Shown: positions 1-64,000 of the stretch, in pieces | How positions within the stretch are numbered: the stretch's first letter is position 1 | Layout: each line of letters opens with the position of its first letter | Assembly (NCBI GenBank): GCA_030636025.1 | Contig: DAOVXQ010000004.1 | Location: forward strand, 6,685 to 70,684 | Length of the DNA stretch: 64,000 nt | Origin: an archaeon | GTDB lineage: Archaea > Nanobdellota > Nanobdellia > Pacearchaeales > GW2011-AR1 | Reading direction: 5' to 3' | Made by a program: the position numbers and the translations under genes | Notes under the pieces: generated by a model | Databases searched by the model: none | What the model saw: the letters and a program-made list of their open reading frames with translations, nothing else | Told to the model about the DNA's origin: nothing

Positions 1-273
1 ACTTCCCCCTTATCTAAATATATTAGTTTACTTCAAGTAAAAGAGGAAAATTTTGATTTAACTTTTAAATTTGGAATTCCAAATAGTTTTTTCCCTGGAA
101 AAATTATTAAAAAAGAATTTGTTTTAGATTATGATTGTTATACTACAGATACCTTGGAAAAAGAAAATATCTTGGTCAAGGTTAAGGAATTTAATGAAAA
201 AATAACATCTTTATTTGAATTAAGTATAGAACAAGGTTTAAGGGATGAAATGGGGTTAAAATCAAATGTGTAA
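1..273 (+). CDS. C-terminal fragment of TIGR04255-like protein (5' truncated by window)
   Basis: Open frame 1 to TAA 271-273, not in ORF track; ...KKEFVLDYDCY...LFELSIEQGLRDEM resembles the FxLDxDxY / F-x3-I-x3-LR tail of TIGR04255 proteins. Confidence 0.6.
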   Translation, partial: TSPLSKYISLLQVKEENFDLTFKFGIPNSFFPGKIIKKEFVLDYDCYTTDTLEKENILVKVKEFNEKITSLFELSIEQGLRDEMGLKSNV

Positions 274-472
274 TCTTGAATTTAGTAAGGGAAAAGAACA
301 ATTAGAAACTAAACCTGTTAATAATTTAATTGTTTCTGATGAAACTTCTACTAATGGTGAAATTGAAGATAAGAAAGAAGACAGAGATGAAAAAATGAAG
401 ATTGAAGATACGGAAAGATATGAACATGCAAGTTTAAAACATAAGACTATAAATTATAAAATTTATGATTAG
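266..472 (+). CDS. small charged hypothetical protein (68 aa)
   Basis: ORF overlapping the upstream stop and 8 nt before the next ORF; operon-like. Confidence 0.55.
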   Translation: MCNLEFSKGKEQLETKPVNNLIVSDETSTNGEIEDKKEDRDEKMKIEDTERYEHASLKHKTINYKIYD

Positions 473-480
473 GTTTTAAG

Positions 481-1032
481 ATGTATTCTAAGAATAATAC
501 AAAGGAGAATATATGTCAAGGCGATATTTTTAAAAAATTTAGATATATTACTTGGATAGAACCTAAGGGAAAGATTATTTCTACAGATGTAATTGATATA
601 CCTTTTTTCGTTGTTTTAACACAGGCATGTGATTTAGAACAGGATTTCGAAGAGAGGAGCAAGGGAAATCATAAAAGGAGTGATAAAATAATAAATTCTC
701 TTTTAGTTTGCCCAGCATATCTTGCAGAAGAATTAAGGGAAGGAATTCATTTAAAACCTTTAAAAATTGATAGGATAAATGGTGCTGTTTGGAAAAATAT
801 AGAATCTAATAATCATAAAAGATTTCATTTTTTAAAAGGAAATGATAAATTAGCTATCCCAGATTTAGTATTAGATTTTAAACAATATTATACCTTGCCT
901 TTAGAAAAAATATATGGATTATATGGTGCACATTATTTTTGTTCTATTGATAATATGTTCAAAGAAAATTTATCTCAGAGATTTGCCAATTATTTAAGTA
1001 GGATAGGATTACCTAATTTAAAAAAAGAATAA
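481..1032 (+). CDS. hypothetical protein with QGDI...VLTQACDL...FANYLSRIGLP motifs (typical TIGR04255 neighbour)
   Basis: Full ORF with conserved-looking motifs; function unknown. Confidence 0.7.
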   Translation: MYSKNNTKENICQGDIFKKFRYITWIEPKGKIISTDVIDIPFFVVLTQACDLEQDFEERSKGNHKRSDKIINSLLVCPAYLAEELREGIHLKPLKIDRINGAVWKNIESNNHKRFHFLKGNDKLAIPDLVLDFKQYYTLPLEKIYGLYGAHYFCSIDNMFKENLSQRFANYLSRIGLPNLKKE

Positions 1033-1147
1033 GATTTATATTTCAATAAAAATTAATTAACCTCATATATCCGGATTTATTTCATACTTCTTACTTTCAC
1101 TTCTTTTTTATAACAATATTTAAATATCTTAGAATTTTTTTATAGAA

Positions 1148-1495
1148 ATGGAAGATTGTATTTTTTGCAAGATTGTAAGAGGAGAAATTCCTGCTGAAAA
1201 AGTTTATGAAGATGATAATTTTATTGGGATTTTAGATGCAAACCCGAAGGTAGAAGGGCATACTTTAATTATTCCTAAAAAACATTTTAAGACATTGTTG
1301 GATATGCCAAATAGTTTGGGCAATGAAATGACTGAGGGGGTTAAGAAAATTAGTTTGAAGTTGATTGAAGATGGCAAGGCAGAAGGGTTTAATTTGGTTG
1401 CGAATAATTTTGAAGTTGCAGGGCAGATTGTTCCTCATGTTCATTTTCATATTATTCCGAGAAAAAAAGGGGATGGATTGAAAATTCTTGCATAA
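1148..1495 (+). CDS. HIT family nucleotide hydrolase
   Basis: CIFCKI N-terminus and HVHFHII histidine triad. Confidence 0.95.
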   Translation: MEDCIFCKIVRGEIPAEKVYEDDNFIGILDANPKVEGHTLIIPKKHFKTLLDMPNSLGNEMTEGVKKISLKLIEDGKAEGFNLVANNFEVAGQIVPHVHFHIIPRKKGDGLKILA

Positions 1496-1708
1496 TTAAT
1501 TCCCTAATTTTTTATACCCTAATCGTAAGAAACCCAGGTTTCTTAACAAGTTATCTTCCTGAGTATGCAATCTTCGATTGCTAACTGAAAATTCAAAAGA
1601 ATTTTCAGGATGTTGAGTTAAGATCTGGTTGTTTAATTTAATAATCCTCTCGTAAGAAAACCTAAGTTTTCTTACCAAGTCATCTTTCCTTTGATTTTGA
1701 AACTTCAA
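1496..1708 (-). CDS. orphan hypothetical protein ending LGYKKLGN
   Basis: ORF track; TTG start overlapping upstream TGA; C-terminus copies that of the upstream gene. Confidence 0.5.
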   Translation of the reverse strand: MKFQNQRKDDLVRKLRFSYERIIKLNNQILTQHPENSFEFSVSNRRLHTQEDNLLRNLGFLRLGYKKLGN

Positions 1709-1733
1709 TTCTGAAGTTTTTTATACCCTAACC
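1496..1733. repeat. imperfect direct repeat of a gene 3' end (1496-1524 vs 1705-1733)
   Basis: ttttttataccctaa identical at 1508-1522 and 1717-1731; both stop codons in register (offset 209). Confidence 0.8.
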
Positions 1734-2277
1734 AAATTAGAATTCCTAAAACCGCCCCTAAAATAAGTGTTCTTAACCAATTAGTTAAATCAGACCAGTA
1801 AATCGCGGTTCCATAAAAAGTAAGAAAAGTTCCGCCAATCATTAATCCAGAAGAAACACTGGGCAATATGAGAATTATTCCGACAGAGATTGAGAGTAGA
1901 CCTGTAATTATTGCAATAATAAATACCCTTAGCTTATATTTGTCCCTCGCTGTTTCGTATTTTTCTTGACATTCTATGTAATCAACTATTCCCTCACATT
2001 CTCCTGTTTCTTGGTTATAACTTTCATATCCTTTATTGATGCAACATTCGTTTCTGTAATCAGGGCTAACTGTTGCACAAGTTCCGCCGATTATTTCTTT
2101 GTTTTCTGGAATAAGTATCCTTGAAGATTCTTTTTCACAATAGTCCTCATATTTTGGAGAGGGATGAATTGTTTGAATAAAATAAATAACAAAAGAGGAT
2201 AAAACTATTGCGATGGTTATGCTTAGGATAATTGCCTTTACTTTGTTTGGCGGGATTTTGATTTTATTTTTTTTCAT
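1705..2277 (-). CDS. multi-pass membrane protein with Cys-rich extracellular loop
   Basis: 4 hydrophobic segments; start reassigned to ATG 2277 (MKKNKIK) because the longer ORF runs through a tRNA. Confidence 0.85.
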   Translation of the reverse strand: MKKNKIKIPPNKVKAIILSITIAIVLSSFVIYFIQTIHPSPKYEDYCEKESSRILIPENKEIIGGTCATVSPDYRNECCINKGYESYNQETGECEGIVDYIECQEKYETARDKYKLRVFIIAIITGLLSISVGIILILPSVSSGLMIGGTFLTFYGTAIYWSDLTNWLRTLILGAVLGILIWLGYKKLQN

Positions 2278-2303
2278 GGGGTATTTGATTATGGGTTTTA
2301 AAA

Positions 2304-2375
2304 TGGCTACACCAAGAGTTGAACTTGGGACCTCCTGCTCATGAGACAGGCGTTCTACCACTGAACTATGTAGCC
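2304..2375 (-). tRNA. tRNA with CAT anticodon (elongator Met or Ile2; not initiator)
   Basis: GGCTACA acceptor strand, anticodon arm CCTGT-CTCATGA-GCAGG, T arm GTTCAA; lacks the three G-C anticodon-stem pairs of initiators; CCA not encoded. Confidence 0.93.
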
Positions 2376-2425
2376 GTAAAATAGTTAGATAAAATAGATT
2401 TAAAAAGTTAATTGCATTTATATTT

Positions 2426-2785
2426 TTGAAAATGGGTGTGGAAAATATTACGAATTTAAGTGATTTTCAAATTGGGCTGAAAGATTTATTACCTGCAGAG
2501 GTTCTTGGACAGGTTGATAAACTTATTTTTATTTCAAAAATAGCAGTGTATATTTTTATTGGTTATGTTCTTTTTTTAATAATTAAACAGTTTTATGGTT
2601 GGAGGAGAAATAAGAGAATTAATATTATGTATCATAGGGTTAATGAAATTAATAAAAAGTTAGATTTGATATTAGAAAAAAAGAAAGTAAAATCTGAGCC
2701 AGTTAAAAAGAAAAAAAGATTTTGGAAGAGATTATTTGATAAAAAAGAAAAACGAAAAAATCAAGAAAAAAAAAGAAAAAAGTAA
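2426..2785 (+). CDS. single-TM protein with basic C-terminal tail
   Basis: ORF track; one TM helix; likely ATG 2432. Confidence 0.75.
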   Translation: MKMGVENITNLSDFQIGLKDLLPAEVLGQVDKLIFISKIAVYIFIGYVLFLIIKQFYGWRRNKRINIMYHRVNEINKKLDLILEKKKVKSEPVKKKKRFWKRLFDKKEKRKNQEKKRKK

Positions 2786-2788
2786 ATT

Positions 2789-2947
2789 TTATTTTTTTAT
2801 TTCTACGGTTTTTACTAATTGAGAAGTTTCTGAATCTTGCGGTCTTGAGATATTAGAGGCATATGCTCTAATAGGAATTTCTTCAATTCTTCCTTCAGAC
2901 GGATAGAAAATTCTTCCACTATATTCTTCTCTTGTGTCTTCTTCCAT
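2789..2947 (-). CDS. 52-aa small protein MEEDTREEYSGRIFYPSEGRIEEIPIRAYASNISRPQDSETSQLVKTVEIKK
   Basis: Below ORF-track cutoff; GGAGGG SD just upstream; convergent with previous gene. Confidence 0.55.
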   Translation of the reverse strand: MEEDTREEYSGRIFYPSEGRIEEIPIRAYASNISRPQDSETSQLVKTVEIKK

Positions 2948-3000
2948 TTTTTTGCCCTCCTGTTTAATTATTTTGGGCTAAACACTAATAATCGGACCGA

Positions 3001-3119
3001 TAATATTTGCATGTTAGAAATGTTGTATTAGGGTCCTCAAAAATTAATGAGAAGCCCCTTTCACAGCAATAGCTAAGGATTTTGCATAGACCTTAGTTTT
3101 TATTGCTTTTAACATATTA
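3001..3119. ncRNA. candidate structured RNA (three-way junction)
   Basis: Closing stem atgttagaa/ttttaacat; inner stems gggtcctca/tgag..gccc and agcaata-gctaagg/ccttagt-tattgct. Confidence 0.35.
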
Positions 3120-3129
3120 TAGAATGAAT

Positions 3130-3489
3130 TTATCCCTTTATTAATTTTATTGCTATTGTAGATACATGAATTCTTCTGCCTTCTTTGTTTTCAAAACTTT
3201 CGCTTGAAATTTGAATGTCGTCTACTTTTATGTTTTGTTCTTTTAAGAAAGTTCTTTTTGCGACCTCTACAACATCAACTGCCTTTGAAATGAATTTTCC
3301 CCTCGCTGATACAATAACTTCTTTTTGCTGTTTTGTCTGAAATTGTATTACAACCCCTGTAACATAATTCATAAATGGTTTTATGCCAATAAAAATTGTA
3401 TTATCTTTCTCCAAAGTTTCTGATTGGTTTTCAGAAGTGTCTTTTGTTTCTATCTTTTGTTCTTGCGTAGTTTCTGTTTCTTCTGTCAT
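3130..3489 (-). CDS. albA: DNA/RNA-binding protein Alba
   Basis: IFIGxKPFMNYV, ARGKFISKAVDV, VSTIxI motifs; acidic N-terminal extension. Confidence 0.95.
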   Translation of the reverse strand: MTEETETTQEQKIETKDTSENQSETLEKDNTIFIGIKPFMNYVTGVVIQFQTKQQKEVIVSARGKFISKAVDVVEVAKRTFLKEQNIKVDDIQISSESFENKEGRRIHVSTIAIKLIKG

Positions 3490-3511
3490 TTTCTTATTTT
3501 TTATTTACTTG

Positions 3512-3691
3512 TTAATTCTTGTCTTTTTTTAGTCTTACTAAATATCCTGCAATTTTGTTTTTTATTTTTTTACTTGGCATTGTGTCTGCCAATCTTTTCT
3601 TGTTTTCTTCAAAGTTTGAACTAAATTTGTTTTCTTGATTTAGCAATGCTTTTGCAGTTCTTTTTACGAGTTTAGATTTTATTCTTCCCAT
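3512..3691 (-). CDS. rps17e: 30S ribosomal protein S17e (59 aa, missed by ORF track)
   Basis: MGRIKSKLVKRTAK...FEENKK...SKKIKNKIAGYL. Confidence 0.93.
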   Translation of the reverse strand: MGRIKSKLVKRTAKALLNQENKFSSNFEENKKRLADTMPSKKIKNKIAGYLVRLKKDKN

Positions 3692-3781
3692 TTTATTGAG
3701 TTTGCTTATTTTTTTCTTGTTTTTAGGTTATTTAAATTTTGTGATGTTGGGAATTGAATTTGGGAGGGTTGTTTAACTAAT

Positions 3782-4651
3782 CTATTCTGTATTTATTTTT
3801 TTAGCCTTTAAAACTGAAGAGTATTCTTGCGCATAGGTTTCTGCTTTTTTGCCTATTTTTTCAGTGTATAGTATCAAGGCAGGCAGAGGGATTGACTGGG
3901 CAGCTGAAAGTAATTTTTGAACATCTGCCTCAGTGATTGTTTTTTTATCTTTTGCCTGAGTTAAAAAATCCATTGGACCGAGCTCTGTTTTTATTTGGAT
4001 AATGCAATTATACTCTTTTGATTTGTATTCCTTTTCTTTGAGAACCTTGTAATTTTTGTTAAGTAGTTCAATGACTCTTTCAACAAATTCTGATTTTGAT
4101 TTTTGTTTTTTTGTAGTTTGTTGCACCAAGGGATTTTGGAAAGTCATTTCTGGTTTTTGAAAATTTGTTTTTGGTTTTTGTTTTATGGTTGATTTTATTT
4201 TAATTATTTTTTCTTGTTTTGGTTTTTTAAATCTTTCTTTAATTTCTTGCTCTTGAACGGAAATATATTTCCAGAAAATTTCATCATTTTGTTTGAACCC
4301 GATTGCAAAATCTCTGATTGAACGGAGGGCAACCCTTATTGCAGGTTCTTGTTCTGAATCTTTTAGGATTTTTTTTTCTTTTAATAAAAGAAAGGCCTCT
4401 GCTTCTTTTGCATGTAGGAATTTATAGAAATTTTCAAGTAATAATTCCTGACCTGGGATAAGATATAATTTAGAGCCGCCAACTTTTAGATGACTCATTT
4501 TTAGTTTTTTTTCTTCTGTTAGCTCAGATAAAAACGCAGAAATAAATAACGAATTCATTTCTGTTTCTTTTGCGATTTGCATTGGCAAACTTGGACCTTT
4601 TTCTTCTATAATTTTTATTATTTTATTATGGATTTCGGTGTTGTCTCTCAT
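3782..4651 (-). CDS. conserved hypothetical protein with N-terminal winged-helix-like region
   Basis: KGPSLPMQIAKE...SAFLSEL pattern; long ORF. Confidence 0.8.
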   Translation of the reverse strand: MRDNTEIHNKIIKIIEEKGPSLPMQIAKETEMNSLFISAFLSELTEEKKLKMSHLKVGGSKLYLIPGQELLLENFYKFLHAKEAEAFLLLKEKKILKDSEQEPAIRVALRSIRDFAIGFKQNDEIFWKYISVQEQEIKERFKKPKQEKIIKIKSTIKQKPKTNFQKPEMTFQNPLVQQTTKKQKSKSEFVERVIELLNKNYKVLKEKEYKSKEYNCIIQIKTELGPMDFLTQAKDKKTITEADVQKLLSAAQSIPLPALILYTEKIGKKAETYAQEYSSVLKAKKINTE

Positions 4652-4705
4652 AGAATTTTTATAATTATTAGGTTAATAAAATTAATTGTGATGCAAGGAA
4701 TTTTT

Positions 4706-5230
4706 TTAAATTAGCCAAGCGATTGTTGTTATTATTAAAATTCCTATGAAGTTTAGAGTAAAAGCAAGGAACATGAATTTTGTGGTGTCAAAATGGGTTG
4801 TGCCTAAAAGGGAAATTCCTGCTTCGTCGGGTAGGGGGGAGGCGATTATAAATCCTGCGATTCCAGGGATTAACCATTTTAGTTTGCTTTTTTCTAATTT
4901 TTCTATTTTGCTTTTTTTAATTAATGTTTTGATTTCTTTTGGAAGTCCTTTTTTGAAGAAATTGAAGATTATTAAATCTCCAATCATTGTTCCTGTTGCT
5001 CCTATAAATGAGATGACTAGTGGGTTGAATGTGTTGGTGAATAAAAGTAGGGTGGCTGTTGCAGGGACTGCAGTGAATGCATATCCAAAAAAGGCGCCAG
5101 CGATTAAAACTCCGACTAAACCAAAGTTTCCGAGGGATTCAACGAATTTAGTTAAGTGTCCTGAAGAAAAAAGATAGATTGTTAGGACGATGCTTAGTAT
5201 TATCAAACCCCATTTTTGATTGTTTTTCAT
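4706..5230 (-). CDS. membrane protein, DedA/VTT-like
   Basis: GATGTMIGD and IIASPLPDE motifs; multiple TM segments. Confidence 0.75.
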   Translation of the reverse strand: MKNNQKWGLIILSIVLTIYLFSSGHLTKFVESLGNFGLVGVLIAGAFFGYAFTAVPATATLLLFTNTFNPLVISFIGATGTMIGDLIIFNFFKKGLPKEIKTLIKKSKIEKLEKSKLKWLIPGIAGFIIASPLPDEAGISLLGTTHFDTTKFMFLAFTLNFIGILIITTIAWLI

Positions 5231-5280
5231 TTTTTTGTTAGGACGGAAAGATATTTAAAGATGTTGGATTATAGTTTTTG

Positions 5281-5340
5281 ATGAAACAAACACAATTACT
5301 TTGTTTATTATTGATGTTAGTTTTAGTCTTAGCTCTGTAA
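5281..5340 (+). pseudogene. isolated signal-peptide remnant MKQTQLLCLLLMLVLVLAL*
   Basis: ATG ~25 nt after TATA-like atatttaaa; n- and h-region followed directly by a stop. Confidence 0.3.
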
Positions 5341-5376
5341 GAGTTGAGAGTTTTTTTAATTAAATTTTAGGATTAT

Positions 5377-5646
5377 ATGATGGCTCTTGAGTTTTTATTT
5401 ACTGATATTGTTGAAGATGGAAAAGAAATAGCAGTGCATCCTGAAGCAACTCATTTGAGGTGTGCTGGAGGGATTGTAAGGCAATATAAGTGTAATCCTA
5501 TGCCTTTGGATTCTATGAGGGAAATTCCTAATGGGACCAATTATATTAAGTTTAATGATTATGCTCCTGCAATGCATCATATAGAATATGGGCGATTAGT
5601 TTGTGTGAGCCATAAAGGAAATATTTTAAAAACAATAAATTATTGA
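5377..5646 (+). CDS. orphan hypothetical protein
   Basis: ORF track; 3' end runs into the leuS promoter region. Confidence 0.6.
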   Translation: MMALEFLFTDIVEDGKEIAVHPEATHLRCAGGIVRQYKCNPMPLDSMREIPNGTNYIKFNDYAPAMHHIEYGRLVCVSHKGNILKTINY

Positions 5647-5653
5647 TAGATAC

Positions 5654-8101
5654 ATGATAAAAGTTAATTTTAATGCAATAGAGAAAAAATGGCAGAGGAA
5701 ATGGGCGGAGGGAAAAGTTTTTGAAGTTAAGGAAGATAAGAAAAAGAAGAAGAAGTTTTATGTTCTTGAAATGTTTCCTTATCCTTCTGGAGCTGGGTTG
5801 CATATGGGGCATGCTTTGAATTATTCTATTGGAGATATATTTGCCAGATTTAAGATAATGCAGGGATTTAATGTTCTGCATCCTATGGGTTTTGATTCAT
5901 TGGGTTTGCCTGCTGAAAATGCTGCTGTGAAGGCAGGAGAGCATCCAAAAAAATATACTGAAAAAGCAATTAAGAATTATGTTAAACAAATGAAAAATTT
6001 GGGATTAAGTTATGATTGGAGCAGAATGGTTTCAAGTCATCAACCAGAATATTATAAATGGGACCAGTGGATTTTTTTGAAAATGTTTGAAAAAGGCTTG
6101 GCTTATAAAAAAGAAAGTCCTGTTAATTGGTGTTCTAAGTGTAATAGTGTTCTTGCTAATGAACAAGTTCATGATGGAAAGTGCTGGAGGCATGAAGATA
6201 CTAATGTTGAAGTTAAACATCTTGTTCAGTGGTATTTGAAGATAACAGATTATGCAGAAGAGTTAGCAGATTTTAAGGGGTTAAGTGAATGGCCTGATTT
6301 GATTAAGAAACTTCAGAAAAATTGGATTGGTAAGAGTTATGGGGCTGAGATTTTGTTTGAGATAAATAATGAAAAATGGCCAATTTTTACAACAAGACCA
6401 GATACTTTATTTGGTGTTACATTTATGGTGGTAAGTGCTCAACATTCAAAACTTTTTGATTTAGTTATAGATGATAAGAAAAAAGATGTTGAAAAATTTG
6501 TTAAGAAATTAAGTTCTGTTAGTAAAGAAGATATTGATAAGCTGGATAAAGAAGGAGTTTTTACTGGAAGTTATGCTATTCATCCTTTAACTAAAGAAAA
6601 AATTCCTATTTATGCTGGTAATTTTGTTTTAGCTGATTATGGTAGTGGAATGGTTATGGCGGTTCCTGCTCATGACCAGAGAGATTTTGATTTTGCTAAA
6701 AAATATGGGATTGATATTAAGGAGGTAATAAGTGGGGGAGAGATTAAGAAGAATGCTTATACTGATAAGGGTAAATTAATTAATTCTGGAGAGTTTGATG
6801 GAATTGAAAGTGATGAAGCCAAGAAGAAGATAACTAAATTACTGAGAAAAAAGAAATTAGGTGGAGAAGTTATTAATTATAGATTAAGGGATTGGCTGGT
6901 TTCAAGACAGAGGTATTGGGGGGCTCCAATTCCAATTATTAATTGTGAGAAATGCGGTGAAGTTTCTGTTCCTGAAAAAGATTTACCTGTTGAATTGCCT
7001 GATAAGGTCAAATTTGGAAAAGGAAATCCTTTGGATAGTGCTGAAAAATGGAAAAAAGTTAAATGCCCTAAATGTGGTGGAGATGCAAAAAGAGAGACAG
7101 ATACTTTAGATACTTTTGTAAATTCATCTTGGTATTTTTTAAGATATTGTGATTCTCAAAATAATAAGAAAATTTTTGATTTAAAGAAAGTAGATTATTG
7201 GGCTCCTGTTGATTTTTATATTGGTGGAAAAGAGCATGCTTGTATGCATTTGATTTATTCAAGATTTTATACTAAATTTTTAAGAGATTTAGGTTTATTA
7301 AAAATAAGTGAGCCTGCTAAAAAATTGTTTAATCAGGGAATGTTACATGGGGAAGGAGGAGAAAAAATGTCTAAATCTAAGGGGAATATTGTTCTTCCTG
7401 AAACAATATCTAAAAAATATGGGATTGATACTGCAAGATTATTTTTAGTTTCTGTAGCAAGTCCTGATAAGGATATTGATTGGAGTGAGAAGGGCATTAA
7501 TGGTAGTTTAAAGTTTGTTAAAAAAGTTTTTGAATATTTTAATGATGTCAAAATTGGAAAATCAAGTGCAAGTAGTGAGAGTAAATTAAATAAAACAATT
7601 AAAGGTGTTACAGAAGATATTGAAAATTTGAAATATAATTTGGCGATTATTAAGTTAAGGCAGTTATTTGAAAATTTTAAAGAAGAAGAGAATAATGAAA
7701 CTCTTGAAAGTTTTTTGAAAATGTTAAGTATTTTTTGTCCACATATTGCTGAAGAATTGTGGGAGAAATTAGGAAATAATGGATTTATTAGTTTGAGTGA
7801 ATGGCCTAAATGTAATGAGAAAAAAATTAATAAAAAATTGGAGATGGCAGAACAAACTGTTGATAAAACTGTTAGTGATGTTATGAATATTTTGAAAATT
7901 GTTAGTGATAAGGGTGGGAAATTTGAGAAAGTTTATATTTATGTTATGCCTTTTGAAAAAGAGTATTTTGATGAAATTCTGATTGGTGAAAGGGTTGGAA
8001 AGGAAGTTAAGATTTTTTCTGTTCAGGATAAAGATAAGTATGACCCTGAGGGGATTGCCAAAAAGTCTAAGCCAGGAAAGCCAGGAATTTTTGTTGAATA
8101 G
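5654..8101 (+). CDS. leuS: leucyl-tRNA synthetase, bacterial-type
   Basis: FYVLEMFPYPSG, HMGH, FTTRPDT editing motif, KMSKS. Confidence 0.98.
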   Translation: MIKVNFNAIEKKWQRKWAEGKVFEVKEDKKKKKKFYVLEMFPYPSGAGLHMGHALNYSIGDIFARFKIMQGFNVLHPMGFDSLGLPAENAAVKAGEHPKKYTEKAIKNYVKQMKNLGLSYDWSRMVSSHQPEYYKWDQWIFLKMFEKGLAYKKESPVNWCSKCNSVLANEQVHDGKCWRHEDTNVEVKHLVQWYLKITDYAEELADFKGLSEWPDLIKKLQKNWIGKSYGAEILFEINNEKWPIFTTRPDTLFGVTFMVVSAQHSKLFDLVIDDKKKDVEKFVKKLSSVSKEDIDKLDKEGVFTGSYAIHPLTKEKIPIYAGNFVLADYGSGMVMAVPAHDQRDFDFAKKYGIDIKEVISGGEIKKNAYTDKGKLINSGEFDGIESDEAKKKITKLLRKKKLGGEVINYRLRDWLVSRQRYWGAPIPIINCEKCGEVSVPEKDLPVELPDKVKFGKGNPLDSAEKWKKVKCPKCGGDAKRETDTLDTFVNSSWYFLRYCDSQNNKKIFDLKKVDYWAPVDFYIGGKEHACMHLIYSRFYTKFLRDLGLLKISEPAKKLFNQGMLHGEGGEKMSKSKGNIVLPETISKKYGIDTARLFLVSVASPDKDIDWSEKGINGSLKFVKKVFEYFNDVKIGKSSASSESKLNKTIKGVTEDIENLKYNLAIIKLRQLFENFKEEENNETLESFLKMLSIFCPHIAEELWEKLGNNGFISLSEWPKCNEKKINKKLEMAEQTVDKTVSDVMNILKIVSDKGGKFEKVYIYVMPFEKEYFDEILIGERVGKEVKIFSVQDKDKYDPEGIAKKSKPGKPGIFVE

Positions 8102-8155
8102 TTCAATAGTGAAAATAAGGTAAGAGTTTATTAACTATTTTATTTTAAAAAATTA

Positions 8156-8542
8156 ATGGCAATTAGATTTTTGAGAAATTATTTAAATGAACAATTAGAA
8201 GCGATTTTAAAACATAAATGGATTTTGTCTGAAAAAGCAAATGGAGATGTTGGGTTGGGTGCTACATTAATGGACTTAGAAAAACAAAGTTTTTTTAAAA
8301 AATTTAGAGAAGAGTATTTTAAAAAAAATAATATCACTGCATTAGATAGTCAGGTTAGAGAAATCATTGGGGGAGATTCTTGTTTGGTTTTTAATTTTGA
8401 ATTAATTGCACATAATTATAAAACAAATAGTGATAGTGTTTTGGAAAAAGAATCTTTAAGATATTGTTTAGAAAATAAAGAAAACTGTAAACATAGAAGT
8501 GAAATTTCTAAGGGGATTTATGCTTGTAATAGGGATTTTTAA
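8156..8542 (+). CDS. DUF4032-like domain protein
   Basis: ILKHKWILSEKANGDVG resembles the DUF4032 HKWxxSE motif. Confidence 0.6.
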   Translation: MAIRFLRNYLNEQLEAILKHKWILSEKANGDVGLGATLMDLEKQSFFKKFREEYFKKNNITALDSQVREIIGGDSCLVFNFELIAHNYKTNSDSVLEKESLRYCLENKENCKHRSEISKGIYACNRDF

Positions 8543-8608
8543 TTACTCCAAAACAGCTTTAATCCGTCTCACTCCTGCACTAGAAGATTCTTCTTTTTTT
8601 ATTTTGAA
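8543..8608 (-). repeat. displaced duplicate of alaS 3' end (FKIKKEESSSAGVRRIKAVLE*)
   Basis: 62/66 nt identical to 9707-9772, with a 51-bp perfect core (8555-8605 = 9719-9769). Confidence 0.95.
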
Positions 8609-8659
8609 TATATTTTCTATATGGATAATTCTTTTAAAATCAAATTCTTTTAGAACTAA

Positions 8660-9706
8660 ATGAAATCAACTTATAAACATAAACAAGGGATATATGGAAC
8701 TGATTCTGAAAATTATATTTCAAGTTTATTTATGATGGCGAAAAATCCCAATGGCAGTCGAAGACCTGATTTAATTTCTTTAAATGGGAGATTTAATCCT
8801 AATTTTTCAGTAGAAGTTAAATCTGGAAAATCTGCTAAAGGAATTATGGTTGATTATCAATTACCTTATTCTATTACTAGTGAACAAGATTATATTAAAT
8901 TATTTGGAGAATTTCCTTTAGAAGGCTCTGGCGAATATTTGGGTGAAAACTGGGGGACAATTAATCCTTTTTTTAATAAAAAAGCAGTAGCTTATTATTA
9001 TAATGTTGTAGATAGGGTTGATGGATTGAAGGCAGGTGATATGGACAGACCTTTTTCTTCGGTTAGATTAAAATGGGGAGATCAGTTTATGGTTCCTGAT
9101 GATTTTGCCTTTTACAATTTTGCGTGTGCTTGTTCAAGAAGAACTGGAAATGATATACAAAAAATTATAGTTAGCTTAAAAGAACAAATGAAAGAAGATT
9201 GTTTAAATGAATGTCCTTTAGATTATACTGTCAGAAAAGGAGAAACTAATTCTTGGCAGAATATTATTGGAAGAGATATTTTATCTATTTTTAATAATGA
9301 TATGGGTTTAGCTACAAGATATGGAAAAGAAAGAATTGAAAGACTGGCAGAGGTTTATAATTTAGATGGATTAAAACGAATTCAAATTCATGGGCCTCAT
9401 AAAACTAAAATTTATATTTTAGCTAAACCCGAGCATCAGAGATTAATGAATGGGCAGTTGAGGAAAGTTGTTAAGGAAAGGAAAGAAATTTTAGAAGAAA
9501 TTGTACAGGAAAGAAAAGAAGCAGAAGAATTATTGAATAAAATAACTGTTAAGAATTATCCGGGATTATTTGAAGGGTTGAGGGATTTAGAAATTTTACA
9601 ATCTAATTTAACAAGGGAAGAAATTTTAAAACTTGAAAGATTATGTAATTGGATGGCAGAAGGTGAGGAAAAAATTGAGCTTGTTGAGGATAATATTCCT
9701 TTTTGA
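8660..9706 (+). CDS. putative PD-(D/E)XK nuclease-fold protein
   Basis: G..SE...RRPDLIS...SVEVKSG motif; acidic C-terminal EDNIPF tail. Confidence 0.65.
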   Translation: MKSTYKHKQGIYGTDSENYISSLFMMAKNPNGSRRPDLISLNGRFNPNFSVEVKSGKSAKGIMVDYQLPYSITSEQDYIKLFGEFPLEGSGEYLGENWGTINPFFNKKAVAYYYNVVDRVDGLKAGDMDRPFSSVRLKWGDQFMVPDDFAFYNFACACSRRTGNDIQKIIVSLKEQMKEDCLNECPLDYTVRKGETNSWQNIIGRDILSIFNNDMGLATRYGKERIERLAEVYNLDGLKRIQIHGPHKTKIYILAKPEHQRLMNGQLRKVVKERKEILEEIVQERKEAEELLNKITVKNYPGLFEGLRDLEILQSNLTREEILKLERLCNWMAEGEEKIELVEDNIPF

Positions 9707-11452
9707 TTATTCCAGAATAGCTTTAATCCGTCTCACTCCTGCACTAGAAGATTCTTCTTTTTTTATTTTAAAAGTTCCGAGTTCACTTGTGTTTTTTACA
9801 TGAGGGCCTGCACAAATTTCTTTAGAAAAATTTCCAATGCTGTAAACAGAAACATTTGCACCATATTTATCTTCAAAAACCCCCTGAGCATCTTCTTTTT
9901 TAGCTTCTTCAAAAGTTTTGTGTTCACAAATTATTGGTAGTTTTTCCTGAATTTTTTTATTAACTAAATCTTCAACTGCTTGTTTTTCTTCTGAAGTTAA
10001 TTTTCTATCAAAATTAAAATCAAATCTTAATCTTTCTGCAGTTATATTTGAACCTTTTTGAAATATGTCTGGTTTTTTAAGAACTTCTCTTAATGCCTGA
10101 TTTAATAAATGTGTTGCAGTATGAAGTTTTTTTGTTGATTCTGAATTATCTACTAATCCTGATTTAAATTTTCCTTCTGTTGCTGTTTTTGAAAGTTGTT
10201 GATGAATTTTTTGTTTTTTATAAAATTCTTTTTCATTTACTTTAATTGATTTTTCATTTGCTAATTCAGTTGTAATCTCTAATGGAAATCCATAAGATTG
10301 ATATAATAAAAATGCATCTTTTCCTGAAAGTGATTTTTTATTTTTTGTTAATTTATTAAATATTTTTATTCCTTGTTCAATTGTCTGATTAAATTTTTCT
10401 TCTTCTTTTTCTAATTCATTTAGAATTTTATCCTTATTTTTTTGCAGGTGTTTATAATCATCATATATTTTGAAAATAGGTTTTGCAATTTTTTTTGTGA
10501 AATTAGTTAAACCAAGATTTTTTCCATGCCTAATTGCTCTTCTGATTAATCTTCTTACAATATATCCTTGTTCTAAATTTCCAGGAGGAATCCCGTCTGC
10601 AATTATAAATACTGCAGATTTAATATGGTCGGCGATTATTCGCATCGTTTTTTCGTTTCCTTTGTATGATTTTTTTGATTTTTTTTCTATTTGTTTTATT
10701 ATTGGCTGCCAAATTTCAGTTAAATAATTGTCTTCTAAATTATTTAATACTGCGATGGTTCTTTCAACCCCCATTCCAGTATCAATGTTTTTTTGTTTTG
10801 CTGGATTATAATTTCCTATTTCATCTTTATTATACTGCATTAAAACATCATTCCATATTTCTACCCAGTTTTTATCTTCTGGATTAAATTCTTTGGGGGC
10901 GGGTTTGTTATTTGATTTCCAATAAAACATTTCTGTATCTGGACCACAAGGGCCGGTTTTTCCTGCAGGACCCCACCAATTATCTTCTTTTCCTAAGAAT
11001 GCAATTCTTTGTTTTGGGATTCCTAAAGATTCCCAGATTTTTGCAGATTCTTCATCTTTTTGAGCATCTTTATCTCCTTTGAAAACTGTTACTGCTAATT
11101 TTTCAATAGGAATTTCCAGAACCTTTGTTAAGAATTCAAATGAAAATTTAATTGCATCTTTTTTAAAATAATCTCCTAAAGACCAGTTGCCTAACATTTC
11201 AAAAAAAGTGTGGTGGGTAGTATTTCCTACTTCATTAATATCTCCTGTTCTAATGCATTTTTGAACATTTACTAATCTTTTTCCTTGAGGATGTTGCTGT
11301 CCAAGAAGATAAGGAACTAAGGGGTGCATTCCTGCTGTTGTAAACAAAACTGTTGGGTCGTTTTCAGGAATTAAACTAGTATTAGGTATTTCTTTATGGT
11401 CTTTAGACTTGAAAAATTCAATATATTTTTTTATTAATTGTTTTCTGTTCAT
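9707..11452 (-). CDS. alaS: alanyl-tRNA synthetase, short form lacking C-Ala
   Basis: LFTTAGM, HHTFFEMLGN, IDTGMGVER, HTATH/CAGPH editing motifs; 581 aa. Confidence 0.98.
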   Translation of the reverse strand: MNRKQLIKKYIEFFKSKDHKEIPNTSLIPENDPTVLFTTAGMHPLVPYLLGQQHPQGKRLVNVQKCIRTGDINEVGNTTHHTFFEMLGNWSLGDYFKKDAIKFSFEFLTKVLEIPIEKLAVTVFKGDKDAQKDEESAKIWESLGIPKQRIAFLGKEDNWWGPAGKTGPCGPDTEMFYWKSNNKPAPKEFNPEDKNWVEIWNDVLMQYNKDEIGNYNPAKQKNIDTGMGVERTIAVLNNLEDNYLTEIWQPIIKQIEKKSKKSYKGNEKTMRIIADHIKSAVFIIADGIPPGNLEQGYIVRRLIRRAIRHGKNLGLTNFTKKIAKPIFKIYDDYKHLQKNKDKILNELEKEEEKFNQTIEQGIKIFNKLTKNKKSLSGKDAFLLYQSYGFPLEITTELANEKSIKVNEKEFYKKQKIHQQLSKTATEGKFKSGLVDNSESTKKLHTATHLLNQALREVLKKPDIFQKGSNITAERLRFDFNFDRKLTSEEKQAVEDLVNKKIQEKLPIICEHKTFEEAKKEDAQGVFEDKYGANVSVYSIGNFSKEICAGPHVKNTSELGTFKIKKEESSSAGVRRIKAILE

Positions 11453-11526
11453 TATTTAAAGAGGTTTAATGGATTTTTAAATTATAGTATACAAATTTTT
11501 ATAAGCTTAAAAGAGAATTTTAGATT

Positions 11527-11766
11527 ATGGCTAAAAAAATAGAAGATAATGTTTTTGATGATATTGGTATAGAATGTGTGGGGATTTATGGTCTTCCATT
11601 TGAAAATGCAAATGTAAACTTAATTATTTATGAATCTGGAAAAGGAGATTTTAATTGTAAGTATTTATTGCCGAGAAATTTTTGTGATAATTTGAAAGAT
11701 GAATATAAGGATTATGAAAGAAAAAAATGTCCTTATGCGGGAATATTAAAAGGAAATCATAGTTAA
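11527..11766 (+). CDS. small Cys-containing orphan protein
   Basis: ORF with own TATA; stop abuts the convergent gene. Confidence 0.6.
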   Translation: MAKKIEDNVFDDIGIECVGIYGLPFENANVNLIIYESGKGDFNCKYLLPRNFCDNLKDEYKDYERKKCPYAGILKGNHS

Positions 11767-12093
11767 TTATTTTAACTTTGCTAATTTATTTTTTATCTCA
11801 TCTAATTGTTCTCTGATGCCCTCTTCTTTTTCAGTTCTGTGATTTTTTCTTTTGTAATTTTTTAGTTTTGTTTCTTGTTCTGGGAATTTTGACTGAATTA
11901 AATTTAATTTAGATTTCAGCGAGGTTATAGAAGTTTTTAATTTGTTTTTTGTTGCAGTTTCTCTTTTTCTTAAAATTTTATAATTTTTTATTCTTTTTAT
12001 TGTATGGAGCAGATTTAGTTCGCATGATAAGAGTTGTTTTTTCGCAGAGAGTGCGCCTTCATAATTTAATTTGATGTGTCTTGTTTCTGCCAT
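11767..12093 (-). CDS. coiled-coil conserved hypothetical protein
   Basis: ORF track; heptad pattern; 5 nt from next gene. Confidence 0.75.
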   Translation of the reverse strand: MAETRHIKLNYEGALSAKKQLLSCELNLLHTIKRIKNYKILRKRETATKNKLKTSITSLKSKLNLIQSKFPEQETKLKNYKRKNHRTEKEEGIREQLDEIKNKLAKLK

Positions 12094-12098
12094 TAGAA

Positions 12099-12659
12099 TT
12101 AATCCAATTTATTAAAAATGTTTTTATCAACTGCCTCTATTCTTGATTTAATAATTTGAATTTCTTTTTCCCATTCTTCTAATTCTTGTTCTTCTTTGAT
12201 TTTTATTTCTCTTGTTTTTCTTAGTAGTTCCTCTATTTCATTAATTTTTTCTCTGATTTCATCAAATGTTTCTACAGCATTTTCAAATTTATCTAAACGA
12301 ATGAAAATTGGTTCTGCTTTTTTAATTGACTGTTTGGGAAAGTAGATATTTTGGGGCATTTCAACTGTTCTTGGCTCTTGGATTTGCGATGCTGTTGGTT
12401 CTTTTAATGTTGGTTGTTTTAGTGGTGCAAATTGAGATTTTTGAAATCCAGGTTCAGGAAGAGGAGCGATTTCTGGTTTGATTGTTTTTTGTTCTGGTAA
12501 TTCTGGAAGTTTTTGGGTTTCTATTTCTGGCAGTCCCTCAGGTACATTTGGCAATTCATTTTGAGAAGGAAAATTCATATCATTAGATTCTGGTAATTCT
12601 GGTAATCCTGACAATTCGGTATCCTCACCCTCTTTTTTATTTTTACTAAACCAACTCAT
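12099..12659 (-). CDS. Pro/Glu-rich protein with C-terminal coiled coil
   Basis: LPELPE repeats then PIFIRLDKF and a coiled coil. Confidence 0.8.
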   Translation of the reverse strand: MSWFSKNKKEGEDTELSGLPELPESNDMNFPSQNELPNVPEGLPEIETQKLPELPEQKTIKPEIAPLPEPGFQKSQFAPLKQPTLKEPTASQIQEPRTVEMPQNIYFPKQSIKKAEPIFIRLDKFENAVETFDEIREKINEIEELLRKTREIKIKEEQELEEWEKEIQIIKSRIEAVDKNIFNKLD

Positions 12660-12791
12660 ATTTAAATATCATGAAAGTTTTTTAAATAGCTTTGCATAAA
12701 TTTTAAAGTAGTAACACCCTTAATCGAGGAGAAATTTAATTTGATGCCAAAGTTTATAAAGTTTAAGGATTTTTAGTTTGATAATTCAAAA

Positions 12792-13592
12792 ATGCAGATT
12801 AAATTTCTAAAATTAATCATTGAACATCTGGCAGGTAAACAGGCAGTTCCAATTGTAGATTTGTTGGCAACAAAAAAGGATGTGAACGAATTTTTGATTG
12901 CAAAGAAGTTGGATTTGACAATTAACCAGACGAGGAATATCTTGTATCGGCTTTCTGATTTTGGTTTGGTTTCTTTTATTCGGAAAAAAGATAAACGAAA
13001 GGGATGGTATATTTACTTTTGGACATTGAATGTCCACGAATCATTAAATTTGCTTTGGAAAAAATTGAATCAAGAGTTGAGTCAATTGAATTCTCAATTA
13101 AAATGCAGAAAAGAAAAAAGATATTATAATTGCAATACTTGCTGTGTTGAAGTTACAGAGGAAGTTGCATTGTTGAATAATTTTACTTGTCCTGAATGTG
13201 AAGAGGTTTATGAATTATCTGAGAATGAAAAAATTATTAAAAAAATTGAAAGAGGGATTTCTAAGTTGGAAAGAGAGATTAAATTTGTTTCTGAAGAGAG
13301 AGATAAAGAAGGAGAAAAAATTCAGAAAAAAAAGGCAAAGAAAATTAAAAAAGCAGAGAAGGAGAGAGTTGAAGCAAGAATTAAAAAAAGAGCACTTATG
13401 AAAAAACTTAGGGATGCTGTAAAAAAGAAAGAGGGAAAGAAAGTTAAAAAGAAAGTTGTTAAAAAGAAATCTGCGAAAAAGAAAGCAAAGCAGATTAAGA
13501 AAAAAGTTGTAAAGAAAAAAATAAAGAAAAAAGTTGTGAAAAAAGTTTCTAAATTGATTGGTAAATTGAAAAAAAAGGCAAAGAAAAAATGA
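12792..13592 (+). CDS. tfe: transcription factor E (TFE alpha) with Lys-rich tail
   Basis: Winged helix (EFLIAKKL..TRNILYRL..KGWYIYFW) plus CxxC...FTCPEC zinc ribbon. Confidence 0.9.
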   Translation: MQIKFLKLIIEHLAGKQAVPIVDLLATKKDVNEFLIAKKLDLTINQTRNILYRLSDFGLVSFIRKKDKRKGWYIYFWTLNVHESLNLLWKKLNQELSQLNSQLKCRKEKRYYNCNTCCVEVTEEVALLNNFTCPECEEVYELSENEKIIKKIERGISKLEREIKFVSEERDKEGEKIQKKKAKKIKKAEKERVEARIKKRALMKKLRDAVKKKEGKKVKKKVVKKKSAKKKAKQIKKKVVKKKIKKKVVKKVSKLIGKLKKKAKKK

Positions 13593-14308
13593 ATCGGAAT
13601 TTGAGAGTTTATACTTCTGGGAAATTGGATGGGGGCAAAGGGATTGACAATTTTTTTAGAAAACATAGTGTGACCACGTGGTTTATTATTGTTAATGTTG
13701 TGGCTTTTATAATGGCGACTTTTTTGATGGGTGTTATTGGAGAGGAGTTTATTTCCTGGATTGCGATTCAACCTAATGCGTTTTTTTCAGGGATGGTCTG
13801 GACTTTATTGACGAGCATGTTTATGCATGGGAATTTTTCTCATTTGCTTGTTAATATGGTTTCATTATTTTTTATTGGAAATTTTGTTGAAAAGTTGATT
13901 GGCAGAAAAAGATTTTTCTGGCTGTATATGGCTTCGGGAATTTTTGCTGGGTTGTTTTTTGTTTTTTTGGCATATTTTTTTGGCATAACTGAATGGGGGG
14001 TGAAGATTTTTGGAAGTCCAGAGGTTTTTGCTGTTGGTGCAAGTGGAGCTATTTTTGCTTTAGGAGGTTTGCTTGCGGTTTTGACACCGAGGTTAAAAGT
14101 TTATGTTTTCTTTATTTTGCCAATGCAAATGTGGCTTGCAATAGTTGTTTTGTTAGGTGTTTTATGGGTTGCCTCAATAAGTGCGGGATTGCCTTTTGGA
14201 AACACTGCTCATTTAGGAGGGTTGCTTGTTGGTTTGGGTTATGGTTTTTATTTAAAGAAAAAATATAAAAGAAAGACACAGATGATTGCAAAATATTTTA
14301 GTGGTTAA
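13589..14308 (+). CDS. rhomboid intramembrane serine protease
   Basis: HLLVNM, GASGA, HLGG catalytic motifs. Confidence 0.95.
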   Translation: MNRNLRVYTSGKLDGGKGIDNFFRKHSVTTWFIIVNVVAFIMATFLMGVIGEEFISWIAIQPNAFFSGMVWTLLTSMFMHGNFSHLLVNMVSLFFIGNFVEKLIGRKRFFWLYMASGIFAGLFFVFLAYFFGITEWGVKIFGSPEVFAVGASGAIFALGGLLAVLTPRLKVYVFFILPMQMWLAIVVLLGVLWVASISAGLPFGNTAHLGGLLVGLGYGFYLKKKYKRKTQMIAKYFSG

Positions 14309-14424
14309 TGTTTTGTTTAACGCAATTTCTAATCTTTTCCTAAGTTTTTTAGAATTATTTATCGGTAGTAAATTTTACTTGGAAACTTTAGATAATATTT
14401 CTGACTAAATGAAATTGTTGAGAA

Positions 14425-14850
14425 TTAAAAAATATATTTGTGGCCTTTTTTCGCTCTTTCATAACTTTGCATTATTGCTTCTGGTGAAACTCTTAAATCA
14501 ATCACAGGGTCAGAGGTATTGTTTTGTAGCCTTGGTTTTCTTGCTTGGAAGATTGCATCTGCTACTTTATCTGCTACACCGTATGCTGGACTTGGTGTTG
14601 AATTTGAGTTATGTTCATGATAGTTTTTCCATTGCTTTAATCTAAATGTTACTATGTTGACTACACTTGCGCCAGATATTTCAAATTTAAGTTTGTTTTT
14701 GTTTGTCATATGGGGTGAATGCACACGGCATTTATAAATCTTTCGTTTTCTTACTACTTCAAAGTTACTCTTAAAATTTTCAACAACTACAACAAAGCAT
14801 TTTCTGAGATTTGAAAACCCTTCTGGATTTTTTGATGTGTGGTGACACAT
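14425..14850 (-). CDS. hypothetical protein (start uncertain, possibly degraded)
   Basis: ORF track only. Confidence 0.4.
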   Translation of the reverse strand: MCHHTSKNPEGFSNLRKCFVVVVENFKSNFEVVRKRKIYKCRVHSPHMTNKNKLKFEISGASVVNIVTFRLKQWKNYHEHNSNSTPSPAYGVADKVADAIFQARKPRLQNNTSDPVIDLRVSPEAIMQSYERAKKGHKYIF

Positions 14851-14903
14851 TGTTTTTTAATAATTTCCCTTAATTTTATAAACTAATTTTGGTTTAAGAT
14901 TTT

Positions 14904-15497
14904 ATGAAAAAGAGTAAAAAGGATGATTGTTTTATTTTTAGAAATTTTAATTTAAGTTTAAAATATTTGAATGAGATTAAAAATTATGTCTGGTTTTCAT
15001 TGGCTGTATTTTTGGTTTTTGGATTGATTGGTTTTTTGTTTCCTGTTTTTTTTGAAGAGCAAATTTTGAATTTAATTAAAGAACTTATTGAGAAAACTGA
15101 AGGGTTGGGTTTAATTGGATTAATTAGATTTATTTTTTTGAATAATTTAAAAAGCAGTTTTTTTGCAATGGGCTTAGGGATTTTTTTTGGAGTTCTTCCT
15201 CTTTTGATTCTAATTGTAAATGGTTATGTTCTTGGTTTTGTTGCGAGTAAAACTGTTGCTATTGAAGGAATTTCTATTTTGTGGAGATTATTGCCTCATG
15301 GAATATTTGAAATTCCAGCTATAATGATTAGTGCAGGACTGGGATTGAAATTAGGGACATTCTTATTTGTTAAACATAAAAAAGGAGATTTTAAGCAATG
15401 GCTGTTGAATTCTTTAAGAGTTTTTTTGTTTATTGTTGTTCCATTATTAATTGTTGCAGGAATAATTGAAGGTTTGTTGATAATTGCTTTGAATTGA
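14904..15497 (+). CDS. SpoIIM / DUF95 family membrane protein
   Basis: IFLNN, NGYVLG, LPHGIFEIPA, AGIIE motifs. Confidence 0.92.
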   Translation: MKKSKKDDCFIFRNFNLSLKYLNEIKNYVWFSLAVFLVFGLIGFLFPVFFEEQILNLIKELIEKTEGLGLIGLIRFIFLNNLKSSFFAMGLGIFFGVLPLLILIVNGYVLGFVASKTVAIEGISILWRLLPHGIFEIPAIMISAGLGLKLGTFLFVKHKKGDFKQWLLNSLRVFLFIVVPLLIVAGIIEGLLIIALN

Positions 15498-15546
15498 TTG
15501 TTTTTTAGAATAGGTTTGTTTTTAAATTAAGTTGATTAAACGAATA

Positions 15547-15906
15547 ATGACAGAAGAATTTTGGACTGATGAAAATGGGGAGAGGGTAGAATTTATTCCT
15601 TTTTTTAGTGAGTTGTATAGGGATGACATATCCCGGGGATTAGATTCTAAGTATATTCTTAAAACATGTTCAGATTATTGCACATTTCATACAGGTAAGC
15701 CTCAAGAAGAACATTTTTTAGGAGAACTATTTCGTATTTGTAAGACAGTAGGTTATTTTGTTGGATTTAAAAAAGAGGATTTAGATGCCTATGATAATTT
15801 TCATAATGCTGGGCTTCCAGATAGTTTTCTTAGGTTAAAAAAGGTTAAAGGAATTGAAGTTTTGTTTTTGACAGAAGAGACTATTAGAAGAATCAGAACC
15901 ATTTAA
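15547..15906 (+). CDS. orphan hypothetical protein
   Basis: ORF track; ATG 15547 after a TATA-like tttaaa. Confidence 0.6.
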   Translation: MTEEFWTDENGERVEFIPFFSELYRDDISRGLDSKYILKTCSDYCTFHTGKPQEEHFLGELFRICKTVGYFVGFKKEDLDAYDNFHNAGLPDSFLRLKKVKGIEVLFLTEETIRRIRTI

Positions 15907-16009
15907 TTAGTCGTTTTTATTTCTCGAATTCTTTTAAATTAGTTTGTTGAAAAAAATTGATTCATAAAATTAGGAAAAGACTTCTATATAAATTAATTGT
16001 GGGGTTTGA

Positions 16010-16195
16010 TTATTCTTTTAAATCACTAATGCCGAGCATAAGAAATAACAATCCAATAAGGATTACAAACCAAACTAGTCCGCCCTTGAAAAAAGTTAGT
16101 GCTGCGTCTCCTATGCCCCAGACATTTGTCAACCAAGCATAGATTGGTGCAATTACTAATATTAATCCAAGCAAAATTTCTAACCATTTATTCAT
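16010..16195 (-). CDS. small 2-TM membrane protein
   Basis: Two hydrophobic helices, C-terminal GISDLKE. Confidence 0.8.
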   Translation of the reverse strand: MNKWLEILLGLILVIAPIYAWLTNVWGIGDAALTFFKGGLVWFVILIGLLFLMLGISDLKE

Positions 16196-16339
16196 TGTAT
16201 TAAAATAAATTAATATTTATTTATAAAGATTTATGTTGTTTTTTATAACCTATTGTATGGGTTGAAATGGTTTATTGAAATGTTTTTAATATTTATTTTT
16301 TATATAAATTTATAAATAGGTATAAATTTTAATTAATTC

Positions 16340-17365
16340 ATGGAACAAAAAGATTTAACTAAATTAAATATTCTTAAGCGACTTAGTCCTGGGACTGGGT
16401 TGAGAGAGGGTCTTGATGATATTCTTCGTGGGAAGCATGGGGCTTTGATTGTTATTGGAAATCCTGCTGTTGCGAATCTTTTTGAAGGGGGTTTTAGGGT
16501 GAATTGTAAATTTAATTCAAAGAGATTAGCAGAGTTAGCTAAGATGGATGGGGCGATTATATTGTCTGAGGATTTTAAGAAAATTCTTTATGCAAATACT
16601 TTTTTAGTTCCAGACAGGACACTTAGCACTATTGAAACTGGGACAAGGCATCAGGCAGCTGAAAGAACTGCTAAACAGATAAATGGGTTGGTTATTGCTG
16701 TTTCTGAAAGAAGAGAGAAAATTACGGTCTATTATAAAAATAGCAAGTTTAGTGTGCAGCCCTCTACAGAGTTGTTAAGGAGGGCTACTGAGACATTGCA
16801 GATTTTAGAAAAACAAAGAGAGGTTTTTGATGAGTTGATTAGTAATTTGAATGTTTTAGAAGTTACAAATTTGGTTTCTGTTAGTGATGTTTGCTCAATG
16901 CTTCAAAGAATGGAGATTATTAAAAAGATGGCAGATATTATCAATGAATATATTGTTGCATTGGGGCGGGAGGGAATTATTGTAAGAATGAGGATGAAAG
17001 AGCTGGTTAAAGGAATTAATAAGGAAAAAGAATTTATTATTCAGGATTATGATATAAAAAATAATAAATTGAAGCAATTTTTTGAACTTAATTTTGAGAA
17101 TTTGTTGGGGGCAGATAATGTTGCAAGTATTCTTTTTGGAGATTCTTCTGAAACAAGTATTTCTCCGAAGGGTTATAGAATTTTAAATAAAACCAGTTTA
17201 AATGAACCTGAAATTGATAATTTGATGAATAATTTTAAAAATTTTGAGGAAATATTAGATAAAGATGATGGGAAAATTAAACAAGTTCTTGGTGAGAAAA
17301 CAGATGTTTTTCAAAAAGAGATTGCGAAGTTGAGGGAGCAAATAATGATTGGGAAGAAGATTTAG
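16340..17365 (+). CDS. disA: DNA integrity scanning diadenylate cyclase DisA
   Basis: PGTxLREG, ELAKMDGA, ETGTRH, linker, PKGYRIL and HhH-like C-terminus. Confidence 0.9.
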   Translation: MEQKDLTKLNILKRLSPGTGLREGLDDILRGKHGALIVIGNPAVANLFEGGFRVNCKFNSKRLAELAKMDGAIILSEDFKKILYANTFLVPDRTLSTIETGTRHQAAERTAKQINGLVIAVSERREKITVYYKNSKFSVQPSTELLRRATETLQILEKQREVFDELISNLNVLEVTNLVSVSDVCSMLQRMEIIKKMADIINEYIVALGREGIIVRMRMKELVKGINKEKEFIIQDYDIKNNKLKQFFELNFENLLGADNVASILFGDSSETSISPKGYRILNKTSLNEPEIDNLMNNFKNFEEILDKDDGKIKQVLGEKTDVFQKEIAKLREQIMIGKKI

Positions 17366-17453
17366 GTAGTGTAAATATTTTTTTTATTTTTCCAAGATTG
17401 TAAATGTTTTCGTAGGTTTTTTAAACTTGAGATTCGTGTTTACACTACAAAAA

Positions 17454-20400
17454 ATGGTGTATAAGAGGTATATAAAACGAAAGGGAAAACTTTGTGGTCC
17501 ATATTATTATGAAAGTTATAGAGGCGAAGATGGAAAAGTTCATTCAAGATATTTGGCTAATTATAAACCTAAGAAAAATCATAAGAAATTATTTTTGATT
17601 TTAGGAATTGTTTTTGGAATTTTTATTTTATTATTGGCAGGAAACATAAATTATAGTCTAACTGGAAAGGTTGTTTCAAATGTGACTGAAGTTGATTTGG
17701 AAATTGCTGGAAAAATGGCTGAAAAGAAGTTGGTTAGTAGCAAGGATATACGGGAACATATTGGTTTGAATGTTAAACAAGGGATTTTTGAGGAGAATAA
17801 GGTGATGGAGTTTGATTTGCCTGAGGGAAAAGTTGAATTAGAATTTGATTTATTGGACTATGGTTCTTGGGAGGAAAGCGATGTTGAGAGCGAGGTTGAG
17901 GCAGAGAATTTTGATATTTTGGTTGAGGAAAGTTCTGAGAAATATAAATGGGGGTATGATATTAAATTGAATGATTTGAATTTTATGGCTCGGATTGATG
18001 TTAAAAGTTCGGATAATATTAAGATAATTGATAATCAAACATTAAAAATAGGAAATAGTTATATTAGTTTTTCTGATTTAGCTGATGAAGGTTATAGTTT
18101 GAGTGTGGATAGTCCTGTTGTTTTGAGTGAGGTTAATGTTTCTTTAGATGAATTGAATGTGAGCGAGGTTAATGTGAGTGAGATGAATGTTACTGAAATT
18201 GTTGTTAATGAGAGTGAAATAGATACTGGTGAAAACATAACCAGTATTGTGAATGAAAGTTTGCCGGAGGTTATTGGAAATATAAGTGAAGAGATAAACA
18301 TAACTCTGCCTGAAGAAAATATTATTCAAGAAATAAATGAAACAATAGAAACTAATTTGTCTGAAGAGTTAGAAAGTGAAATTGATGAAATAGATATCGA
18401 GGAAGTTGAAGTAGAAGATGTGGAAATTGAAGTAGAAGATGTGGAAATTGAAGTAGAAGATGTGGAAGATGTAGAACAACCAATTGAAGAAAAAGAAAAT
18501 GATGAAGGAGATGTAGTTGGAATAACTGGAAATATAATTCGAGGGTTAACGGGTTTTGTTGTTAATGGGTTTGGGGGCATAACGGGGTTTGCTGTTCAAG
18601 AGCAGAGAACTGTTTCAATTTATATTCAGAGGGATTTTTCCCTAAGGGATGACTCTGGTGAGCCTAATGGGACAAATGTAAGTGTGGGAGATATGATTAA
18701 TCTTGACCCGTTTATAATTATTTTAATTTCAAAAGCAGAGCACTTGGATGAAAACAGGGGGTTTGTTTCGGATATTTATGATGAGGTTAAGGAAAAAGAT
18801 GGAAATTGGAGTGAGATAATTGGGGGTGGCGAGTATGTTCGGGTTACATTTGAGGAGAATTTGACAATGGACAAGGATATAACTTTGTTTGCAAGAGGGG
18901 TTGGAGGTAATGCACAAATTGAAGTTTATAGAAAAGAGGGTAATGAGGTTATTGCTTTGTTTGAAAATATCAGTGAAGAAAATTGGTATAAGATTTATTT
19001 AACTAATTTAGGTGTGGAGGTTAATGAAGATGTTTTTGATTTGAAAGTTCTTGGAAGTGTGGAGTTTGATTATATTGTTGACCCTGTTGGAGATAATGGG
19101 ACAGCTACTGATGGGAATACGGTGTTTAGGTGTGGGACAATTACTGAAAGTGGGGTTTTTGTGATGAATCAGTCTATTACAAATAATAGTTTGACAGGAG
19201 ATTGCATTAATATAACTGTTGCAAATGTGGAGCTTAATTGTAATGGAAGTTATATTTCAAGTAATGGTTCTTATACAGGCATTTATTCTGACCAGTTGAA
19301 TACAACGATTAGAAATTGCAATATTAGTGTGGGGGCAGGTTCTGGAGGTTATGGGATTGAATTAAATAATGCAAATAATTCTTATGTTTATAATAATACT
19401 TTGAATGAGCAGAATAGGGGATTATATTTATTTTCAACTAATAATTCCATAATAGAAAACAATACTGTAAATCTAAATAGTTATGGGATATATATTTTAG
19501 AAAGTTTAAATAATAATTTAACAAATAACACTGTAAATTCAAATTCAAATGAAGGAATTTATATTATAGATAGTCTCTCTCACACTTTAACAAATAATAT
19601 AGCAAATAACAATATTAAAGATGGAATAGAACTTGCTGAATGGGTAGTGGGGGAAGATCTTATTAATGAAGGACATATTTTAACAAACAATATTGCAAAT
19701 AATAATAGTGATAGCGGGATAGTTATTTCAAGAGTAGATTATAGTATTTTGACAAATAACACTGCAAATTTAAATGGAGATAATGGGATTACTAATATAA
19801 ATGGATATAATAATAATTTAACAAATAATACTTTAAATTCAAATGCTTGGGGGATATCTTTGAGTGGACCTTCAAATATATTGTTAAACAATAATATTTG
19901 GAATTGTACTGATTCATCTTATGGCTGTTTAAATCTTTGGTCGTCAGAAAATAATGTGATTTCTGGAGGGATTATTAATTTGTCTGCAGGTTATTTAATT
20001 CATATGGAATCAGATTTAACCCCTGGAGATAATAATCGGTTTATTGATATCCAGTTAATTGGAGCAACATTAAATGATACTTATTTATTTGGCAATACTA
20101 TAAACCACACTTTCTTAAATTGCTCTTATAATTCTTCAAAAGAATATGTGGAAACAGGGAGCGAGCTAATCAGAAAATGGTACTACCAAGCATATGTTAA
20201 TGACACTTCTGGGAATGCTGTTTCTGGTGCAGATGTTTTGGGTTATAATGTGTCAGGGAGTTTAGATTTTAATGCAACTACTAATTCGAGTGGGTGGATA
20301 AATAAAACAGAAGTGACAGAGTATGTTAATTCAGGCGGGACAAAGAGTTATTATTCTTTGTATAGTGTTAATGCGAGAAATTCGAGTTATGCTGACGGGA

Positions 20401-22616
20401 TTGTTTCGACGAATATATCTGGGAATTTGTTAAATGATACAATAACTATGTCTGAAGTTGCTGGTTGTGGTTGGCTGACTAGTTCTGGGACATATTCGCA
20501 GTCGCAAAATATAATTGATAATGGATTGCTTCATGATTGTATTAATATAACTGCACAGAATGTAACATTTGATGGTAAGGGATTTTATATTTCAAGTAAT
20601 GTTTCTGTTTCTGGGATTTACTCTAATCAATTAAATACAACTATTAGGAATTGTAATGTGAGTATTATTCCAAGCGGTTATGGTATTAAGTTTGTTAGTG
20701 CAAATAATTCTTATGTTTATAATAATACTTTGAATGAGCAAAGTAGAGGATTATTTTTTTCTTTAACTTCTAATACAAAAATAATAAATAACACATTAAA
20801 TTCAAATAATGATGGAATTTATCTTGCTTCAAACTCAAACCATAATCAGATTACAAATAATACTGTAAATTCAAATACTTACGGAATTTTCCTTCACACA
20901 AGTTCAAACAACACTATATCAAATATAACTGCAAATTCGAATGATATTGGAATTGATTTTGCGGTTAGTTCAAATAATAGTTTAACAGATAATACTGTAA
21001 ATTCAAATAGGGTTGGAATTTATCTTGTTTCAAGCTCAAATAATAATTTAACAAACAACAATATTTGGAACTGCACAACTACTAATTTGGGTGGTTTATA
21101 TCTTAATGATGCAGATAACAACACAATTTCAGGAGGAATTATTAATTTAAGTTCAAACGATTTGATTCGTTTTATAACAAACTCAGACAACAATAAATTC
21201 AGCGATATTCAGTTAATTGGAGCAACAACAAATGATACTTATGTGACTGGGACATCTGTAAATAATACTTTTTTGAATGTAAGTTATGATAATACAAAAG
21301 AATATGTGGAAACAGGGAGCGAGCTAATCAGAAAATGGTATTACCAAGCATATGTTAATGACACTTCTGGAAATGATTTTGCAGATGCAAATGTTACTGG
21401 TTTTAATTCAACAGGTGATTATGTTTTTAATTTGACTGCTAATGCGAGTGGGTGGACTTCTATTGGTGAGATAATTGATTATGTGAATTTTGGCGGGACA
21501 AAGAATTATTATTCTAATTATACGATTTATGCGCGGAATGCGAGTTTGTCGACTGATTCTCATACTTATAATGTTAGTTTGGAGCTGAATAATTTGGCTG
21601 ATAGTTTTGAGATTGATAATATTGACCCTGTTGTTTCTTTGCGAGATATTCCGAGTTCTACTTCCTCGACGACGATTAATTATAATTATAATGTGACTGA
21701 CAATTCGAGTGTTTCGAGCTGTTCTTTGATTTTGGGTGGGGCTGTTGTTGCTTCTGATACAGATGTTAATAATTCAGGAGCTAATGAAACAATTACTTAT
21801 ACAACTTCTGCTGGGACTCATATTTATTATGTTAGTTGCAATGATTCTGCATTGAATGTTGGGAATTCGAGTTCTGGAACAATTGTTGTTATTTCTACGA
21901 CGACGACTGTTGTTACTAGTGGGGGTGGGGGCGGAGGAACTTCAATTAGGACAATTTCTTTGAAGATAGAGTTTCCTTCTGATTTTTCAGAAGAGCCTGG
22001 CAAGATAGAAGTTCCAATTACAATTAATAATAATGGGCAGACTAATCTGCGAGGAGTTAGTTTGACGAGTCATATTTTAAAAGATTTCGAATTGAGCGAT
22101 GTAAGAACAGAATTTAACCAGAGTTCTTTTGATTCTATTTCTGCAGGGGAGAAAGAAAATGTTGTTCTTACTGCTTATGCAGACTTGGATGCGATGTCTT
22201 TATATGAGCTTGTTGTGAATGTGAGTTCGACGACTCCAGCTTACAACACAGATAATAGTTTGATTCTTAATCTTGCTGGAGCAAATGTGACGACGGTTCA
22301 GAAAATGATTGTGTTTACTGAGGATATGATTGTTGGGAATGCTGAATGTTTAGAATTAAAAGAAATGGTTGAAGATGCTCAGAAATCTTTTGAACAAGGT
22401 GATTTTGAAGGGGCGATTTTGAAATCACGGACTGCTGTCGAGGCGTGTAAAGAATATATTTCAGGAGTTCAACAACCAATTTATGCAGAAAAACCCAAAT
22501 TAGATTTTTCTATTTATTTAATTATCGGAGTTATTGTTGCAGTTCTTTTTGGAATAATTTTTAATTTAGTGAAGGTTATAATATTTAGGAAGAAAGGCGG
22601 GAAAAGAAAGGTTTAA
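17454..22616 (+). CDS. giant surface glycoprotein with two parallel beta-helix (NosD/PbH1) modules, N- and C-terminal TM helices
   Basis: NNTxNSN-GIxL repeats, many NxS/T sequons, SGGGGGG linker, Ig-like C-terminal region; start reassigned to ATG 17454 (MVYKRY). Confidence 0.9.
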   Translation: MVYKRYIKRKGKLCGPYYYESYRGEDGKVHSRYLANYKPKKNHKKLFLILGIVFGIFILLLAGNINYSLTGKVVSNVTEVDLEIAGKMAEKKLVSSKDIREHIGLNVKQGIFEENKVMEFDLPEGKVELEFDLLDYGSWEESDVESEVEAENFDILVEESSEKYKWGYDIKLNDLNFMARIDVKSSDNIKIIDNQTLKIGNSYISFSDLADEGYSLSVDSPVVLSEVNVSLDELNVSEVNVSEMNVTEIVVNESEIDTGENITSIVNESLPEVIGNISEEINITLPEENIIQEINETIETNLSEELESEIDEIDIEEVEVEDVEIEVEDVEIEVEDVEDVEQPIEEKENDEGDVVGITGNIIRGLTGFVVNGFGGITGFAVQEQRTVSIYIQRDFSLRDDSGEPNGTNVSVGDMINLDPFIIILISKAEHLDENRGFVSDIYDEVKEKDGNWSEIIGGGEYVRVTFEENLTMDKDITLFARGVGGNAQIEVYRKEGNEVIALFENISEENWYKIYLTNLGVEVNEDVFDLKVLGSVEFDYIVDPVGDNGTATDGNTVFRCGTITESGVFVMNQSITNNSLTGDCINITVANVELNCNGSYISSNGSYTGIYSDQLNTTIRNCNISVGAGSGGYGIELNNANNSYVYNNTLNEQNRGLYLFSTNNSIIENNTVNLNSYGIYILESLNNNLTNNTVNSNSNEGIYIIDSLSHTLTNNIANNNIKDGIELAEWVVGEDLINEGHILTNNIANNNSDSGIVISRVDYSILTNNTANLNGDNGITNINGYNNNLTNNTLNSNAWGISLSGPSNILLNNNIWNCTDSSYGCLNLWSSENNVISGGIINLSAGYLIHMESDLTPGDNNRFIDIQLIGATLNDTYLFGNTINHTFLNCSYNSSKEYVETGSELIRKWYYQAYVNDTSGNAVSGADVLGYNVSGSLDFNATTNSSGWINKTEVTEYVNSGGTKSYYSLYSVNARNSSYADGIVSTNISGNLLNDTITMSEVAGCGWLTSSGTYSQSQNIIDNGLLHDCINITAQNVTFDGKGFYISSNVSVSGIYSNQLNTTIRNCNVSIIPSGYGIKFVSANNSYVYNNTLNEQSRGLFFSLTSNTKIINNTLNSNNDGIYLASNSNHNQITNNTVNSNTYGIFLHTSSNNTISNITANSNDIGIDFAVSSNNSLTDNTVNSNRVGIYLVSSSNNNLTNNNIWNCTTTNLGGLYLNDADNNTISGGIINLSSNDLIRFITNSDNNKFSDIQLIGATTNDTYVTGTSVNNTFLNVSYDNTKEYVETGSELIRKWYYQAYVNDTSGNDFADANVTGFNSTGDYVFNLTANASGWTSIGEIIDYVNFGGTKNYYSNYTIYARNASLSTDSHTYNVSLELNNLADSFEIDNIDPVVSLRDIPSSTSSTTINYNYNVTDNSSVSSCSLILGGAVVASDTDVNNSGANETITYTTSAGTHIYYVSCNDSALNVGNSSSGTIVVISTTTTVVTSGGGGGGTSIRTISLKIEFPSDFSEEPGKIEVPITINNNGQTNLRGVSLTSHILKDFELSDVRTEFNQSSFDSISAGEKENVVLTAYADLDAMSLYELVVNVSSTTPAYNTDNSLILNLAGANVTTVQKMIVFTEDMIVGNAECLELKEMVEDAQKSFEQGDFEGAILKSRTAVEACKEYISGVQQPIYAEKPKLDFSIYLIIGVIVAVLFGIIFNLVKVIIFRKKGGKRKV
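18406..18467 (+). repeat. 21-bp tandem repeat x3 (EVEDVEI)
   Basis: ttgaagtagaagatgtggaaa repeated with period 21. Confidence 0.9.
19370..21375 (+). repeat. internal duplicated boxes: A (19370-19411 = 20699-20740) and B (20137-20217 vs 21295-21375)
   Basis: Box A 42 bp identical; box B 81 bp with 2 mismatches; intervening sequences divergent. Confidence 0.9.
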
Positions 22617-22650
22617 AAAAAAGAGTGTTTTAAATTTATAGAAAGAGAAA

Positions 22651-23691
22651 ATGAAAAAAAGAGGAATAAAAAAGGTGAGAAAGAGTAAATCGAAAAAGGT
22701 GCAATTAGAAAAAAAAGAAATTGTTATAAAAAAGGAAGAAGTGAAAATTTTTTCTGATAAAATATTGAATTTGAAAAGAGAGATTGGAAAAGTGGTTATT
22801 GATCAGGATGAAGTTGTGGACGGGCTTGTAAGAGCTTTAATTTGCAATGGGCATGTTATTGTCGAGGGAGTTCCAGGAATAGCTAAGACCTTATTAATTA
22901 AGGCATTAGGGGCGGTTAGTTGTTGTGATGTTAAAAGGGTGCAATTTACAGTGGATTTATTGCCTACAGATATTGTTGGGCTTACAATCTATAAGAAAAA
23001 CAAGGGGTTTGAAGTAATTAGGGGGCCGGTTTTTACGAATTTTTTAATTGCAGATGAAATAAATAGGAGTCCCCCAAAAACACAATCAGCATTATTGGAG
23101 GCCATGCAGGAAAATCAGGTTACCATTGGTAGAAATACTTGTGTTCTTCCAAAACCATTTTTTGTTATGGCTACTCAAAATCCAATAGAATTAGAAGGAG
23201 TTTATAGTTTGCCAGAAGCACAATTGGACAGGTTTTTATTTAAGTTATTGATAAATTATCCAAAGAAAGATAAAGAAAAAATAATAATGAAGCAAAATAT
23301 TGACCTTAAACCTTTTGAGAATTTTGCTTTGAAAAAAGTTATTTCTGTGAATGATGTAATAAAAATGCAGGCATTGGTTAAGAAAATTCATTTGAGTGAA
23401 ACAATTGAGGATTATATAGTTAATATTGTTGATGCTACGAGAGATAAGAATGGGAAGTATGCCAAATATATTCAGTGGGGCGGTTCTCCGAGGGCGACGA
23501 TTGGATTGTATATTTCCAGCAAGGCAGAGGCATTGATGAATGGTCGGACTTTTGTTAAGCCAGAGGATGTCAAGAAGGTCGTATTAGATGTTTTAAGGCA
23601 TCGGATGATTTTGACTTATGAGGCAGAGACAAAAGAAATTTCTGTAGATTGGTTAATAGAAAATATATTAAATGAAATTCCAATGCCTTAA
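22651..23691 (+). CDS. moxR: MoxR family AAA+ ATPase
   Basis: GVPGIAKT, RVQFTxDLLPxD, ADEINR, ATQNPIE, LPEAQLDRF. Confidence 0.96.
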   Translation: MKKRGIKKVRKSKSKKVQLEKKEIVIKKEEVKIFSDKILNLKREIGKVVIDQDEVVDGLVRALICNGHVIVEGVPGIAKTLLIKALGAVSCCDVKRVQFTVDLLPTDIVGLTIYKKNKGFEVIRGPVFTNFLIADEINRSPPKTQSALLEAMQENQVTIGRNTCVLPKPFFVMATQNPIELEGVYSLPEAQLDRFLFKLLINYPKKDKEKIIMKQNIDLKPFENFALKKVISVNDVIKMQALVKKIHLSETIEDYIVNIVDATRDKNGKYAKYIQWGGSPRATIGLYISSKAEALMNGRTFVKPEDVKKVVLDVLRHRMILTYEAETKEISVDWLIENILNEIPMP

Positions 23692-23693
23692 AA

Positions 23694-24593
23694 ATGGGAA
23701 AGTTAAATGTTGATTTTTCTAAGGCCATAGATAAATTTGAATTTTTAATGAAAAAAAGATTTTCAGTAAAAAAAGTTTTTTATCGGCGACTTTTTCGGGG
23801 AAAGGGAAAAGAATTTGATTCTTATAGGGCATATACTCCAAATGATGATGCAAGTATGATAGATTGGAAAGCAACTATGAAATCGGGTAACCAGCCCCTT
23901 GTTAAACAGTATGTTGAAGAAAAAGATCTCGAAGTTTTTTTTATAGTTGATGTTGGGGATAATATGCTGTTTGGTTCAGGAAAATATTTAAAGGGAGAGA
24001 TAGCCGCAGAAGTTTCTGCTTCTATAGCTCATTGGATGATTAAATCTCGGAATAAAATTGGATTTGTTCTTCAGGGAAATAATGCGACGAGGATTAGGAA
24101 GGTTTATGGGGGGGTGGAGCAATTTTATTTTTTTGCAAAAGATTTGAGAAATGCGAAATTATATGGTGGCAATTCTGACTTGAAGAAAGTTTTGAGAATA
24201 TTGAGCCCTCATTTAAAAAAAGTTTCTGCGGTTTTTATAATTTCAGATTTTATAAATATTGATGAAGAGTATGTTAAAATTTTTAAAGAATTTGCATTAA
24301 AATATGAGACAATCGGGATAATGGTTCGGGATAGGGTTGATGTGCAACTTCCGAATTTAAACAGGGAAGTTATTGTTGAAGACATTTATACAGGGGAGCA
24401 GAGATTGATAAATCCTGGTTTGATAAGGCACCAGTATGAAAAAAATGCTATTGAACAAAAAAAGAAGATTGAGAAAATTTTTAAGGTTGCAGGAGCAGAT
24501 TTGTTGACATTATATACTGATAAAGATTTTATAAATCCTTTAGTTGATTTTTTAACCTCGAGGATTAAAAATGCGAGGCATATTAGAAGATGA
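23694..24593 (+). CDS. DUF58 domain protein
   Basis: GKEFDSYRAYTPNDD..IDWK, FIISDF; downstream of MoxR. Confidence 0.92.
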   Translation: MGKLNVDFSKAIDKFEFLMKKRFSVKKVFYRRLFRGKGKEFDSYRAYTPNDDASMIDWKATMKSGNQPLVKQYVEEKDLEVFFIVDVGDNMLFGSGKYLKGEIAAEVSASIAHWMIKSRNKIGFVLQGNNATRIRKVYGGVEQFYFFAKDLRNAKLYGGNSDLKKVLRILSPHLKKVSAVFIISDFINIDEEYVKIFKEFALKYETIGIMVRDRVDVQLPNLNREVIVEDIYTGEQRLINPGLIRHQYEKNAIEQKKKIEKIFKVAGADLLTLYTDKDFINPLVDFLTSRIKNARHIRR

Positions 24594-25510
24594 TAATTTT
24601 CACACACCCACAATATTTGGTATTGCTTTTTAGTATTCCAATTCTTATATTTGTTCATATTCTTTCTCTTAGGAGTGTAAAGAAAAAATCAATTAAATTT
24701 GTTAATTTTGATGCAATAAAAAGAATTAGAGGGGTTGAAGTATTTTCAAAAAATTTGACTATTTTGTATATAAGTATGATAATGGTTGTTTTAATTATTT
24801 TTTCTATTTCTGGAATGAGTATAACCCGACAGGCAACCGCAAGTGATTTGTCTTTTATTTTAGTTATTGATGCTTCAATGAGTATGGGTTCTGTGGATAT
24901 TTTTCCTAGCAGGATTGATGCAGCGAAAGAGGCAGCTATAAATTTTTTAGAGATGATTCCAGAAAAAACAAAATTAGGAATTGTTTCCTTTTCTGGGAGT
25001 GCATTTATAGAACAAGAATTAACAGAAGATAAACAGATGATTAAAAATTCTATAGGGAATGTTAATATAAAATCTGTTGGGGGGACAGATATTTTTGAAG
25101 CCATAACAACTTCTGTGAATATGTTAAGGGGAGAAGAGGGCAAGACAATTATCCTTATTAGCGACGGGCAAGCGAATATAAATGCCATTCAAAATATTGT
25201 AGATTACAGTAATAAAAATAATGTTATGATTCATTCGCTTGGGGTTGGGACAAAAGAGGGGGTTGAAGGTAAATCTGGCGCTGTTTTCAAAATTTCAGAA
25301 GATAGTTTAAGAACTATTGCTGAAAAAACTGAAGGAAGATATTATAATATTGATGAGGTAGAAGATTTTTATTCTTCTTTAAATGAAATTATAGATGTAA
25401 CAGAAAAAAGAGCGGTTTATTCTCTTTCTTTATATTTGATGATTTCTGTTTTAGTTCTTTTTATTATTGATTTTATTCTCATTAATACGAGATATAGAAT
25501 TCTTCCTTAA
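24590..25510 (+). CDS. BatA-like vWA domain protein
   Basis: N-terminal FxxPxxL TM, MIDAS DASMS, ILISDG, C-terminal TM. Confidence 0.92.
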   Translation: MIIFTHPQYLVLLFSIPILIFVHILSLRSVKKKSIKFVNFDAIKRIRGVEVFSKNLTILYISMIMVVLIIFSISGMSITRQATASDLSFILVIDASMSMGSVDIFPSRIDAAKEAAINFLEMIPEKTKLGIVSFSGSAFIEQELTEDKQMIKNSIGNVNIKSVGGTDIFEAITTSVNMLRGEEGKTIILISDGQANINAIQNIVDYSNKNNVMIHSLGVGTKEGVEGKSGAVFKISEDSLRTIAEKTEGRYYNIDEVEDFYSSLNEIIDVTEKRAVYSLSLYLMISVLVLFIIDFILINTRYRILP

Positions 25511-25517
25511 TAAAAAA

Positions 25518-26039
25518 TTATTTGTGTTTTCTTTTTGGTTTGGATTTTTTGTGTTTGTTCTGTTTTTTCTTTATAATCTTTTTTACTACCTTCGGTTTCT
25601 TATTTTTTATTATATTATTGAAATTATTAATTAGATTTGAAACATCCTCTTTTTTTATTTCATTTTCTGAATATAATGCATAAGAAATTTCGTCGCAAAA
25701 ATTTGTAAAATCTTTTTTTCTTTTCCCCCTTAGTTTTTGGGTAATTTCTTTATAAGTTAATTGTGATTTTTCTTTCAAATATTCTTTAAAAAATTTTTTT
25801 ACTTTTTTATCAAAAGCCAATAAATCTTGTTTAGGGTTTCTTGTTCTTGTTATTCTTATTGTTTTTTTTGTTTTTTTTGTTTTTTTTTGTCCATGCTTTT
25901 TTCTAATTTTTTGAATTATTATAATTATAATTAATATAAATATTATTACAATTAAAGATATTATAAAAAAACTTAATTTCATTTTTAGACTGCTGTCTTT
26001 TATATAATTAAATATGTCTGTTAAAAATTCCCTTCTCAT
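25518..26039 (-). CDS. single-TM basic hypothetical protein
   Basis: ORF track; N-terminal TM. Confidence 0.75.
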   Translation of the reverse strand: MRREFLTDIFNYIKDSSLKMKLSFFIISLIVIIFILIIIIIIQKIRKKHGQKKTKKTKKTIRITRTRNPKQDLLAFDKKVKKFFKEYLKEKSQLTYKEITQKLRGKRKKDFTNFCDEISYALYSENEIKKEDVSNLINNFNNIIKNKKPKVVKKIIKKKQNKHKKSKPKRKHK

Positions 26040-26145
26040 TTTAATTAAATAAATGAAATAAGTATAAAAATGTTTTTATTAGCAAGATTTAAATAATTAA
26101 GAACTCTTTTAAGGAATTGTTTGTTGTGAAGATAAATTTAATAAA

Positions 26146-27123
26146 ATGGCAATTATATTTAAAAAAAAGAAATTAAAGTTGGTCCCCCTTCTTTTAATAA
26201 TTTTACTTTTCTTTGTTTTTATTATTGTATTTTCTTCTTCTTATCTTTTTTTAAAATTTAAACCAGGGGATTTAGTTTATGAAAAAGATACGGGATTTAT
26301 CGGGGAGATTAAGGGCATTTCTTTGCCTGACGATTATTTAGTTCAATGGCCAGATGGAAGTTTGAGCAAAGAACCATTGTTTGATTTAAAAAAATTAAGT
26401 GAATTGAGCGACATTGAAATTAGGGATATTCTTGAAAAAGAAAGTAATCAGGGATATGATTTTTATATTGAAGGGGAAGAGGTTTTGGATTATATGTCTG
26501 AAACTGTTAATACAACTAAATCAAAAATCATTTCAGAATTTGAAGAAATAGGGGGTTTTAATTTAATAATTGGGGAAGAGGGGTGCGAGCCGAATTTTAT
26601 TTGTGGTAATTGGGGCGAGTGCCAAACCACTTATAATTTGCAAAGTTTTGTGATAAAGGAATTTGCTTTTGGTGTTCAATACAGACATTGCATTGATTAT
26701 TCCAAATGCATGGCGGATTTTGTGGACTCGAAAAAATGCGATGTGAAAATTCCTATAATTTCTAAAAAAATTGAATTAGACGGCAGAGAATTTGTAGAAA
26801 TTTATGACGAGAATAATGTTTTGATTTCAAGGTTGGAATTGGTTGAAGGGATTTATCAGAAATTAAATATCCAAATGTTATTTGATGAAAAAAATTATCC
26901 CCCTCATTGTTTTGATGGTGTGAAAAATTATGACGAGGATGAGATAGATTGTGTTTATTCTGGAGATTCTTGCCCTGTTTGTAGAGCAGAACTTTCTGCA
27001 GAAAAAGGAAATCATTTACTTATGATAGCAATTTTGATTGGTTTGTCTGGCGCATGTTTGTTTTTGATAATATTATATTTGAGTTTACATAATGGGTGTC
27101 AAAGAATTAGGAAGAAGAATTAA
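26146..27123 (+). CDS. membrane-anchored Cys-rich extracellular protein
   Basis: N- and C-terminal TM; CEPNFICGNWGEC and CFDGVKNYDEDEIDC motifs. Confidence 0.8.
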   Translation: MAIIFKKKKLKLVPLLLIILLFFVFIIVFSSSYLFLKFKPGDLVYEKDTGFIGEIKGISLPDDYLVQWPDGSLSKEPLFDLKKLSELSDIEIRDILEKESNQGYDFYIEGEEVLDYMSETVNTTKSKIISEFEEIGGFNLIIGEEGCEPNFICGNWGECQTTYNLQSFVIKEFAFGVQYRHCIDYSKCMADFVDSKKCDVKIPIISKKIELDGREFVEIYDENNVLISRLELVEGIYQKLNIQMLFDEKNYPPHCFDGVKNYDEDEIDCVYSGDSCPVCRAELSAEKGNHLLMIAILIGLSGACLFLIILYLSLHNGCQRIRKKN

Positions 27124-27170
27124 GATTCTATGGGGATTAAGTTTATAAGATTAGGGAATTTGAGTTTGTT

Positions 27171-28208
27171 ATGTTAACTAAAAAACAGATTGGAGAAATA
27201 AGGGAACATTTAGAAAAGGCACAGAATCCTTTGTTTTTTTTTGATAATGATAATGATGGGTTGACGAGTTTTTTATTGTTGAGGCGGTTTATTGGTCGGG
27301 GGCGGGGAGTTGCGATTAAAAGTTTTCCTGATTTGAATATTTCGTATTATAGAAAGATTAGCGAGTTAAAACCAGATTATGTTTTTATATTGGATAAGCC
27401 AGTTGTTTCTGATGAATTTTTAGAAAAAGTTAGAGAAGCAAATATCCCCATTGTTTGGATTGACCATCATATTATGAAAAAACCTAATATTGGCGAGGGC
27501 ATTTATTATTATAATTCTTATAAGAGTAAATTTGGAGAGCCGGTTTCTTATTTGTCTTATAAGATTGCAAATAAGAAAGAGGATATTTGGCTGGCGATGA
27601 TTGGATGTATAAGTGATTGTTATATGCCTAAATTTTATAAAGAATTTGAAAAGAAATTTCCAGAATTGAGTAAGAAAAATCCGAAGTCTGCTTTTGATTT
27701 GCTTTATGATTCTGAGATTGGAAGGATTGCAAGAATATTGGATTTTTCTTTAAAAGATACGACGACAAATGTAGTTAATATGTTGAGATTTATGATGAAA
27801 GTTAAAGCACCGGTGGATATTTTGGAAGAGAATTCAAAAACAAAACAAATTTTGAAAAGATATGGGGAGATAAATAAAAAATATTATGTGTTAATTGAAA
27901 AAGCGAGATTTTGCGCAACTGAAAAATTACTTTATTTTCAATATGGGGGAGAGTTTAGTTTAAGCGCGAATTTGTCTAATCAGTTGAGTTATGAATTTCC
28001 TGATAAAGTTGTGGTTGTTGTTTATCTTAATAATGAGATTGCAAATATTTCTATTCGGGGAAAAGGAGATGTTAGGAAGTTGACATTAAAAGCAATTGAT
28101 GGGATTGAGGGGGCTTCTGGTGGCGGACATAAAAATGCTACTGGTGCGAAGATAAATGTAAGTTATCTGCAGGAGTTTAAGGAAAAAATTGAGGGGTTGG
28201 TTGGTTGA
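27171..28208 (+). CDS. DHH/DHHA1 family phosphoesterase
   Basis: DNDG, IDHH, SIRG...GGGHKNATG. Confidence 0.93.
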   Translation: MLTKKQIGEIREHLEKAQNPLFFFDNDNDGLTSFLLLRRFIGRGRGVAIKSFPDLNISYYRKISELKPDYVFILDKPVVSDEFLEKVREANIPIVWIDHHIMKKPNIGEGIYYYNSYKSKFGEPVSYLSYKIANKKEDIWLAMIGCISDCYMPKFYKEFEKKFPELSKKNPKSAFDLLYDSEIGRIARILDFSLKDTTTNVVNMLRFMMKVKAPVDILEENSKTKQILKRYGEINKKYYVLIEKARFCATEKLLYFQYGGEFSLSANLSNQLSYEFPDKVVVVVYLNNEIANISIRGKGDVRKLTLKAIDGIEGASGGGHKNATGAKINVSYLQEFKEKIEGLVG

Positions 28209-28332
28209 AATTAACATAAACAGAGGTTTCGCTGTAGGTGAAATTTTGGTCGGAAATGAAAAAGAGTGCTTTTATTAATTTGATAATGGTAACAGAACGA
28301 AAGGTTTATAAGGCCGGAAAATATAATCGTGT

Positions 28333-28821
28333 ATGGTGAGAAATTCAAATCATAAATATAATCTTAAAGAAACCGTTTGTTTAGGTGACGAAGAATTAGG
28401 AATTATAGAAAGAATTATAATAAAAGAGGAAACTAAAATAGATAGTGAAGGGACAAGTAATTCAAGAGATGTGACTTATGGAGTTCGTTCTGATTATCTT
28501 TCTATTTTTAACTATGGTGAATCTAATCTAGCCCCCTCAAAAAGACAGTTACATAATGATGCTTTTAGGGTTAAAGAAGGGCAAATTATTTTAAGAGACA
28601 ATAATGAATATATTGTAGAATCTGCAAGAGGAGGATTACAGTCCTTCCCTGGAGGAGCAATGGGAAGGGTTCATACAGGTCAGGTATGGTATGTTAAAGC
28701 AAGAAAGTTGGATAATGGAAAATATGATCCAAATGGGGAAATTATAGAATTTGATCAAGAAGAAGATAAAAAACCAATTGACATTATAAGAACGATGAAT
28801 GTAAAAACAATATATGAATAA
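28333..28821 (+). CDS. orphan hypothetical protein
   Basis: ORF with own TATA box (aaggtttataa). Confidence 0.7.
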   Translation: MVRNSNHKYNLKETVCLGDEELGIIERIIIKEETKIDSEGTSNSRDVTYGVRSDYLSIFNYGESNLAPSKRQLHNDAFRVKEGQIILRDNNEYIVESARGGLQSFPGGAMGRVHTGQVWYVKARKLDNGKYDPNGEIIEFDQEEDKKPIDIIRTMNVKTIYE

Positions 28822-28865
28822 AACATTTTTAATAAGAAATTTAAATTTTAGTTGAAAAATTTGAT

Positions 28866-30500
28866 TTAATAACTTTTCCCGACTTTGACTAAATAATTTG
28901 CAGGGCTATTGCAAATTATGCAGGATTTTTTTGGGTTTGATTTTGTAATAAATAATGTTTTGACTCCCTGTGTTTTAAATTTTAATTCTTCTTCGCATTT
29001 AATTTTATTGCATAATGGAATTTCTACAATGTTTTTTTCTTTGATTAATTTATTTAATTCTGTTAATGAATCTGCTTTTTTGTTTTTGTCAAAATAATTT
29101 TTTTTGGATTTTTCATATAATGAATTTTGAATTTCCTCGAGGATTTTTGGAATTTCGGTTTTTAATTTTGATATTTTAATTGATTGTTTTTTTAAATTGT
29201 CTCTTCTTACAACAATGACTTCTTTTTTTTCTAAGTCTCTGCTTCCTAATTCTATTCTTATTGGAATTCCTTTTAGTTCATATTCATTGAATTTAAATCC
29301 TGGGCGATAATCTTCCCGGTCATCAAGAATTGGGTGATGGTTGGAGAGTGTTTTTTGAATTTCTTTTGCTTGTTCTAAAATTTTATTTTTATCTTTTTCA
29401 AAAAATATTGGAATTATCACTAATTGATTTGGGGCGATTTTTGGGGGCAGGATTAATCCCTTTTCATCTGAATGAACTGCAAACATTACCCCTAACATTC
29501 TTGTTGAAATTGCATAAGTGTTTTGGTAGGCATATTGTTCTTTAGAGTTTTTATCTAAGAATTTTATGTCATATGCTTTTGCAAAGTTTTGCCCGTCGTA
29601 GTGGAAACAAGGTCCTTCGATTGCTTTTCCGTTGGGCATTATGTAATGCAGTTTTTCAGAAAAAATTGCTCCTGCGAATTTTTCTTTTTCTGTTTTTCTT
29701 CCATATTCTCCGTATAATGCCAAATAGTTTTCGCAGATTTCTTTGTAGACGCTGATTACTTCTTTTCCTTCTTTTAAGGCCTGTTTTTCATTTTCTAAAA
29801 CCGTATGAAGTTCGTTCCATAAAAATTCTCTTGTTCTTAAAAATGGGACAGGATGTTTGAATTCCCATCTGACTACATTGTTCCATTGGTTTAATTTTAA
29901 TGGCAAGTCTCTGTAACTTCTAATCCATTTTGCATAAGAGGGATACATTATTGTTTCAGATGTTGGGCGGACTGCGAATCTTTCGTTTAATTTAGTATTT
30001 CCTGTGTGAGTTACCCATGCTACTTCTGGTGAAAAACCTTCCACGTGTTCTTTTTCTTTATTTAAAAATTTTTCAGGAATTAATAATGGGAAGTAAACAT
30101 TTTTTATATTTAATTCTTTAAATCTTTTATCTGTTTCTTGTTTGATTTTTTCCCAAATTGCATAAGCTGTTGGTTTGAAAACTATGCACCCTGAAACTTC
30201 GGTATAATCTGCTAAATCTGCCTTTAACATTATTTGAGTAAACCATTCTGAGAACTCATCTTTTTCAGCAGTTATTCCTTTATTATCCTGTTTTTCATTT
30301 TTTGGTTGTTTTATCTTTGGTTCTTCTTGGATATTCAAAAGTTTTTTATCTGCCTCAATTTCTTTTTCTTTAAGTTCTTGTTTTTTTAAATTAGCCCCTA
30401 AGTAAATTCTTTGTTTGTCTACTTTTTTGCCATTTCTTATAGATTTGCCTCTGTAATAGTATTTTTTATCTCCTTTTTCTTTAATTTCTGTGTATGTCAT
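28866..30500 (-). CDS. proS: prolyl-tRNA synthetase (archaeal/eukaryotic type) with extra ~70-aa N-terminal region
   Basis: FSEWF, VRPTSET, VRWE...FLRTREFLW, C-terminal Zn region ending KSY. Confidence 0.97.
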   Translation of the reverse strand: MTYTEIKEKGDKKYYYRGKSIRNGKKVDKQRIYLGANLKKQELKEKEIEADKKLLNIQEEPKIKQPKNEKQDNKGITAEKDEFSEWFTQIMLKADLADYTEVSGCIVFKPTAYAIWEKIKQETDKRFKELNIKNVYFPLLIPEKFLNKEKEHVEGFSPEVAWVTHTGNTKLNERFAVRPTSETIMYPSYAKWIRSYRDLPLKLNQWNNVVRWEFKHPVPFLRTREFLWNELHTVLENEKQALKEGKEVISVYKEICENYLALYGEYGRKTEKEKFAGAIFSEKLHYIMPNGKAIEGPCFHYDGQNFAKAYDIKFLDKNSKEQYAYQNTYAISTRMLGVMFAVHSDEKGLILPPKIAPNQLVIIPIFFEKDKNKILEQAKEIQKTLSNHHPILDDREDYRPGFKFNEYELKGIPIRIELGSRDLEKKEVIVVRRDNLKKQSIKISKLKTEIPKILEEIQNSLYEKSKKNYFDKNKKADSLTELNKLIKEKNIVEIPLCNKIKCEEELKFKTQGVKTLFITKSNPKKSCIICNSPANYLVKVGKSY

Positions 30501-30505
30501 ATGTT

Positions 30506-30594
30506 TATGTGTCTACATAGTTTATAAGTCTTTTTGTGTGTAGACGTATATGTGTCTACAAAGATTAGTTATTATTGTAGAATGTAGACGTATA
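30506..30594. promoter_or_regulatory. operator-like array of GTCTACA/TGTAGAC half-sites between proS and tRNA-Arg
   Basis: tatgtgtctaca at 30506 and 30549; tgtagacgtata at 30539 and 30583; central palindrome TGTAGAC-N8-GTCTACA. Confidence 0.7.
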
Positions 30595-30642
30595 AATGCG
30601 GTTAGATAGTTTTATTAATCCTTTAAAATAAATTATGTTATT

Positions 30643-30714
30643 GGGCACGTAGTTCAATGGATAGAATGTCAGGTTTCGGCCCTGTTGATCGAGGTTCGAA
30701 TCCTCGCGCGCCCA
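30643..30714 (+). tRNA. tRNA-Arg (TCG)
   Basis: Cloverleaf; anticodon loop TTTCGGC; GGTTCGAATCC T arm; one A-C mismatch in acceptor stem. Confidence 0.9.
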
Positions 30715-30716
30715 TT

Positions 30717-30947
30717 TTAATCTACATAATCATCATGGAATCTCGATCTTGGTAATCCTTCTGCTTTTAGAAAGAAATTTTTTATCTCCAAAGATTTTTT
30801 AGAGCTTTCTTGCCAATCAAATAAGTCTTGTAAAAGTTGCTTTTCTCTTGGAGTTGGTCCTAAATCTTCTGGATTAAGATAACAAATTATTTCTGGATTT
30901 GGTTTTGGATTTGTTTCTGAATTTGGTTTTGGTTTATAATCTTTCAT
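30717..30947 (-). CDS. small orphan protein convergent on tRNA-Arg
   Basis: ORF track; TATA upstream. Confidence 0.55.
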   Translation of the reverse strand: MKDYKPKPNSETNPKPNPEIICYLNPEDLGPTPREKQLLQDLFDWQESSKKSLEIKNFFLKAEGLPRSRFHDDYVD

Positions 30948-31001
30948 TTAAATTAATAGATAACAACCTATTTAAAACTTGTTTATCTTGTTTTAAAAAA
31001 G

Positions 31002-32117
31002 ATGGTGGACAAAAAATTTTGGGCAACTGTGTTTACATTGAGTGGGACAATAATCGGGGCAGGTATTTTGGGATTGCCTTATGTTTTTTCTAAATCTGGA
31101 TTTTTTATCGGGCTTTTTTGGTTGTTGGTTATTGGCGCAATAGTTATGTTTACGAGTTTATGTTTGGGAGAGGTTTCTTTAAGGACAAAAGGGAAACATC
31201 ATTTAGCAGGATATGCTAGAAAATATTTAGGAATTTGGCAAAAAAGAATAATGTTTTTTGCAGTAGCTTTTGGGATTTACTCTGCTTTGCTTGCTTATTT
31301 AATTGGAGAGGGCCAGAGTTTTTCAAAATTATTTACAGGAACATTAGATTATTCATTATATTTTGCTATTGGATTCTGGATTATTATGTCCTTTCTTTTA
31401 AGAGAGGGGCTGAGGGGTTTGAAAAAAATTGAGACATGGGGGGTTCTTGCAATAATTTTTATTATTTTATTTATTTCAGGATGGTATTCTCCGTCGATAA
31501 ATGTGGAAAATCTTTTTTATAATGATTTTTCATATTTTTTCCTTCCTTTTGGTATTATTTTATTTGCATTATTGGGATTTACTTCTATTCCTGAATTGAA
31601 AATGGAAATTAAAGGAAAAGAAAAAAAACTAAAAAAAGCAATAGTTGTGGGAATTTTAATTCCGATTATTCTTTATATTATTTTTAGTTTTGTTTTTGTA
31701 GGGGTTTTAGGCAAAGAAATACAAGGAGTAGCAACTTTGAGTTTTGGAAATTTGGTTGTCTTGCTTGGTATTTTTACAATGCTTACGAGTTATTTTGTTT
31801 TAAGTTTTTCATTGAGAGATATGTTTATGTTTGATTTAGGATTTTCAAAGAAAAACACTTTCTTTTTTGTTTCAATTGCTCCTTTATTTTTATATTTAAT
31901 TGCGTCTATATTTAATTTATTGGATTTTGTAACGGTTTTAGGAATTGGAGGGGTTTTTTCAGGAGGATTAATGGGAATTCTTATTTTATTAATGAATAAG
32001 AAAGCTAAAAAATATGGAGATAGAAAACCTGAATATTCTATGCCGATAAATTGGTTTGTTGTTATCTTGCTGTCTGTAGTTTTTATTGCTGGGATTATTT
32101 TTGAGTTAGTGTTTTGA
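31002..32117 (+). CDS. aromatic amino acid permease (Trp/Tyr, HAAAP family)
   Basis: GTIIGAGILGLP motif, about 11 TM segments. Confidence 0.92.
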   Translation: MVDKKFWATVFTLSGTIIGAGILGLPYVFSKSGFFIGLFWLLVIGAIVMFTSLCLGEVSLRTKGKHHLAGYARKYLGIWQKRIMFFAVAFGIYSALLAYLIGEGQSFSKLFTGTLDYSLYFAIGFWIIMSFLLREGLRGLKKIETWGVLAIIFIILFISGWYSPSINVENLFYNDFSYFFLPFGIILFALLGFTSIPELKMEIKGKEKKLKKAIVVGILIPIILYIIFSFVFVGVLGKEIQGVATLSFGNLVVLLGIFTMLTSYFVLSFSLRDMFMFDLGFSKKNTFFFVSIAPLFLYLIASIFNLLDFVTVLGIGGVFSGGLMGILILLMNKKAKKYGDRKPEYSMPINWFVVILLSVVFIAGIIFELVF

Positions 32118-32215
32118 AATTATTTGATTGATAAATTATTTTTTGATTAGTTTTATAAACACTAAATACTTTCTTTAAAAAAGAAAGGATTTAGGAGTCA
32201 AAGAAACTAAGAAAG

Positions 32216-32350
32216 ATGAAAAATAAAAGATGTGATGGTTTTTCCTCGGCGAGTAATCAGGGGGGGGGCGAAGAGCCTCGAGGGAGAATAAAGAAGGTTG
32301 GATTTTTGATTTGGGTGTTTGTTGGTTGGAAGAAAAAGAAGAAAAATTAA
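32216..32350 (+). other. possible 44-aa sORF or GC-rich hairpin with G9 tract
   Basis: MKNKRCDGFSSASNQGGGEEPRGRIKK...; stem ttttcctcg/cgagggaga encloses the G9 run. Confidence 0.3.
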
Positions 32351-32356
32351 GGAATT

Positions 32357-32632
32357 TTAAAATTTAAACTCTAAAATTTGATATATAAAATCTTCAATTT
32401 CTCTTAACTTATTTTTATTTAGAAAAACTTGCAAACCATAGGGAGTGGGTTTTGTTAAAATTAATTTTTGTTTAATTAAATCTTTAGCACATTTTTTAAT
32501 ATTTTTTCCTAAATGAGAAGGAAATCCTCGTCTTAAGGTATCAAAATGTGTATGAACTCCTCCGATTACTTTTTTTCTTCTTAAATTATATAAAATAGTT
32601 GCTTTGATTTTATCTTCCTCTTTAAATTCCAT
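32357..32632 (-). CDS. small basic conserved hypothetical protein
   Basis: IGGVHT, GFPSHL, KPTPYG motifs; divergent from a wHTH gene. Confidence 0.75.
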   Translation of the reverse strand: MEFKEEDKIKATILYNLRRKKVIGGVHTHFDTLRRGFPSHLGKNIKKCAKDLIKQKLILTKPTPYGLQVFLNKNKLREIEDFIYQILEFKF

Positions 32633-32729
32633 AATTTGATTATTAAACGAGAATATTTAAATGTTTCTAATATTGAAATATAAAAACATGAATAGAAATA
32701 TTTATAAAGTGTATTATGTCTGATGTAAT

Positions 32730-33035
32730 ATGAAAAACGAAACAATTTTTGTTGAAGTATTTGGAAATAACCCCATAATAAAAGTTTTAGATTTTCTTAT
32801 AACCTTTCAATTATTTGATTATCCATTAACAGAAATAGCTAAAAATTCTGGGGTTAGTTATTCAACTTTGCAAACATTCTGGGATAAATTAGAAAGAAAT
32901 AATATTGTTGTTAAAACAAGAAGGGTTGGAAAATCAGATTTGTATAAGTTAAATAAAAACAACCCTGCAGTTCAACAACTAATAAAACTTGATTGGAATT
33001 TAATTAAAGGTGTTGAAAAAGATATTATTTGTTAA
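32730..33035 (+). CDS. winged helix-turn-helix protein
   Basis: DYPLTEIAKNSGVSYSTL...TRRVGKSDLYKLN. Confidence 0.88.
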   Translation: MKNETIFVEVFGNNPIIKVLDFLITFQLFDYPLTEIAKNSGVSYSTLQTFWDKLERNNIVVKTRRVGKSDLYKLNKNNPAVQQLIKLDWNLIKGVEKDIIC

Positions 33036-33071
33036 ATATGTTTTGCAGAATAACAATAACGTTTTAATTTT

Positions 33072-34457
33072 TTATCCTAATTCTTTTTCTAAAACTTTTC
33101 TTGCAATCTGAAAATCTGCTCTTCTGTTTGTTTTTTGCATTACTTGCCCCATTAAAAAATTAACTGCTTTTGATTCTCCTGCTTTATAATCTTCAACTGA
33201 TTTTTGATTTTGCTTTAAAATTTCTTTAATTATTTTAGATAATTCTTTTTCATTTGATATTTTTTCAGAAGATTTAGCTTCTTTTAATGGTGAATAAGAG
33301 TTTGGTATGAATTTTCTTAATATTTCTTTTGCTTTTAACTGAGTTATTTTATTTTGCTCTAAAAGTTGAAGTAATTCAATTAGATGTTTGGGATTTATTT
33401 TTATTTCATCTGCAGATTTTTTATTATAATTTAAAACTCCTAACCATTCAACAGTTACCCATGGAAGTGCTATTTTTGGAGATATTTTTTCTACTACTTT
33501 TTCAAATAATTCAACAATTTCTAGATTTTGAGTTAAAACTTCTGCATTTATTTTGTTTATCTTATGTTTTTTAATTATTTTTTCTAATTTTTGCATTGGT
33601 GATTCTGGAAGGTTTTTTTTAATTTCCTGAACTCTTTTTTTAGTTATTTTAATTGCAGGCAAATCTGGTTCTGGGATAAATCTGTAATCTGCCGCATCTT
33701 CCTTACTTCTCATTAATTCTGTTTTTTGTGTTATTGAGTTCCATCTTCTTGTTTCTTGTTTTTGTGGTTTTTCTTTTTCATGTCTTGCTAATTCAGAATT
33801 AATTGCTTTAACTATCTCTGTTATTGAATTTACATTTTTTATTTCAGCTCTTTTTGAAACTCCTTTTATGTTTACATTAACATCTGCTTTAATTCCGGCA
33901 TCTTTGTTTAATGATTTTATATAAGATAGTGTGAGAACTAATTGTTTTAACCAGATTTCAACTTGTTTTGCTGATGTAAAATCCGGCTCTGTAACAATTT
34001 CAATTAATGGTGCTCCTGCTCGGTTGTAATCCACTGTTCCTTTATCTGGATTCCATGCAGCAGGGTCTTCTTCTAAATGTGCTTCTGTAATTCTAATTCC
34101 TAGAAATTCTCCAGCTACTACGGGATTTGTTGAATGAGCTCCTGAAATTGTTTTTTGATAACCTGTTGGCATGTCTGGCCAGTTATAATGTTTTCTTTGA
34201 AAAATCCATGGTTTTTTATCATCAATTGTATTAACATTGCAATTTAACATTAAACCTATCTGGATTGTTTTGTTGATGGCTTGCTGATTTGGGGGCATTG
34301 GTTTTGCACCAGGTTGTCCTGTGCAGATTGGGCAGATATTTGTGTTGGGCTTTATCTGTTTCATATCATGGAAATTTTTACATCTGCAAAATAATTTTTC
34401 TTTTGTTTCTAAATATCCATGGATTTCAAGACCTATCAGGGGTTTTAATATTGTCAT
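33072..34457 (-). CDS. gatB: Asp/Glu-tRNA amidotransferase subunit B
   Basis: IGLEIH, RKHYxWPD, HLEED, DYNRAGAPLIEIVTEPD, DYRFIPEPDLP. Confidence 0.97.
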   Translation of the reverse strand: MTILKPLIGLEIHGYLETKEKLFCRCKNFHDMKQIKPNTNICPICTGQPGAKPMPPNQQAINKTIQIGLMLNCNVNTIDDKKPWIFQRKHYNWPDMPTGYQKTISGAHSTNPVVAGEFLGIRITEAHLEEDPAAWNPDKGTVDYNRAGAPLIEIVTEPDFTSAKQVEIWLKQLVLTLSYIKSLNKDAGIKADVNVNIKGVSKRAEIKNVNSITEIVKAINSELARHEKEKPQKQETRRWNSITQKTELMRSKEDAADYRFIPEPDLPAIKITKKRVQEIKKNLPESPMQKLEKIIKKHKINKINAEVLTQNLEIVELFEKVVEKISPKIALPWVTVEWLGVLNYNKKSADEIKINPKHLIELLQLLEQNKITQLKAKEILRKFIPNSYSPLKEAKSSEKISNEKELSKIIKEILKQNQKSVEDYKAGESKAVNFLMGQVMQKTNRRADFQIARKVLEKELG

Positions 34458-34492
34458 AAGATAAATAGAATTTACGTATTTAATAAAGTTTC

Positions 34493-34825
34493 TTAAATTA
34501 ATTTTAAGTCTCGAATATGGTGGATTCCATTTTGTTCTGCTTTTTTTCTTTTTTCTAAAATCATTTCTTTAGCATAATTATAAGAAGACATATCTTTCCT
34601 ACAATTTTCAGGAGAAAAATATTTGGCAGTTATGACGGATATATTTTCTAAGAATGAATTGAAAATTCTGTGGTGTCCGTCTGCGATATAGGTAAGGCCA
34701 TTAATCTGAAAAATTTCCGGAACTGAATGTTTTTTTAAATTGTGATGGTGTTTTAATGTCTCCCTATGCAGTTCTGTTTCTATTGGGATTAGATTATTTA
34801 GGGGTATTTGTTTTATTCTTGGCAT
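34493..34825 (-). CDS. ParB/sulfiredoxin-like domain protein
   Basis: LIPIE...YIADGHHR motif. Confidence 0.75.
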   Translation of the reverse strand: MPRIKQIPLNNLIPIETELHRETLKHHHNLKKHSVPEIFQINGLTYIADGHHRIFNSFLENISVITAKYFSPENCRKDMSSYNYAKEMILEKRKKAEQNGIHHIRDLKLI

Positions 34826-34865
34826 TTATTTTTAGGGATTTTGATGTTTAATAAATGTTGCGTTT

Positions 34866-35594
34866 TTATTTAGCAATACTCCACATTAATTCAAATTGTT
34901 TTTTATATGCTTCTGCAACATTTTTATTTCTTATAATGATTAAATAATCTGGATTACCAAAAATAATTATCTGAACATTATCTCCATAAATTTGTATTGG
35001 ATTTTCATTAAAGAATTTCTCAGGAATTTTTTTATATTTTGATGTTCCTTTTTTAAAAATTCCTTTTGTTTTTTCTTTTATTATTACTTTTTCTTTTATA
35101 TTATAATGTAATAAATCTCTTTCATATTGAGTTACTATTAAGTCATATTTATCTAATGGAAGGTATTCATCTATTGCAGTGCATAATACTGTTTTATCTT
35201 TTGAATCTTTTAATGTATTTATGATATCTCTTAAAGAAATTCTTACCACATTTTTTCCTTTGTATGTTTCAACTGATAATGGATTTTGAGAGGATTTGTT
35301 TATTTCTACTAACTTCGGAAGAATTTGTTTGTAATTTTCTGTTTTTTCATTTAATATTTCTAATATTAATTCTGGATTTGTCGCCTTGAATAGCTTTGTT
35401 TTTCCTTCTTGAACAGAGTTTACAAATCCTTTTTCTTCAAGTCTTTTAAGAGAATCATAAGTCACTTGCCTATATAATCCTGTTTTTTCAGCTAATTCAT
35501 AAGCAGATATTTGACCATGAGTAAGCAAGGCTAAATATATTTTAGATTCATAATCTGTTAAACCAATTTGTTCTAATATTTGTTTGTTAATCAT
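34866..35594 (-). CDS. TrmB family transcriptional regulator
   Basis: IGLTDYESKIYLALL...YDSLKRLEEKGFV; start reassigned to ATG 35594. Confidence 0.93.
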   Translation of the reverse strand: MINKQILEQIGLTDYESKIYLALLTHGQISAYELAEKTGLYRQVTYDSLKRLEEKGFVNSVQEGKTKLFKATNPELILEILNEKTENYKQILPKLVEINKSSQNPLSVETYKGKNVVRISLRDIINTLKDSKDKTVLCTAIDEYLPLDKYDLIVTQYERDLLHYNIKEKVIIKEKTKGIFKKGTSKYKKIPEKFFNENPIQIYGDNVQIIIFGNPDYLIIIRNKNVAEAYKKQFELMWSIAK

Positions 35595-35638
35595 AATTTT
35601 TAATATTAAATTAAGTATATAAACTTTATTATTTGGAA

Positions 35639-35657
35639 GTATGATATCATACGAATA
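35639..35657. promoter_or_regulatory. palindromic operator GTATGATATCATAC upstream of TATA, copy 1
   Basis: 14-bp perfect palindrome; 19 bp identical to 35985-36003; TATAAA 3 nt downstream. Confidence 0.85.
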
Positions 35658-35702
35658 AAATATAAAAATTTTAATGACTACAATAAGTAATTGTATGAAA
35701 AA

Positions 35703-35945
35703 ATGGCAGAAGATATTAACCAAGCATGGAAATTAAGAAAAGAAGATTTTGTACCTTTTGTAGGATTATTCAATTATCAAGATCGTTGGAGGAAAAATAA
35801 ATCAAGAGATAAAAAAAATTCCTCAAAATATGATATAAGAATGGATTTACTTGCAATATATCAAGTTCCTTATTATGCGCTAGCATTAGGTGGCTTCTCT
35901 GGTGGACTCTTATTATTAATTGAAAAATTAGAATCTCTTTCTTGA
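35703..35945 (+). CDS. small membrane protein (DFVPFVG...LESL)
   Basis: ORF downstream of the operator and TATA; hydrophobic C-terminus. Confidence 0.75.
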   Translation: MAEDINQAWKLRKEDFVPFVGLFNYQDRWRKNKSRDKKNSSKYDIRMDLLAIYQVPYYALALGGFSGGLLLLIEKLESLS

Positions 35946-35978
35946 AATTAAATGATTTAATGAAAAATAGGTTGTTAA

Positions 35979-36003
35979 TCATACGTATGATATCATACGA
36001 ATA
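35979..36003. promoter_or_regulatory. palindromic operator copy 2 (two overlapping palindromes)
   Basis: tcatacgtatga overlapping cgtatgatatcatacg; TATAAA 3 nt downstream. Confidence 0.85.
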
Positions 36004-36077
36004 GGGTATAAATACTCTTCTATTCTAATAATATTAACTTAACAGTAATAACAAACTGTAAGGAGGTAAAAAATAAA

Positions 36078-36293
36078 ATGGAAAGAAAAGAAAATAGAAC
36101 AAAACAATATAAAACAACTTTAGGAGATTGGATTCCAGGATATGGAATTTATAAGCAAACTAAACTTACAAGAAAAGGAGTTCCATGTATCCTTTCAGAT
36201 AAAAGTTCTGAATATAATCTTATGTATACTCTTGTTCAATGTGCTCCTTTTTCTTATATGATTGCTAGAGGAATAGAAGCTTTAATACAATAA
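36078..36293 (+). CDS. small protein (DWIPGYG...GIEALI), likely distant paralog of previous
   Basis: AGGAGGT SD; shared D[FW][VI]PxxGxx[NK] and C-terminal [LI]ExL pattern. Confidence 0.75.
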   Translation: MERKENRTKQYKTTLGDWIPGYGIYKQTKLTRKGVPCILSDKSSEYNLMYTLVQCAPFSYMIARGIEALIQ

Positions 36294-36323
36294 AAAGGGT
36301 AAAGGTAAATTGCTCTTTTTTTT

Positions 36324-36728
36324 TCAATTTTTTCTTAATTTTTCCCTTAAATAATTTTCAACTTCTTTTGGAGAGTGATTTATATGGCAGTTAGAACAAT
36401 CCCAAATTTTTCCTTTTGGAAGAGATGGATGGTAAAACCATTTTCCTTTTGGGCCTTGGATTTTACATTCTCCTTCTAAAATTTCTGAATTATAATTTGG
36501 ACAAGCACATAAAAAACAATTCAAATCTTTTATTTCAGGATGGCATGATTTACCTATTTGATAATAAGGACATTTGTCAGGATATTTTTTACTTCTATTT
36601 TTAAAACTTGTTCCTTGAATTATGAGGGGTATGTTTTCTAAAGTTATTTCAATTCCTGCATTTTCTATGTCTTTTAAAATTTCTTCTTGATAATATAATT
36701 CCCATTTTTGAAGTAAATTTAAAGTCAT
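36324..36728 (-). CDS. cysteine-rich small domain (zinc-binding) protein
   Basis: CPYY...CH...LNCFLCACP...WDCSNCxxxH. Confidence 0.85.
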   Translation of the reverse strand: MTLNLLQKWELYYQEEILKDIENAGIEITLENIPLIIQGTSFKNRSKKYPDKCPYYQIGKSCHPEIKDLNCFLCACPNYNSEILEGECKIQGPKGKWFYHPSLPKGKIWDCSNCHINHSPKEVENYLREKLRKN

Positions 36729-36769
36729 TTAATAACAAGTTTTTTATAGGGTTTTAAGTATTATTGTTT

Positions 36770-38092
36770 ATGAAACGTTCTTATAAAGCACCAGAACCAG
36801 GAGATAAAATTAAAGTTATTTTAGATAATAATAAGCAAGAAGAAGGTGTTTTGTTGGAAAGTCATGATAGAGGGGTTTTATTATTGAAATTAGATAATGG
36901 TTATAATATTGGTTTGAAAAAAGATGATATTGTGGAGATTAAGGTTATTGAGAGAGTTGTGGGTGTGAAAAATAATAATGAATTATCTGAAGATTCTAAA
37001 GAATTAAAAATGTCTGGTAAAAAACCAATAATTGATTTTATTATTGCTGGAGGGACAATTAGTTCAAGATTAGATCCTAAAACTGGCGGGGTTAAGGATT
37101 TGACTGATGCGAGCGAATTTTTTAAAACATATCCTGAAATTTATGAAAAAGCAGATATTAGGATTAAAAATCCGTTTATGAAATGGAGTGAAAATATGGA
37201 TTTTAAGGATTGGGCGAGAATTGCAAAAGAGGTTGGGAAAAGTTTAAATGATGATAATGTTAGTGGAGTGATTATTAGTCATGGGACTGATTTTTTACAT
37301 TATACTTCTGCTGCATTAAGTTTTATGTTGGGTAAGTTGAATAAACCTGTTGTTCTGACTTATTCTCAGAGAAGTAGTGATAGGGGAAGTAGTGATGCAA
37401 GATTGAATTTATTATGCAGTGCTGAAATGGCTTTAAGTGATGTTGCAGAGGTTATGCTGGTTGGGCATGCAACAGAGAATGATGATTATTGTTATGCATT
37501 GCAGGGTAATAAGGTCAGGAAAATGCATAGTTCAAAAAGAAATGCTTTTAGACCTATAAATTGTAAACCCTTTGCTAAGGTTTGGGCTGATGGTGGAAAA
37601 AGAATTGAGTTTTTGAGAAATGATTATAATAAGAGAAATAAAAATAAGATTGAAGTTGATAATGTTTTTGATGAGCGAGTTGCGTTGGTTAAATTTTATC
37701 CAGGTCAAAATCCAGATATTTTAGATTATTATAGAAAAAAAGGTTATAGGGGGCTGATTATTGAAATGAGTGGTTTAGGGCATGTTATTACCCAAGGTAA
37801 AAATAACTGGATTCCAAAATTAAAAGAAATAATTGGAAAAGGAATGTTTGTATATGCTGTTCCTCAGACACTTTATGGGAGAGTAGATTCTTATGTTTAT
37901 GAATCAGGTAGGAGATTAAAAGGGGCAGGGGTTGTTTATTTGAATGATATTTTACCTGAGACAGGCTTTGTTAAATTGGGGTGGATATTAGGGCATAAGG
38001 TCTGGAGAGGAAGTGTTGCAACTGCAAAGAAAATGAAAGAGAATATTTCTGGAGAGTTTAATGATAGATTGGGGAATGAGTTTTTGAATTAA
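36770..38092 (+). CDS. gatD: Glu-tRNA(Gln) amidotransferase subunit D
   Basis: LKLDNGYNIG, GGTISS, HGTD, QRSSDRGSSD, GLGH. Confidence 0.97.
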   Translation: MKRSYKAPEPGDKIKVILDNNKQEEGVLLESHDRGVLLLKLDNGYNIGLKKDDIVEIKVIERVVGVKNNNELSEDSKELKMSGKKPIIDFIIAGGTISSRLDPKTGGVKDLTDASEFFKTYPEIYEKADIRIKNPFMKWSENMDFKDWARIAKEVGKSLNDDNVSGVIISHGTDFLHYTSAALSFMLGKLNKPVVLTYSQRSSDRGSSDARLNLLCSAEMALSDVAEVMLVGHATENDDYCYALQGNKVRKMHSSKRNAFRPINCKPFAKVWADGGKRIEFLRNDYNKRNKNKIEVDNVFDERVALVKFYPGQNPDILDYYRKKGYRGLIIEMSGLGHVITQGKNNWIPKLKEIIGKGMFVYAVPQTLYGRVDSYVYESGRRLKGAGVVYLNDILPETGFVKLGWILGHKVWRGSVATAKKMKENISGEFNDRLGNEFLN

Positions 38093-38093
38093 A

Positions 38094-38417
38094 TTATTTT
38101 ATTTTAATTAAAGTTTCTATAGTTAGTCCTTGAGGGACCATTAATCCTTCTAAATCATGATAATGTAATGTTTTTAAATTGTTTTTATCAAGACTTTCGA
38201 AATTATAACACTCTGAATCTTGTTTTAATCTTGTAGGGATTCCTAAGTAATAACTGCCTTTTTCTATGGTATGGTGAGTATCTTTTAAAAGAACAATTTG
38301 TCCTTGGTATTTTTCAATTGCTTCTTTTGATTTTTCAATTGAAAGAGGATTTCCTAAATCTATTTCTTCAAATACTATTGGTAATCCTATTTCAATATTT
38401 TTCTTTTTTCGAAACAT
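38094..38417 (-). CDS. orphan hypothetical protein
   Basis: ORF track; stop 1 nt from the gatD stop. Confidence 0.65.
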   Translation of the reverse strand: MFRKKKNIEIGLPIVFEEIDLGNPLSIEKSKEAIEKYQGQIVLLKDTHHTIEKGSYYLGIPTRLKQDSECYNFESLDKNNLKTLHYHDLEGLMVPQGLTIETLIKIK

Positions 38418-38468
38418 CTTATATAAATAAATTAAAATTACTTTTTAAAGAAATGTGGTTTAAAATGA

Positions 38469-38957
38469 TTATTTAATTTTTCTTTCAATTCTGTCAAGTT
38501 GTTTTTTCATTTCTTGAATTTCTTTTTCTGCTTTTCTATTAACTTGATAATCATATTCTGCTCTCATTCTGTCTCTTTGGGTTGTTCTGTTTTGTGACAT
38601 TAAAATAACTGGTGCCTGAATTGCGGCTAAGCAAGATAAAGCAAGATTTAAAAGAATAAATGGGAATGGGTCGAATGCTTTTTGGTGGTATTTTAATAAG
38701 AAATAGCTGTTTACAACAATCCACAAGACGAGGAAGAATAAGAAACCAATAATGAAAAACCATGAACCTGCCCATTTTGTTAGGTTATCTGAAGCCCTTT
38801 GACCCAAGGTTAGTTTTCTTTTATCCTGAACAAATGGATAAGTAATTTTTCCAACAAATTTTTCTATTTGTTTGCCTGCTTTTCCGAGTTCTGTTGTTAC
38901 ATCTCCTTTTCTTAATTTTTCAACTTCTTTTTCAACTCTTTCTATCTCTTTTTTCAT
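38469..38957 (-). CDS. DUF1003 membrane protein
   Basis: GSWxFI, FDPFPFILLNL, QAPVILMSQNR. Confidence 0.95.
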   Translation of the reverse strand: MKKEIERVEKEVEKLRKGDVTTELGKAGKQIEKFVGKITYPFVQDKRKLTLGQRASDNLTKWAGSWFFIIGFLFFLVLWIVVNSYFLLKYHQKAFDPFPFILLNLALSCLAAIQAPVILMSQNRTTQRDRMRAEYDYQVNRKAEKEIQEMKKQLDRIERKIK

Positions 38958-39121
38958 AATGATTATTGGGGACCGGCATTTATATAAGTTTTGGGTTGTT
39001 TGGTAATTGATTGGTTTAGTGAAGGGGTTTGTTTAAGCTTTTAATCGCGTTTAATCGCGGGTTGTAACTTAAGAGTGGTTAAAATAGAAACATTTATAAA
39101 GGAGGAATATTAGGGTTTTTC

Positions 39122-39559
39122 ATGGTATTACAGGATATTTCAGATAATGGAAAACCTTCTTTTGAGTTGGAAAACCCTCAATGGGGTATTTCTAATGATG
39201 ATTCTCTTAGTGTTGGAAAGGAAAAGGTTAGTGCACTTAAACAAGCTGTTAAAGAGATGGAAGAAATGATTGAGGGTAGGAAAAATCTTAGTAATGGAAT
39301 TATAAGAGATGGTGAGAAAATGAAGACTGAATTGGAGAATTTTATTGTTAATCGAGACCCTACTGACGAGGATGCGATTAGGGAAAGAAATGGTCTGAGG
39401 CAAAAACAAGTTGAGATTTCTGAATTGCAATTAAAAGAAAAAGTAAGTTGCTGGCAGGATATTGCTCGGCTTATGCAGGAATTAAGAGAGACTAAAAAAG
39501 AATTAACTGAAAAAGAAGAAAGAGCAAATACTCTTGGTAAGATTTTGGAGGATAAATAA
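39122..39559 (+). CDS. coiled-coil protein upstream of ATPase
   Basis: Heptads; EKVSCWQDIARL motif. Confidence 0.8.
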   Translation: MVLQDISDNGKPSFELENPQWGISNDDSLSVGKEKVSALKQAVKEMEEMIEGRKNLSNGIIRDGEKMKTELENFIVNRDPTDEDAIRERNGLRQKQVEISELQLKEKVSCWQDIARLMQELRETKKELTEKEERANTLGKILEDK

Positions 39560-39997
39560 AATGAAAAAATTTAATTATAAAAAAGCACATGAGAGAGAAT
39601 TTAGGGAAGCAAAACTTAATCCTAAAGATTTTACGATTACTAATGAATTTTTTGGATTAAAAGTAAATGAAGATTTAAAATGGGTAAATGGAATAAATTC
39701 TAACACACCTAAATCGAAAAAAGTTTCTGGATTAGAAAAAATTTTTAGGGATGCAAATGATAAAATGGTAAAACTTGTTTGCACTATTTATTCTAATGGA
39801 ATTGATTCTTGTTCAGTTAAGGAATTAAAAGGAGTAGAATATGATCTTTCAAAAATTTATGAAAAATTAATAAATCATCATGATAAATATAAATCCTTAG
39901 TTAAAGACACTAATCCTGATTTTGAACAATCTGCAATGTTGATTTATAATATATTTGATAGAATAAATAAAAATATAAAAGGAGATAATTAAAATGA
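39547..39997. repeat. junction duplication ggaggataaataaaatga (39547-39564) / ggagataattaaaatga (39981-39997)
   Basis: SD + stop + A + ATG reproduced on both sides of the orphan. Confidence 0.7.
39561..39992 (+). CDS. orphan hypothetical protein inserted in the operon
   Basis: ATG 39561 after GGAGG; A-rich codon usage unlike its neighbours. Confidence 0.7.
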   Translation: MKKFNYKKAHEREFREAKLNPKDFTITNEFFGLKVNEDLKWVNGINSNTPKSKKVSGLEKIFRDANDKMVKLVCTIYSNGIDSCSVKELKGVEYDLSKIYEKLINHHDKYKSLVKDTNPDFEQSAMLIYNIFDRINKNIKGDN

Positions 39998-42063
39998 CGC
40001 AAATGTATAAACTGACTGTTGAGGAATTGTGTAGTAAACTTAGACCTGTCTTTGGGAAGAAAATGGATGATATGTATTTGAGATATGCGATGGCTGAGAG
40101 TCGGGATGAGAAAGAGGAAATTGCAGGGATTTTGAATGCATTGTATCATAAAAATTTGAATAAGTTGTTGAGCAATCAGGTTTTGTTAGAGCCGCCTTTG
40201 AAGGAAAATGTCGACGGTGATTATCCTTTGGGTGTTGTGAGTTATGCGAAAAAGCAACTGCATACTTTTTCTTTAAGAGAGCAAGATTGGATGAGACATG
40301 TTTGTGTTTCAGGAATGAGTGGAAGTGGGAAAACTAATTTTGCATTTCATATAATTAATAATTTTATTAAAAAAGATAAACCTTTTTTAATTTTTGACTG
40401 GAAAAAAAGTTTTAGGCCTTTGATGTTGGCGGATTCTGAGATGATGTGTTTTACAATTGGGAATGCAGATGTGAGCAATTTGTTTAAAGTGAATATTAAC
40501 AAACCGCCAAAAGGGATTGACCCAAAAGAATGGATAAATGTTTTGTGTGATTTAATTACTGAAAGTTTTTCTGCTTCGTATGGTGTTCACAAAGTTTTGT
40601 TAGAGACATTGGATGAGGCATTTAAGGAACACGGAATTTACAATGGGAGTAATGATTATCCTAGCTGGAATTATATTAAATGGAAATTAGAATGCAAATT
40701 AGATAAGACAAAAGGGAGAGAGGCGGCTTGGCTTGAGAGTGCTTTGAGGGTTGCCCATGTTTTGACTTTTGGGAATTTTGGAAAAGTGTTGAATTACAAA
40801 GGTAAGGAAAGTATTTCTTTTGATGAATTGTTAGATAAGAAAGTTATTCTTGAATTAAATAGTTTGGGAAATGTTGAGAAGAAGTTTTTTTGCGAGTTTC
40901 TTTTGACTTATGTTTACAAACTTAAGAAAGCGAATTATTCGAGTGTGGACGAGGGGTTTAAGCACGCGATTTTGGTTGATGAGGCGCACAATATTTTTTT
41001 GAAAGATAAAACGAATTTTGTTAAGGAGTCTGTTACAGATATGATTTATCGAGAGATGAGAGAGTATGGGACTTCTTTGATTTGTCTTGACCAGCATATT
41101 TCGAAATTGAGTGATTGTGTTAAGGGGAATAGTGCGTGTCATGTTGTTTTTCAACAGCAACTTCCTCAGGATATTTGGGATATTAGTGGGTTGACGCAGT
41201 TGTCTGATAAAAAGGAGTTTTTTTCAATGTTGCCTGTCGGGAGTGCGATTGTTAAATTAGCTGAAAGGCATACTTCGCCTTTTTTGATTGAAGTCCCAAA
41301 AGCTGAATTAAGGAGTAATAGTTTTACAGATGGGGATGTGAAACAAAGAATGAGTTTTATTTTTGATGGTCGGAAAGTTGAGGCAGGCGTTGATAGGAAT
41401 TTTAGCGACGCTGTTATTAATGGTGGAGTTCAGGAAAAAGAAATTTCTGGACAAGAAATTTCTGAACAGGAGAATTGGCCTGAAAAAAAGGAAGAGGTCA
41501 GAATTCCGAATCATGCATTATATAATGGGCAAATTAAAAAGCCAAAGATTGAAGAACCTGTTGAGGAAGTTTTTGAGCAACCGAAGAATGAGCCGGGTTT
41601 GAATTCTGTCAAAGAAGTATTGTATGATTTTGTTAAACAAAGGTTGGATGCAGGAGATAGTCTTAATGAGATTGAGAAAATAATGGAAGGATATGTCCAC
41701 GAGGGGAAATTTAGTTTTAAGGATATTGCAGAGGTTATAGATTCTGTTTTGAAAAATAATTTTAATGTAGGAGTAATTAATCCTGAAAATGTTACTACTG
41801 AAGAAAAGCAAAACGTTTATAAAGAAGTTCAACCCTCTTTTGAACACTCAGAAAATAAATTATCTGAAGAGCAGAAAAAGTTACTTATTTTTCTGCAGGC
41901 AAGTCCAAATCATAATTTAAGCACAGTTGAAGTATATAACAGCGTCGGGCTTTCAGCAAGAAAGGGAAATAAGATTAAGAAAGAATTAATGGAAAAAGGA
42001 TTAATTAAAATTAAAGAAGAAAAAAATGAAAAAGGCTGGAAGAAAATTATGAGGGCTGTGTAA
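39994..42063 (+). CDS. HerA/FtsK/VirB4-VirD4-like ATPase (DUF87-type) with C-terminal wHTH
   Basis: Walker A GMSGSGKT, Walker B ILVDEAH, REYG..LICLDQ, C-terminal GLSARKG...L.EKGLI. Confidence 0.9.
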   Translation: MTQMYKLTVEELCSKLRPVFGKKMDDMYLRYAMAESRDEKEEIAGILNALYHKNLNKLLSNQVLLEPPLKENVDGDYPLGVVSYAKKQLHTFSLREQDWMRHVCVSGMSGSGKTNFAFHIINNFIKKDKPFLIFDWKKSFRPLMLADSEMMCFTIGNADVSNLFKVNINKPPKGIDPKEWINVLCDLITESFSASYGVHKVLLETLDEAFKEHGIYNGSNDYPSWNYIKWKLECKLDKTKGREAAWLESALRVAHVLTFGNFGKVLNYKGKESISFDELLDKKVILELNSLGNVEKKFFCEFLLTYVYKLKKANYSSVDEGFKHAILVDEAHNIFLKDKTNFVKESVTDMIYREMREYGTSLICLDQHISKLSDCVKGNSACHVVFQQQLPQDIWDISGLTQLSDKKEFFSMLPVGSAIVKLAERHTSPFLIEVPKAELRSNSFTDGDVKQRMSFIFDGRKVEAGVDRNFSDAVINGGVQEKEISGQEISEQENWPEKKEEVRIPNHALYNGQIKKPKIEEPVEEVFEQPKNEPGLNSVKEVLYDFVKQRLDAGDSLNEIEKIMEGYVHEGKFSFKDIAEVIDSVLKNNFNVGVINPENVTTEEKQNVYKEVQPSFEHSENKLSEEQKKLLIFLQASPNHNLSTVEVYNSVGLSARKGNKIKKELMEKGLIKIKEEKNEKGWKKIMRAV

Positions 42064-42185
42064 ATCATATTCAATAAATTACAAATTAACAAACAAAAAC
42101 CGCAAACCAAAATATAGAAACAACAGATAACAAGTAACAACTTATAGAAACTATCTAGAAACACGAAAAATTAATTGCGGAATAT

Positions 42186-42320
42186 GTGAAATACCCTATT
42201 GATGTATTTTACTTTGGTGAAAAAGAAGAAAATGTTTTTAGGTGGAACTATATGTTTTAAATTATTTTTAGTGAAATAAGTGAAATACCTTATTTAATCA
42301 TAAATCATTAGTGGAATACC
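42186..42320 (+). repeat. GTG(A/G)AATACC direct repeats at island left edge
   Basis: Copies at 42186, 42280, 42311; partial at 42271. Confidence 0.65.
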
Positions 42321-42368
42321 TTAAGTTTAGGATAAACTTGTTTTAGAAAAAATGAAAGGAAGTGTGTT

Positions 42369-42605
42369 ATGAGTATTTTTAGTGGTAAAGAACTGAGAAT
42401 AATGAAAGAGGTTTTAAAGCCTAATCAAAAACTAGTGAAAGGCACGCCCTATTGTGTAGGAGAATTGAGATATATTTTCCTGAAGTTATGGGGTCAAATC
42501 ATTAGTAATCGAGAAATAAGAGTTAGAGATTCTAGTGAGGAATCAAATAAAATTTGGAAAGTCATCCACAAATTGAACGAACTTCAGGACGGACAGAAAA
42601 TCTAA
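42369..42605 (+). CDS. hypothetical protein
   Basis: ORF with AAAGGA SD. Confidence 0.6.
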   Translation: MSIFSGKELRIMKEVLKPNQKLVKGTPYCVGELRYIFLKLWGQIISNREIRVRDSSEESNKIWKVIHKLNELQDGQKI

Positions 42606-42665
42606 GGTGATTCAACAGTCGTAAACGAAAACTAATCAGTAGATTAGAGAATTAAGGAGATAATC

Positions 42666-42761
42666 GTGGGTTTGTTAGATAGGTTATGGATAATTCTTTG
42701 TTTCTTGTGGTTTTGGGAATTTCCTCCTTTTAGTAAAAAGAAGGATAAAAAAGAAAAGTGA
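42666..42761 (+). CDS. 31-aa hydrophobic peptide MGLLDRLWIILCFLWFWEFPPFSKKKDKKEK
   Basis: AGGAG SD, GTG start; hydrophobic helix plus basic tail. Confidence 0.45.
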   Translation: MGLLDRLWIILCFLWFWEFPPFSKKKDKKEK

Positions 42762-42772
42762 AGAAGGAGATT

Positions 42773-42832
42773 ATGATGGATAAAAAAATATGGTGGTTGG
42801 CGTTGTTTACTTATTTAGCAGCTATGTGTTAG
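42773..42832 (+). CDS. 19-aa hydrophobic peptide MMDKKIWWLALFTYLAAMC
   Basis: AAGGAG SD; followed by a hairpin. Confidence 0.35.
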   Translation: MMDKKIWWLALFTYLAAMC

Positions 42833-42842
42833 TTGTTATAAA

Positions 42843-42907
42843 CCCCTTTCTTGAGATTTAGGCTGAACGCTTAATTTATAGTTATTAGGCCTGAATCTTT
42901 TTTGGGG
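42843..42907 (+). terminator. long imperfect stem-loop
   Basis: agatttaggc/gcctgaatct with outer cccc/gggg. Confidence 0.55.
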
Positions 42908-42957
42908 ATGCTAAATTAATGTTTTGAAAAACGAATGAAAGGAAAGGTGTTAATATT

Positions 42958-43323
42958 ATGAGTAAAATATGGGCGAACAAATGTGAAGTTTGTGGGGGCT
43001 TGTTTGAGGACGACTATGAATACAATAAACATGTAAGGGTTCATGAACTATTAAAAAATCTTGAAGAAGAGTTCCCTCGAGGGGATTTTAACCGGAGTAA
43101 TTTTATCCAGAGGGATAAAGAATGGCTTGAAAGGTATAAAAAGGCTGTTCAGGAAATAATCGGAAGGACTGGATTTCCTCCCTTTACTGGCGGGTGGTAT
43201 CGGTGTTTAAAGAATAGTGGGAACCAATTTTGCGATATTGCTTATAGAATATTAAATGTTTGCGAAACATGTTTTAAGGAATGGGCTCGCCAGGCCGATG
43301 TGGCTATGTGTTCGCATTCTTGA
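42958..43323 (+). CDS. C2H2-type zinc finger protein
   Basis: CEVC-x12-HVRVH plus a second CxxC. Confidence 0.7.
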   Translation: MSKIWANKCEVCGGLFEDDYEYNKHVRVHELLKNLEEEFPRGDFNRSNFIQRDKEWLERYKKAVQEIIGRTGFPPFTGGWYRCLKNSGNQFCDIAYRILNVCETCFKEWARQADVAMCSHS

Positions 43324-43433
43324 ACCTCTGGAGAAATTAGGAAAGGAGTTATCGGTTAATATTAGTGAAGATGTTCTTCAGATATGGAAAATTTTAATGA
43401 GTGGAAATTAATACAAGCGAAAGGAGTATTTTT

Positions 43434-43754
43434 ATGCAAAAAGGATTTGTCTTATTTATGTTTTGGACACAAGAAAAATATGACTTTCTTGTGGAGTTTA
43501 TGGAACACCTAAAAATGGATTGGAGAGAGGAGTTTGGTGAGTTGGATGCTTGGGACCCTGAGCTAAAAAGATATTTGACTTATTGGTTCAATGCAGAGTT
43601 TGGGTCAAATATCTCCTCCAATGCGATTTGCAACCGCCTTAGAAAATACCTCTCCCAAAAGAATGGGAAAAAGAAAGGACAAGCCTCTGAGGCAGGTATA
43701 AACGGTAGAGTTCATTCACCAAGAACTAGCGAATTTAAATTAAGTCGGCTTTGA
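43434..43754 (+). CDS. putative helical DNA-binding (Myb/HTH-like) protein
   Basis: AAGGAG SD before ATG 43434; WTQEKYDFL...FNAEFG...AICNRL pattern. Confidence 0.55.
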   Translation: MQKGFVLFMFWTQEKYDFLVEFMEHLKMDWREEFGELDAWDPELKRYLTYWFNAEFGSNISSNAICNRLRKYLSQKNGKKKGQASEAGINGRVHSPRTSEFKLSRL

Positions 43755-43763
43755 AATCTGTAA

Positions 43764-43961
43764 GTGAATGGATTTTCTGATGGGGTTGTTAATTTGCATG
43801 ACTTTAGTATGATGTCGTCGCATTGGGGGGCACACGCAACAGACCCTAATAGTAATTATGATGCCTATTTTGAGAACCCAAATAATCTTAATGGCATTAT
43901 TGATGTTTCAGACTTCTACGATTTTTCAAATAAATGGTTAACAGACCCAAATGGTGTGTAA
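43764..43961 (+). CDS. dockerin type I / EF-hand-like repeat peptide (possibly a fragment)
   Basis: Duplicated DGVVNLHDFSMMSSHW / NGIIDVSDFYDFSNKWL. Confidence 0.65.
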   Translation: MNGFSDGVVNLHDFSMMSSHWGAHATDPNSNYDAYFENPNNLNGIIDVSDFYDFSNKWLTDPNGV

Positions 43962-44000
43962 CTTGTTAATTATGTTTCTGGAGCGAAGTTAAATGAGGTG

Positions 44001-44048
44001 AAAGAGCTAAGTGAAAACTTTTAGTGAGTAGCTTAGCTCTTTATTTTG
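44001..44048 (+). terminator. intrinsic terminator-like hairpin
   Basis: aaagagctaag/cttagctcttt then T-rich tail. Confidence 0.65.
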
Positions 44049-44195
44049 TTTATTGGTAATTTAAAAATTAGTTAGAAAAAGAAAGGAGTTTGTTGTCTGA
44101 AAACTATTCATAGTATTTTTAATCGTGTTCTTGGGACATTTAATGTTAATTTTAGTTCTCTACGAGAAGAACTATATTTTTATGAAAGGATTTTT

Positions 44196-44402
44196 ATGGT
44201 TATAAAAACAGTATTTGGAACATTGGGATTATGTTTCCCTATTTTAGTGAGTATAATCCTCTCGCTAAAATATCCTCCTGCAGAAGGGAGATTTTTGATT
44301 TATGGATTATGTGTGGTAATAGACATTGTAAGTTTGTGTTGGATTGTCCGTTTGTGGATACCGATATTTCGAAATATTGGCCTCCATCAAAGAAATCCGT
44401 AA
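44196..44402 (+). CDS. small 2-TM protein
   Basis: GAAAGGA SD; two hydrophobic helices. Confidence 0.6.
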   Translation: MVIKTVFGTLGLCFPILVSIILSLKYPPAEGRFLIYGLCVVIDIVSLCWIVRLWIPIFRNIGLHQRNP

Positions 44403-44567
44403 TTTTAATAAGGAGATAAATTGCGAAGAAATTTTGGGAGGTGTTGCTTTAACTGTGGCATTCTTAATTAGAATGATGTGTGTTTACATGATTTTGGGTT
44501 GAGAATGTAACAACCTCTAAGAATTGTGCGAGGAATTAACCTGATAAACCTTGACAAGGAGATTATT

Positions 44568-44741
44568 GTGTCAGAAAAAGCATGGGATAAATTGTTTGAA
44601 GAAGTTTCAAAGTCAGTTGAATATGGGAGTGCAGAAACCCCTGAAGCTCTGACAAATGTTGCAAGAAATCGCAGACTGTCGCTGGAAGAAACCAATGAAC
44701 TTCAGAGGCGCTACGAGGAGTTTTGCGTCGAAAGTTGTTAA
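44568..44741 (+). CDS. small acidic hypothetical protein
   Basis: AAGGAG SD before GTG 44568 (in frame with ORF 44526). Confidence 0.55.
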   Translation: MSEKAWDKLFEEVSKSVEYGSAETPEALTNVARNRRLSLEETNELQRRYEEFCVESC

Positions 44742-44798
44742 GCAAAACACTAATTTTGTAGAATAGTGTTGTAACAAACATTAAATGGAAGGAGGATT

Positions 44799-45011
44799 AT
44801 GTCAGAAGAAGAATTAAGAGAGCGTTTAATAAAATTAATTAAAAATACTTACACCCCATCTGAGAAAGGAGAGATTCCTGACGAAATGTTTGTGAGTCCA
44901 ATAGGCGAGGTAATTGATTTTTTGAGCTTGAGGATAGGATTTCAAGGATTTGAAGTCGAATCTTTGACAAGAGAAAAGGGTTACCTTGCTACCTTGTTGA
45001 AAAAAGATTGA
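44799..45011 (+). CDS. small protein with coiled-coil C-terminus (IDFLSLRI..QGFEVESLTREKGYL)
   Basis: AAGGAGG SD. Confidence 0.65.
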   Translation: MSEEELRERLIKLIKNTYTPSEKGEIPDEMFVSPIGEVIDFLSLRIGFQGFEVESLTREKGYLATLLKKD

Positions 45012-45137
45012 GTTTTATTATTAGCGAAAGGATAGATATGAAAAATACCATCAAGATAACGCCAGAGACTATCCCTCGAGGGCTTAGGTTTAATTGGGGG
45101 TTTGTTTTAAGTACGGTTTTATTGCGAAAGGTATATC

Positions 45138-45398
45138 ATGAAGAAAAGACTTTGTTTTGGTGTAAAAAAGAATGGTGAAAAATGTGATCTTTTTGGTATT
45201 CTTCAGGAGGTTCAAAAATCAACTAAAAACTGTCCGCGTTGCGGGGCTTCATTATATTTTTTACCTCCTGAGAATGTTACGAAAAAGAAGCGGAAAGAAG
45301 CTATGGGGAAGCTGCCAAAAACAAATAAGAACACATGGCAGAACCGAAGAGTAAAAGAGGGGGGATGTAAACAAAGTTATGTGAATGGTCGCCGTTAA
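45138..45398 (+). CDS. zinc-ribbon protein
   Basis: CFGVKKNGEKC...CPRCG. Confidence 0.6.
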   Translation: MKKRLCFGVKKNGEKCDLFGILQEVQKSTKNCPRCGASLYFLPPENVTKKKRKEAMGKLPKTNKNTWQNRRVKEGGCKQSYVNGRR

Positions 45399-45485
45399 CT
45401 CTCGGCGCGATTGGAGGAGAAAAGAGATTTTGTATAAGATTAAATGTATGAGATTTTGAAACTTATTTTTTGAAAGGTGAAAATT

Positions 45486-48400
45486 ATGAAAAAGAATTTG
45501 AAAGTGATGTTGACTATTTTGTTTGTGACAATTTTACCGGCGACCTTATTTGCGGCACCGAGCGGAGACTATTGTTTTAATATCGGCGACCGCCCGATTC
45601 GAGATATTCAGGGTGATTACTCTGATATTGTTCTCTCAGGGAGTACGAATCTTGAACATTTGTCCCTTTTTCAAAATGAACATGGGATAATTACTGGAGA
45701 AGGTTATGGGACTAAGGGACCTCTTGGGATAAAAACCAAAATTCCTGTGGGTTTTATATATTCATTGCTGAACCAACGGATGGCAGGGATGATAAATATA
45801 TTCACTTTTACTAAAGCATCTAATGGGTGCCCCTTGGGGGTTTTGACCTATCGTGGATATGCCCAGGAAGACCATTTGATTGGTTTGTTTAAGGGGATTA
45901 TAGATAATACCTTGTATGGCTTAACGACGAAAATAGATTTCAGTCATTTAATTAATACGACTGATTGGCAGATTCATTTGTCGAATATGAGAACTGTTGG
46001 CGGTCGAATTACTGGCTCGGCGAAAATAAAACTATCCAGTGGAAGAGAATCTGACTTTAAGGTCATTGGATTTCATAGTGACTGGACAGGACATTCCACT
46101 TTTTTATTGATAGGCACTGCCACAGATGATTCTGAAATCGCTGGTTTGCTTATTTTTGATTTGAATTGCCGAACAAAGAAAATTACATGGATTGTTGGAC
46201 GAATTTTCGGAACAACGGTTTTTAATCTCAGTGCAAATTATGTGTCTGCGAAGCCGATTGATGAACTTGGGATAACCATTGAAACATTTGACGACAATAT
46301 TTTTGTCAACGAAGAAGTTACATTCGATGCTGTTGTTCCAAACGAAAACCAAGAATATTTTGATGGGTTGCAGGTTGCTTGGGACTTCAACAGCGACGGC
46401 GTGTTGGAAGTTCAGCCGACCCTTGACAAATTTTCTTGTTATGCTTTTGAAGAGCCGGGCGTTTATACTGTCACACTATTAATCTTTGGTGAAAATGGAG
46501 ATTGCCATGAATTAACCAAAGAAATAAGAGTAAAGTCAATTGATAGACTCGAGACCACCTTGGAGATTTCTAATTATAATCCCTTTGTCGGCGAGGAAGG
46601 TGGATTTGAGGCCGTGGTCCCAGACGAGAACGCAGATTATTTTGATGGATTGCAGGTGGCATGGGATTTCAACAGCGACGGTGTGTTGGAAGTCCAGCCG
46701 ACTTTCGAAAAGTCTGCCAGTTATGCATTCGAAGAGCCTGGTGTTTATTTAGTTAAACTGTTAATCTTTGATGGAACGGGATTTCATTATGAAATAATCA
46801 AAGAGATTACAGTTGAATCTGAAGCATTGGACTTGCCGGAACTGAAAACTGTCGACGGTTCTACTACGATTTTCGTAGACGAAAATTTGACGGTTCGGAC
46901 TCTTGCCGGGACTTCTGAAGTGGATAATTCAGGCAGGTTTGAAAATTTGGTGATGTTAAACACGGGGAACGGGCAGGTTATTTTCGTTGAGAATGGTGAG
47001 ACTCCTCTTGGGGTTGCTTATATTACTTCAGAACAAGTTGCCTCGGGAATTGTGCAAATAACCTCTCGCGAATTGGCGTTGGGATTGATAAGTTTAAATC
47101 CTTATATTACGGTTTTGTCTCCTCAGAACCGCTCCATGGTTCTTGAAGCATCTGCGAATCATTATGAATTTGCATTATTAAAAGATGATGTCAAGAACTC
47201 GATTATCAATGCGCCGGAGTTGGCTCTTGATTACGAGACCTATCCGTATATTTTTCAAACTTCCACGAAGATAGGTATAGAGACGATTATGAGTTTGGAT
47301 GGCTCGGGGTCTCTTGCAAGATCTTATGCCGGTGTTGGAGAAATAACAGATACTGAAGCAACGAATGTGATGCGACGATTAAGTCCTGTTGCGATTAGTT
47401 CTGTTAGCCAGATGGTTGGCGAGGAAGATTGTCCGCATATCATAGATAAAGCCGGTCCCGAGATTACCTTGGTAAACCCCTTGATGAGCTTTTACGGTTT
47501 TCAGGCAAATGAAAACAGTAATCTTGTCAGAGGAAGAAGTAAGGTATTTAATTTCTTTCCTCCGTGGAGGTTTGGAAGAACTGCACCGTGTGAAAAAGAT
47601 TGGAATCTTGGTGACGGTGTGTTTGACATAACCATTTACAGTGGTTTTAATATCGGCACCGAGGGTTGGTTGGACTACAGGCATTCTGCAGGAAAAGCAA
47701 CTTATGCGAACCTCGCTAAGGTGATTTTCATTTGCCTGGATATTGGTGGCATGGATTTTATGTCGCTTGATAATTCCGTGATAGAAAATCTATTGTTACT
47801 TGATAATGTGCCAAACATCGACCTCGGCAATATCGCCACGAAATTTAAGGAAAAGGGTTGGCAGTATGTTTTGTTACATACTATGCCGGAATTTCTCAGA
47901 AACCATTGGGATGAAATTTCCTATTGGCTGTGGCAAGACGGTGCGACAGGGCTTGCAGAAGGTATGCAAGATGTATCGAGGTATTTTAAGCATACTGCAA
48001 AAGCTATGGAAGGAGTAATGAATGCTCTTCCCGTGGTCGGGATTATTCTTGACTCTGGTGAGATGCTAAACGAATGGATACCTTTCCTCGCTGATTTGGC
48101 TACTGGTCCAAGAATATTACAGTATCGTGTTGAACAAGAAGATGGTGTGCTTTATGAGCTGGCTACGCCTTATATACCTCCGACTGCAAAAATTCGTTTA
48201 GAAAACTATAATCCGTTTGTCGGTGAAGAAGTGATATTTGATGCAAGATTGTGTTACGACGATTGTGATCGTCGTGAAGATTTGCAGGTTCGGTGGGATT
48301 TTGACGGCGATGGAGTATGGGATACGGGTTGGAGCAATGGCAAGATTGCGAATTATACTATGAATCAAAGAGGCAATTTCAGGACCCGACTTGAAGTCAG

Positions 48401-48848
48401 GGATTTGGACGGTCTTGTTGGTTCAGAGACTTGCAGTCTTGTTGTAGGATCTATCGAAAGTTTTAAAATCGTTTTGACCTGGGGACAGAATCCCCGGGAC
48501 CTTGACTCTCATTTGTATACTCCTGTTATTGACGGTTCTTCCCATCATGTCTGGTATAGTTCAAAAGGAAGTGCAATTTCACTTCCTTATGTGTGGTTGG
48601 ACTTAGATGATGTTTCGAGTTATGGCCCTGAAACAATTTGGTTCGAGAGGTTTTTCTCTGGGGAATACAAGTATTCGGTTTACCAGTATTCTTCTGACGG
48701 GGCATTGGCAACATCTGGCGCACATGTCGAAATAATTAGTGCCGGAAGATTAATCGCTTCCTTCGATGTTCCGACAGACTTGTCTGGGCGGACCTGGGAA
48801 GTTTTCACAATTAACGGGGGGACAAAAACTATCACTCCGATTAATTAA
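45486..48848 (+). CDS. secreted multidomain protein: signal peptide, PKD domains, C-terminal YfaP/DUF2135-like domain
   Basis: Sec signal (...ATLFA-A); WDFNSDG x2, WDFDGDG; IVLTWGQNPRDLDSHL...DDVSSYGPETI. Confidence 0.88.
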   Translation: MKKNLKVMLTILFVTILPATLFAAPSGDYCFNIGDRPIRDIQGDYSDIVLSGSTNLEHLSLFQNEHGIITGEGYGTKGPLGIKTKIPVGFIYSLLNQRMAGMINIFTFTKASNGCPLGVLTYRGYAQEDHLIGLFKGIIDNTLYGLTTKIDFSHLINTTDWQIHLSNMRTVGGRITGSAKIKLSSGRESDFKVIGFHSDWTGHSTFLLIGTATDDSEIAGLLIFDLNCRTKKITWIVGRIFGTTVFNLSANYVSAKPIDELGITIETFDDNIFVNEEVTFDAVVPNENQEYFDGLQVAWDFNSDGVLEVQPTLDKFSCYAFEEPGVYTVTLLIFGENGDCHELTKEIRVKSIDRLETTLEISNYNPFVGEEGGFEAVVPDENADYFDGLQVAWDFNSDGVLEVQPTFEKSASYAFEEPGVYLVKLLIFDGTGFHYEIIKEITVESEALDLPELKTVDGSTTIFVDENLTVRTLAGTSEVDNSGRFENLVMLNTGNGQVIFVENGETPLGVAYITSEQVASGIVQITSRELALGLISLNPYITVLSPQNRSMVLEASANHYEFALLKDDVKNSIINAPELALDYETYPYIFQTSTKIGIETIMSLDGSGSLARSYAGVGEITDTEATNVMRRLSPVAISSVSQMVGEEDCPHIIDKAGPEITLVNPLMSFYGFQANENSNLVRGRSKVFNFFPPWRFGRTAPCEKDWNLGDGVFDITIYSGFNIGTEGWLDYRHSAGKATYANLAKVIFICLDIGGMDFMSLDNSVIENLLLLDNVPNIDLGNIATKFKEKGWQYVLLHTMPEFLRNHWDEISYWLWQDGATGLAEGMQDVSRYFKHTAKAMEGVMNALPVVGIILDSGEMLNEWIPFLADLATGPRILQYRVEQEDGVLYELATPYIPPTAKIRLENYNPFVGEEVIFDARLCYDDCDRREDLQVRWDFDGDGVWDTGWSNGKIANYTMNQRGNFRTRLEVRDLDGLVGSETCSLVVGSIESFKIVLTWGQNPRDLDSHLYTPVIDGSSHHVWYSSKGSAISLPYVWLDLDDVSSYGPETIWFERFFSGEYKYSVYQYSSDGALATSGAHVEIISAGRLIASFDVPTDLSGRTWEVFTINGGTKTITPIN

Positions 48849-48858
48849 TGATTTAGTT

Positions 48859-48906
48859 AGAAGTCAGCTGATAGACTTGTTGTTTGTTGGCTGACTTCTC
48901 TTTTTT
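48859..48906 (+). terminator. intrinsic terminator
   Basis: agaagtcagc/gctgacttct stem followed by T6. Confidence 0.8.
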
Positions 48907-48926
48907 GAAATTGAAGGAGCATTATT

Positions 48927-49226
48927 TTGAGAAAAAAATTGTTAGAGGATTTTAAGTTGTCCTTAGAAAGTCAAAAATTTTCTGAGGATTATGTTGAAAA
49001 ATGTATGTTGGAGGTTAAATTGTTTTTAGAATTTTGCGGGGATTCTGAAAACATTATTAATATTAATCCTGCGGCGATAGAACAATATGCGGTTTATCTT
49101 GACGAAACCCAAAATTTTATGGCGGTTTGTAGAGCGATTGTTAGTGTGAAATCGTTTTACGATTTTTTGTATTCGAAAGGAGGAATTTCAGAACATCCTT
49201 TTGAAAGGGTCTTTAAAGAAGTATAA
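48927..49226 (+). CDS. stand-alone tyrosine-recombinase N-terminal (SAM-like core-binding) domain
   Basis: F...L.....S......V..FL.F ... IEQY..YL ... RAIVSVKSFYDFL......HP pattern of XerC/D N-termini; no catalytic domain. Confidence 0.7.
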   Translation: MRKKLLEDFKLSLESQKFSEDYVEKCMLEVKLFLEFCGDSENIININPAAIEQYAVYLDETQNFMAVCRAIVSVKSFYDFLYSKGGISEHPFERVFKEV

Positions 49227-49284
49227 TTTTAGTCGTTATTATGTAGGTTAATTTTTGGTTAAATTTCATTTTTAGGAGATTGTT

Positions 49285-49959
49285 ATGAAAAATTTTGTTA
49301 TGATTATGATTGTTGTTTTGTGTTTGGTAAATATGGGTTTTGCCGAGGGGGTTGAGGTAGAATCCTATTTAAAACTGGGAACTCTTGATTCCATGGAAAA
49401 GGATCGTTCATCTGCCTGTGCCCACAAGCTCATGGTCTGGATAGGGCTTAATTTTGTTTTTGGAGGTGAAACTCCTTTAAAGGCAATGATTAATGCTGAG
49501 ATGTGGACGATGGCAGAGCCAGTTGACCGGGATTTTGGGGTTCCTCATGATGGAATGATTCTTTCTGGGAGATTGAGTCATGATTTCAAATTGACCGAGG
49601 ATATTTTGATTTATCCTTTTGCCAGTGTCGGTTTTGAAAACTGGAGAAGGAATTCACCTGATGATGGAAATCAGGATGAATTTTATGGAGATTTGTGTTT
49701 CTTTAGTTTTAGTTTCGGAAACGGTTTGAAATACAAAAACTGGTATGCGGAAGCAGAAGGTTTTTTGCCGTTTTGGACTAAGACTGATAGCGGACAGAAA
49801 CCTGACGGCGAATGGGGGGGTGGTTTAAATGTCGGATATATTTTTGATGAATATGTCCGATGTGGGATGTTTTACACCCAAAAAAGTTTCGGAGGAGACG
49901 GAACCCAGACTGATTTTAAACTCAGCCAGTATGGGTTTTTTGTTGGTTATACTTTCTGA
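49285..49959 (+). CDS. outer-membrane beta-barrel-like protein
   Basis: Signal peptide, alternating amphipathic strands (YPFASVG, GLNVGYIF), C-terminal YGFFVGYTF ending in Phe. Confidence 0.8.
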   Translation: MKNFVMIMIVVLCLVNMGFAEGVEVESYLKLGTLDSMEKDRSSACAHKLMVWIGLNFVFGGETPLKAMINAEMWTMAEPVDRDFGVPHDGMILSGRLSHDFKLTEDILIYPFASVGFENWRRNSPDDGNQDEFYGDLCFFSFSFGNGLKYKNWYAEAEGFLPFWTKTDSGQKPDGEWGGGLNVGYIFDEYVRCGMFYTQKSFGGDGTQTDFKLSQYGFFVGYTF

Positions 49960-49997
49960 CATCTGTCGGGAGGTTTAAATTAGTTGGATAAATTATT

Positions 49998-50048
49998 GAG
50001 AGCCAGAAAATAGATTCCAAATGGATAATCTAAAATCTGGCTCTCTTT
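49998..50048 (+). terminator. stem-loop after the beta-barrel gene
   Basis: gagagccaga/tctggctctc with inner tagatt/aatcta. Confidence 0.7.
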
Positions 50049-50075
50049 GAATTAAGAAAATATTAAATTTCTCTA

Positions 50076-50404
50076 ACTCTCGCGAAAGGGGGTGATGCCT
50101 ATGATTGTTAAATCCTTAGGCGTGTGTTATTAATACTTTTACACTCAGATGACTAACTAGTCAGAAAGGAGTAACCGTGAAAAAATTAGTAATTGTTAAG
50201 AACAACAAAACGAAGAAAAGCAAGAGATGATTCAAGAAAGAACGGAGTCATCTTAAAAATGAAGCCACGAAAAAGGAGATCTTTAATTAGTGTCATAATT
50301 AGGATCTCGGGTAAAAATTTTATGGTGGGATGAAGAAATTCTGTCGAATAGAATTAGGAGAGTTAGGGTCATAAGATGAAAGTCTACCTAACTCTCCCAC
50401 CCAC
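50076..50404 (+). ncRNA. candidate large structured RNA (at least 7 stem-loops)
   Basis: Seven stems plus a closing helix (listed under findings); G-U pairs favour the + strand; no ORF over 17 aa with SD. Confidence 0.5.
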
Positions 50405-50482
50405 ATTTATTTGATTTAGAACTTTTATTTTTTTTGCAAATTTTTTGATTTGAACATATTTTTTTTGCAAAATTACTGAAAA

Positions 50483-50731
50483 TTAGTAGATATTTTTTCT
50501 AAGTCCTATTTTTATGACACTGATTATTAATTTATTTTCTATTATTTGATAAATTATTCTATAATTTTTAATTCTTAATCTAAATAGTCCTGTTAGTTTT
50601 CCGATTAGTGGTTTTCCAATCTGTGGGTTTTGTTTTAGTTCTAAGATTTTTTTAAGAATTTTATTTCTTTCAAATTTGTCAATTTTTTTAAGAAATATTT
50701 CTGCTTTTTTTTGAAAATATAATTTATACAT
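50483..50731 (-). CDS. RelE/ParE family toxin
   Basis: GKPLIGKLTGLFRLRIKNYRIIY...IGLRKNIY. Confidence 0.92.
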   Translation of the reverse strand: MYKLYFQKKAEIFLKKIDKFERNKILKKILELKQNPQIGKPLIGKLTGLFRLRIKNYRIIYQIIENKLIISVIKIGLRKNIY

Positions 50732-51002
50732 CTTGATTGTCTAATTCTTTTTTTAAATCTTCAAAACTTATACCATAATTTCCTTTTTCAATTTCTTCAA
50801 GAGATTCTGCAATGTCCCGCATTGTTTCAGGGTCTGACAGGACTTCAATAGTTTCAATTAGGTTTTCTCTATCTGTATCTGCAGGGTTTGTTTTTTGAAT
50901 AACTCTTTCTAATAATTCGTTGTAAGTTTCTCTATGATGAATTTTTAATGAATCTAATTTTGATTTTACTTTTGTGTCTAACTGAATTGTGGTTATTGCC
51001 AT
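50724..51002 (-). CDS. antitoxin (RHH-like N-terminus, RelB-like C-terminus)
   Basis: TTIQL..KLDSLK..RETYNE; ETIEVLSD; overlaps the toxin start. Confidence 0.85.
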   Translation of the reverse strand: MAITTIQLDTKVKSKLDSLKIHHRETYNELLERVIQKTNPADTDRENLIETIEVLSDPETMRDIAESLEEIEKGNYGISFEDLKKELDNQDV

Positions 51003-51017
51003 TTTTTTGTTCTTGCT

Positions 51018-51050
51018 CTATAGTTAACCATAGTTTAATATAGTTTATAA
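51018..51050. promoter_or_regulatory. ATAGTT direct repeats over the TA promoter (probable autoregulatory operator)
   Basis: ctatagtt-aaccatagtt-taatatagtt-tataaa. Confidence 0.5.
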
Positions 51051-51104
51051 AAGTTTTGGGTTGGGTTGTATATTTAGATAAAGTTTTATTAAGTAATTTA
51101 TTCT

Positions 51105-52532
51105 ATGTTATTTATGGAGAAAATAAAATCAGGGATAGAAATTCATCAGCAACTTGATACGCATAAATTGTTTTGTAGTTGTCCTTGTGTTTTGAGAAAA
51201 GATGAGCCGGATTTTGTTGTGCAGAGGAGATTGCATGCTGTTGCCGGGGAGGGTGGAGAGATTGATGTTGCTGCTAAGTTTGAAGCAGAACAGGAAAAAG
51301 AATTTATTTATCAAGGTTATGATACAACTTGTTTGGTTGAGATTGATGAAGAACCGCCTCATGAAATTAATCAGGATGCATTGGAAACTGTTTTGCATAT
51401 TGCTTTGCTTTTGAATTGCGAGATTTTGCCTATTAGTCAGATTATGAGAAAGACTGTTGTGGATGGTTCGAATACTTCTGGTTTTCAGAGGACGGTTTTG
51501 ATTGCTCGGAAGGGTTATGTTGAAACTGAATCTGGAAAAGTTAGAATTGATAATATTTCTTTAGAGGAGGATTCTGCGAGGAAGATAAAAATAGAGAAGG
51601 GCAGGACTATTTTTAGGTTGGATAGGTTGGGGATTCCTTTGGTTGAGATTGGAACTGCACCAGATATTACAAGTCCTGAACAGGCGAAGGAAGTTGCTTT
51701 GCATATTGGGGATGTTTTAAGGAGCTGCAAGGTTAAGCGAGGGATTGGAACGATTAGGCAGGATGTGAATGTTTCTATTGAGGGGCATCCTCGTGTTGAG
51801 ATTAAAGGTTTTCAGGATATTAAAATGTTTATTCCAACTATTGAAAAAGAAGTCGAGAGGCAGGAAAAAAATTTAGTTGGAAAAAAAGATTTGAGAGGCG
51901 AGGTTAGAAATGCTTTGCCGGATGGAAGCAGTGAATTTTTGAGACCTATTCCTGGGTCTGCGAGAATGTATCCTGAAACAGATTTGCCTTTGCTGAAAAT
52001 TTCAAGGCAAATGATTAATAATGCTAAAGCAAGTTTGCCGAAGTTAAGAAGAGAGATAGAAAAAGATTTGGAGAAGAAAGGGCTTTCAGAGGATTTGATT
52101 AAATTATTAATTCGCAGTGGGAGGTTGGATAGTTTTGAGAATTTGTTGAAGGTTGTTAATGAGCCGAATTTTATTTTTAAGGTACTGGTTGAAATTCCAA
52201 AAGAGATTGGGTCGCATGATGGAATTAAGAATATCGACGGTGTTTTAAATTTGGATATTGTTGAGAGTATTGTTTCTGCTGTTAAAGAAAATAAAATAGA
52301 AAAAGGAGATGTTAAACATGTTATGGAAGAGATTGTTAAAGGGAAAAGTTTTGCAGATGCGATTGAAATTGAGAAAATTGATTTAGGGGATGTTGAAAAA
52401 GAGATTGCGAAGTTGGTTAAAGCAAAACCAGGGTTGAGTGTTGGAGGATATATGGGCTTGGTGATGCAGAATTTTAAAGGAAAAGTTAGTGGGAAAGAGG
52501 TTAGTGAGATACTTAGAAAGTTGATTAAATAA
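51105..52532 (+). CDS. gatE: Glu-tRNA(Gln) amidotransferase subunit E (short, no AspRS-like insert)
   Basis: GIEIHQQL, DGSNTSGFQRT, LDRLGIPLVEI, RMYPETD; 475 aa. Confidence 0.96.
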   Translation: MLFMEKIKSGIEIHQQLDTHKLFCSCPCVLRKDEPDFVVQRRLHAVAGEGGEIDVAAKFEAEQEKEFIYQGYDTTCLVEIDEEPPHEINQDALETVLHIALLLNCEILPISQIMRKTVVDGSNTSGFQRTVLIARKGYVETESGKVRIDNISLEEDSARKIKIEKGRTIFRLDRLGIPLVEIGTAPDITSPEQAKEVALHIGDVLRSCKVKRGIGTIRQDVNVSIEGHPRVEIKGFQDIKMFIPTIEKEVERQEKNLVGKKDLRGEVRNALPDGSSEFLRPIPGSARMYPETDLPLLKISRQMINNAKASLPKLRREIEKDLEKKGLSEDLIKLLIRSGRLDSFENLLKVVNEPNFIFKVLVEIPKEIGSHDGIKNIDGVLNLDIVESIVSAVKENKIEKGDVKHVMEEIVKGKSFADAIEIEKIDLGDVEKEIAKLVKAKPGLSVGGYMGLVMQNFKGKVSGKEVSEILRKLIK

Positions 52533-53065
52533 ACTTATAAACAATTAAAATCTGAAATTTTAATGGGAATGAATTTAATTGAAAAAGTTGATAAGGCAAT
52601 ATTAAAAAATGCTGAATTGAATTTTAAGATAATTAGTGAGGTTCCTGATTTTAAAACTTTTATTAAGAATTATGAAGAGAGTATTTGTAAATTATATGGA
52701 AGAAATGTTGGGCATGAATATTCTGATGGAGTCTGGAGACAGAATGGAAAATTGTTTATTCCTTATCAATTGTTTTTTTCAGAGGGAAATGAAGAAGAAA
52801 TTTTAAACTCTGATTGTGTTTATATTCCTAAAGAAGTTGTTGATAAACTTTCATGTAATTTGGAAATTAAAGATAATGTAAAAATTATAGATGAACAAGG
52901 ACATCCAACTGCATTAGATATATTTGTAAATTATAAATGCTCTAAGGAATTAGATTTTTATATTGCAGTTAATTATCCGAAAGATAAAAAAAGAGGGGCA
53001 AATCAAAATAGAAAAAGGGAAGTTACTACAGGTCCACTTGAGGTTTAATTAAATAAACTTATAAA
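52524..53065. repeat. 18-bp direct repeat attaaataaacttataaa (52524-52541, 53048-53065)
   Basis: Covers gatE last codons, stop and TATA; brackets the orphan gene. Confidence 0.8.
52563..53048 (+). CDS. orphan hypothetical protein
   Basis: ORF track. Confidence 0.7.
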   Translation: MGMNLIEKVDKAILKNAELNFKIISEVPDFKTFIKNYEESICKLYGRNVGHEYSDGVWRQNGKLFIPYQLFFSEGNEEEILNSDCVYIPKEVVDKLSCNLEIKDNVKIIDEQGHPTALDIFVNYKCSKELDFYIAVNYPKDKKRGANQNRKREVTTGPLEV

Positions 53066-53086
53066 TACTGAATTCTGAGTAGGATT

Positions 53087-54361
53087 ATGATAAGGACATA
53101 TATTAAAGATGGGTTTAAGAAAAAAGGCAAGGTAGAATTAAAGGGGTGGGTGCATGATATTCGTGATTTAAGTAAAATTAAGTTTCTTATTTTAAAGGAT
53201 ATTAGTGGAAGAATCCAGTGTATTGTACTGCCTAAAGAATCTGGTGAAGAGATTTTTAAACAGGTTTCTAAAATAAATAGGGAGAGTGTTGTCAGGGTTG
53301 TTGGAGAGTTGCAGGATAGTAAACAGGCGATTGGGGGAAAAGAACTTTTGATTAAAGAATTAGAAGTAATTTCTGAAGCAGAACAGCCATTGCCAATTGA
53401 TGTTTCAGACCATTCTAAAACAGAGTTGCCTAAAAGATTGGATTATCGGTTTTTAGATTTGCACAGGCCTAAATCTCAGGCGATTTTTAAAATTGAATCT
53501 ACAATGATGCAGGCATATAGAGAATTTATGATTAAGGAAGGCGGGATTGAAGCTGTTTTTCCTTCTATAATTGGAAGTTCAAGTGAAGGTGGAACAGAAT
53601 TATTTCCTTTGAAGTATTTTGAGAAAAAAGCATTTTTATCTCAGAGCTGTCAGTTATATAAGCAGATGTTAGCTTGTTCAATGGAAAAAGTATTTACTAT
53701 TTTTTGTGTTTGGAGAGCAGAGAAGCATAATACTGTTCGGCATTTGAATGAAGCAAGACAGTTAGATTATGAGGAATGTTTTGCAGATGAGTTTAAGGTT
53801 ATGGATGTTTTGGCGAGGTGTGTTCAGTATATTGTTAAGAAGATTATGGATGAGAGGGGGGAGGAATTAGAATTGCTTGATGTTAAATTAAAAGTTCCTG
53901 ATGTTAAATATATGACTTTTGCTGATTGCACTAAATTAATGAAAAAAGAAAAAGTTCATATGGGAAAAGATGATTTATCTACTGAAGCTGAAAAGCGGTT
54001 GGGGGAGTTATATCCTGATACAATTGTGTTTGTTCATGACTGGCCCCTCGCTGGTAAGCCGTTTTATATTATGCCTAAAGGAGATGGATTAAGTGGGGGT
54101 TTTGATGCTATTTATAATGGTGTTGAGATTTCATCTGGTGGGCAGAGGGTTCATATTCCTGATTTATTAATTAAGAGATTAAAAGAAAAAGGTTTGAATC
54201 CTAAGGATTTTAAGGGTTATATTGATAGTTTTAGATATGGAGCCCCAGAGCATGCGGGGTGGGGTGTGGGATTAGAGAGGTTGATGACTCAAATTTTAGG
54301 TATTGCAAATATACGAGAGGTCACTTTGTTTCCTCGGGATAGGGATAGGTTAGGGCCTTAG
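53087..54361 (+). CDS. aspS: aspartyl-tRNA synthetase, archaeal type (probably non-discriminating)
   Basis: GWVH, RFLDL, LSQSxQLYKQ, EISSGGQR, GLER, LFPRD. Confidence 0.97.
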   Translation: MIRTYIKDGFKKKGKVELKGWVHDIRDLSKIKFLILKDISGRIQCIVLPKESGEEIFKQVSKINRESVVRVVGELQDSKQAIGGKELLIKELEVISEAEQPLPIDVSDHSKTELPKRLDYRFLDLHRPKSQAIFKIESTMMQAYREFMIKEGGIEAVFPSIIGSSSEGGTELFPLKYFEKKAFLSQSCQLYKQMLACSMEKVFTIFCVWRAEKHNTVRHLNEARQLDYEECFADEFKVMDVLARCVQYIVKKIMDERGEELELLDVKLKVPDVKYMTFADCTKLMKKEKVHMGKDDLSTEAEKRLGELYPDTIVFVHDWPLAGKPFYIMPKGDGLSGGFDAIYNGVEISSGGQRVHIPDLLIKRLKEKGLNPKDFKGYIDSFRYGAPEHAGWGVGLERLMTQILGIANIREVTLFPRDRDRLGP

Positions 54362-54411
54362 TGTTGTAACTAAGTAGTGATGAATTATAGAAAGGTTTAT
54401 AAATGAAAAAT

Positions 54412-54765
54412 TCTAAGATATTTTAATTTAAAATGATAAATAAAAAATTTCAATCAATAGGTGAAAAATCAGGCTACGATCGTCCTTTGGAAATTGGTTC
54501 AGTCGAAGATTTGACGCTATCTTTTGACTTAGTTAGAGGGCCTGATAAGGATAGAGGATTCATTCAGAATTATTTAAATGAACATGGTTTTACAGGTTTG
54601 GAGGTTTATCGAGATTTTCGAGCTTCTTCTGTTTTTGGTTTGATGTCTTTTAAGGATTATTTAGGAATAGTAAAAGTGGAAAATCAGGATGTTTTTCCAA
54701 ATATCAGTAATCCTCTTTTTGAAACAAATAAAAAAATCTAAAAAATTTTAATTTAAAATGACAAA
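54412..54765. repeat. 29-bp imperfect direct repeat over start codons (54412-54440, 54737-54765)
   Basis: tctaagatattttaatttaaaatgataaa vs tctaaaaaattttaatttaaaatgacaaa (26/29). Confidence 0.75.
54433..54741 (+). CDS. orphan hypothetical protein
   Basis: ORF after TATA box aaggtttataaa. Confidence 0.65.
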   Translation: MINKKFQSIGEKSGYDRPLEIGSVEDLTLSFDLVRGPDKDRGFIQNYLNEHGFTGLEVYRDFRASSVFGLMSFKDYLGIVKVENQDVFPNISNPLFETNKKI

Positions 54766-55759
54766 ATATGGAATAATTTCAGATGTGCATAATGACCCTC
54801 TGATAGTTGCACCTGCGATAAGTGTTTTGAAAAATCAGGGTGCGGAGAAATTGATTTTGAATGGAGATATTGGAAACTGCCAGCAATTTGTTGGAAGTGT
54901 TTTGCAAATTGCAGGAAAATCTGAATTAGAAACTTATGTTCAGCCAGGGAGCCATGAAAAATTAGAAGATTTTGAACCTGTTATTGATTTTTTTAAAAAT
55001 AAATATTCTAACTTAGTTAATTGTGTTGAGAATAATAAAATAAGTTGTAAGGGGCATGATTTGATTTTTATGCCTGGAAGTGATTTTAGTTGTGGTGGAG
55101 AGTATGTTTTGAGTATGCAAAATGGAAGAGAATCTGGATTTTATCAAACAGATAATGGGAATATAAGATTAACAAATATGAGTGATTTGAGCAAGTTGGT
55201 TACAAATCCTGATAAAACAATTGTTGTTTGTCATGTTCCGAGAAAATTTGATGATGTAGAAAATGGAGTTGATATTTCTCATTTTCATCAACAAAGAGTA
55301 TATCATAGAGATTTCAAAGAAAATCCAAATAGATACACTTATACAGAATTATTAGTTCAACCCGGAACAATTCCAAGACAACAAATTGAAAATCAGGGAA
55401 TTAGAACCTTTCGATTAGAAGATTCAGAAGATTATATTTTAAATACAACCCTTAAATTAATGAAAAAAGAAGATATGGAAAAAATAGTTGTTTCTGTAGA
55501 AAGAAACTTAAACAGAGGAAATAAAGATTTGAAAAAGGTTTATGAAGAATTAGGAATTAAAAAAGCTGTGAGCGGACATTTTCATGAGTCAGGGCATCGG
55601 GCTTGTGACTGGGATGGAAATTCTGTTGAAGAGGGAAAGAAAGTTGATGAATTATTTTGGAATTCGGGTTATTGTGATGTCGGGCAGGTTGGTATTTTAG
55701 ATGTTCAGGGTTCTGAAGTTAGTTATCAGAATATTAGATTGCAAGATTATATAAAGTAG
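54758..55759 (+). CDS. calcineurin-like metallophosphoesterase with insertion
   Basis: SDVH, GD, GSHE, HVP, GHFHE. Confidence 0.88.
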   Translation: MTKYGIISDVHNDPLIVAPAISVLKNQGAEKLILNGDIGNCQQFVGSVLQIAGKSELETYVQPGSHEKLEDFEPVIDFFKNKYSNLVNCVENNKISCKGHDLIFMPGSDFSCGGEYVLSMQNGRESGFYQTDNGNIRLTNMSDLSKLVTNPDKTIVVCHVPRKFDDVENGVDISHFHQQRVYHRDFKENPNRYTYTELLVQPGTIPRQQIENQGIRTFRLEDSEDYILNTTLKLMKKEDMEKIVVSVERNLNRGNKDLKKVYEELGIKKAVSGHFHESGHRACDWDGNSVEEGKKVDELFWNSGYCDVGQVGILDVQGSEVSYQNIRLQDYIK

Positions 55760-55776
55760 ATTTTTTTATTTTTATT

Positions 55777-56574
55777 ATGGTAAAGATTCTTGCGATTGGT
55801 GACCCTCACGGAGCAATTGATAAAATTAAAAAAATTCCTATAAAAAATATAGATTTAATTTTATGTTCTGGAGATTTAGGTAATGCAAATTTGGCTAGAA
55901 AACTTTTTTTTGAAAATATGGATAGACAAAAACAGGGGCTTAAAAAAAAGGAGGCCTCTAATTTGTTGAGAAAGAGAATGTACATGGAATCTTACAAAAG
56001 TTCTATTAAAGTTATAAAATATCTTGCTAAATATGTTCCTGTTTATTTGATTTATGGAAATGCAGATTATAATAATTCTGATGTCAAAAAAATTTCAAAA
56101 AAGATAGGATATGATTTACCATTTATGACAAATGATTTGAAGAAGATTGAGGGTGTTAAAATTATTAATAATCGTGTTGTTAATTTTAAGGGAATTAGAA
56201 TTGGAGGTTTAGAATATTTTATTGATACTAATTGGGTTAAAGATTTTACTCCAAAAGATAAGGATAAAATGGTGAGAGCTAAAAAAGAAACTTTGAAGGC
56301 GAAAAATCATTTGAAACATTTTAAGGATGTTGATATTTTATTATGTCATCAGCCACCTTATAGGGTTTTGGATAAAAAAGGTCCGGGAGGACCAAAAGGT
56401 TGGCAAGGAAAACATGCAGGAAGCAAAGTTATTTTAGATTATGTTAAAAAGAAACAACCAAAATTAGTATTATGCGGACATATGCATGAGGCAATGGGAA
56501 GAAAGAAGATTAGTAAAACAGAGGTCGTGAATTTAGGGGCGATGGGTGGTTATGCTGTTTTTGAATTTGATTAA
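55777..56574 (+). CDS. Icc-like metallophosphoesterase
   Basis: GDPHG, GDL, GNAD, HQPP, HAGS, GHMHE. Confidence 0.92.
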   Translation: MVKILAIGDPHGAIDKIKKIPIKNIDLILCSGDLGNANLARKLFFENMDRQKQGLKKKEASNLLRKRMYMESYKSSIKVIKYLAKYVPVYLIYGNADYNNSDVKKISKKIGYDLPFMTNDLKKIEGVKIINNRVVNFKGIRIGGLEYFIDTNWVKDFTPKDKDKMVRAKKETLKAKNHLKHFKDVDILLCHQPPYRVLDKKGPGGPKGWQGKHAGSKVILDYVKKKQPKLVLCGHMHEAMGRKKISKTEVVNLGAMGGYAVFEFD

Positions 56575-56604
56575 TTTTAAATAGGTTGCAATGTAATTCT
56601 TTTT

Positions 56605-56841
56605 ATGGTATTAGATAAAAAAAAGATTGAGAAAGAAGCCAAGCAGATTTTAGATAAGTTTGTTTCTGCACTTTTAAAAGTAGAGCGAGAAGATGAAGAA
56701 GGTTATATTGATAGGGATGTTTTTGAAAGGGCTGAGGATTCTGGAAAAGAATGTGAAAAAGATTTTAAAAAAAAGATATTGAAAAATGCTCCTGAAAGTA
56801 ATGATGATTTTATAATTGTTGAAAGAGGTGGGTGGAAATGA
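56605..56841 (+). CDS. gatC: amidotransferase subunit C (archaeal-type)
   Basis: EAKQILDKF...ILKNAP...FIIVERGGWK; upstream of gatA. Confidence 0.75.
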   Translation: MVLDKKKIEKEAKQILDKFVSALLKVEREDEEGYIDRDVFERAEDSGKECEKDFKKKILKNAPESNDDFIIVERGGWK

Positions 56842-57029
56842 ATGTTGAGGGAATAATGAATAGATATGGTTTAGGGGTAGAGATTGCAAGAGTTTTGGTA
56901 GAGTCTTATGGGGTTTCGGGTAACCCTCGGGAATATGGATTTTATAGACAGAAAATGTTTGATGCAGGGCTTACGACTTGTGGTTTGGAAAATGCTTTAA
57001 ATTGTTTGGATGTTATATTTAAAAAATGA
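56838..57029 (+). CDS. orphan small protein between gatC and gatA
   Basis: ATGA overlaps at both ends. Confidence 0.6.
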   Translation: MNVEGIMNRYGLGVEIARVLVESYGVSGNPREYGFYRQKMFDAGLTTCGLENALNCLDVIFKK

Positions 57030-58342
57030 TGCGAGAAAAAGTTAGAAATATAAGGTTAGGTAAACTAACAGCAGAGCAGAACATTAGGAATTTTATTTTA
57101 AAAATTAAGAAAAATAATAAAAAGATAAATGCGGTTTTGCATTTGAATCCTGATGCGATTGAAGAAGCTAAACAAGTTGATAAGATGAAGAAGAAAGGAA
57201 AGTTGGCTGGAATTGGGGTTGTTGTTAAATCTAATATTAATGTTAATGGATTAATTGCTAATTGTGCTTCAAAGACTCTTGAGGATTATAAGTCAAGTTA
57301 TGATGCTACTGTTATTAAAAAATTAAAAGATGAAGGGGCTGTAATTTTAGGTATGGCAAATATGGATGAGTTTGCTTCTGGTTCAAGTGGAGAGAGTTCT
57401 GCTTTTGGTGTTTGCAAAAATCCTTCTGCCTTAGATAGAATTCCGGGTGGCTCTTCTTCAGGAAGTGCTGCTTCAGTGGCTGCTGATTTTTGCGATTTTA
57501 GTTTGGGCAGTGATACTGGTGGAAGTATAAGAAATCCTGCTTCGCATTGCAGTGTTGTTGGAATGAAACCTTCTTATGGGGCTGTTTCGAGATATGGATT
57601 AATTGATTTAAGTATGAGTTTAGACCAAATTGGACCCTTAGGTAAAAGTGTTGAAGATATAGAATTAGTTTATAATGTTATTAATGGGTTTGATGAAAAT
57701 GATGGGGTGAGTAGAAATTTTTCATCAGAGAAAATGAAAAAGAGTTTGAAAATCGGTGTTCCTTTTGTGAATGCAGATGAACAAATTTGGGATATAATTA
57801 AGATTAAGATTCAGGAAGTTTGTGATGGGCAGGGTTGGAAAGCAGATGATATTGAATTAAAACATATTGATTTGGGAATTCAAACTTATTATCCTATAAA
57901 TTATGTTGAATTTTTTTCAGGAACAAGAAGGTTTGATGGAAGAAAATATGGTAAAAAGATTGAGGAAAGTTGTGGTGAAGAAGTTTTAAGAAGAATTTTG
58001 GGTGGGCAGGAGATAAGTCAGGCAGAATTTGCAGGCAAGTATTATAGAAGAGCTTTGATTGCTAAAAAAATTATTGAAAAAGAGTTTGTAGAGGCATTTA
58101 AGAAATATGATTGCATTATTATGCCAACTGTTCCAAAACTGCCTCATAAAATTGGGGAGAAAATAAGTGTGGAAGATAGTTATGATTATGATACTTTAAC
58201 TGTTCTTGCTAATTTAGCAGAGATTCCTGCAATAAGTATTCCTGTAGGAGATGTTGGAGGAGTGCCGGTGGGTATTCAGATTTTATGTGCTCGCGGGAAT
58301 GATGATTTTATGCTGAATATCGCGAAGGTGTTTGAGAAATAA
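57026..58342 (+). CDS. gatA: Asp/Glu-tRNA amidotransferase subunit A
   Basis: Amidase signature PGGSSSGS...GSDTGGSIRNPA. Confidence 0.96.
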   Translation: MMREKVRNIRLGKLTAEQNIRNFILKIKKNNKKINAVLHLNPDAIEEAKQVDKMKKKGKLAGIGVVVKSNINVNGLIANCASKTLEDYKSSYDATVIKKLKDEGAVILGMANMDEFASGSSGESSAFGVCKNPSALDRIPGGSSSGSAASVAADFCDFSLGSDTGGSIRNPASHCSVVGMKPSYGAVSRYGLIDLSMSLDQIGPLGKSVEDIELVYNVINGFDENDGVSRNFSSEKMKKSLKIGVPFVNADEQIWDIIKIKIQEVCDGQGWKADDIELKHIDLGIQTYYPINYVEFFSGTRRFDGRKYGKKIEESCGEEVLRRILGGQEISQAEFAGKYYRRALIAKKIIEKEFVEAFKKYDCIIMPTVPKLPHKIGEKISVEDSYDYDTLTVLANLAEIPAISIPVGDVGGVPVGIQILCARGNDDFMLNIAKVFEK

Positions 58343-58979
58343 ATTTTTTTAGTTCTTTTTCTAAATGATTCGGATTTTTGATATAAACTAGTTTTATTTT
58401 ATCTTTTTTTAAATAAGCTTCATCTTCAAAGGATAATTTTTTATTTTTTAGAAAAGGGGAGTAGACAAAAATTGTAAAGTTTTTTCCTGCTTTAATTTTT
58501 GGGTGAATGAATTTTCCTGCAACTTCTACTCCTTTTTTATTTCCAGTCATTATTTTGTATAAATATTCTGCTCCATTTTTTTCTAAGTCTGTTCCAGGGG
58601 AACGCCCGAGATATAAAATAGCATCACCAAAAAGGGCCTTTGTCATATCATGTTTAAACCAATCTCCTGAATCAATTGTTTCATCAAAAATAGGTTTATT
58701 ATTTATCTTTTCATTAATGTAAGGTTCTAAATGTTTAATTCCAAATGTTTTATCTGATTTTGGAATTGTCGCAATTACTTTTTGCCCTCCTTTTTGTTTG
58801 TAAAGTTTTGCTAAAGTAAAACTTATTCCTTTATCTGGCAGGCATTCTAATTCAATATTTGAATTTACAAATGATTGGGCTATTTTTTCTAATTCAGAAT
58901 TAAATTTTTGTTTAGATATCCCTAAAAGTTTTTGAAAATGAAATTCTATATTTCCTGGGCCAATTAATGCTAATCTCAT
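58308..58979 (-). CDS. hypothetical Rossmannoid (SLOG-like) protein
   Basis: LALIGPG N-terminus, LPDKG, LGRSPGT; overlaps the gatA 3' end by 35 nt. Confidence 0.6.
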   Translation of the reverse strand: MRLALIGPGNIEFHFQKLLGISKQKFNSELEKIAQSFVNSNIELECLPDKGISFTLAKLYKQKGGQKVIATIPKSDKTFGIKHLEPYINEKINNKPIFDETIDSGDWFKHDMTKALFGDAILYLGRSPGTDLEKNGAEYLYKIMTGNKKGVEVAGKFIHPKIKAGKNFTIFVYSPFLKNKKLSFEDEAYLKKDKIKLVYIKNPNHLEKELKKFISQTPSRYSA

Positions 58980-59054
58980 GTAAACGAAATTAATTTAAAC
59001 TATATAAAGTTTGTTTTTATATAAATTATATAATTAAATGAAGAAGATTTTAAA

Positions 59055-59699
59055 ATGAAATTTCAAGAACAAAAACAAATTCAATTATCTCGTGAAGATG
59101 CTTCAAATATTGGTGGTTGGGATTCTAAAATTAAGGGATTATGTCAGAAATTAAATAAGAAAAAAGATTATTATACAACTTCAAGTTGTGCAGGCAGGAT
59201 TGTTCTTTTGAAAGGAGAGATTGGAAAAGAACCTAATAAATTTTTATTTAGGGCTCATAAAAAAATTAGTTTTAAGGAATTGAAAGGGGCTTTGAATGAG
59301 GTTGATTATGGTGGGCTTGTTGAATTTAAGCAAAGTCCTTGTATTTTGCATGTTGCTTGCAAGGATTTAGGGAGGGCTCAGGATTTAGTTAATAAAGCAA
59401 AATTTGCTGGATGGAAGCATAGTGGAATTATGGCAACAAAAAAAAGGTTTGTTGTTGAGTTGCATAGCACAGAGAGAATTGCTTTTTTTATAATGAATAA
59501 TGGAAAGGTTTTAGTCGACGATGATTTTTTAAAATTAGTAGTGCAACAAGCTAATTTGAGGTTAGAAAGGGTTTGGGGTAAGATTGAGAAGTTGAAAAAG
59601 AAATTAGAGATTATTGATTCTTCTGATTCTGAGAAAGAGGTTATTGTTCGACAGTTGGAGGAGGATATTAAGGGGTTGAGGGGAGAGAAGAGGAAGTGA
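59055..59699 (+). CDS. taw3: tRNA wybutosine-pathway methyltransferase Taw3/Tyw3
   Basis: D..I..L...LN...YYTTSSCAGRI, ILHV, GWKHSG. Confidence 0.93.
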   Translation: MKFQEQKQIQLSREDASNIGGWDSKIKGLCQKLNKKKDYYTTSSCAGRIVLLKGEIGKEPNKFLFRAHKKISFKELKGALNEVDYGGLVEFKQSPCILHVACKDLGRAQDLVNKAKFAGWKHSGIMATKKRFVVELHSTERIAFFIMNNGKVLVDDDFLKLVVQQANLRLERVWGKIEKLKKKLEIIDSSDSEKEVIVRQLEEDIKGLRGEKRK

Positions 59700-59826
59700 T
59701 TGTGTGTTTTTACCATATAAATATTTTTAAAGAATTTTTAGCTGAGTATTTTATTAAATTTGGTGAGAATTATGAAACAAATAATTAGATTCTATTTAAT
59801 AATTGAAAGGAGGTTAAAAAATAAAG

Positions 59827-60915
59827 ATGGTTTTAGATTTCGCGAAAGAAGCAATAGATAATTTAGATACACATAGTATTAACTTTGATGGATTGAAGGC
59901 TGGGAAGGCAAATATCAAGGTTTTTGGTGTTGGTGGTGCAGGTTGTAATGCTGTGACTTGGCTGTTTAATAAAGGTATTAATGGAGCTAATGTTTATGCT
60001 GCTAACACAGATGCTTTGCATCTTAGTATTACTAAGGCAGATGATAAAATTCTTATTGGTAAGGAGTTGACCAGAGGATTAGGTGCTGGTGGTAAGTCTG
60101 AGATAGGTCGGGAAGCTGCAAAGGAATCGATTTCTGATTTGAAAAAATCTGTAAGCGGTGCTGATATGATATTTGTCATTGGAGGTATGGGTGGCGGAAC
60201 AGCTACTGGTGCTTGTCCTGTGATTGCACAACTTGCTAAGGAAACTGGGGCAGTTGTGATTGGTGTTGTTACAATGCCGTTTGAGTGCGAGAAGGCGAGA
60301 ATTGATAAAGCAGAATTTGGCTTGCAGGAGCTGAGAGATCAAGTTGATACAGCTATTGTGATTGATAATAACCGATTAGTAGATATTGCTGGACAATTGC
60401 CGATACAACAGGCGTTTGCTGTTGCTAATGAGTTGATTAGCACAATGATTAAAGGAATTGTAGAGACAATTACCTTGCCAAGTTTGATTAATTTGGATTA
60501 TGCAGATGTTTCTTCAATTATGAAGAAGGGTGAGGTTGCTGTTATTGGTATTGGTGAAGCAGATTCAAGTGATAGAGTTAATGAGGCAGTTAGGCAGGCC
60601 CTGACACATCCATTGTTAGACGTGGATTACAGGGGTGCTTCAGGTGCTTTGATTCATATTACTTGCGGCGCAGACATGAAGTTAGAAGAGTTCAGCCAGA
60701 TTGGTAAATTGGTTACAGAAAATCTTTCTGCAGATGCACAGGTTATTATTGGTGCCCGTATAAACAAAGACTTTGAAGGTCGTGTTCGGGTAATTACAAT
60801 TATGACAGGTGTTTCAAGTCCTTATATCTTGGGGAAGCAAAAGCTTTATAGCTATGAAAGGGAAGTAGCAAATGAAGAATTTTCTGAGTTAGGAATTGAA
60901 GTTGTTAGAGAATAG
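59827..60915 (+). CDS. ftsZ: cell division protein FtsZ
   Basis: GVGGAGCN, NTD, GMGGGTATG, NLDYAD; AGGAGG SD. Confidence 0.97.
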   Translation: MVLDFAKEAIDNLDTHSINFDGLKAGKANIKVFGVGGAGCNAVTWLFNKGINGANVYAANTDALHLSITKADDKILIGKELTRGLGAGGKSEIGREAAKESISDLKKSVSGADMIFVIGGMGGGTATGACPVIAQLAKETGAVVIGVVTMPFECEKARIDKAEFGLQELRDQVDTAIVIDNNRLVDIAGQLPIQQAFAVANELISTMIKGIVETITLPSLINLDYADVSSIMKKGEVAVIGIGEADSSDRVNEAVRQALTHPLLDVDYRGASGALIHITCGADMKLEEFSQIGKLVTENLSADAQVIIGARINKDFEGRVRVITIMTGVSSPYILGKQKLYSYEREVANEEFSELGIEVVRE

Positions 60916-60931
60916 TTTTTTTATTTATTTG

Positions 60932-60951
60932 AGGCCCCTTTGGGCCTTTTG
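60932..60951 (+). terminator. GC hairpin plus T tract after ftsZ
   Basis: aggccc-cttt-gggcct then T-run. Confidence 0.6.
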
Positions 60952-61027
60952 TTTTTTTATATTCTATAACCTAAAACTATTTAAATAAGATAATCTTATT
61001 AATAATATAAATTTATTGGAATTTAAA

Positions 61028-61288
61028 ATGGAAAATATTGAAGTTACAAGCATTAGTTCAAGGGGGCAAGTAGTTATCCCCCAAAATTTAAGGGAAAAAC
61101 TTAGAATTAATGAGGGAGAAAAGTTTGTTGTTATTGGAGAAGATAATATGATTATATTGAAAAAATTAGAAATGCCTTCTTTTAGTGGAGTGGATAAATT
61201 ACTTAGAAAAACAAGAGAGTTTACAAAAAGAAAAGGATTGAAAGAGCCTGATATTGAGGGTGTGATTAGGCAAGTACGGAGAAAATGA
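61028..61288 (+). CDS. AbrB/MazE/SpoVT antitoxin
   Basis: ISSRGQVVIPQNLREKL. Confidence 0.92.
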   Translation: MENIEVTSISSRGQVVIPQNLREKLRINEGEKFVVIGEDNMIILKKLEMPSFSGVDKLLRKTREFTKRKGLKEPDIEGVIRQVRRK

Positions 61289-61686
61289 GGGTTATTCTTG
61301 ATACGAATGTTTTTGTTTCTGGAATTTTCTGGGAAGGGAATTTTTGTTCTCAAATAATAGAAAGATGGAGAGAAAGGAAATTTGAATTAGTTAGTTCTGT
61401 GGAAATTTTAGACGAATTTGTTAAAACATTAAGAAATTTTAAAATTCAAATGCCTGAGGGGATGATTGAAGAATGGAAAAATCTGATAATTGAAAATTCA
61501 ATTATTGTTGAGCCAACTATAAAACTAGACATTATAAGGGATGATTTAGACGATAATAAATTTCTTGAAGCAGGCGTAACAGGAAAAGTAGATTTGATTA
61601 TTAGTCAAGATAAACATCTTTTGAAATTGAAAGAATATGAGGGCATGAAAATTATTAGTCCTGAAGAGGCATTGGAATTTATTTAA
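61285..61686 (+). CDS. PIN-domain toxin (VapC-like, PIN_3)
   Basis: ILDTNVFVS, DDNKFLE, ISQDKHLL. Confidence 0.93.
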   Translation: MRVILDTNVFVSGIFWEGNFCSQIIERWRERKFELVSSVEILDEFVKTLRNFKIQMPEGMIEEWKNLIIENSIIVEPTIKLDIIRDDLDDNKFLEAGVTGKVDLIISQDKHLLKLKEYEGMKIISPEEALEFI

Positions 61687-61764
61687 TATTTATATCTTAT
61701 AAAAGAAGGGGTTTTGGAGATGAGTTATTGTTTAATAAGAAGAGGTATGATTGGGTATCAAAAC

Positions 61765-62025
61765 TTAATTATCGTGATTTTTTCTAAGAAGTTTTGAACT
61801 TTCTAAGGCAGTTCTTGCTAATTTTTCTAATGTTTTTGCTTTTTCCTCTGGATTATAAATTATCATGTATTGTTTAGAAATAGGACCAGGTTTTCCATTA
61901 ATGTCCTTGGGGATACGATTCTTTCCAGAATAAAAAACTTCAACATTTTCTGGCGGTAATGAATAGAATGCACAATATTCTATCCCCATAGAATTAAGGC
62001 CCCCATATTTTTTATCTTTTGCCAT
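61765..62025 (-). CDS. orphan hypothetical protein
   Basis: ORF track. Confidence 0.6.
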   Translation of the reverse strand: MAKDKKYGGLNSMGIEYCAFYSLPPENVEVFYSGKNRIPKDINGKPGPISKQYMIIYNPEEKAKTLEKLARTALESSKLLRKNHDN

Positions 62026-62117
62026 CTTAATTTTTTATGTCTACCTTATTTTTAAGGATTATTGTCTCTAATTATATATTTTTGGAGTATTTTCTAATGG
62101 TTGTTAGAAAAATAAAT

Positions 62118-62426
62118 TTATTCTTTATTTTGTGGATACGACTTTTCTTTAATAATTAAATAAGAACATTCTGAGGGAGTCTTATCTATTATTTTGTGCT
62201 GTTCTCCTGCTTCAATCATGATTAATCCTAATTGATTTACTTCTACAACTTTTTTATCAATTTGTAACGTCAATTTTCCATTAAGTACAAAATAATATTC
62301 AGCAAAAGGATGTTTATGAAAAGATTCAGTTTTCAGGGGCCTTCCTGAAGAATGTTTAATTTGAAGAGGCGATTGATTCCAGTATCCACAAAACCAGCCA
62401 TTTTCATTTGGTTTATATTTTTTCAT
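62118..62426 (-). CDS. cupin domain protein
   Basis: HKH..EYYFVLNG...IEAGEQH. Confidence 0.9.
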   Translation of the reverse strand: MKKYKPNENGWFCGYWNQSPLQIKHSSGRPLKTESFHKHPFAEYYFVLNGKLTLQIDKKVVEVNQLGLIMIEAGEQHKIIDKTPSECSYLIIKEKSYPQNKE

Positions 62427-62516
62427 AAAAAACGAAATGAAGAGGTATACTTAAGGTTTTTGTTGAGTAATATTACACATAACAATCCCCCCATCAAATA
62501 ATTTATTCTTATAGAT

Positions 62517-63077
62517 TCAATGCCCACTAATCATTCTTGGTTTTGTTTTTGTTTTGTTTTTCCAAGTATCAAAGTAAATTATATTGTTTAAATTAGTTTT
62601 TGCTTTTTGCTTTGTTTTGATTTTTGATTTATGTGCGATTGGAAGAATTGCCTGGACTTCAATTTCATCTGGGATTTTTAAAATTTTTTTTATTGTTATG
62701 TCTGAAAAAGCTCCGACCCAGCAGGATGCCAATCCCAAGTCTGTTATTTTTAACAGAAAGTTTTCAATTACTGCTCCTGCGTGTTGCTTTATGTATTTTT
62801 CTGCTCTTTCATCAAACATGATTTTTGTTTGTTTTGAATCAGAGCAAACTGCGACGATATATTGGGATTTGGTTATGAATTTTTGCTGGCAGGCCTGTGC
62901 GATTTTCTGAATTGTTTCTGGGTTGTCAATTATAATATATTTTAATATTGAAAGATTTCCTGGCGAGGGGGCTGAGTTGGCTGATTCAATTATGCTTAGG
63001 ACTTTTTCATAATTAATTTTTTTAGGAGAGTAATTCCTTAGTGATGCTCTTGTTTTAATTACTTTGTTGAAATCCAT
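62517..63077 (-). CDS. nitroreductase family protein
   Basis: RASLRNY, APSPGN, GLASCWVGAF. Confidence 0.95.
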   Translation of the reverse strand: MDFNKVIKTRASLRNYSPKKINYEKVLSIIESANSAPSPGNLSILKYIIIDNPETIQKIAQACQQKFITKSQYIVAVCSDSKQTKIMFDERAEKYIKQHAGAVIENFLLKITDLGLASCWVGAFSDITIKKILKIPDEIEVQAILPIAHKSKIKTKQKAKTNLNNIIYFDTWKNKTKTKPRMISGH

Positions 63078-63078
63078 T

Positions 63079-63240
63079 TTAGTTTATGTTTGTTAGTTTT
63101 TTACTAACTGATTGATACCATTTTAATATTATTATTGCGATTAGAATTACAACTAAAAAAATCAAAGGGGTTTTATATTCTGTGATAATGTTTGATAGGA
63201 AATTTGGGGTTTCTGTAAATAAGCCGGGTAGTTTTGCCAT
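63079..63240 (-). CDS. 53-aa single-TM protein
   Basis: MAKLPGLF...LIFLVVILIAIIILKW; below ORF-track cutoff; 1 nt from the nitroreductase start. Confidence 0.55.
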   Translation of the reverse strand: MAKLPGLFTETPNFLSNIITEYKTPLIFLVVILIAIIILKWYQSVSKKLTNIN

Positions 63241-63459
63241 GTTTTAATTAGTTTAAGGGAGTATAAAAATGTTTTTAAGGAGATTTATTTAAATCTCTGA
63301 AAATTAAGGAAATAAATTAACCTTAATTTTCTCTTTATGTCTTATTCTTTTTAATCTTTCATCTGTAAAACTTATTATCATTATAGGATTTAAGAGAAGA
63401 ACAAACTTAGGTTAGCGAAGCTTCTAAGTTTGGCGCGTAAGTGGATTATTTTTAAGAAA

Positions 63460-63532
63460 CGTCTCGGAGAGGACTCGAACCTCTGACCCTTCGGTTAACA
63501 GCCGAATGCTCTACCAACTGAGCTACCGAGAC
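63460..63532 (-). tRNA. tRNA-Asn (GTT)
   Basis: GTCTCGG acceptor, anticodon arm TTCGG-CTGTTAA-CCGAA, GGTTCGAGTCC. Confidence 0.95.
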
Positions 63533-63589
63533 ATAAAATTTTAGGGAGAAATTAATATTTAAAGTTATTGATTTTGGAAGATAAATGTT

Positions 63590-64000
63590 TTATCCCCCAA
63601 CTTCATCCCTTATATCTAATAATTTTTTTCTTCTTTTTTGTTTTTCAATTCTTGCATAGACATTTCCTTGTTTGCTTCCTTTGATTATTGAAGTTAATGA
63701 TTGAACTGCGTCTTCGATTGTTTCTGCATTGCCGATGATTCCTACATGATTGTCTTGCAAGGAAATTTCGCAATTTGTCAGATTGTGGAGTGTTTGCAGT
63801 GTTTTGCCTCCTGTCCCGATTATTCTTGCTCTGATTCTTTCTAAGTCGTGCCTTTTTGTTAAATCTTTGATATTAATTTTTTGAAGTATTAATTTTTCGT
63901 CTTTTAATTGAAGTGCAGAATCAATAGAAAAATCCAAGTTAATTGCCTCTAAGACAGTTATTGCAACATATTCTTTTTCAGCTGTTCCATTTACAAAAAC
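63590..64000 (-). CDS. KH-domain RNA-processing protein Dim2/Pno1 (5' truncated by window)
   Basis: RARIIGTGGKT...GSKQGNVY; frame open to the window edge. Confidence 0.9.
   Translation of the reverse strand, partial: VFVNGTAEKEYVAITVLEAINLDFSIDSALQLKDEKLILQKINIKDLTKRHDLERIRARIIGTGGKTLQTLHNLTNCEISLQDNHVGIIGNAETIEDAVQSLTSIIKGSKQGNVYARIEKQKRRKKLLDIRDEVGG

What the first reader, a model, noticed from the sequence alone, without database searches (positions are those of the whole stretch)
1496..57029. Orphan genes repeatedly inserted at conserved gene borders and bracketed by duplicated junctions, with no transposase in view
Seen in sequence: single orphan ORFs sit exactly at stop or start codons of conserved genes. 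Each is flanked by an imperfect direct repeat copied from that junction, not a shared element end. Cases: 1496/1705 (LGYKKLGN*/LGYKKLQN*); 8543/9707 (66-bp alaS end); 39547/39981 (SD+stop+ATG); 52524/53048 (18 bp, gatE end+TATA); 54412/54737 (29 bp, start context); 56836/57024 (AAATGA overlap, weak). Repeats differ in sequence and length and are slightly diverged, and the neighbouring gene always stays intact. Inference: a gene-acquisition process in which donor DNA from a relative recombines via the housekeeping gene and resolves by micro-homology, or a site-unspecific copy-in mechanism. Either way, housekeeping junctions act as reversible one-gene cassette slots. I know of no description of this as a genome-wide system in DPANN, but I cannot search the literature.
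Basis: partly seen in the sequence, partly recalled or inferred. Interest (0 to 1): 0.85.

Follow-up and report, generated by a model that had tools for sequence, protein, structure and literature searches.

The report
Gene insertions bracketed by duplicated gene borders
In this tiny archaeal genome many small lineage-specific genes sit between conserved genes and are flanked by a second copy of the neighbour's start or end, most likely the scar of homology-anchored, transposase-free insertion of DNA from relatives.

Summary
The repeats exist. Four of the six claimed sites exceed an orientation-matched null (sites at 1496/1705, 8543/9707, 52524/53048, 54412/54737). The sites at 39547/39981 and 56836/57024 do not.

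Genome-wide, 28 of 940 ORFs are bracketed by a junction repeat, against about 2 expected. Intervals shifted by 250 nt give 0 and 3. A congeneric genome shows the same excess (23 of 1043 vs 2.3). A more distant relative shows it weakly (7 of 459 vs 3.3), and 250 kb of E. coli not at all (2 of 302 vs 1.6).

Bracketed ORFs are enriched among genes with no homolog in the congener (21 of 422 vs 7 of 518). Relatives keep the conserved backbone, but their slots are empty or hold other genes.

- Site 1 is a multi-copy structured repeat, so a shared element is involved there.
- The 348-aa "orphan" belongs to a rare PD-(D/E)xK nuclease-like family that recurs at 3' ends of housekeeping genes.
- Site 3 lies inside a roughly 12-kb island.

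Best reading: additive, homology-anchored illegitimate or single-crossover integration of alternative slot alleles from relatives, filtered by selection in a very compact genome. Reversibility and a dedicated "system" are not shown.

The parts
8527..8608 (-). Fossil copy of the alaS 3' end. Positions 8543-8608 hold the last 22 codons plus stop; 8527-8542 are 16 weakly similar bases beyond the stop. It abuts the stop of the 128-aa ORF.
   Evidence: D6, 82 nt, 89%; match to AlaRS residues 560-581, 91%; 62 of 66.
8156..8542 (+). 128-aa lineage-specific ORF, probably the earlier occupant of the LeuRS-AlaRS slot.
   Evidence: No Pfam or PHROGs hit. Not found in 11 relatives' slots. An 88%-identical contig of run X3 aligns to 7819-8540 and then departs.
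8660..9706 (+). 348-aa gene of a rare family with an invariant D37, E52, K54 motif (PD-(D/E)xK nuclease-like). This is the inserted gene at site 2.
   Evidence: 12 homologs, 40-92% identity; AF2 pLDDT 70; weak top fold hits to EcoRV and Hjc, E about 0.07; positions in other genomes.
9691..9772 (-). Functional copy of the junction: the 3' end of the intact alaS gene (9707-11452).
52521..52548 (+). GatB last codons, stop and TATA-like box. Left copy at site 4.
   Evidence: D20, 24 of 28; 18 of 18 core, null fraction 0.0021.
52563..53048 (+). 161-aa strict ORFan between GatB and AspRS.
   Evidence: No homolog in 300 other genomes of the order, nor in the 5.8-billion-protein search, which returned only the protein itself.
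53045..53072 (+). Right copy at site 4, upstream of AspRS (53087-54361).
54401..54440 (+). Left copy at site 5: leader plus ATG plus first codons, used by the 102-aa ORF (54433-54741).
   Evidence: D12, 35 of 40; null fraction 0.0018.
54726..54765 (+). Right copy at site 5: leader plus ATG of the metallophosphoesterase gene 54758-55759.
1507..1710 (-). Multi-copy structured repeat: one full copy (about 1517-1640) and one partial copy (about 1649-1710). Together they read as the 70-aa 'orphan'.
   Evidence: 6 full and several partial copies in G000, one weak hit in G016; three hairpins plus a closing helix; 8 of 30 pairs show compensatory changes; no Rfam match.
1496..1522 (-). Second copy of the last codons and stop of the ORF 1705-2361. 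The original copy is at 1705-1731.
   Evidence: sequence read directly, 21 of 27; 15 of 15 core.
39561..39992 (+). 143-aa ORF of claimed site 3. The junction similarity is not significant, and the ORF lies inside an island absent from G016.
   Evidence: null fraction 0.07.
56832..57029 (+). 65-aa ORF between GatC and GatA (claimed site 6). It occupies a slot but shows no duplication, only ATGA overlaps.
   Evidence: null fraction 0.19; this gap is 0-695 nt in relatives.
38979..38998 (+). Left copy of a 20-nt repeat (19 of 20) that brackets a roughly 12-kb island. The right copy is at 51044-51063.
   Evidence: (no G016 homologs across 39122-49959).
35639..35657 (.). 19-nt palindrome-containing repeat, with a second copy at 35985-36003, bracketing a small ORF.
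   Evidence: D11; 19 of 19, null fraction 0.0018.

Best explanation
These are scars of additive, homology-anchored integration. No enzyme for it is encoded in the inserted DNA.

Proposed steps (inferred): A piece of DNA from a related genome carries the same conserved flanking gene but a different gene in the slot. It recombines through the short conserved border. This happens either as a circularised fragment by a single (Campbell-type) crossover, or as a linear fragment with one homologous end and one illegitimate end (homology-facilitated illegitimate recombination). The incoming allele is stacked beside the resident one instead of replacing it, so the shared border ends up on both sides of the new gene.

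Why the breakpoints hug stops and starts (inferred): The genome is extremely compact. The median gap at junctions empty in both genomes is 30 nt in G000 and 17 nt in G016. Only events that leave both essential neighbours whole survive. A duplicated start context also hands the newcomer a promoter, a ribosome-binding site and an ATG.

Shown: the repeats, their excess, their placement at gene borders, the enrichment among non-conserved genes, variable and empty slots in relatives, and a stacked-allele structure.

Not shown: the identity of the donor, circularisation, the crossover, and later pop-out.
For: - Excess at gene borders: 28 of 940 vs about 2 in the null, and 0 and 3 in shifted intervals.
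- Replicated in G016: 23 of 1043 vs 2.3.
- No excess in E. coli K-12: 2 of 302 vs 1.6.
- Enrichment among genes lacking a G016 homolog: 21 of 422 vs 7 of 518.
- Only 1 of 35 bracketed ORFs has an adjacent paralog. Apart from the 70-aa repeat-element ORF, none of the window's claimed orphans has significant DNA or translated similarity elsewhere in the genome; only short AT-rich matches appear.
- Conserved backbones with variable slots: LeuRS-AlaRS gaps of 304-2844 nt in 11 relatives; GatB-AspRS-GatC-GatA.
- Of 277 syntenic junctions with G016, 45 are filled only in G000, 36 only in G016 and 68 in both.
- Stacked alleles in the proteasome-alpha/SBDS slot: [upstream-gene end, orphan 1, fossil SBDS start] followed by [copy of the upstream-gene end, orphan 2, SBDS start]. 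The two orphans are unrelated (E=1.1). This order cannot arise from a simple target-site duplication.
- In G016 the same slot holds a different orphan that begins with the first five SBDS codons.
- The 348-aa gene lies in the LeuRS-AlaRS interval in 3 of 14 other loci.
- G008 carries a 230-nt alaS 3' fragment, about 70% identical to its own alaS yet still an open frame. This is expected for a displaced allele from a diverged genome.
- At site 2 the differences between the copies cluster: 0 in the 51-nt core and 3 in the last 15 coding bases. This reads as a mosaic rather than uniform decay (read directly).
- RadA is present.
- Experiment in print: integration of circles by a single crossover duplicated the homologous segment in 56 of 60 clones (PMC3240628, passages read).
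Against: - No donor or strain-level empty allele was seen for any window site. Only Logan contigs could be laid.
- The relatives' own slots show no strong junction repeats, and neither do 11 loci with homologs of the 348-aa gene. The scars are therefore either short-lived or rare.
- Homologies of 15-30 nt are short for RadA-dependent crossover.
- The multi-copy structured repeat spreads within one genome and also sits between duplicated borders. A donor allele from a relative does not explain that.
- The 161-aa ORFan has no relative anywhere, so its ultimate source is unknown.
- A 93%-identical contig of run X2 stops matching exactly at the stop of the 348-aa gene. In that strain the gene may not abut alaS.
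- The excess is weak in G020: 7 of 459 vs 3.3.
Confidence: 0.55

Rival explanations
1. Capture of foreign or transposed DNA at staggered breaks, or by microhomology-mediated template switching. Fill-in produces a target duplication of variable length. No homologous donor allele is needed.
For: The multi-copy structured repeat sits at several gene borders within one genome, with duplicated border sequence of about 10-27 nt. Repeat lengths vary from 15 to 55 nt in the scan, median 24, and reach 82 nt at site 2. Sites 4 and 5 have the simple form border-gene-border, which fits either model.
Against: The proteasome-alpha/SBDS slot has different borders to the left and right of each orphan, so it is not a simple target duplication. 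The G008 alaS fragment is 30% diverged yet open. Differences between the site 2 copies are clustered. Ku was not found, although the genome is only 86% complete.
Confidence: 0.2
2. Site-specific integration by a tyrosine recombinase acting in trans, or since lost. The repeats would be attL/attR, as for integrative elements at tRNA genes.
For: On contig C6, two single genes (a GT2 glycosyltransferase and a PL14-like lyase) follow tRNA-Val, each followed by a copy of the tRNA 3' part: 43 of 45 and 20 of 20. The genome has two Xer-like recombinases. The 12-kb island has a weak Phage_int_SAM_1 hit and a 19-of-20 bracket.
Against: The repeats share no common core between sites. The cross-gene null would otherwise be high. 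No recombinase lies within the small inserts. Lengths and positions vary.
Confidence: 0.1
3. Chance plus shared expression signals (TATA box, Shine-Dalgarno, ATGA overlaps) in an AT-rich genome.
For: Sites 3 and 6 fall within the null, at 0.07 and 0.19. Several scan hits are only 15-18 nt long.
Against: Both the orientation-matched null and the shifted-interval control are exceeded roughly ten-fold. Repeats of 26-82 nt include coding sequence of the neighbour.
Confidence: 0.05
4. Local tandem duplication followed by rapid divergence or frame change, so that the orphans are born from their neighbours.
For: The duplicated borders are in tandem register with the gene length. Some orphans reuse the neighbour's ATG and first codons.
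Against: No residual similarity between orphans and neighbours at the protein level (1 of 35) or at the DNA or six-frame level. The borders are 85-100% identical while the bodies are unrelated.
Confidence: 0.05
5. Assembly artefact: two strain haplotypes were joined through a shared k-mer.
For: The Logan contigs of the source run end inside both site 2 copies, at 8584 and 9748, as expected at any exact repeat longer than k.
Against: The exact core is 51 nt, shorter than a read. The copies differ outside the core. After copy 1 the sequence is not alaS. The same excess occurs in an independent 6-contig genome. The depths of the contigs on either side are similar, 11.6-13.9.
Confidence: 0.03

Closest known systems
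Single-crossover (Campbell-type) integration and homology-facilitated illegitimate recombination (de Vries and Wackernagel 2002; Prudhomme 2002; Meier and Wackernagel 2003, seen as references in PMC5361080; experiment in PMC3240628, passages read)
   Same: Foreign DNA joined to a short homologous anchor is added to the chromosome without any element-encoded enzyme. A single crossover of a circle duplicates the anchor on both sides of the insert.
   Different: The anchors here are only 15-82 nt. They lie exactly at gene borders, recur across about 3% of ORFs, and are seen in natural DPANN genomes rather than in transformation or conjugation assays. The mechanism is inferred, not observed.
C-terminal displacement and orphan arrays at Rhs, CDI and T6SS effector-immunity loci (Jackson 2009, cited in PMC5361080; Kirchberger 2017, PMC5361080, passages read)
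   Same: An incoming allele recombines in the conserved part of a gene and pushes the old 3' end downstream, where it stays as a fossil beside the former neighbour. Repeated events build arrays.
   Different: The genes here are housekeeping genes (alaS, ribosomal protein S12, thermosome, SBDS, tRNA-Val), not polymorphic toxins. There are no toxin-immunity pairs, and start contexts are displaced as well as ends.
PeSL cassettes of T4-type phages (Arbiol 2010, PMC2839356, abstract read)
   Same: Single ORFans are bracketed by short repeats that carry promoter function. Recombination between the repeats shuffles genes and can release mini-circles.
   Different: PeSLs are one conserved motif shared by all cassettes. 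Here each pair of repeats is specific to its locus and copied from the neighbouring gene. No circles have been shown.
Integrative elements at tRNA genes (attL/attR duplication of the tRNA 3' part)
   Same: The tRNA-Val array on contig C6 has the classical anatomy: an intact tRNA plus displaced 3' fragments.
   Different: Each unit holds a single cargo gene of about 1 kb and no integrase. The same anatomy occurs at protein-gene starts and ends.
Integron gene cassettes
   Same: One-gene, promoterless-looking units are stacked at a fixed place.
   Different: No shared attC-like site. No IntI next to the arrays. There are many insertion places rather than one.
Free-standing homing endonuclease genes between conserved phage genes (recalled, not searched)
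   Same: The 348-aa nuclease-like gene is patchily distributed and sits against the 3' ends of AlaRS, SerRS or thermosome genes in different genomes.
   Different: The nuclease fold is supported only weakly. There is no evidence of cleavage or homing, and homing itself would not duplicate the junction.
Rickettsia palindromic elements and MITEs (recalled)
   Same: The site 1 repeat is short, structured and multi-copy, lacks its own enzyme, and is inserted so that an open reading frame is kept.
   Different: No terminal inverted repeats or fixed target duplication were seen. Copies lie at gene borders, often just upstream of translation or transcription genes, so a leader-RNA function is equally possible.

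Membership tests
Homology-anchored additive integration (single crossover or HFIR) | The insert is flanked by a direct duplication of a chromosomal segment that served as the anchor. | tested here: met
   Sites 1, 2, 4 and 5; 28 of 940 ORFs genome-wide.
Homology-anchored additive integration (single crossover or HFIR) | The donor molecule carries the same anchor next to the inserted gene. | tested here: inconclusive
   Indirect only. The 348-aa gene lies in the LeuRS-AlaRS interval in 3 of 14 loci. The proteasome-alpha/SBDS slot shows stacked alleles. No donor was identified.
Homology-anchored additive integration (single crossover or HFIR) | An illegitimate joint at a microhomology (HFIR), or a circular intermediate (single crossover). 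| not testable with these tools
   This needs donor sequence or raw reads. Only contigs were served.
Rhs/CDI/T6SS-type C-terminal displacement | A displaced 3' fragment of the gene lies downstream of the intact gene. | tested here: met
   alaS in G000 and in G008; the end of ribosomal protein S12 and tRNA-Val.
Rhs/CDI/T6SS-type C-terminal displacement | A polymorphic toxin tip with a cognate immunity gene. | tested here: not met
   The neighbours are aminoacyl-tRNA synthetases, GatB and a phosphoesterase. The orphans have no Pfam hits.
Integron | A shared attC recombination site on every cassette and an adjacent IntI integrase. | tested here: not met
   The repeats are locus-specific (cross-gene null). 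The only PF00589 hits are two Xer-like genes on contigs C2 and C7.
Transposon, IS or MITE | A transposase or TnpB, terminal inverted repeats, and a fixed-length target duplication. | tested here: not met
   No PF07282 hit above the cut-off. Duplication lengths range from 15 to 82 nt. At site 1 multi-copy status is met, but the flanks of other copies are weak.
tRNA-targeting integrative element | att duplication of the tRNA 3' part plus an integrase gene inside the element. | tested here: not met
   The duplication is present at tRNA-Val on C6. The cargo genes are GT2 and PL14-like, with no integrase.
PeSL-type regulatory cassettes | One conserved promoter-terminator motif flanks many ORFans. 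| tested here: not met
   Left borders do not match the right borders of other genes (null of 2 per 933).
PD-(D/E)xK nuclease (the 348-aa gene) | A catalytic D...(D/E)xK motif within the restriction-endonuclease-like fold. | tested here: inconclusive
   D37, E52 and K54 are invariant in 11 sequences. All top Foldseek hits are EcoRV, Hjc or SPARDA nucleases, but at E of 0.07 or weaker. No Pfam hit.

The most novel reading that the evidence does not exclude
The junction repeats are working parts, not just scars. Recombination between them would release one-gene circles that keep one copy of a conserved gene border. Any relative with the same border could take the circle up by a single crossover. 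Housekeeping gene borders would then act as a shared address system for transposase-free gene exchange in populations of these DPANN archaea. The structured multi-copy repeat and the nuclease-like 348-aa gene would be selfish riders on the same route.
Probability: 0.15. Interest if true: 0.8.

Novelty: new variant of a known kind. Interest (0 to 1): 0.5.

Why it matters
DPANN archaea have tiny, tightly packed genomes. Up to half of their ORFs are nevertheless lineage-specific, and classical mobile elements are scarce. How new genes enter such genomes is poorly documented.

A replicated, quantifiable scar would give a concrete route for gene gain. About 3% of ORFs in G000 are bracketed by the neighbour's own border, and about 5% of those without a homolog in the congener. 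The scar would also explain why insertions sit exactly at stops and starts.

It provides a simple marker for recent acquisitions in metagenome-assembled genomes. It also makes a testable prediction for long-read population data: presence/absence alleles and circles at defined junctions.

Four literature searches found no description of this pattern for DPANN. Most subscription journals are not in that library.

Tried and rejected
Tandem paralogy as the cause: only 1 of 35 bracketed ORFs (score >=16) has an adjacent paralog.

Orphans derived from neighbouring DNA: blastn (word size 7) and tblastx of seven window ORFs against the genome gave only AT-rich noise, except for the 70-aa repeat element.

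A fossil of the LeuRS end upstream of the 348-aa gene: the alignment scored below shuffled sequence.

Junction repeats around homologs of the 348-aa gene: none in 10 of 11 loci, and one 13-nt match in the other. In relatives' GatB/AspRS/GatC/GatA slots, 18 slots were examined and none scored above 16.4.

Composition as a sign of foreign origin: bracketed orphans have median GC 0.298, other orphans 0.294 and conserved genes 0.319. The differences are not significant.

Read evidence: only Logan contigs were served. The body of the 348-aa gene (bin 8672-9338) has little contig depth in runs X3 and X4 while its flanks are covered. A part without cover is no evidence, and no contig was shown to join across it. 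Joints listed at 8609>10665 in X2 and X4 carry 18 extra letters and were obtained at 85% likeness, so I treat them as unreliable.

Rfam: no family matched the structured repeat.

PHROGs: nothing for the orphans apart from one weak hit (E=0.007) for the 143-aa ORF.

PDB sequence search of the 224-aa island ORF: nothing.

Foldseek for the 348-aa model: no hit at E<=0.001.

Literature: searches gave analogues but no description of this pattern. Supplements are closed and were not consulted.

The metagenome-contig scan, complex prediction, the protein-atlas search and the search of protein representatives were not used.

Full report
**What the window is**

The window is G000:C14:6685-70684. The assembly has 17 contigs, 733,590 bp and about 31% GC. 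GTDB-type relatives exist only at about 65-76% amino-acid identity for AlaRS and AspRS. Records that carry the nearest homologs of one window gene are labelled Pacearchaeota, Woesearchaeota or Nanoarchaeota. The window's own name was not given.

**Checking the observation**

All six quoted repeats are in the sequence. The repeat finder independently reports three of them:
- site 2: 82 nt, 89% identity
- site 5: 40 nt, 88%
- site 4: 28 nt, 86%

To ask whether this exceeds chance I called 952 ORF-genes by a greedy longest-ORF rule. For the 940 not too close to a contig end, I scored the best ungapped match between the left border (-80 to +60) and the right border (-60 to +80).

The null pairs the left border of one gene with the right border of another gene in the same strand context. 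It therefore keeps promoters, Shine-Dalgarno sequences, stops and base composition.
- At score >=18 there are 28 of 940 observed, against 2.0 per 933 in the null.
- Sliding every interval by +250 or -250 nt gives 0 of 935 and 3 of 934. The repeats are therefore tied to gene borders and to a spacing of one gene length.

Per site:

| Site | Null fraction |
|---|---|
| 1 | 0.0036 |
| 2 | 0.0018 |
| 4 | 0.0021 |
| 5 | 0.0018 |
| 3 | 0.07 |
| 6 | 0.19 |

Site 3 is a Shine-Dalgarno sequence plus ATG. Site 6 is the common ATGA stop/start overlap. Neither counts as a duplication.

**Replication and controls**

- G016 is a congener whose whole 930-kb genome I fetched. It gives 23 of 1043 against 2.3. 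Shifted intervals give 10 and 5, because that genome has repetitive proteins.
- G020 is in the same order but another family; 400 kb were examined. It gives only 7 of 459 against 3.3, with shifted intervals at 2 and 2.
- Five 50-kb stretches of E. coli K-12 give 2 of 302 against 1.6. Both hits are a repetitive adhesin and a REP-like sequence.

The pattern is real, strong in this genus, weak further away, and absent from the E. coli sample.

**Are the bracketed genes the non-conserved ones?**

Yes. Of the ORFs with no blastp or tblastn hit (E<=1e-3) in G016, 21 of 422 are bracketed. Of those with a hit, 7 of 518 are. Fisher p=0.0016.

Only 1 of 35 ORFs scoring >=16 has an adjacent paralog. The window orphans have no DNA or six-frame similarity elsewhere in the genome, apart from the 70-aa ORF.

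**What relatives show**

- LeuRS followed by a convergent AlaRS is conserved in 11 relatives. The interval is 304-2844 nt and holds different small genes. Neither the 128-aa nor the 348-aa ORF was found in any of them.
- GatB-AspRS-...-GatC-GatA is conserved in 8 relatives. GatC|GatA gaps run from 0 to 695 nt, and GatB|AspRS from 100 to 2033 nt. None of the window's orphans was found there.
- Across the whole genomes there are 434 reciprocal best hits defining 277 syntenic junctions. Of these, 128 are empty in both genomes, 45 filled only in G000, 36 only in G016 and 68 in both (odds ratio 5.4).
- In 14 of those 68, the occupants keep residual similarity above the 95th percentile of cross-slot pairs (3.4 expected). 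Most co-occupied slots therefore hold unrelated or unrecognisable genes.
- For two bracketed orphans elsewhere in G000, the G016 junction is empty, with gaps of 1 nt and 234 nt.
- The relatives' slots carry no strong repeats.

**Anatomy that bears on mechanism**

(a) Site 2. The last 66 nt of alaS, plus 16 weakly similar bases, lie a second time 1,164 nt downstream, directly against the stop of the 128-aa ORF. The 348-aa gene lies between the copies and abuts the intact alaS. The copies are identical over a 51-nt core. They differ at 3 of the last 15 coding bases and beyond. That is a mosaic, not even decay.

(b) The proteasome-alpha/SBDS slot on contig C2 reads: end of the upstream gene, orphan 1, fossil of the SBDS start (15 of 15); then about 30 nt; then a copy of the upstream gene's end (22 of 26), orphan 2 and the real SBDS start. 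The two orphans are unrelated, E=1.1. Each orphan thus carries the left flank on its left and the right flank on its right. Two alternative alleles of one slot joined in tandem give exactly this. A simple target-site duplication does not.

(c) In G016 the same slot holds a third, different orphan that starts with the first five SBDS codons.

(d) Other cases in G000:
- Three successive orphans upstream of the thermosome gene each begin with its start context.
- The end of ribosomal protein S12 is duplicated behind a 98-aa orphan.
- The FtsZ upstream region is duplicated around a 104-aa orphan.
- Behind tRNA-Val, two single cargo genes are each followed by a copy of the tRNA 3' part, with no integrase.

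(e) G008 has a 230-nt alaS 3' fragment 1.3 kb beyond its alaS. It is about 70% identical to that alaS but still an open frame. This is expected if the fragment diverged as part of a working gene in another genome.

**The inserted genes**

The 161-aa ORF is a strict ORFan. It was not found in 300 other genomes of the order, and it matched only itself among 5.8 billion proteins.

The 348-aa gene is not an orphan.
- It has 12 homologs at 40-92% identity.
- D37, E52 and K54 are invariant.
- The AF2 model has pLDDT 70. Its best fold matches are all PD-(D/E)xK nucleases (EcoRV, Hjc), but only at E about 0.07.
- In 14 other genomes it lies in the LeuRS-AlaRS interval three times, convergent on the thermosome gene twice, and convergent on SerRS twice. 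It is never bracketed there.

**Site 1 is different**

The 70-aa ORF consists of one and a third copies of a roughly 125-nt repeat.
- G000 holds six full copies. G016 has one weak hit.
- It folds into three hairpins plus a closing helix. Of 30 pairs, 8 change on both sides, but only five sequences were available.
- No Rfam family matches.
- Copies lie just upstream of Spt5, L11 and an L44e-like gene. In G016, Spt5 and L11 are separated by only a few bases with no element between them.
- The ORF whose end is duplicated at site 1 is itself non-conserved and follows tRNA-Met. G016 has 200 nt there, against 808 nt in G000.

**Site 3 and the island**

Positions 39122-49959 have no G016 homologs and a higher GC content. 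The region encodes an FtsK/HerA-like ATPase, a PKD-repeat protein and an ORF with a weak integrase N-domain hit. It is bracketed by a 19-of-20 repeat at 38979/51044. The 'conserved' neighbour at site 3 belongs to this island.

**Mechanism**

The best-supported reading is homology-anchored additive integration of slot alleles from relatives. This could be a single crossover of a circularised fragment, or one homologous end plus one illegitimate end. Selection in a genome with 17-30-nt gaps would then keep only events that spare both neighbours.

- RadA is present. Ku was not found, though the genome is 86% complete.
- Two Xer-like recombinases lie on other contigs. No TnpB hit passed the cut-off.
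- In print, single-crossover integration of circles duplicated the homologous segment in 56 of 60 E. coli clones (PMC3240628, passages read).
- HFIR has been proposed for the displacement arrays at T6SS and Rhs loci (PMC5361080, passages read).
- PeSL repeats shuffle ORFans and release mini-circles in T4-type phages (PMC2839356, abstract read).

Against this reading:
- No donor or empty strain allele was seen.
- The anchors are short.
- The intragenomic spread of the structured repeat suggests that a donor-independent capture process also operates.

**Read data**

Only Logan contigs were available.
- The source run's contigs end inside both site 2 copies, as expected for an exact repeat longer than k.
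- An 88%-identical contig in run X3 matches 7819-8540 and then departs.
- A 93%-identical contig in run X2 matches 9175-9708 and then departs.

Gene borders are therefore breakpoints of similarity between strains. No contig was shown to bridge an empty site.

**Verdict**

A relative as donor with homology-plus-illegitimate resolution is the best fit. Reversibility and a 'system' are unshown.
- It is a new variant of known processes rather than a new kind of system.
- Interest is moderate. It offers a concrete, testable route for ORFan gain in compact DPANN genomes.

Noticed in passing
window 1507-1710 (-); also G000 C9:103460-103607, C9:104166-104302, C2:70111-70342, C2:76021-76195, C11:20139-20290: A structured repeat of about 125 nt: three hairpins with compensatory changes, and a conserved linker. 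It has at least 6 copies in this genome and only one weak hit in congener G016. There is no Rfam match. Copies sit directly upstream of Spt5, L11 and an L44e-like gene, and they keep an open frame. It could be a mobile RPE/MITE-like element or a leader RNA.
   Followed up: partly
window 38979-51063: An island of about 12 kb, absent from G016 and with higher GC. It is bracketed by a 19-of-20-nt repeat. It encodes an FtsK/HerA-like ATPase, a 1123-aa PKD-repeat protein, an ORF with a weak integrase N-domain (SAM-like) hit at 48927-49226, and a ParE-like toxin with a putative partner at 50483-51002. The ParE-like pair does have homologs elsewhere in G016.
   Followed up: partly
G000 C6:81578-83520 (locus L099): tRNA-Val is followed by a GT2 glycosyltransferase gene and a polysaccharide-lyase-14-like gene. 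Each of the two is followed by a copy of the tRNA 3' part (43 of 45 and 20 of 20 nt). No integrase is present.
   Followed up: partly
loci L013, L017, L018, L022 (LeuRS genes of relatives): tblastn matches to the window's LeuRS are interrupted by roughly 450-590 nt at about residues 238-241 and 360. The window's gene lacks these stretches. They may be inteins or inserted domains.
   Followed up: no
window 35639-35657 and 35985-36003: A perfect 19-nt repeat containing a 12-nt palindrome occurs twice, 346 nt apart, between divergent genes. It may be an operator pair rather than an insertion scar.
   Followed up: no
window 9707-11452 (-): AlaRS is only 581 aa, comprising the catalytic and second additional domains. 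It has this length throughout the genus, so it is shorter than typical archaeal AlaRS (the typical length is recalled, not tested).
   Followed up: no
locus L019 (G008:C39) 1936-3392: In G008 a 356-aa convergent gene follows alaS, and after it comes a diverged but open 230-nt alaS 3' fragment close to the contig end. This is a second species with a displaced alaS end.
   Followed up: partly
window 17427-22616 (+): A 1729-aa ORF with long internal DNA repeats: units of about 66-69 nt and blocks of about 1.16-1.33 kb.
   Followed up: no
G016 C3:207413-207841 and C5:140794-141802: The strongest bracketed cases in the congener. One is a 142-aa ORF between 62-nt repeats. The other is a run of three small genes that share 25-59-nt start contexts.
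   Followed up: no

Follow-up and report, generated by a model that had tools for sequence, protein, structure and literature searches.

A duplicated alaS tail around a putative nuclease gene in a DPANN archaeon, and the same layout around unrelated cargo

How does the 3' end of an essential synthetase gene come to stand twice in a genome, on either side of a gene unrelated to it, and does that gene bring about its own arrival? The stretch of 64,000 nucleotides analysed here (the window), from a DPANN archaeon, raises this question at alaS, whose last 66 nt are present on both sides of ORF348, a gene for a putative nuclease (Table 1). Our analysis indicates that ORF348 at alaS is one example of a recurring gene-swapping spot and not proof that the nuclease moves itself.

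Table 1. Features of the leuS/alaS region, in window coordinates
Feature	Position	Strand	Remarks
LeuRS gene (leuS)	5654..8101	+	convergent partner of alaS; far border of the variable gap
ORF128	8156..8542	+	128 aa; orphan accessory gene; stop abuts the displaced alaS stop
Displaced alaS tail	8543..8608	-	21 codons and stop; ends AVLE and stop; outside any longer ORF
51-nt core	8555..8605		identical to 9719-9769
Spacer	8609..8659	+	51 nt, upstream of ORF348; similarity to alaS stops at 8608/8609
ORF348	8660..9706	+	348 aa; PD-(D/E)XK-fold putative nuclease; stop abuts the alaS stop
alaS tail joined to the gene body	9707..9772	-	second repeat copy; ends AILE and stop
alaS	9707..11452	-	581 aa, intact; Pfam tRNA-synt_2c (E 4.8e-140), tRNA_SAD (E 1.3e-17)

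The two 66-nt tails are identical at 62 positions and share a 51-nt identical core, and their minus-strand translations (8543-8608 and 9707-9772) read FKIKKEESSSAGVRRIKAVLE and FKIKKEESSSAGVRRIKAILE, each closed by a stop. The differences, at 8546, 8551, 8554 and 8606, comprise three synonymous changes and one V/I exchange; comparison of the copies bears out what the sequence-only reading, made from the letters of the window, had reported of them, and likewise the abutting stops of ORF348 and alaS (9706/9707) and of ORF128 and the displaced tail (8542/8543). Identity between the copies is mosaic: all four differences are confined to the outer 15 of the 66 positions, flanking the identical core, an arrangement with a chance of about 0.002 by a post hoc hand calculation (C(15,4)/C(66,4)), and differences found only outside a core are the pattern that would be expected around a crossover, with 8555-8605 and 9719-9769 as the presumed crossover region. 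The arms are 9/12 and 2/3 identical, giving direct repeats that are att-like in their identical core and diverged arms. The repeat can be followed over 82 nt (8527-8608 and 9691-9772) at 89% identity, of which 70 nt at 94% identity are significant (blastn-short E 1.4e-25, the sole such match within the window); past the alaS stop the copies match at 11 of 16 nt, judged not significant in this AT-rich DNA. No alaS tail from any other sampled species exceeds 53/66 identity with either copy in the window, and the two are therefore specifically related, beyond mere conservation.

An allele lacking ORF348 exists in a sister sample. Contig 11 of that sample (X2; 393 nt at a depth of about 5) runs from alaS straight into ORF128: it follows 225 nt of alaS from 9977 to 9753 with no differences, continues in register over 8579-8421 with four differences, and so skips 1173 nt relative to the window. 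This contig is an empty site and establishes a presence/absence polymorphism at one site, on one contig. Because the empty allele differs from both window tails at seven of the nine positions 9744-9752, all synonymously by hand translation, it is neither a direct ancestor of the window arrangement nor a simple excision product. The sister samples hold both this allele and ORF348 variants of 91-94% identity; in runs X2-X4, parts of the locus without a listed contig were not counted as absence.

The sequence-only reading had proposed integration at the alaS end, with the nuclease itself using alaS as its attachment site. The first part stands, in that the insertion restores the 3' end of alaS, with one tail left displaced, and the empty ORF128/alaS junction exists; the second is not supported, because alaS-tail bracketing recurs around unrelated cargo. 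Other genomes with at least two matches to the AlaRS C-terminus number 31, of which 30 were checked (G104 was left out). In 24 of the 30 the second matches are weak and lie inside ORFs of 72-734 aa, presumably paralogous editing domains of AlaX- or ThrRS-like type. Four other genomes (G008, G281, G368 and G269) have unrelated cargo bracketed by alaS tails. G008 carries alaS, a convergent gene for a 356-aa RelA/SpoT-like protein and a second tail of about 240 nt; in G368 a HepT (E 4.5e-30) and MNT toxin-antitoxin pair is followed by a tail of about 125 nt; in G281 a tail of about 165 nt follows a gene of 438 aa that shows weak P-loop NTPase matches, below the cut-off, and an ArsR-type HTH; and in G269 a 52-nt palindromic element lies between two alaS tails. 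Displaced tails in these genomes measure about 50 to 240 nt and all end at the alaS stop, with a distal boundary that varies. Across the window and these four genomes the anchor is thus constant and both cargo and repeat length are variable, as is characteristic of a homology-driven cassette. The 1,164 bp between the window's repeats hold only the spacer and ORF348 and no integrase, and the G008, G281 and G368 inserts are likewise without one. PADLOC gives no defence-family match for ORF348, and cargo at the same site elsewhere matches PDC-S33 (E 6e-114, the G008 gene) and PDC-S09 (2.8e-27). Also against the nuclease as user of its own attachment site, no flanking repeats were found around 14 ORF348 homolog loci of the genome collection and no second alaS tail at 39 loci (those 14 and 25 from the order search); for a further 26 metagenome loci the query was AlaRS in full length, a screen that would miss short tails.

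We judge it an evenly balanced proposition that the alaS tail is a cargo-independent recombination hotspot and that the ORF348 unit is a single-gene cassette that entered alaS by recombination within its last 66 nt. The cassette would be a 1,164-bp unit of the 51-nt spacer, ORF348 and one alaS tail copy; the spacer carries a promoter-like, AT-rich, TATA-like octamer (8632-8639, 21 nt before the ORF348 ATG), a candidate ORF348 promoter on the evidence of its letters and place. Incoming DNA with an alaS 3' fragment would recombine with the resident alaS tail, through a Campbell-type single crossover or homology-facilitated illegitimate recombination, and the event would restore an intact alaS, with one copy of the tail moved outward to persist as a non-coding relic, in a process independent of the cargo and probably run by host recombination. 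Both the route and which side was resident are what we infer from the arrangement. Against the cassette model, the window tails are much closer to each other (94%) than to those of any sampled species (80% or less), and since a donor from another genus should bring a more divergent tail, this points to a donor among near relatives, to later homogenisation of the core or to duplication in situ.

On this cassette model the leuS/alaS gap would serve, in this DPANN family, as a variable slot that stacks alternative haplotypes downstream of alaS. The LeuRS and AlaRS genes are convergent in genus-mates too, and across 29 genus loci the gap between them ranges from 41 to about 1400 nt and holds different small genes. 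Among 400 genomes of the order, 7 have a weak match to ORF128, and among 20 genus-mates none has; its Pfam matches are all sub-threshold, and the label 'DUF4032-like' given to it earlier goes back to one of these (E 0.015; 15.6 bits, where the cut-off is 23.8). As ORF128 is an orphan accessory gene, successive insertions at the alaS end are plausible.

A parallel is found in the orphan toxin tips of Rhs and CDI systems and the effector-immunity arrays of the Vibrio cholerae T6SS, where, according to PMC5361080, 3' modules are displaced by homology-facilitated illegitimate recombination, what had been the 3' end survives further downstream as an orphan, and repeated events can build arrays. The likeness lies in a conserved stretch that anchors incoming DNA, with the new module placed beside the conserved gene and the old piece downstream. 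The present case differs in its anchor, which is formed by the final 20 to 80 codons of a synthetase gene with a housekeeping role where the other systems have a polymorphic toxin; in addition, only a short relic without coding function is displaced, the cargo is unrelated to the anchor and the host is a DPANN archaeon.

What, then, is the cargo in the window? ORF348 belongs to an unnamed, DPANN-archaeal family of 109 clusters at 50% identity. A nuclease fold had been read from its PD...EVK motifs, and structure prediction with alignment agrees: the model (pLDDT 81, pTM 0.84) contains the alpha-beta-beta-beta-alpha-beta core of the PD-(D/E)XK superfamily, with the motif in the order E...PD...ExK, its first acidic residue in helix 1, and with E52 and K54 on strand 48-57. 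P36, D37, E52 and K54, together with E17, are invariant in 13 of 13 aligned family sequences; E17, D37, E52 and K54 are the putative catalytic residues. When the model was compared with 48,161 chains (VIA-align), all eight chains with Z of at least 5 were PD-(D/E)XK enzymes, among them NhoI (6.8), Hje/Hjc (6.0), I-Ssp6803I (5.9), PvuII (5.8), Eco15I-N (5.6) and a RecU-like protein (5.2), Z values that are moderate and go with Foldseek E values all above 0.1; Foldseek against the PDB and viral models gave no match at E <= 1e-3. ORF348 thus shares with Hjc/Hje, NhoI, PvuII and I-Ssp6803I the core fold (Z 5.8-6.8, 109-151 aligned residues) and the motif order, but at 348 aa it has about 200 residues more, modelled as helical insertions, a long C-terminal helix and beta hairpins, and it ends in an acidic [IV]PF peptide. 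Unlike Hjc/Hje and small PD-(D/E)XK endonucleases, it has no sequence match to a known family: none above cut-off in curated Pfam (best DUF4252, E 0.006, and VRR_NUC, E 0.17), none in NCBIfam, PADLOC, PHROGs or PDB sequences, where the PDB profile search returned chance-level hits only, and no relatives in the viral contigs scanned. A protein atlas pointed weakly (score 0.77) towards hypothetical proteins of viruses and HinP1I- and PvuII-like clusters, and a homodimer prediction (two copies, alignment A1) scored 0.00 against a mark of 0.42, which speaks neither for nor against dimerisation. The likeliest activity of ORF348 is that of a metal-dependent DNA endonuclease whose E...PD...ExK site is Hjc-like, and it is probably a defence-type or selfish cargo nuclease, not the integrase.

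Such a protein could also have moved by its own activity. ORF348 would then be a free-standing homing endonuclease that cuts the alaS 3' end of ORF348-less alleles, repair would copy the gene in (intronless homing), and the tail duplication would reflect one-ended repair finished by end joining near 9772/9773 = 8608/8609. We consider this unlikely, even though its fold resembles Hjc, PvuII and the PD-(D/E)XK homing endonuclease I-Ssp6803I and its distribution is suggestive. Of 400 other genomes in the order, 21 have a homolog, several of these copies being broken, and none was found in sampled genus-mates (0/24 and 0/20, two sets that partly hold the same genomes); ORF348 is thus accessory and patchy, which counts in favour of the cassette model as well. 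Homologs show a clear positional preference for alaS 3' ends: 13 of 42 informative loci have ORF348 convergent with alaS within 200 nt, three more have one gene between, and other copies lie tail-to-tail with the conserved genes for SerRS (three loci) and the thermosome (three loci). The association with alaS spans homologs of 27-49% protein identity, which could indicate targeted homing instead of passive residence. Homing would also accord with a presence/absence polymorphism between near-identical alaS alleles, and the 9-nt stretch of the core with its seven synonymous changes, next to 225 identical flanking nt, would fit a recoded, cleavage-resistant target.

Against homing, the same kind of tail duplication surrounds cargos unable to cut DNA (RelA/SpoT-like, HepT/MNT, the 52-nt palindrome), and the scanned homolog loci are without flanking repeats (14 loci) or second tails (39 loci). 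The synteny leuS...ORF348...alaS, common to several genera, is also expected from vertical descent, and ORF348 is conserved over its full length, including the C-terminus that resembles a docking peptide. AlaRS protein identity profiles against 40 loci show no detectable mosaic, at a distance where no relative is close enough for nucleotide comparison. A quick ORF348 tree of 27 rows is star-like, with 13 of 24 inner branches open, and adjacency to AlaRS takes 5 changes on it where shuffling gives 5.6 on average, which does not separate one arrival from many. Phage free-standing homing endonuclease genes, which spread by intronless homing, share with the present case a nuclease gene placed outside a conserved essential gene, presence/absence, patchiness and decayed copies; the present case differs in that the same scar also surrounds non-nuclease cargo and that the family keeps a conserved docking-like motif at the C-terminus. 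Homing and cassette recombination could also be combined, with DPANN archaea exchanging cassettes without an integrase by using the alaS tail as a handle, in a manner integron-like in function but run by homology: defence, toxin-antitoxin and selfish genes would circulate with tail copies, ORF348 would be a homing-type endonuclease cutting the alaS end, and the recoded empty allele would be an escape variant. This combined picture we hold to be more doubtful still.

Integrative elements that target and restore gene 3' ends duplicate the att site, and the locus resembles their products, or those of Campbell-type integration, in its direct repeats of the target 3' end, its identical core with diverged arms and its intact target gene. 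It differs from them in a 1,164-bp insert without integrase, in repeats of about 50 to about 240 nt and in cargo of single genes or a 52-nt palindrome. A non-autonomous mini-element mobilised by a tyrosine recombinase in trans, with the alaS tail as attB, the element's copy as attP and the 51-nt core as att core, would yield this classic attL/attR picture; the element-side arm replaces the last alaS codons functionally, the site has been used repeatedly in several genomes, and contigs C7 and C2, elsewhere in this genome, carry two tyrosine recombinase genes (PF00589). An archaeon is, however, expected to have at least one tyrosine recombinase anyway, the chromosome-dimer resolvase XerA; no integrase lies in or beside any resolved insert; and displaced tails of 66, about 125, about 165 and about 240 nt share no distal boundary or motif. 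We therefore regard the mini-element as improbable.

The polarity of the event might also be the reverse. ORF348 would then be an old vertical resident, and the newcomer would be ORF128 with its alaS tail, brought in by unequal recombination with an ORF128/alaS haplotype. ORF348 beside alaS in the leuS/alaS gap is widespread in the family, AlaRS-adjacent copies fall on both sides of the tree's midpoint root, ORF128 is an orphan, and the ORF128/alaS haplotype exists in the population. We think this very improbable in view of the absence of ORF348 from the sampled genus-mates; the mechanism would in any case be that of the cassette model, with only the polarity changed. An assembly chimera, in which two co-occurring strains (ORF128/alaS and ORF348/alaS) were joined through the shared alaS tail, has in its favour that the empty allele and the ORF348 variants co-occur in sister samples, that k=31 contigs of the probable source run break at the repeat (8584, 9740 and 9748) and that none among the listed contigs of that run bridges the tail/spacer junction (8584-8664), but it is scarcely credible given that an assembly graph can lead out of the tail core to the spacer (8606-8659) only where real reads hold that junction, that depth in the same run is continuous over 8554-8781 (17.6 to 20.8), that a 51-nt core is shorter than ordinary reads and that four independently assembled genomes have the same architecture.

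DPANN archaea have tiny genomes whose gain and loss of genes is little understood, and an alaS end that took up single-gene cassettes again and again would offer such flux a simple and testable route, with cassettes that so far comprise a nuclease, a RelA/SpoT-like candidate defence gene, a toxin-antitoxin pair and an NTPase. Titles and abstract openings of the literature on archaeal free-standing homing endonucleases and on integrated elements of DPANN mention no alaS-tail insertions. Displaced alaS tails could also serve as markers of new accessory and defence genes in metagenomes.

The C-terminus of ORF348, EDNIPF, had been likened to the tip of bacterial SSB, in which acidic residues are followed by IPF. 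The resemblance extends to the family, in which 9 of 13 aligned members end in [IV]PF after acidic residues; unlike in SSB, the motif sits on a putative archaeal nuclease and not on an OB-fold protein. The peptide probably docks ORF348 on a partner protein. The family, with its conserved SSB-tip-like end, is a candidate new archaeal DNA-targeting enzyme. Three relatives (P0002, L003 and L014) end in DDIPF.

In the assembled sequence the 3' end of alaS is duplicated around the 348-aa gene ORF348, and we read the locus as a cassette insertion anchored in a gene end, with displaced 3' relics, a known kind of event. At the level of titles and abstracts, we found nothing in the published literature on such insertions in this lineage or at alaS. 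The architecture proposed in the sequence-only reading, with alaS tail copies bracketing ORF348 and stop codons abutting, holds on the sequence as assembled, and the four substitutions it described around a 51-bp core were confirmed exactly: the tails are identical at 62/66 positions, and the differences at 8546, 8551, 8554 and 8606 (three synonymous, one V/I) enclose a 51-nt identical core. A repeat search returned the direct repeat 8527-8608 / 9691-9772 (82 nt at 89%), the significant part of which, 70 nt at 94% (E 1.4e-25), is the sole such match within the window. The two tails are specifically related to each other, as the best identity of either to the alaS tails of relatives is at most 53/66 (n=40 tails). 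All four differences lie in the outer 15 positions (C(15,4)/C(66,4) ~0.002, calculated by hand and post hoc), so that the pair is mosaic, identical in the core and diverged at the edges.

Features of the alaS insertion locus, and recombinase genes elsewhere in the same genome (G000)
Feature	Position	Strand	Description
alaS	9707-11452	minus	581 aa; Pfam tRNA-synt_2c, E 4.8e-140
Displaced alaS tail	8543-8608		second copy of the last 66 nt of alaS; encodes ...AVLE*
Attached alaS tail	9707-9772		encodes ...AILE*
Spacer			51 nt; between the tail copies, with ORF348
ORF348	8660-9706	plus	stop abuts alaS stop
ORF128	8156-8542	plus	128 aa; abuts displaced alaS stop
Tyrosine recombinase genes (PF00589; L141, L142)	C7:1721-2200, C2:44152-44628		273 and 296 aa

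Genus and order genomes were searched for second tails with either AlaRS or its C-terminal 79 aa as query. Other genomes giving at least two matches numbered 31, of which we examined 30, and the same scar was found around other cargos. In G008 it surrounds a convergent 356-aa RelA/SpoT-like gene (Pfam 1.5e-17; PADLOC PDC-S33 6e-114; phrog_4773 5e-94), with a displaced tail of ~240 nt whose last 66 nt are 60/66 identical and whose upstream ~170 nt are far more diverged and carry a 33-nt insertion. G368 holds a HepT (4.5e-30) and MNT nucleotidyltransferase pair (PDC-S09 2.8e-27) and a ~125-nt tail followed by DUF1003 and LeuRS, while the G281 cargo is a 438-aa gene with an ArsR-type HTH and weak, below-cut-off P-loop NTPase matches, its ~165-nt tail containing one internal stop. 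In G269 a 52-nt palindromic element separates two alaS tails whose encoded peptides are the same despite many synonymous differences; on contig C12 of that genome (L143) the element, 52-80 nt, occurs in two copies in inverted orientation (1-190 and 756-915), one of them at the alaS tails and the other flanked on each side by the 3' end of a different gene, stop included (the two flanking copies 55/55 identical), and no tRNA was found in this region. G131 and G337 have a second alaS tail at a contig end. Displaced tails all end at the alaS stop, with a different distal boundary in each. The cargos include ones unable to cut DNA or to join it, and no recombinase was seen in any resolved insert; we conclude that insertion does not depend on the cargo. 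The earlier proposal that the nuclease was the agent of its own integration is not supported.

ORF348 has no significant match in Pfam, NCBIfam, PADLOC or PHROG families or among PDB sequences. Its relatives number 12 in a 90%-clustered collection (best 92%, others 40-58% identity), the two named ones being 'hypothetical protein' entries from Nanoarchaeota and Woesearchaeota records, and its family comprises 109 cluster representatives in a 50%-clustered library. In the family alignment G13, D15, E17, P36, D37, E52 and K54 are invariant, along with many further columns. Foldseek returned nothing at E <= 1e-3 for the AlphaFold model (pLDDT 81, pTM 0.84), and in an exhaustive VIA-align comparison all eight chains at Z >= 5 were PD-(D/E)XK enzymes (NhoI 6.8, Hje/Hjc 6.0, I-Ssp6803I 5.9, PvuII 5.8, Eco15I-N 5.6 and a RecU-like protein 5.2). 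On this basis we accept a predicted PD-(D/E)XK nuclease fold whose E...PD...ExK site is Hjc-like, with ~200 extra residues and putative nuclease activity. The protein ends in acidic residues and [IV]PF in 9/13 alignment rows, a conserved tip that resembles that of bacterial SSB and probably docks ORF348 to a partner protein.

We pooled homolog loci from genomes (14), the order search (25) and metagenomes (26) and dropped exact duplicates, loci with <250 nt of downstream flank and L097 (a probable duplicate of L014), leaving 42 informative loci by our own tally, window included. The first reading named a lack of positional preference among the outcomes that would count against it; the preference is real: AlaRS is the convergent downstream neighbour within 200 nt at 13/42 loci, and follows after one intervening gene at three more (L003, L006, L014). 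Other downstream neighbours are SerRS (four loci, three convergent), a convergent thermosome gene (three, plus one at 592 nt), a DHH phosphoesterase (four, in one genus) and assorted genes at the remainder. Homologs lie stop-to-stop with SerRS (L002, L011, L104) and thermosome genes (L004, L007, L081); L002 and L011 share the order topoisomerase-metallophosphoesterase-ORF348-SerRS, and L004 and L007 the order ORF348-thermosome-CBS. The tree of ORF348 is almost star-shaped; AlaRS-adjacent copies fall to either side of its midpoint root, AlaRS adjacency clusters no more than expected by chance, and the tree is compatible with ancient synteny plus losses as well as with repeated arrival.

ORF348 is an accessory gene. 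The window's genome (733,590 bp, 17 contigs, 86% complete) carries it, and a single-protein search did not find it in 24 genus-mates or 16 other genomes of the order; a family-profile search detected it in 21/400 other genomes of the order, in 13/153 genera (its own counted) and in 0/20 genus-mates. Two copies in the order search contain internal stops and two others show up as split matches, and no relative was detected among the viral contigs searched.

Contigs of four sequencing runs were aligned to window 7300-10700. One 393-nt contig (depth ~5) comes from X2, which belongs to the study of the probable source run but is another sample. It agrees with 9977-9753 at every position and then, after a jump of 1173 nt, stays in register along 8579-8421, where it shows 4 differences; it is an ORF128/alaS junction without ORF348, an empty site. 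At its joint 7/9 letters differ from both window tails, so the window arrangement neither descends directly from this allele nor gave rise to it by simple excision. By hand translation, these changes are all synonymous in the alaS frame, keeping E-S-S-S through two serine codon-family switches, and the patch may be either a tract brought in by recombination or a nuclease target that has been recoded. ORF348 variants at 91-94% identity occur in X2 and the sister run X4. The 621-nt X2 contig 13 matches 9175-9708 at ~93%, up to the ORF348/alaS boundary, and then runs into 85 unlike letters, so the neighbouring sequence of a close variant may be different or far more diverged. The contigs of the source run are interrupted at 8584, 9740 and 9748, because k=31 contigs cannot span the 51-nt repeat. 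Contigs joining 8609 to 10665 (depth 24 in X2, 10 in X3, 5 in X4) have 18 other letters between, which have no counterpart in the window even when 3 mismatches are allowed; this joint may reflect a spurious match of short length or a relative of alaS that has been rearranged.

We read ORF348 as a candidate defence-type or selfish DNA endonuclease, since it occupies a site shared with defence-type and selfish genes, is patchy and decaying, and has a restriction/resolvase-like fold. A homing endonuclease is a less likely but credible alternative identity, favoured by how strongly the gene is associated with conserved essential gene ends (alaS, serS, thermosome gene), by its presence/absence polymorphism and by the recoding seen in the X2 empty allele.

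In insertion by a Campbell-type route, the resident tail would undergo one crossover with circular or looped DNA bearing an alaS 3' fragment, together with whatever stood downstream of alaS in the donor; homology-facilitated illegitimate recombination would anchor in alaS and make an illegitimate join inside the resident tail. Both routes would be host-driven, and either would yield exactly the observed architecture. We lean toward the Campbell-type route because the core and edges of the window tails, and the diverged upstream part and near-identical end of the G008 tail, would better fit a crossover inside the duplicated segment. Site-specific recombination by a recombinase in trans is unlikely: two tyrosine recombinase genes, one presumably XerA, lie on other contigs of the window's genome, but repeat lengths vary and share no common boundary. 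The scar can be likened to the displacement of effector/immunity modules and Rhs tips, a published parallel (PMC5361080).

The gap between alaS and its convergent partner leuS is a variable slot. The two genes are convergent in 29 genus loci, with gaps from 41 nt (L031, L033) to ~1400 nt filled by differing small genes, among which one for a PLDc_N-domain protein of ~80 aa is often found. The orphan ORF128 matches weakly and partially in 7/400 genomes and in none of 20 genus-mates. The gap frequently contains a gene for a DUF1003 membrane protein of 124-142 aa (L003, L014, L062, L067, L137, L138), directly upstream of ORF348 homologs or adjoining displaced alaS tails. Matches to alaS fall in two pieces ~270-345 nt apart in G005:C1, G041:C7, G053:C26 and L099/L100; in the three genus-mates G005, G041 and G053 a single open frame of 697-711 aa takes in both pieces, which suggests that AlaRS of several relatives has an in-frame insertion around residue 200-210 (for L099/L100 the split alone was seen). 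At L014 (1013-5029) LeuRS is a single 1338-aa ORF, compared with 815 aa in the window, and contains two large in-frame insertions (tblastn pieces 1-238, 232-368 and 365-815, separated by gaps of ~1135 and ~410 nt).

Follow-up and report, generated by a model that had tools for sequence, protein, structure and literature searches.

In the 733-kb genome of a tiny, symbiotic-type DPANN archaeon, an 8-kb, fast-changing stretch of co-oriented genes raises the question of whether this DNA was captured from a diderm bacterium, was built to function in one, or belongs to the archaeon itself. The stretch lies within the 64,000 nt of DNA analysed here (hereafter the window), and a first-pass annotation had described it as an island with bacterial expression signals. 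Our analysis favours, with a probability of roughly 60%, the reading that the region at 42.3-50.5 kb is a hypervariable cargo arm with acquired DNA, housed in a unit that is conserved in one DPANN family.

The GC content steps at both island borders, as it would if bacterial DNA had been joined to an archaeal contig during assembly or binning. However, one Logan contig from run X1, the likely source run (13,006 nt, depth 11.8), spans positions 38000-50708 with one mismatch and even depth, and the next contig of that run (depth 12.6) overlaps it and reaches 53000. Coverage and linkage across the borders, a check proposed with the first description of the island, thus reveal no break in the contigs of a second assembler, the depth being that of the flanks. 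Because an independent assembly spans both borders, the island is not to be read as a chimera. Archaeal genes (gatD, gatE and AspRS) are also present on both sides, and the same layout is found in 23 other genomes, making this explanation extremely improbable. The arm is contiguous with its archaeal flanks.

The arm forms part of a 12-kb unit (39006-51043) that sits between DUF1003 and gatE. Outside the arm, the unit and its edges comprise the following features.

38979..39005, + strand: left copy of a direct repeat (TTTATAWAAGTTTTGGGTTG core), at the DUF1003 promoter, at the left edge of the unit
39122..39559, + strand: 145-aa partner protein, always encoded upstream of the ATPase, no Pfam family
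39534..39992, + strand: 152-aa ORF that lies between the partner and ATPase genes, no family found
39994..42063, + strand: ATPase whose HerA-clade ring domain (residues 1-440) is joined by a disordered linker to a C-terminal winged helix-turn-helix
42064..42368, + strand: conserved non-coding region in which three GTGRAATACC boxes follow an A/C-rich tract
50483..51002, - strand: RelE/ParE toxin (50483-50731; ParE_toxin, 3.2e-12) and antitoxin (50724-51002; DUF7557, 4.2e-8)
51044..51070, + strand: direct repeat, right copy, immediately ahead of the gatE promoter

The ATPase matches Pfam DUF87 (1.7e-9), and its AF2 model (pLDDT 75.6) has HerA (4d2i, 1.5e-13) as the best Foldseek match, all top matches being HerA proteins. 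The P-loop GMSGSGKT is invariant in 17 sequences. The protein therefore has a HerA-like ATPase fold with a P-loop and belongs to the HerA clade, as had been proposed for the ATPase beside the island. Its N-terminus is a helical bundle with no evident membrane helix (judged by eye on the model), whereas residues 625-688 form three helices and two strands, and residues 628-685 match a PHROG transcriptional regulator. A PADLOC search for anti-phage defence systems with HerA gave weak HerA/mad8 matches (34 bits), and the partner genes of such systems were absent. Of the 401 genomes of the order, 61 encode the ATPase, and these all belong to one family; it is present in 11/11, 11/11 and 3/3 genomes of three genera (52-68% identity). 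A homolog of the partner protein (41-52% identity), which we read as a putative coiled-coil protein, is encoded upstream of the ATPase in all 24 loci compared. The position of the 152-aa ORF is variable in relatives and is taken by other small genes, such as an FHA-like gene in locus L014 (by eye).

The motif GTG[AG]AATACC occurs four times in the genome, three of them in the conserved non-coding region (boxes at 42186, 42280 and 42311), for which no Rfam family was found. Within 900 nt downstream of the ATPase gene, the box motif reaches a density of 4.8 per kb, versus 0.52 per kb elsewhere, and at least one forward copy follows the ATPase gene in 24/24 loci. Many loci also have GAAATACC boxes where the motor operon begins. 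The ATPase may bind the boxes with its winged helix and thereby couple the motor with the arm.

The genes of the arm point away from the boxes and are arranged as follows.

42369..42605, + strand: first arm gene, 78 aa, SD aatGAAAGGAagtgtgttATG
42666..42832, + strand: two SD-led, hydrophobic mini-ORFs of 31 and 19 aa, read from the sequence
42853..42905, + strand: hairpin then T-run, terminator-like, end of unit 1 (fold, -17.6 kcal/mol)
42958..43323, + strand: 121-aa zinc-finger-like orphan (zf-C2H2_4, 6.6e-4, below the cut-off)
43434..43754, + strand: 106-aa orphan (4 proteins at E<=1e-3, itself included, among 1.84 billion representatives)
43764..43961, + strand: 65-aa dockerin-like fragment, GTG start, no SD (NCBIfam dockerin_GC)
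44001..44042, + strand: hairpin then T-run, end of unit 2 (fold)
44196..45398, + strand: run of SD-led small ORFs, no family above cut-off
44196-44402, + strand: SD-led membrane ORF of this run, 68 aa
44568-44741, 44799-45011 and 45038-45178, + strand: SD-led ORFs of this run
45138-45398, + strand: SD-led ORF of this run, Cys-rich, zinc-ribbon-like
45486..48848, + strand: 1120-aa secreted protein with a signal peptide and three PKD domains (PKD_4, 2.2e-16)
48859..48906, + strand: hairpin with an 18-bp stem, then T-run (-27.5 kcal/mol), the strongest terminator-like site
48927..49226, + strand: 99-aa fragment resembling the N-terminal SAM-like domain of tyrosine recombinases (Phage_int_SAM_1, 5.7e-4)
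49285..49959, + strand: 224-aa outer-membrane-type 10-stranded beta-barrel, signal peptide, C-terminal ...GYTF
49989..50410, + strand: right end of the arm, with hairpins (49989-50054, 50357-50398) and SD-led mini-ORFs (50095-50133, 50177-50230)

The two large cargo proteins carry the evidence for a bacterial source. The 1120-aa protein, whose conserved central and C-terminal domains have no Pfam family, shows 44-49% identity over ~60% of its length to four proteins, one of which is named Candidatus Aureabacteria, and its relatives were located in Nitrospirae, Auribacterota and Calditrichaeota MAGs. For this protein, originally designated PKD/YfaP, the Pfam search confirmed the PKD domains but gave no YfaP match. 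The AF2 model of the 224-aa protein (pLDDT 76.3) consists of a helix at residues 2-16 followed by 10 strands. Its best Foldseek match is OpcA (2vdf, 1e-7, TM 0.66), and the matches listed are all bacterial outer-membrane barrels, in agreement with the beta-barrel first suspected here. Like the OpcA/OmpT/OmpX-type barrels of Gram-negative bacteria, it combines a signal peptide and an even number of antiparallel strands with a terminal aromatic residue, a phenylalanine that is invariant in five sequences; it differs from them in its low sequence identity (only 17%), in having only four known relatives and in being encoded in an archaeal chromosome. Homologs with 43% identity lie on bacterial contigs beside SSB (165 bits versus a cut-off of 54) and HemL. 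None of the homologs found was archaeal, in contrast to the mainly archaeal or archaeal-viral cargo that would speak against capture. At least the genes for the PKD giant and the barrel thus come from diderm bacteria, as shown for these 2 of ~17 ORFs. The identity to the bacterial relatives is only 43-49%, too low to point to a donor.

The rest of the arm consists of orphans and decayed fragments. The initial proposal of DNA captured from a diderm bacterium is supported for the two large proteins, which have only bacterial relatives. The first arm gene is the only small cargo gene common to a relative, a 64% identical ORF being present right after the ATPase gene in locus L023. Two further proposals, a dockerin-like repeat and a Xer N-terminal domain, correspond to weak matches. 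The dockerin-like fragment (dockerin_GC 1.3e-3, 19 bits versus a cut-off of 29) has a weak paralog on another contig of the same genome (C12) and is probably a gene remnant. The 99-aa fragment matches XerD (1.4e-5), XerC (1.3e-4) and XerA (2.3e-4), all far below cut-off, with the Pfam match (E of about 6e-4) also below its cut-off; it lacks the catalytic domain, and no longer relatives were found. Searches of the island with Pfam, PHROG and NCBIfam detected no gene for a capsid, a terminase or replication and no catalytic domain of a recombinase, consistent with the reported lack of a capsid, intact integrase or replication gene. The Atlas clusters nearest to the 121-aa orphan consist of phage hypotheticals (0.94), which is no more than a weak lead, and a search of a phage collection gave no match.

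The composition of the arm is foreign to the host, as supported by several measures. The GC content of the island is 0.37-0.42 versus ~0.30, and its 3-kb windows have the highest GC content of the genome, the rRNA region aside (0.420 versus a mean of 0.311, sd 0.027). GC3 of the arm is 0.29-0.39, compared with 0.227 +/- 0.060 for the host (z-scores 1.0-2.7). Genome-wide, no paralogs of arm proteins were found except for the weak dockerin-like match.

The start signals are less informative. In a survey of 791 host ORFs of at least 80 aa across the 733-kb genome, the motif TTTAWAAA emerges as a rise in T at -29..-27 and in A at -26..-22, and the share of G at -12..-5 is at most 0.18; a TATA-like word at -33..-19 precedes 414 of the 791 ORFs and an SD pentamer at -17..-4 precedes 80. 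The TATA boxes ~25 nt before the ATG that had been noted for the rest of the window are therefore a genome-wide feature. Positions 39122-49959 are the sole place in the genome where at least four of five consecutive genes are SD-led. The island contains 22 pairs of SD and start on the + strand and 1 on the - strand; 4 of the former fall within the two large genes, and therefore ~17 are real, in line with the co-oriented SD-led ORF run described at the outset. GAAAGG occurs 18 times in the island and 44 times in the whole window. However, the same SD motif (GAAAGGAGG) is used by host operon-internal genes, host core genes carry the identical TGAAAGGAGGT motif, and the 3' end of the host 16S rRNA (GGATCACCTCCT) retains CCUCC. 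Because of this shared motif and the retained CCUCC, the SD signals are not diagnostic of a bacterial target, and they do not support the label of bacterial expression signals. A sigma-70 promoter scan showed no excess (55 sites versus 45 +/- 7 expected). The separation of the ORFs by stem-loops had been overstated: five strong hairpins with T-runs divide the island into ~5 units, but a fold of -12 kcal/mol or lower within 70 nt past the stop follows only 3 of 15 island ORFs (host, 7%). Transcription of the arm would run rightwards, starting from a box-region promoter as well as at internal sites and ending at the hairpin/T-run sites, and the host ribosome would translate the arm through SD pairing, in the manner of host operon-internal genes.

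The comparison with relatives, suggested early on as a check for similar islands after the ATPase, revealed variable islands in all 24 loci examined, each with the partner gene and ATPase gene, then boxes, and then a co-oriented array. The same layout recurs across the family. These species-specific arrays of mostly orphan, signal-peptide-rich genes share almost no genes among the 24 genomes, and contigs of 90-99%-similar relatives from run X3 (another study) stop matching the window at 42322. The arm is therefore absent from close relatives. According to a crude rule, 109 of 220 arm proteins have signal-like N-termini, compared with 130 of 779 host proteins. GC is raised by at least 0.07 in 9 of 20 additional loci, and G005, G019 and G065 likewise show a rise; in 11 of 24 arms the rise is small or absent, and a foreign appearance is thus not common to all of them. 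Pfam recognises a family in just 10 of the 150 arm ORFs from relatives, which leaves most cargo unassignable to bacteria or to any other source. Bacterial hallmark genes occur sporadically in these arms: FliS (1.4e-31), OMP_b-brl, LysM, GFxxxE prepilins and sigma-70 (TIGR02937, 49.5 bits versus a cut-off of 42.9). tRNA genes, including ones with suppressor-type anticodons, are also present. Sigma-70 r2 domains were found in 133 of 401 genomes of the order, mostly outside the arm (13 genomes have a listed place for the ATPase as well as for a sigma-70 gene, and in G005 alone the latter lies in the arm), indicating that bacterial-type genes also enter these genomes elsewhere.

Several of these observations would suit a native, fast-evolving operon for archaeal surface proteins that has undergone no recent transfer and whose GC content and SDs reflect operon and protein composition: the SD motif is common to host genes, signal-like N-termini are present in half of the arm proteins, the GC content of 11 of 24 arms resembles that of the host, and arm genes are mostly orphans. 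However, the arm is the top GC outlier of its genome, the two large proteins have only bacterial relatives, contigs of a close relative diverge exactly at the arm, and an outer-membrane barrel fold is encoded in a lineage for which, to our knowledge, no outer membrane has been described. A purely native origin is thus quite unlikely.

Castelle et al. (2021, PMC8204110) already describe interdomain gene transfer into DPANN archaea, with bacterial genes such as sigma-70 in Woese- and Pacearchaeota. Compared with genomic islands, or flexible hot spots of horizontally acquired genes, the arm is alike in being a GC outlier, in being absent from close relatives, in having bacterial relatives and in containing a recombinase remnant with a toxin-antitoxin pair at one edge. 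It differs in that its slot is tied family-wide to a conserved motor-plus-box module, in its strictly co-oriented, mostly orphan cargo, and in that no tRNA target or integrase was found, the only candidate being the 99-aa N-domain-like fragment below cut-off. At the arm borders (42323 and ~50480), no recombinase, att site or repeat was detected. As in integrons, a conserved platform adjoins a variable array of small genes that share one orientation, are SD-led and mostly lack promoters. However, Pfam identified no Phage_integrase catalytic domain, and hence no IntI, in 38-51 kb; a crude attC pattern (RYYYAAC-N40-150-GTTRRRY) gave one chance match in a spacer without a matching fold; spacers are short or plain terminator hairpins, and genes reach 3.4 kb. 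In the cargo-arm reading, new DNA would enter the slot in one orientation by recombination tied to the box region, and the Xer-like fragment may be a relic of the enzyme responsible.

In this genus, the 12-kb unit as a whole has changed its place. It lies outside the usual slot in the rpoD/L18e ribosomal cluster: the rpoD-tRNA-Leu-L18e cluster is uninterrupted here and split by the unit in locus L030 (proteins named by eye). Among 27 genus genomes with gatD and gatE on one contig, 22 have a gap of 0.5-6.4 kb between the two genes and 5 have one of 13-33 kb, and the ATPase is patchily distributed, being found in 5 of 41 genus genomes searched. The unit is flanked by a unique 20-27-nt repeat (copies 85% identical over 27 nt), and TATA[AT]AAGTTTTGG has only two copies in the 733-kb genome, namely the two repeat sites. 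Only here is the repeat clear; the G019 version is degenerate, and the situation in G005 and G065 is unclear. The toxin-antitoxin pair is host-typical, with paralogs on five other contigs, and occupies the equivalent place in G019. The unit (partner, ATPase, arm and toxin-antitoxin pair) could be an integrated plasmid- or virus-like element, with the ATPase as its packaging or transfer motor and the arm as an accessory region. The patchiness, the short gap in most genus genomes, the unique flanking repeat, the empty usual slot, the recombinase fragment and terminal toxin-antitoxin pair, and the tRNA genes within relatives' arms all fit this possibility, as does a weak PHROG terminase match to the P-loop (2.7e-11). 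However, that ATPase P-loop match was the only one when PHROGs were searched with 14 window proteins, with no capsid, portal, terminase or tail gene detected; the unit here also lacks a replication gene, a relaxase and an intact integrase; only 6 of 150 arm proteins of relatives matched PHROGs, none structural; IMG/VR contained no relative of the ATPase; and its presence in every genome of the three genera resembles vertical descent. We therefore consider an integrated element possible but unlikely.

Streptomyces TraB and FtsK, which acts with KOPS, are ring-shaped dsDNA motors of the FtsK-HerA superfamily; TraB has a C-terminal winged helix, and its clt 8-bp repeats adjoin its gene. The motor described here resembles TraB/clt and FtsK/KOPS in being a ring dsDNA motor with a C-terminal winged helix and an 8-bp repeat array next to its gene. 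It differs in its HerA fold, no FtsK_SpoIIIE domain being found among Pfam matches at E<=0.01, and in the lack of a membrane anchor; in contrast to clt, the boxes are also present at the operon start, and box binding is only putative. With CedB and CedD of the Sulfolobales DNA import system, as presented in PMC11868833, it shares the HerA-clade ATPase domain. However, it has no evident transmembrane or VirB4-like N-domain, and no CedA-like channel gene is conserved nearby. CedD was the best among the named functional families of NCBIfam (3.5e-16), with 59 bits versus a cut-off of 600, and was outscored by an unrelated serine-rich-protein model (4.2e-19). The ATPase was thus not assigned to CedB/CedD, given this score and the absence of an evident membrane helix.

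On the model of Streptomyces TraB at clt and of T-DNA transfer, the arm might be DNA meant to act in a diderm partner, with the motor loading at the GAAATACC boxes and pumping it out. A motor with a predicted DNA-binding tail lies beside oriented 8-mer boxes in 24/24 loci, and the cargo genes are directed away from these boxes. An OMP barrel, FliS and sigma-70 would be useless without an outer membrane, a bacterial flagellum and a bacterial RNA polymerase, respectively, and tRNA genes with suppressor-type anticodons in relatives' arms point in the same direction. In addition, Castelle et al. (2021, PMC8204110) propose a lifestyle as episymbionts of bacteria for some Pacearchaeota. However, no membrane channel, pilus or relaxase-like partner is conserved alongside the motor, the SD motif is the host's own, sigma-70 promoters are not in excess, arms hold decayed fragments, and boxes at the start of the motor operon fit an operator rather than a loading site. 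We regard such export as very unlikely.

For the cargo arm, the bacterial-derived genes hint at close contact with bacteria; use of the DNA inside bacteria does not follow from them. Whether in a TraB/clt- or a Ced-like manner, it is doubtful that the motor and its GAAATACC boxes serve as a device for DNA transfer between the archaeon and a diderm partner. If they did, inward transfer would bring partner DNA into the slot, always in the same orientation, and outward transfer would supply the bacterium with a cargo including sigma factors, tRNAs and envelope proteins that could act there. The content of the arm would in that case document a bacterial host or serve as a toolkit for one.

The island that the first-pass annotation had placed beside the ATPase operon is real. 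One public sequencing run holds nearly the whole stretch (share, 0.99) and is probably the source run. In an independent Logan assembly of this run, a 13,006-nt contig (depth, 11.8) spans positions 38000–50708 with one mismatch, and a second contig (depth, 12.6), with which it shares an overlap of 30 nt, extends to 53000. Depth is here a single figure per contig, not local read coverage. Because the two overlapping contigs are of like depth, both island borders, checked for a coverage break or chimeric join, are bridged at even depth. In run X3, which comes from another study, contigs 90–99% similar to the host cover the flanks, and two of them depart from the window sequence at 42322, immediately 3' of the third of the boxes described below. 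Host relatives in this run reach depths of 20–88 on both flanks, and 42.5–50.5 kb is almost uncovered. A contig of depth 3.1 in the same run connects 42270 with 50845 through 30 letters of other sequence; the lengths of its two sides are not given, and it is a lead only. Runs X2–X4 contain only small shares of the stretch and are the basis for no habitat claim. The features concerned are:

36764–38092, gatD, archaeal marker flanking the finding
39994–42063, HerA-type ATPase gene, preceded by its partner gene (ORF 39122)
42064–42368, non-coding region with boxes
45486–48848, gene for a 1120-aa PKD protein
49285–49959, gene for a 224-aa barrel protein
51105–52532, gatE, archaeal marker flanking the finding

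Further archaeal markers around the finding are an archaeal-type AspRS, Alba, TFE-alpha and FtsZ. The genome consists of 733,590 bases in 17 contigs, with a GC content of about 31%. Upstream of its 791 ORFs of at least 80 aa, there is a sharp TTTAWAAA signal at −29 to −22 and no purine-rich signal at −12 to −5; a TATA-like word precedes 414 of these ORFs and a Shine–Dalgarno (SD) pentamer 80. The TATA-type starts noticed earlier in the rest of the window are thus borne out, and they extend genome-wide. Between 42100 and 50480, the + strand has 22 SD-plus-start pairs, 4 of which fall within the two large genes, and the − strand has 1. Nowhere in the genome other than at 39122–49959 are four or more of five consecutive genes SD-led. 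The GC content of the island rises to 0.37–0.42, its GC3 lies 1.0–2.7 sd over the host mean, and, at 3-kb resolution, genomic GC peaks in the island and the rRNA region. The statement that most island ORFs are separated by stem-loops was too strong, because five strong hairpins with T-runs bound only about five units. Consensus scans of the island yielded 55 sigma-70 promoter sites (45.1 ± 7.2 expected) and 12 terminators (8.0 ± 3.0 expected), no significant excess in either case, and Rfam gave no credible match within 38–52 kb. The bacterial expression signals do not establish a bacterial destination: the host 16S rRNA has GGATCACCTCCT as its 3' end, and TGAAAGGAGGT is frequent among SD-bearing host genes (e.g. 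C6:21035, C9:107481, C9:113624, C14:66511, C16:23098 and C17:15967 in this genome).

The cargo provides the diderm-type evidence. The 1120-aa protein combines a signal peptide with three PKD domains, and its last ∼670 residues are 44–49% identical to four proteins, one of which is named Candidatus Aureabacteria. Genome loci encoding its relatives belong to Nitrospirae, Auribacterota and Calditrichaeota MAGs, and these loci lack the rest of the island genes. The earlier designation 'YfaP' was not confirmed, because Pfam assigned no family to the N-terminal, central or C-terminal part of this protein. Its bacterial relatives P0002–P0005 carry a C-terminal tail of ∼30–45 residues, ending in ...D..MPPK.., that is missing from the window's protein and is possibly a sorting signal lost after transfer. 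The 224-aa protein has four relatives among 5.8 billion clusters. Its AlphaFold2 model (five-sequence alignment; pLDDT, 76.3) comprises a signal helix and ten strands, its C-terminal Phe is invariant, and OpcA was the best Foldseek match (E, 1e-7; TM, 0.66), with the matches listed all being Gram-negative outer-membrane barrels. Metagenome contigs encoding proteins 43% identical to it also carry a bacterial SSB (165 bits; cut-off, 54), HemL and 2-oxoacid oxidoreductase genes, in mixed orientation. Archaea are not known to have outer-membrane barrels. Among the smaller ORFs, the 99-aa ORF is at best a tyrosine recombinase N-terminal domain, for which a search for longer relatives found none, and the 65-aa ORF is a dockerin-like fragment with a weak match; the small ORFs were otherwise orphans in family and sequence-collection searches. 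No capsid, terminase, replication or defence-system gene was recognised among the island proteins, in agreement with the initial observation that capsid and replication genes are missing.

The adjacent ATPase matches Pfam DUF87, NCBIfam CedD (59 bits; cut-off, 600), TraC and HerA weakly. Its AlphaFold2 model (17 sequences; pLDDT, 75.6) has a core resembling HerA, followed by a disordered linker and a helix-helix-helix-strand-strand unit at the C-terminus, and the top of its Foldseek list consists entirely of HerA proteins (Sulfolobus HerA 4d2i; E, 1.5e-13), SIR2-HerA and DndH. Of the label 'HerA/VirB4-like', the HerA side is confirmed. Among 401 genomes sampled from the order, 61 carry the ATPase, and all of these belong to one family (60/355). 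Three genera carry it in every genome (11/11, 11/11 and 3/3) and a fourth in 23 of 35, and it is present in 5 of the 41 genomes searched in the window's own genus.

To examine whether variable islands follow this ATPase in relatives, 24 loci were compared (the window, G005, G019, G065 and 20 others; a 25th, G017, ends 2.7 kb past the ATPase), and the same layout was found in all 24. A homolog of ORF 39122 is followed by the ATPase and then by 300–600 nt of non-coding sequence that contains an A/C-rich tract as well as G[AG]AATA[ACT][CG] in forward orientation, a motif that occurs at 4.8 per kb here versus 0.52 per kb in the remainder of these loci. The layout ends in an array of co-oriented ORFs, many of which are SD-led. 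In the window's genome, GTG[AG]AATACC has four copies, three of them inside 136 nt after the ATPase. In many of the 24 loci, boxes of the form GAAATACC are found at the 5' end of the partner gene too, or slightly inside it (∼−2200 to −2800 from the ATPase stop). This placement fits operator sites, and the motor operon may therefore share a controlling factor with the arm, as we call the array behind the motor. At some boxes, GAAATACC-N8-10-GGTATTTC palindromes (clean in ∼9–10 of 24 loci; 14 of 24 by a loose regular expression) suggested a dif/terminus hot spot, a reading that was dropped because cumulative GC skew and gene orientation keep their direction at the locus. Variation extends to the interval that separates the partner gene from the ATPase (L010/L011, L015 and L014), with five or six extra small ORFs in G005 and G065 and, by eye, an FHA-like ORF in G017. 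No description of this layout was found in full-text literature searches or in the accessible portions of PMC8204110 and PMC11868833.

The arrays have almost no genes in common between genomes and range in length from 1.4 kb to >26 kb. A GC rise of at least 0.07 is seen in 9 of 20 loci and in G005, G019 and G065, with little or none in 11 of 24; a GC gradient along the arms, which would have pointed to insertion next to the boxes, was not seen. Pfam assigned a family (E ≤ 1e-4) to only 10 of 150 array ORFs, compared with 31 of 53 for the window's host genes; array ORFs are shorter, and among those of at least 150 aa the figure is 7 of 67. The families include FliS (1.4e-31), OMP_b-brl, LysM, Band_7 and FHA. 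Also matched were TPM, three GFxxxE prepilins and a sigma-70 factor, the last scoring above cut-off for TIGR02937 and 3.8e-15 for a PHROG sigma factor. Signal-like N-termini, by a crude rule, occur in 109 of 220 array proteins versus 130 of 779 host proteins. Co-oriented tRNA genes are embedded in eight arrays (L023, L024, L026, L027, L028, L030, L035 and L037); among the ARAGORN calls are anticodons TTA ('Stop') and TCA ('SeC'), and several of these tRNAs have irregular anticodon loops. Use of A34 tRNAs as a bacterial marker was abandoned because the host itself encodes tRNA-Leu(AAG), which is unusual for archaea (C9:7825–7908, and also the flanks of L033 and L036).

For the arm, an integron was rejected, since neither IntI nor attC-like sites were found, and a known prophage was rejected on searches of viral/phage collections and PHROG (6 of 150 array proteins matched PHROG, none of them structural). 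Integron structure, together with TraB/clt and FtsK/KOPS, provides the systems for comparison.

The whole unit has changed its chromosomal place within the window's genus. In 27 genus genomes with gatD and gatE on one contig, the gap between them is 0.5–6.4 kb in 22 and 13–33 kb in 5 (G000, G019, G005, G068 and G065, of which G068 lacks the ATPase). In the window, a 27-nt direct repeat (38979–39005 and 51044–51070; 85% identical) encloses the entire 12-kb unit, namely the partner gene, the ATPase, the arm and a toxin–antitoxin pair. Its 14-nt core is absent from the rest of the 733-kb genome, with TATA[AT]AAGTTTTGG occurring only at 38981 and 51046, and the repeat is possibly an insertion scar. 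In L030, the unit sits between tRNA-Leu/L18e-L13-S9 and RpoD-S11-S4-S13 (proteins named by eye), a cluster that is uninterrupted in the window's own genome (C9:6554–10380). The 'empty' loci L020 (G016) and L021 (G021), in genomes without the ATPase, have the same promoter-like GTTGTAACTT...TTTWTAAA ahead of different, unrelated genes; thus, in the slot between DUF1003 and gatE, the promoter appears to stay fixed and the genes behind it to be exchanged.

The arm is not the only entry point for bacterial genes, a possibility ruled out by a survey of sigma-70 in the order. Sigma70_r2 was detected in 133 of 401 genomes (131 above the Pfam cut-off), usually far from the ATPase locus, and the control search was positive in 10 of 14 genomes, all of them named bacteria. 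In 13 genomes a place is given for the ATPase and one is listed for sigma-70; of these, only G005 has the sigma-70 gene inside the arm. Therefore, bacterial-type genes are common in these archaea beyond the slot, which agrees with the accessible portion of PMC8204110 (Castelle et al. 2021), where sigma-70 and other bacterial genes are described in DPANN archaea. The window itself also has bacterial-type genes in native-looking contexts, namely DisA (DAC plus linker; 16340–17365) and GatB with a GatA-like amidase (33072–34457 and 57026–58342), the latter beside the archaeal GatD/GatE. A 1720-aa protein with right-handed beta-helix/NosD repeats (17454–22616), followed by a MoxR-DUF58-VWA trio (22651–25510), is probably part of a host surface or adhesion system.

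Taken together, we consider it somewhat probable (roughly 0.6) that the island is the hypervariable, horizontally fed arm of a conserved, unstudied archaeal motor module, here carrying diderm-bacterial genes. Export of arm DNA to a bacterial partner has a low probability. As far as the accessible portion of PMC8204110 extends, what is already in print consists of general facts on bacterial genes in DPANN archaea and the suggestion that some Pacearchaeota are episymbionts of bacteria. The window adds the diderm-type cargo, the read-contiguity check and the evidence of the unit's relocation in one genus. The constant tie of the slot to a motor with a putative DNA-binding tail and to the boxes offers a concrete, testable mechanism. 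To our knowledge, the hosts of most Pacearchaeota- and Woesearchaeota-type DPANN archaea are unknown. The slot turns over between species and here holds genes that are sensible only in a double-membraned bacterium, and it would therefore be a readable trace of the partners with which these archaea exchange DNA.
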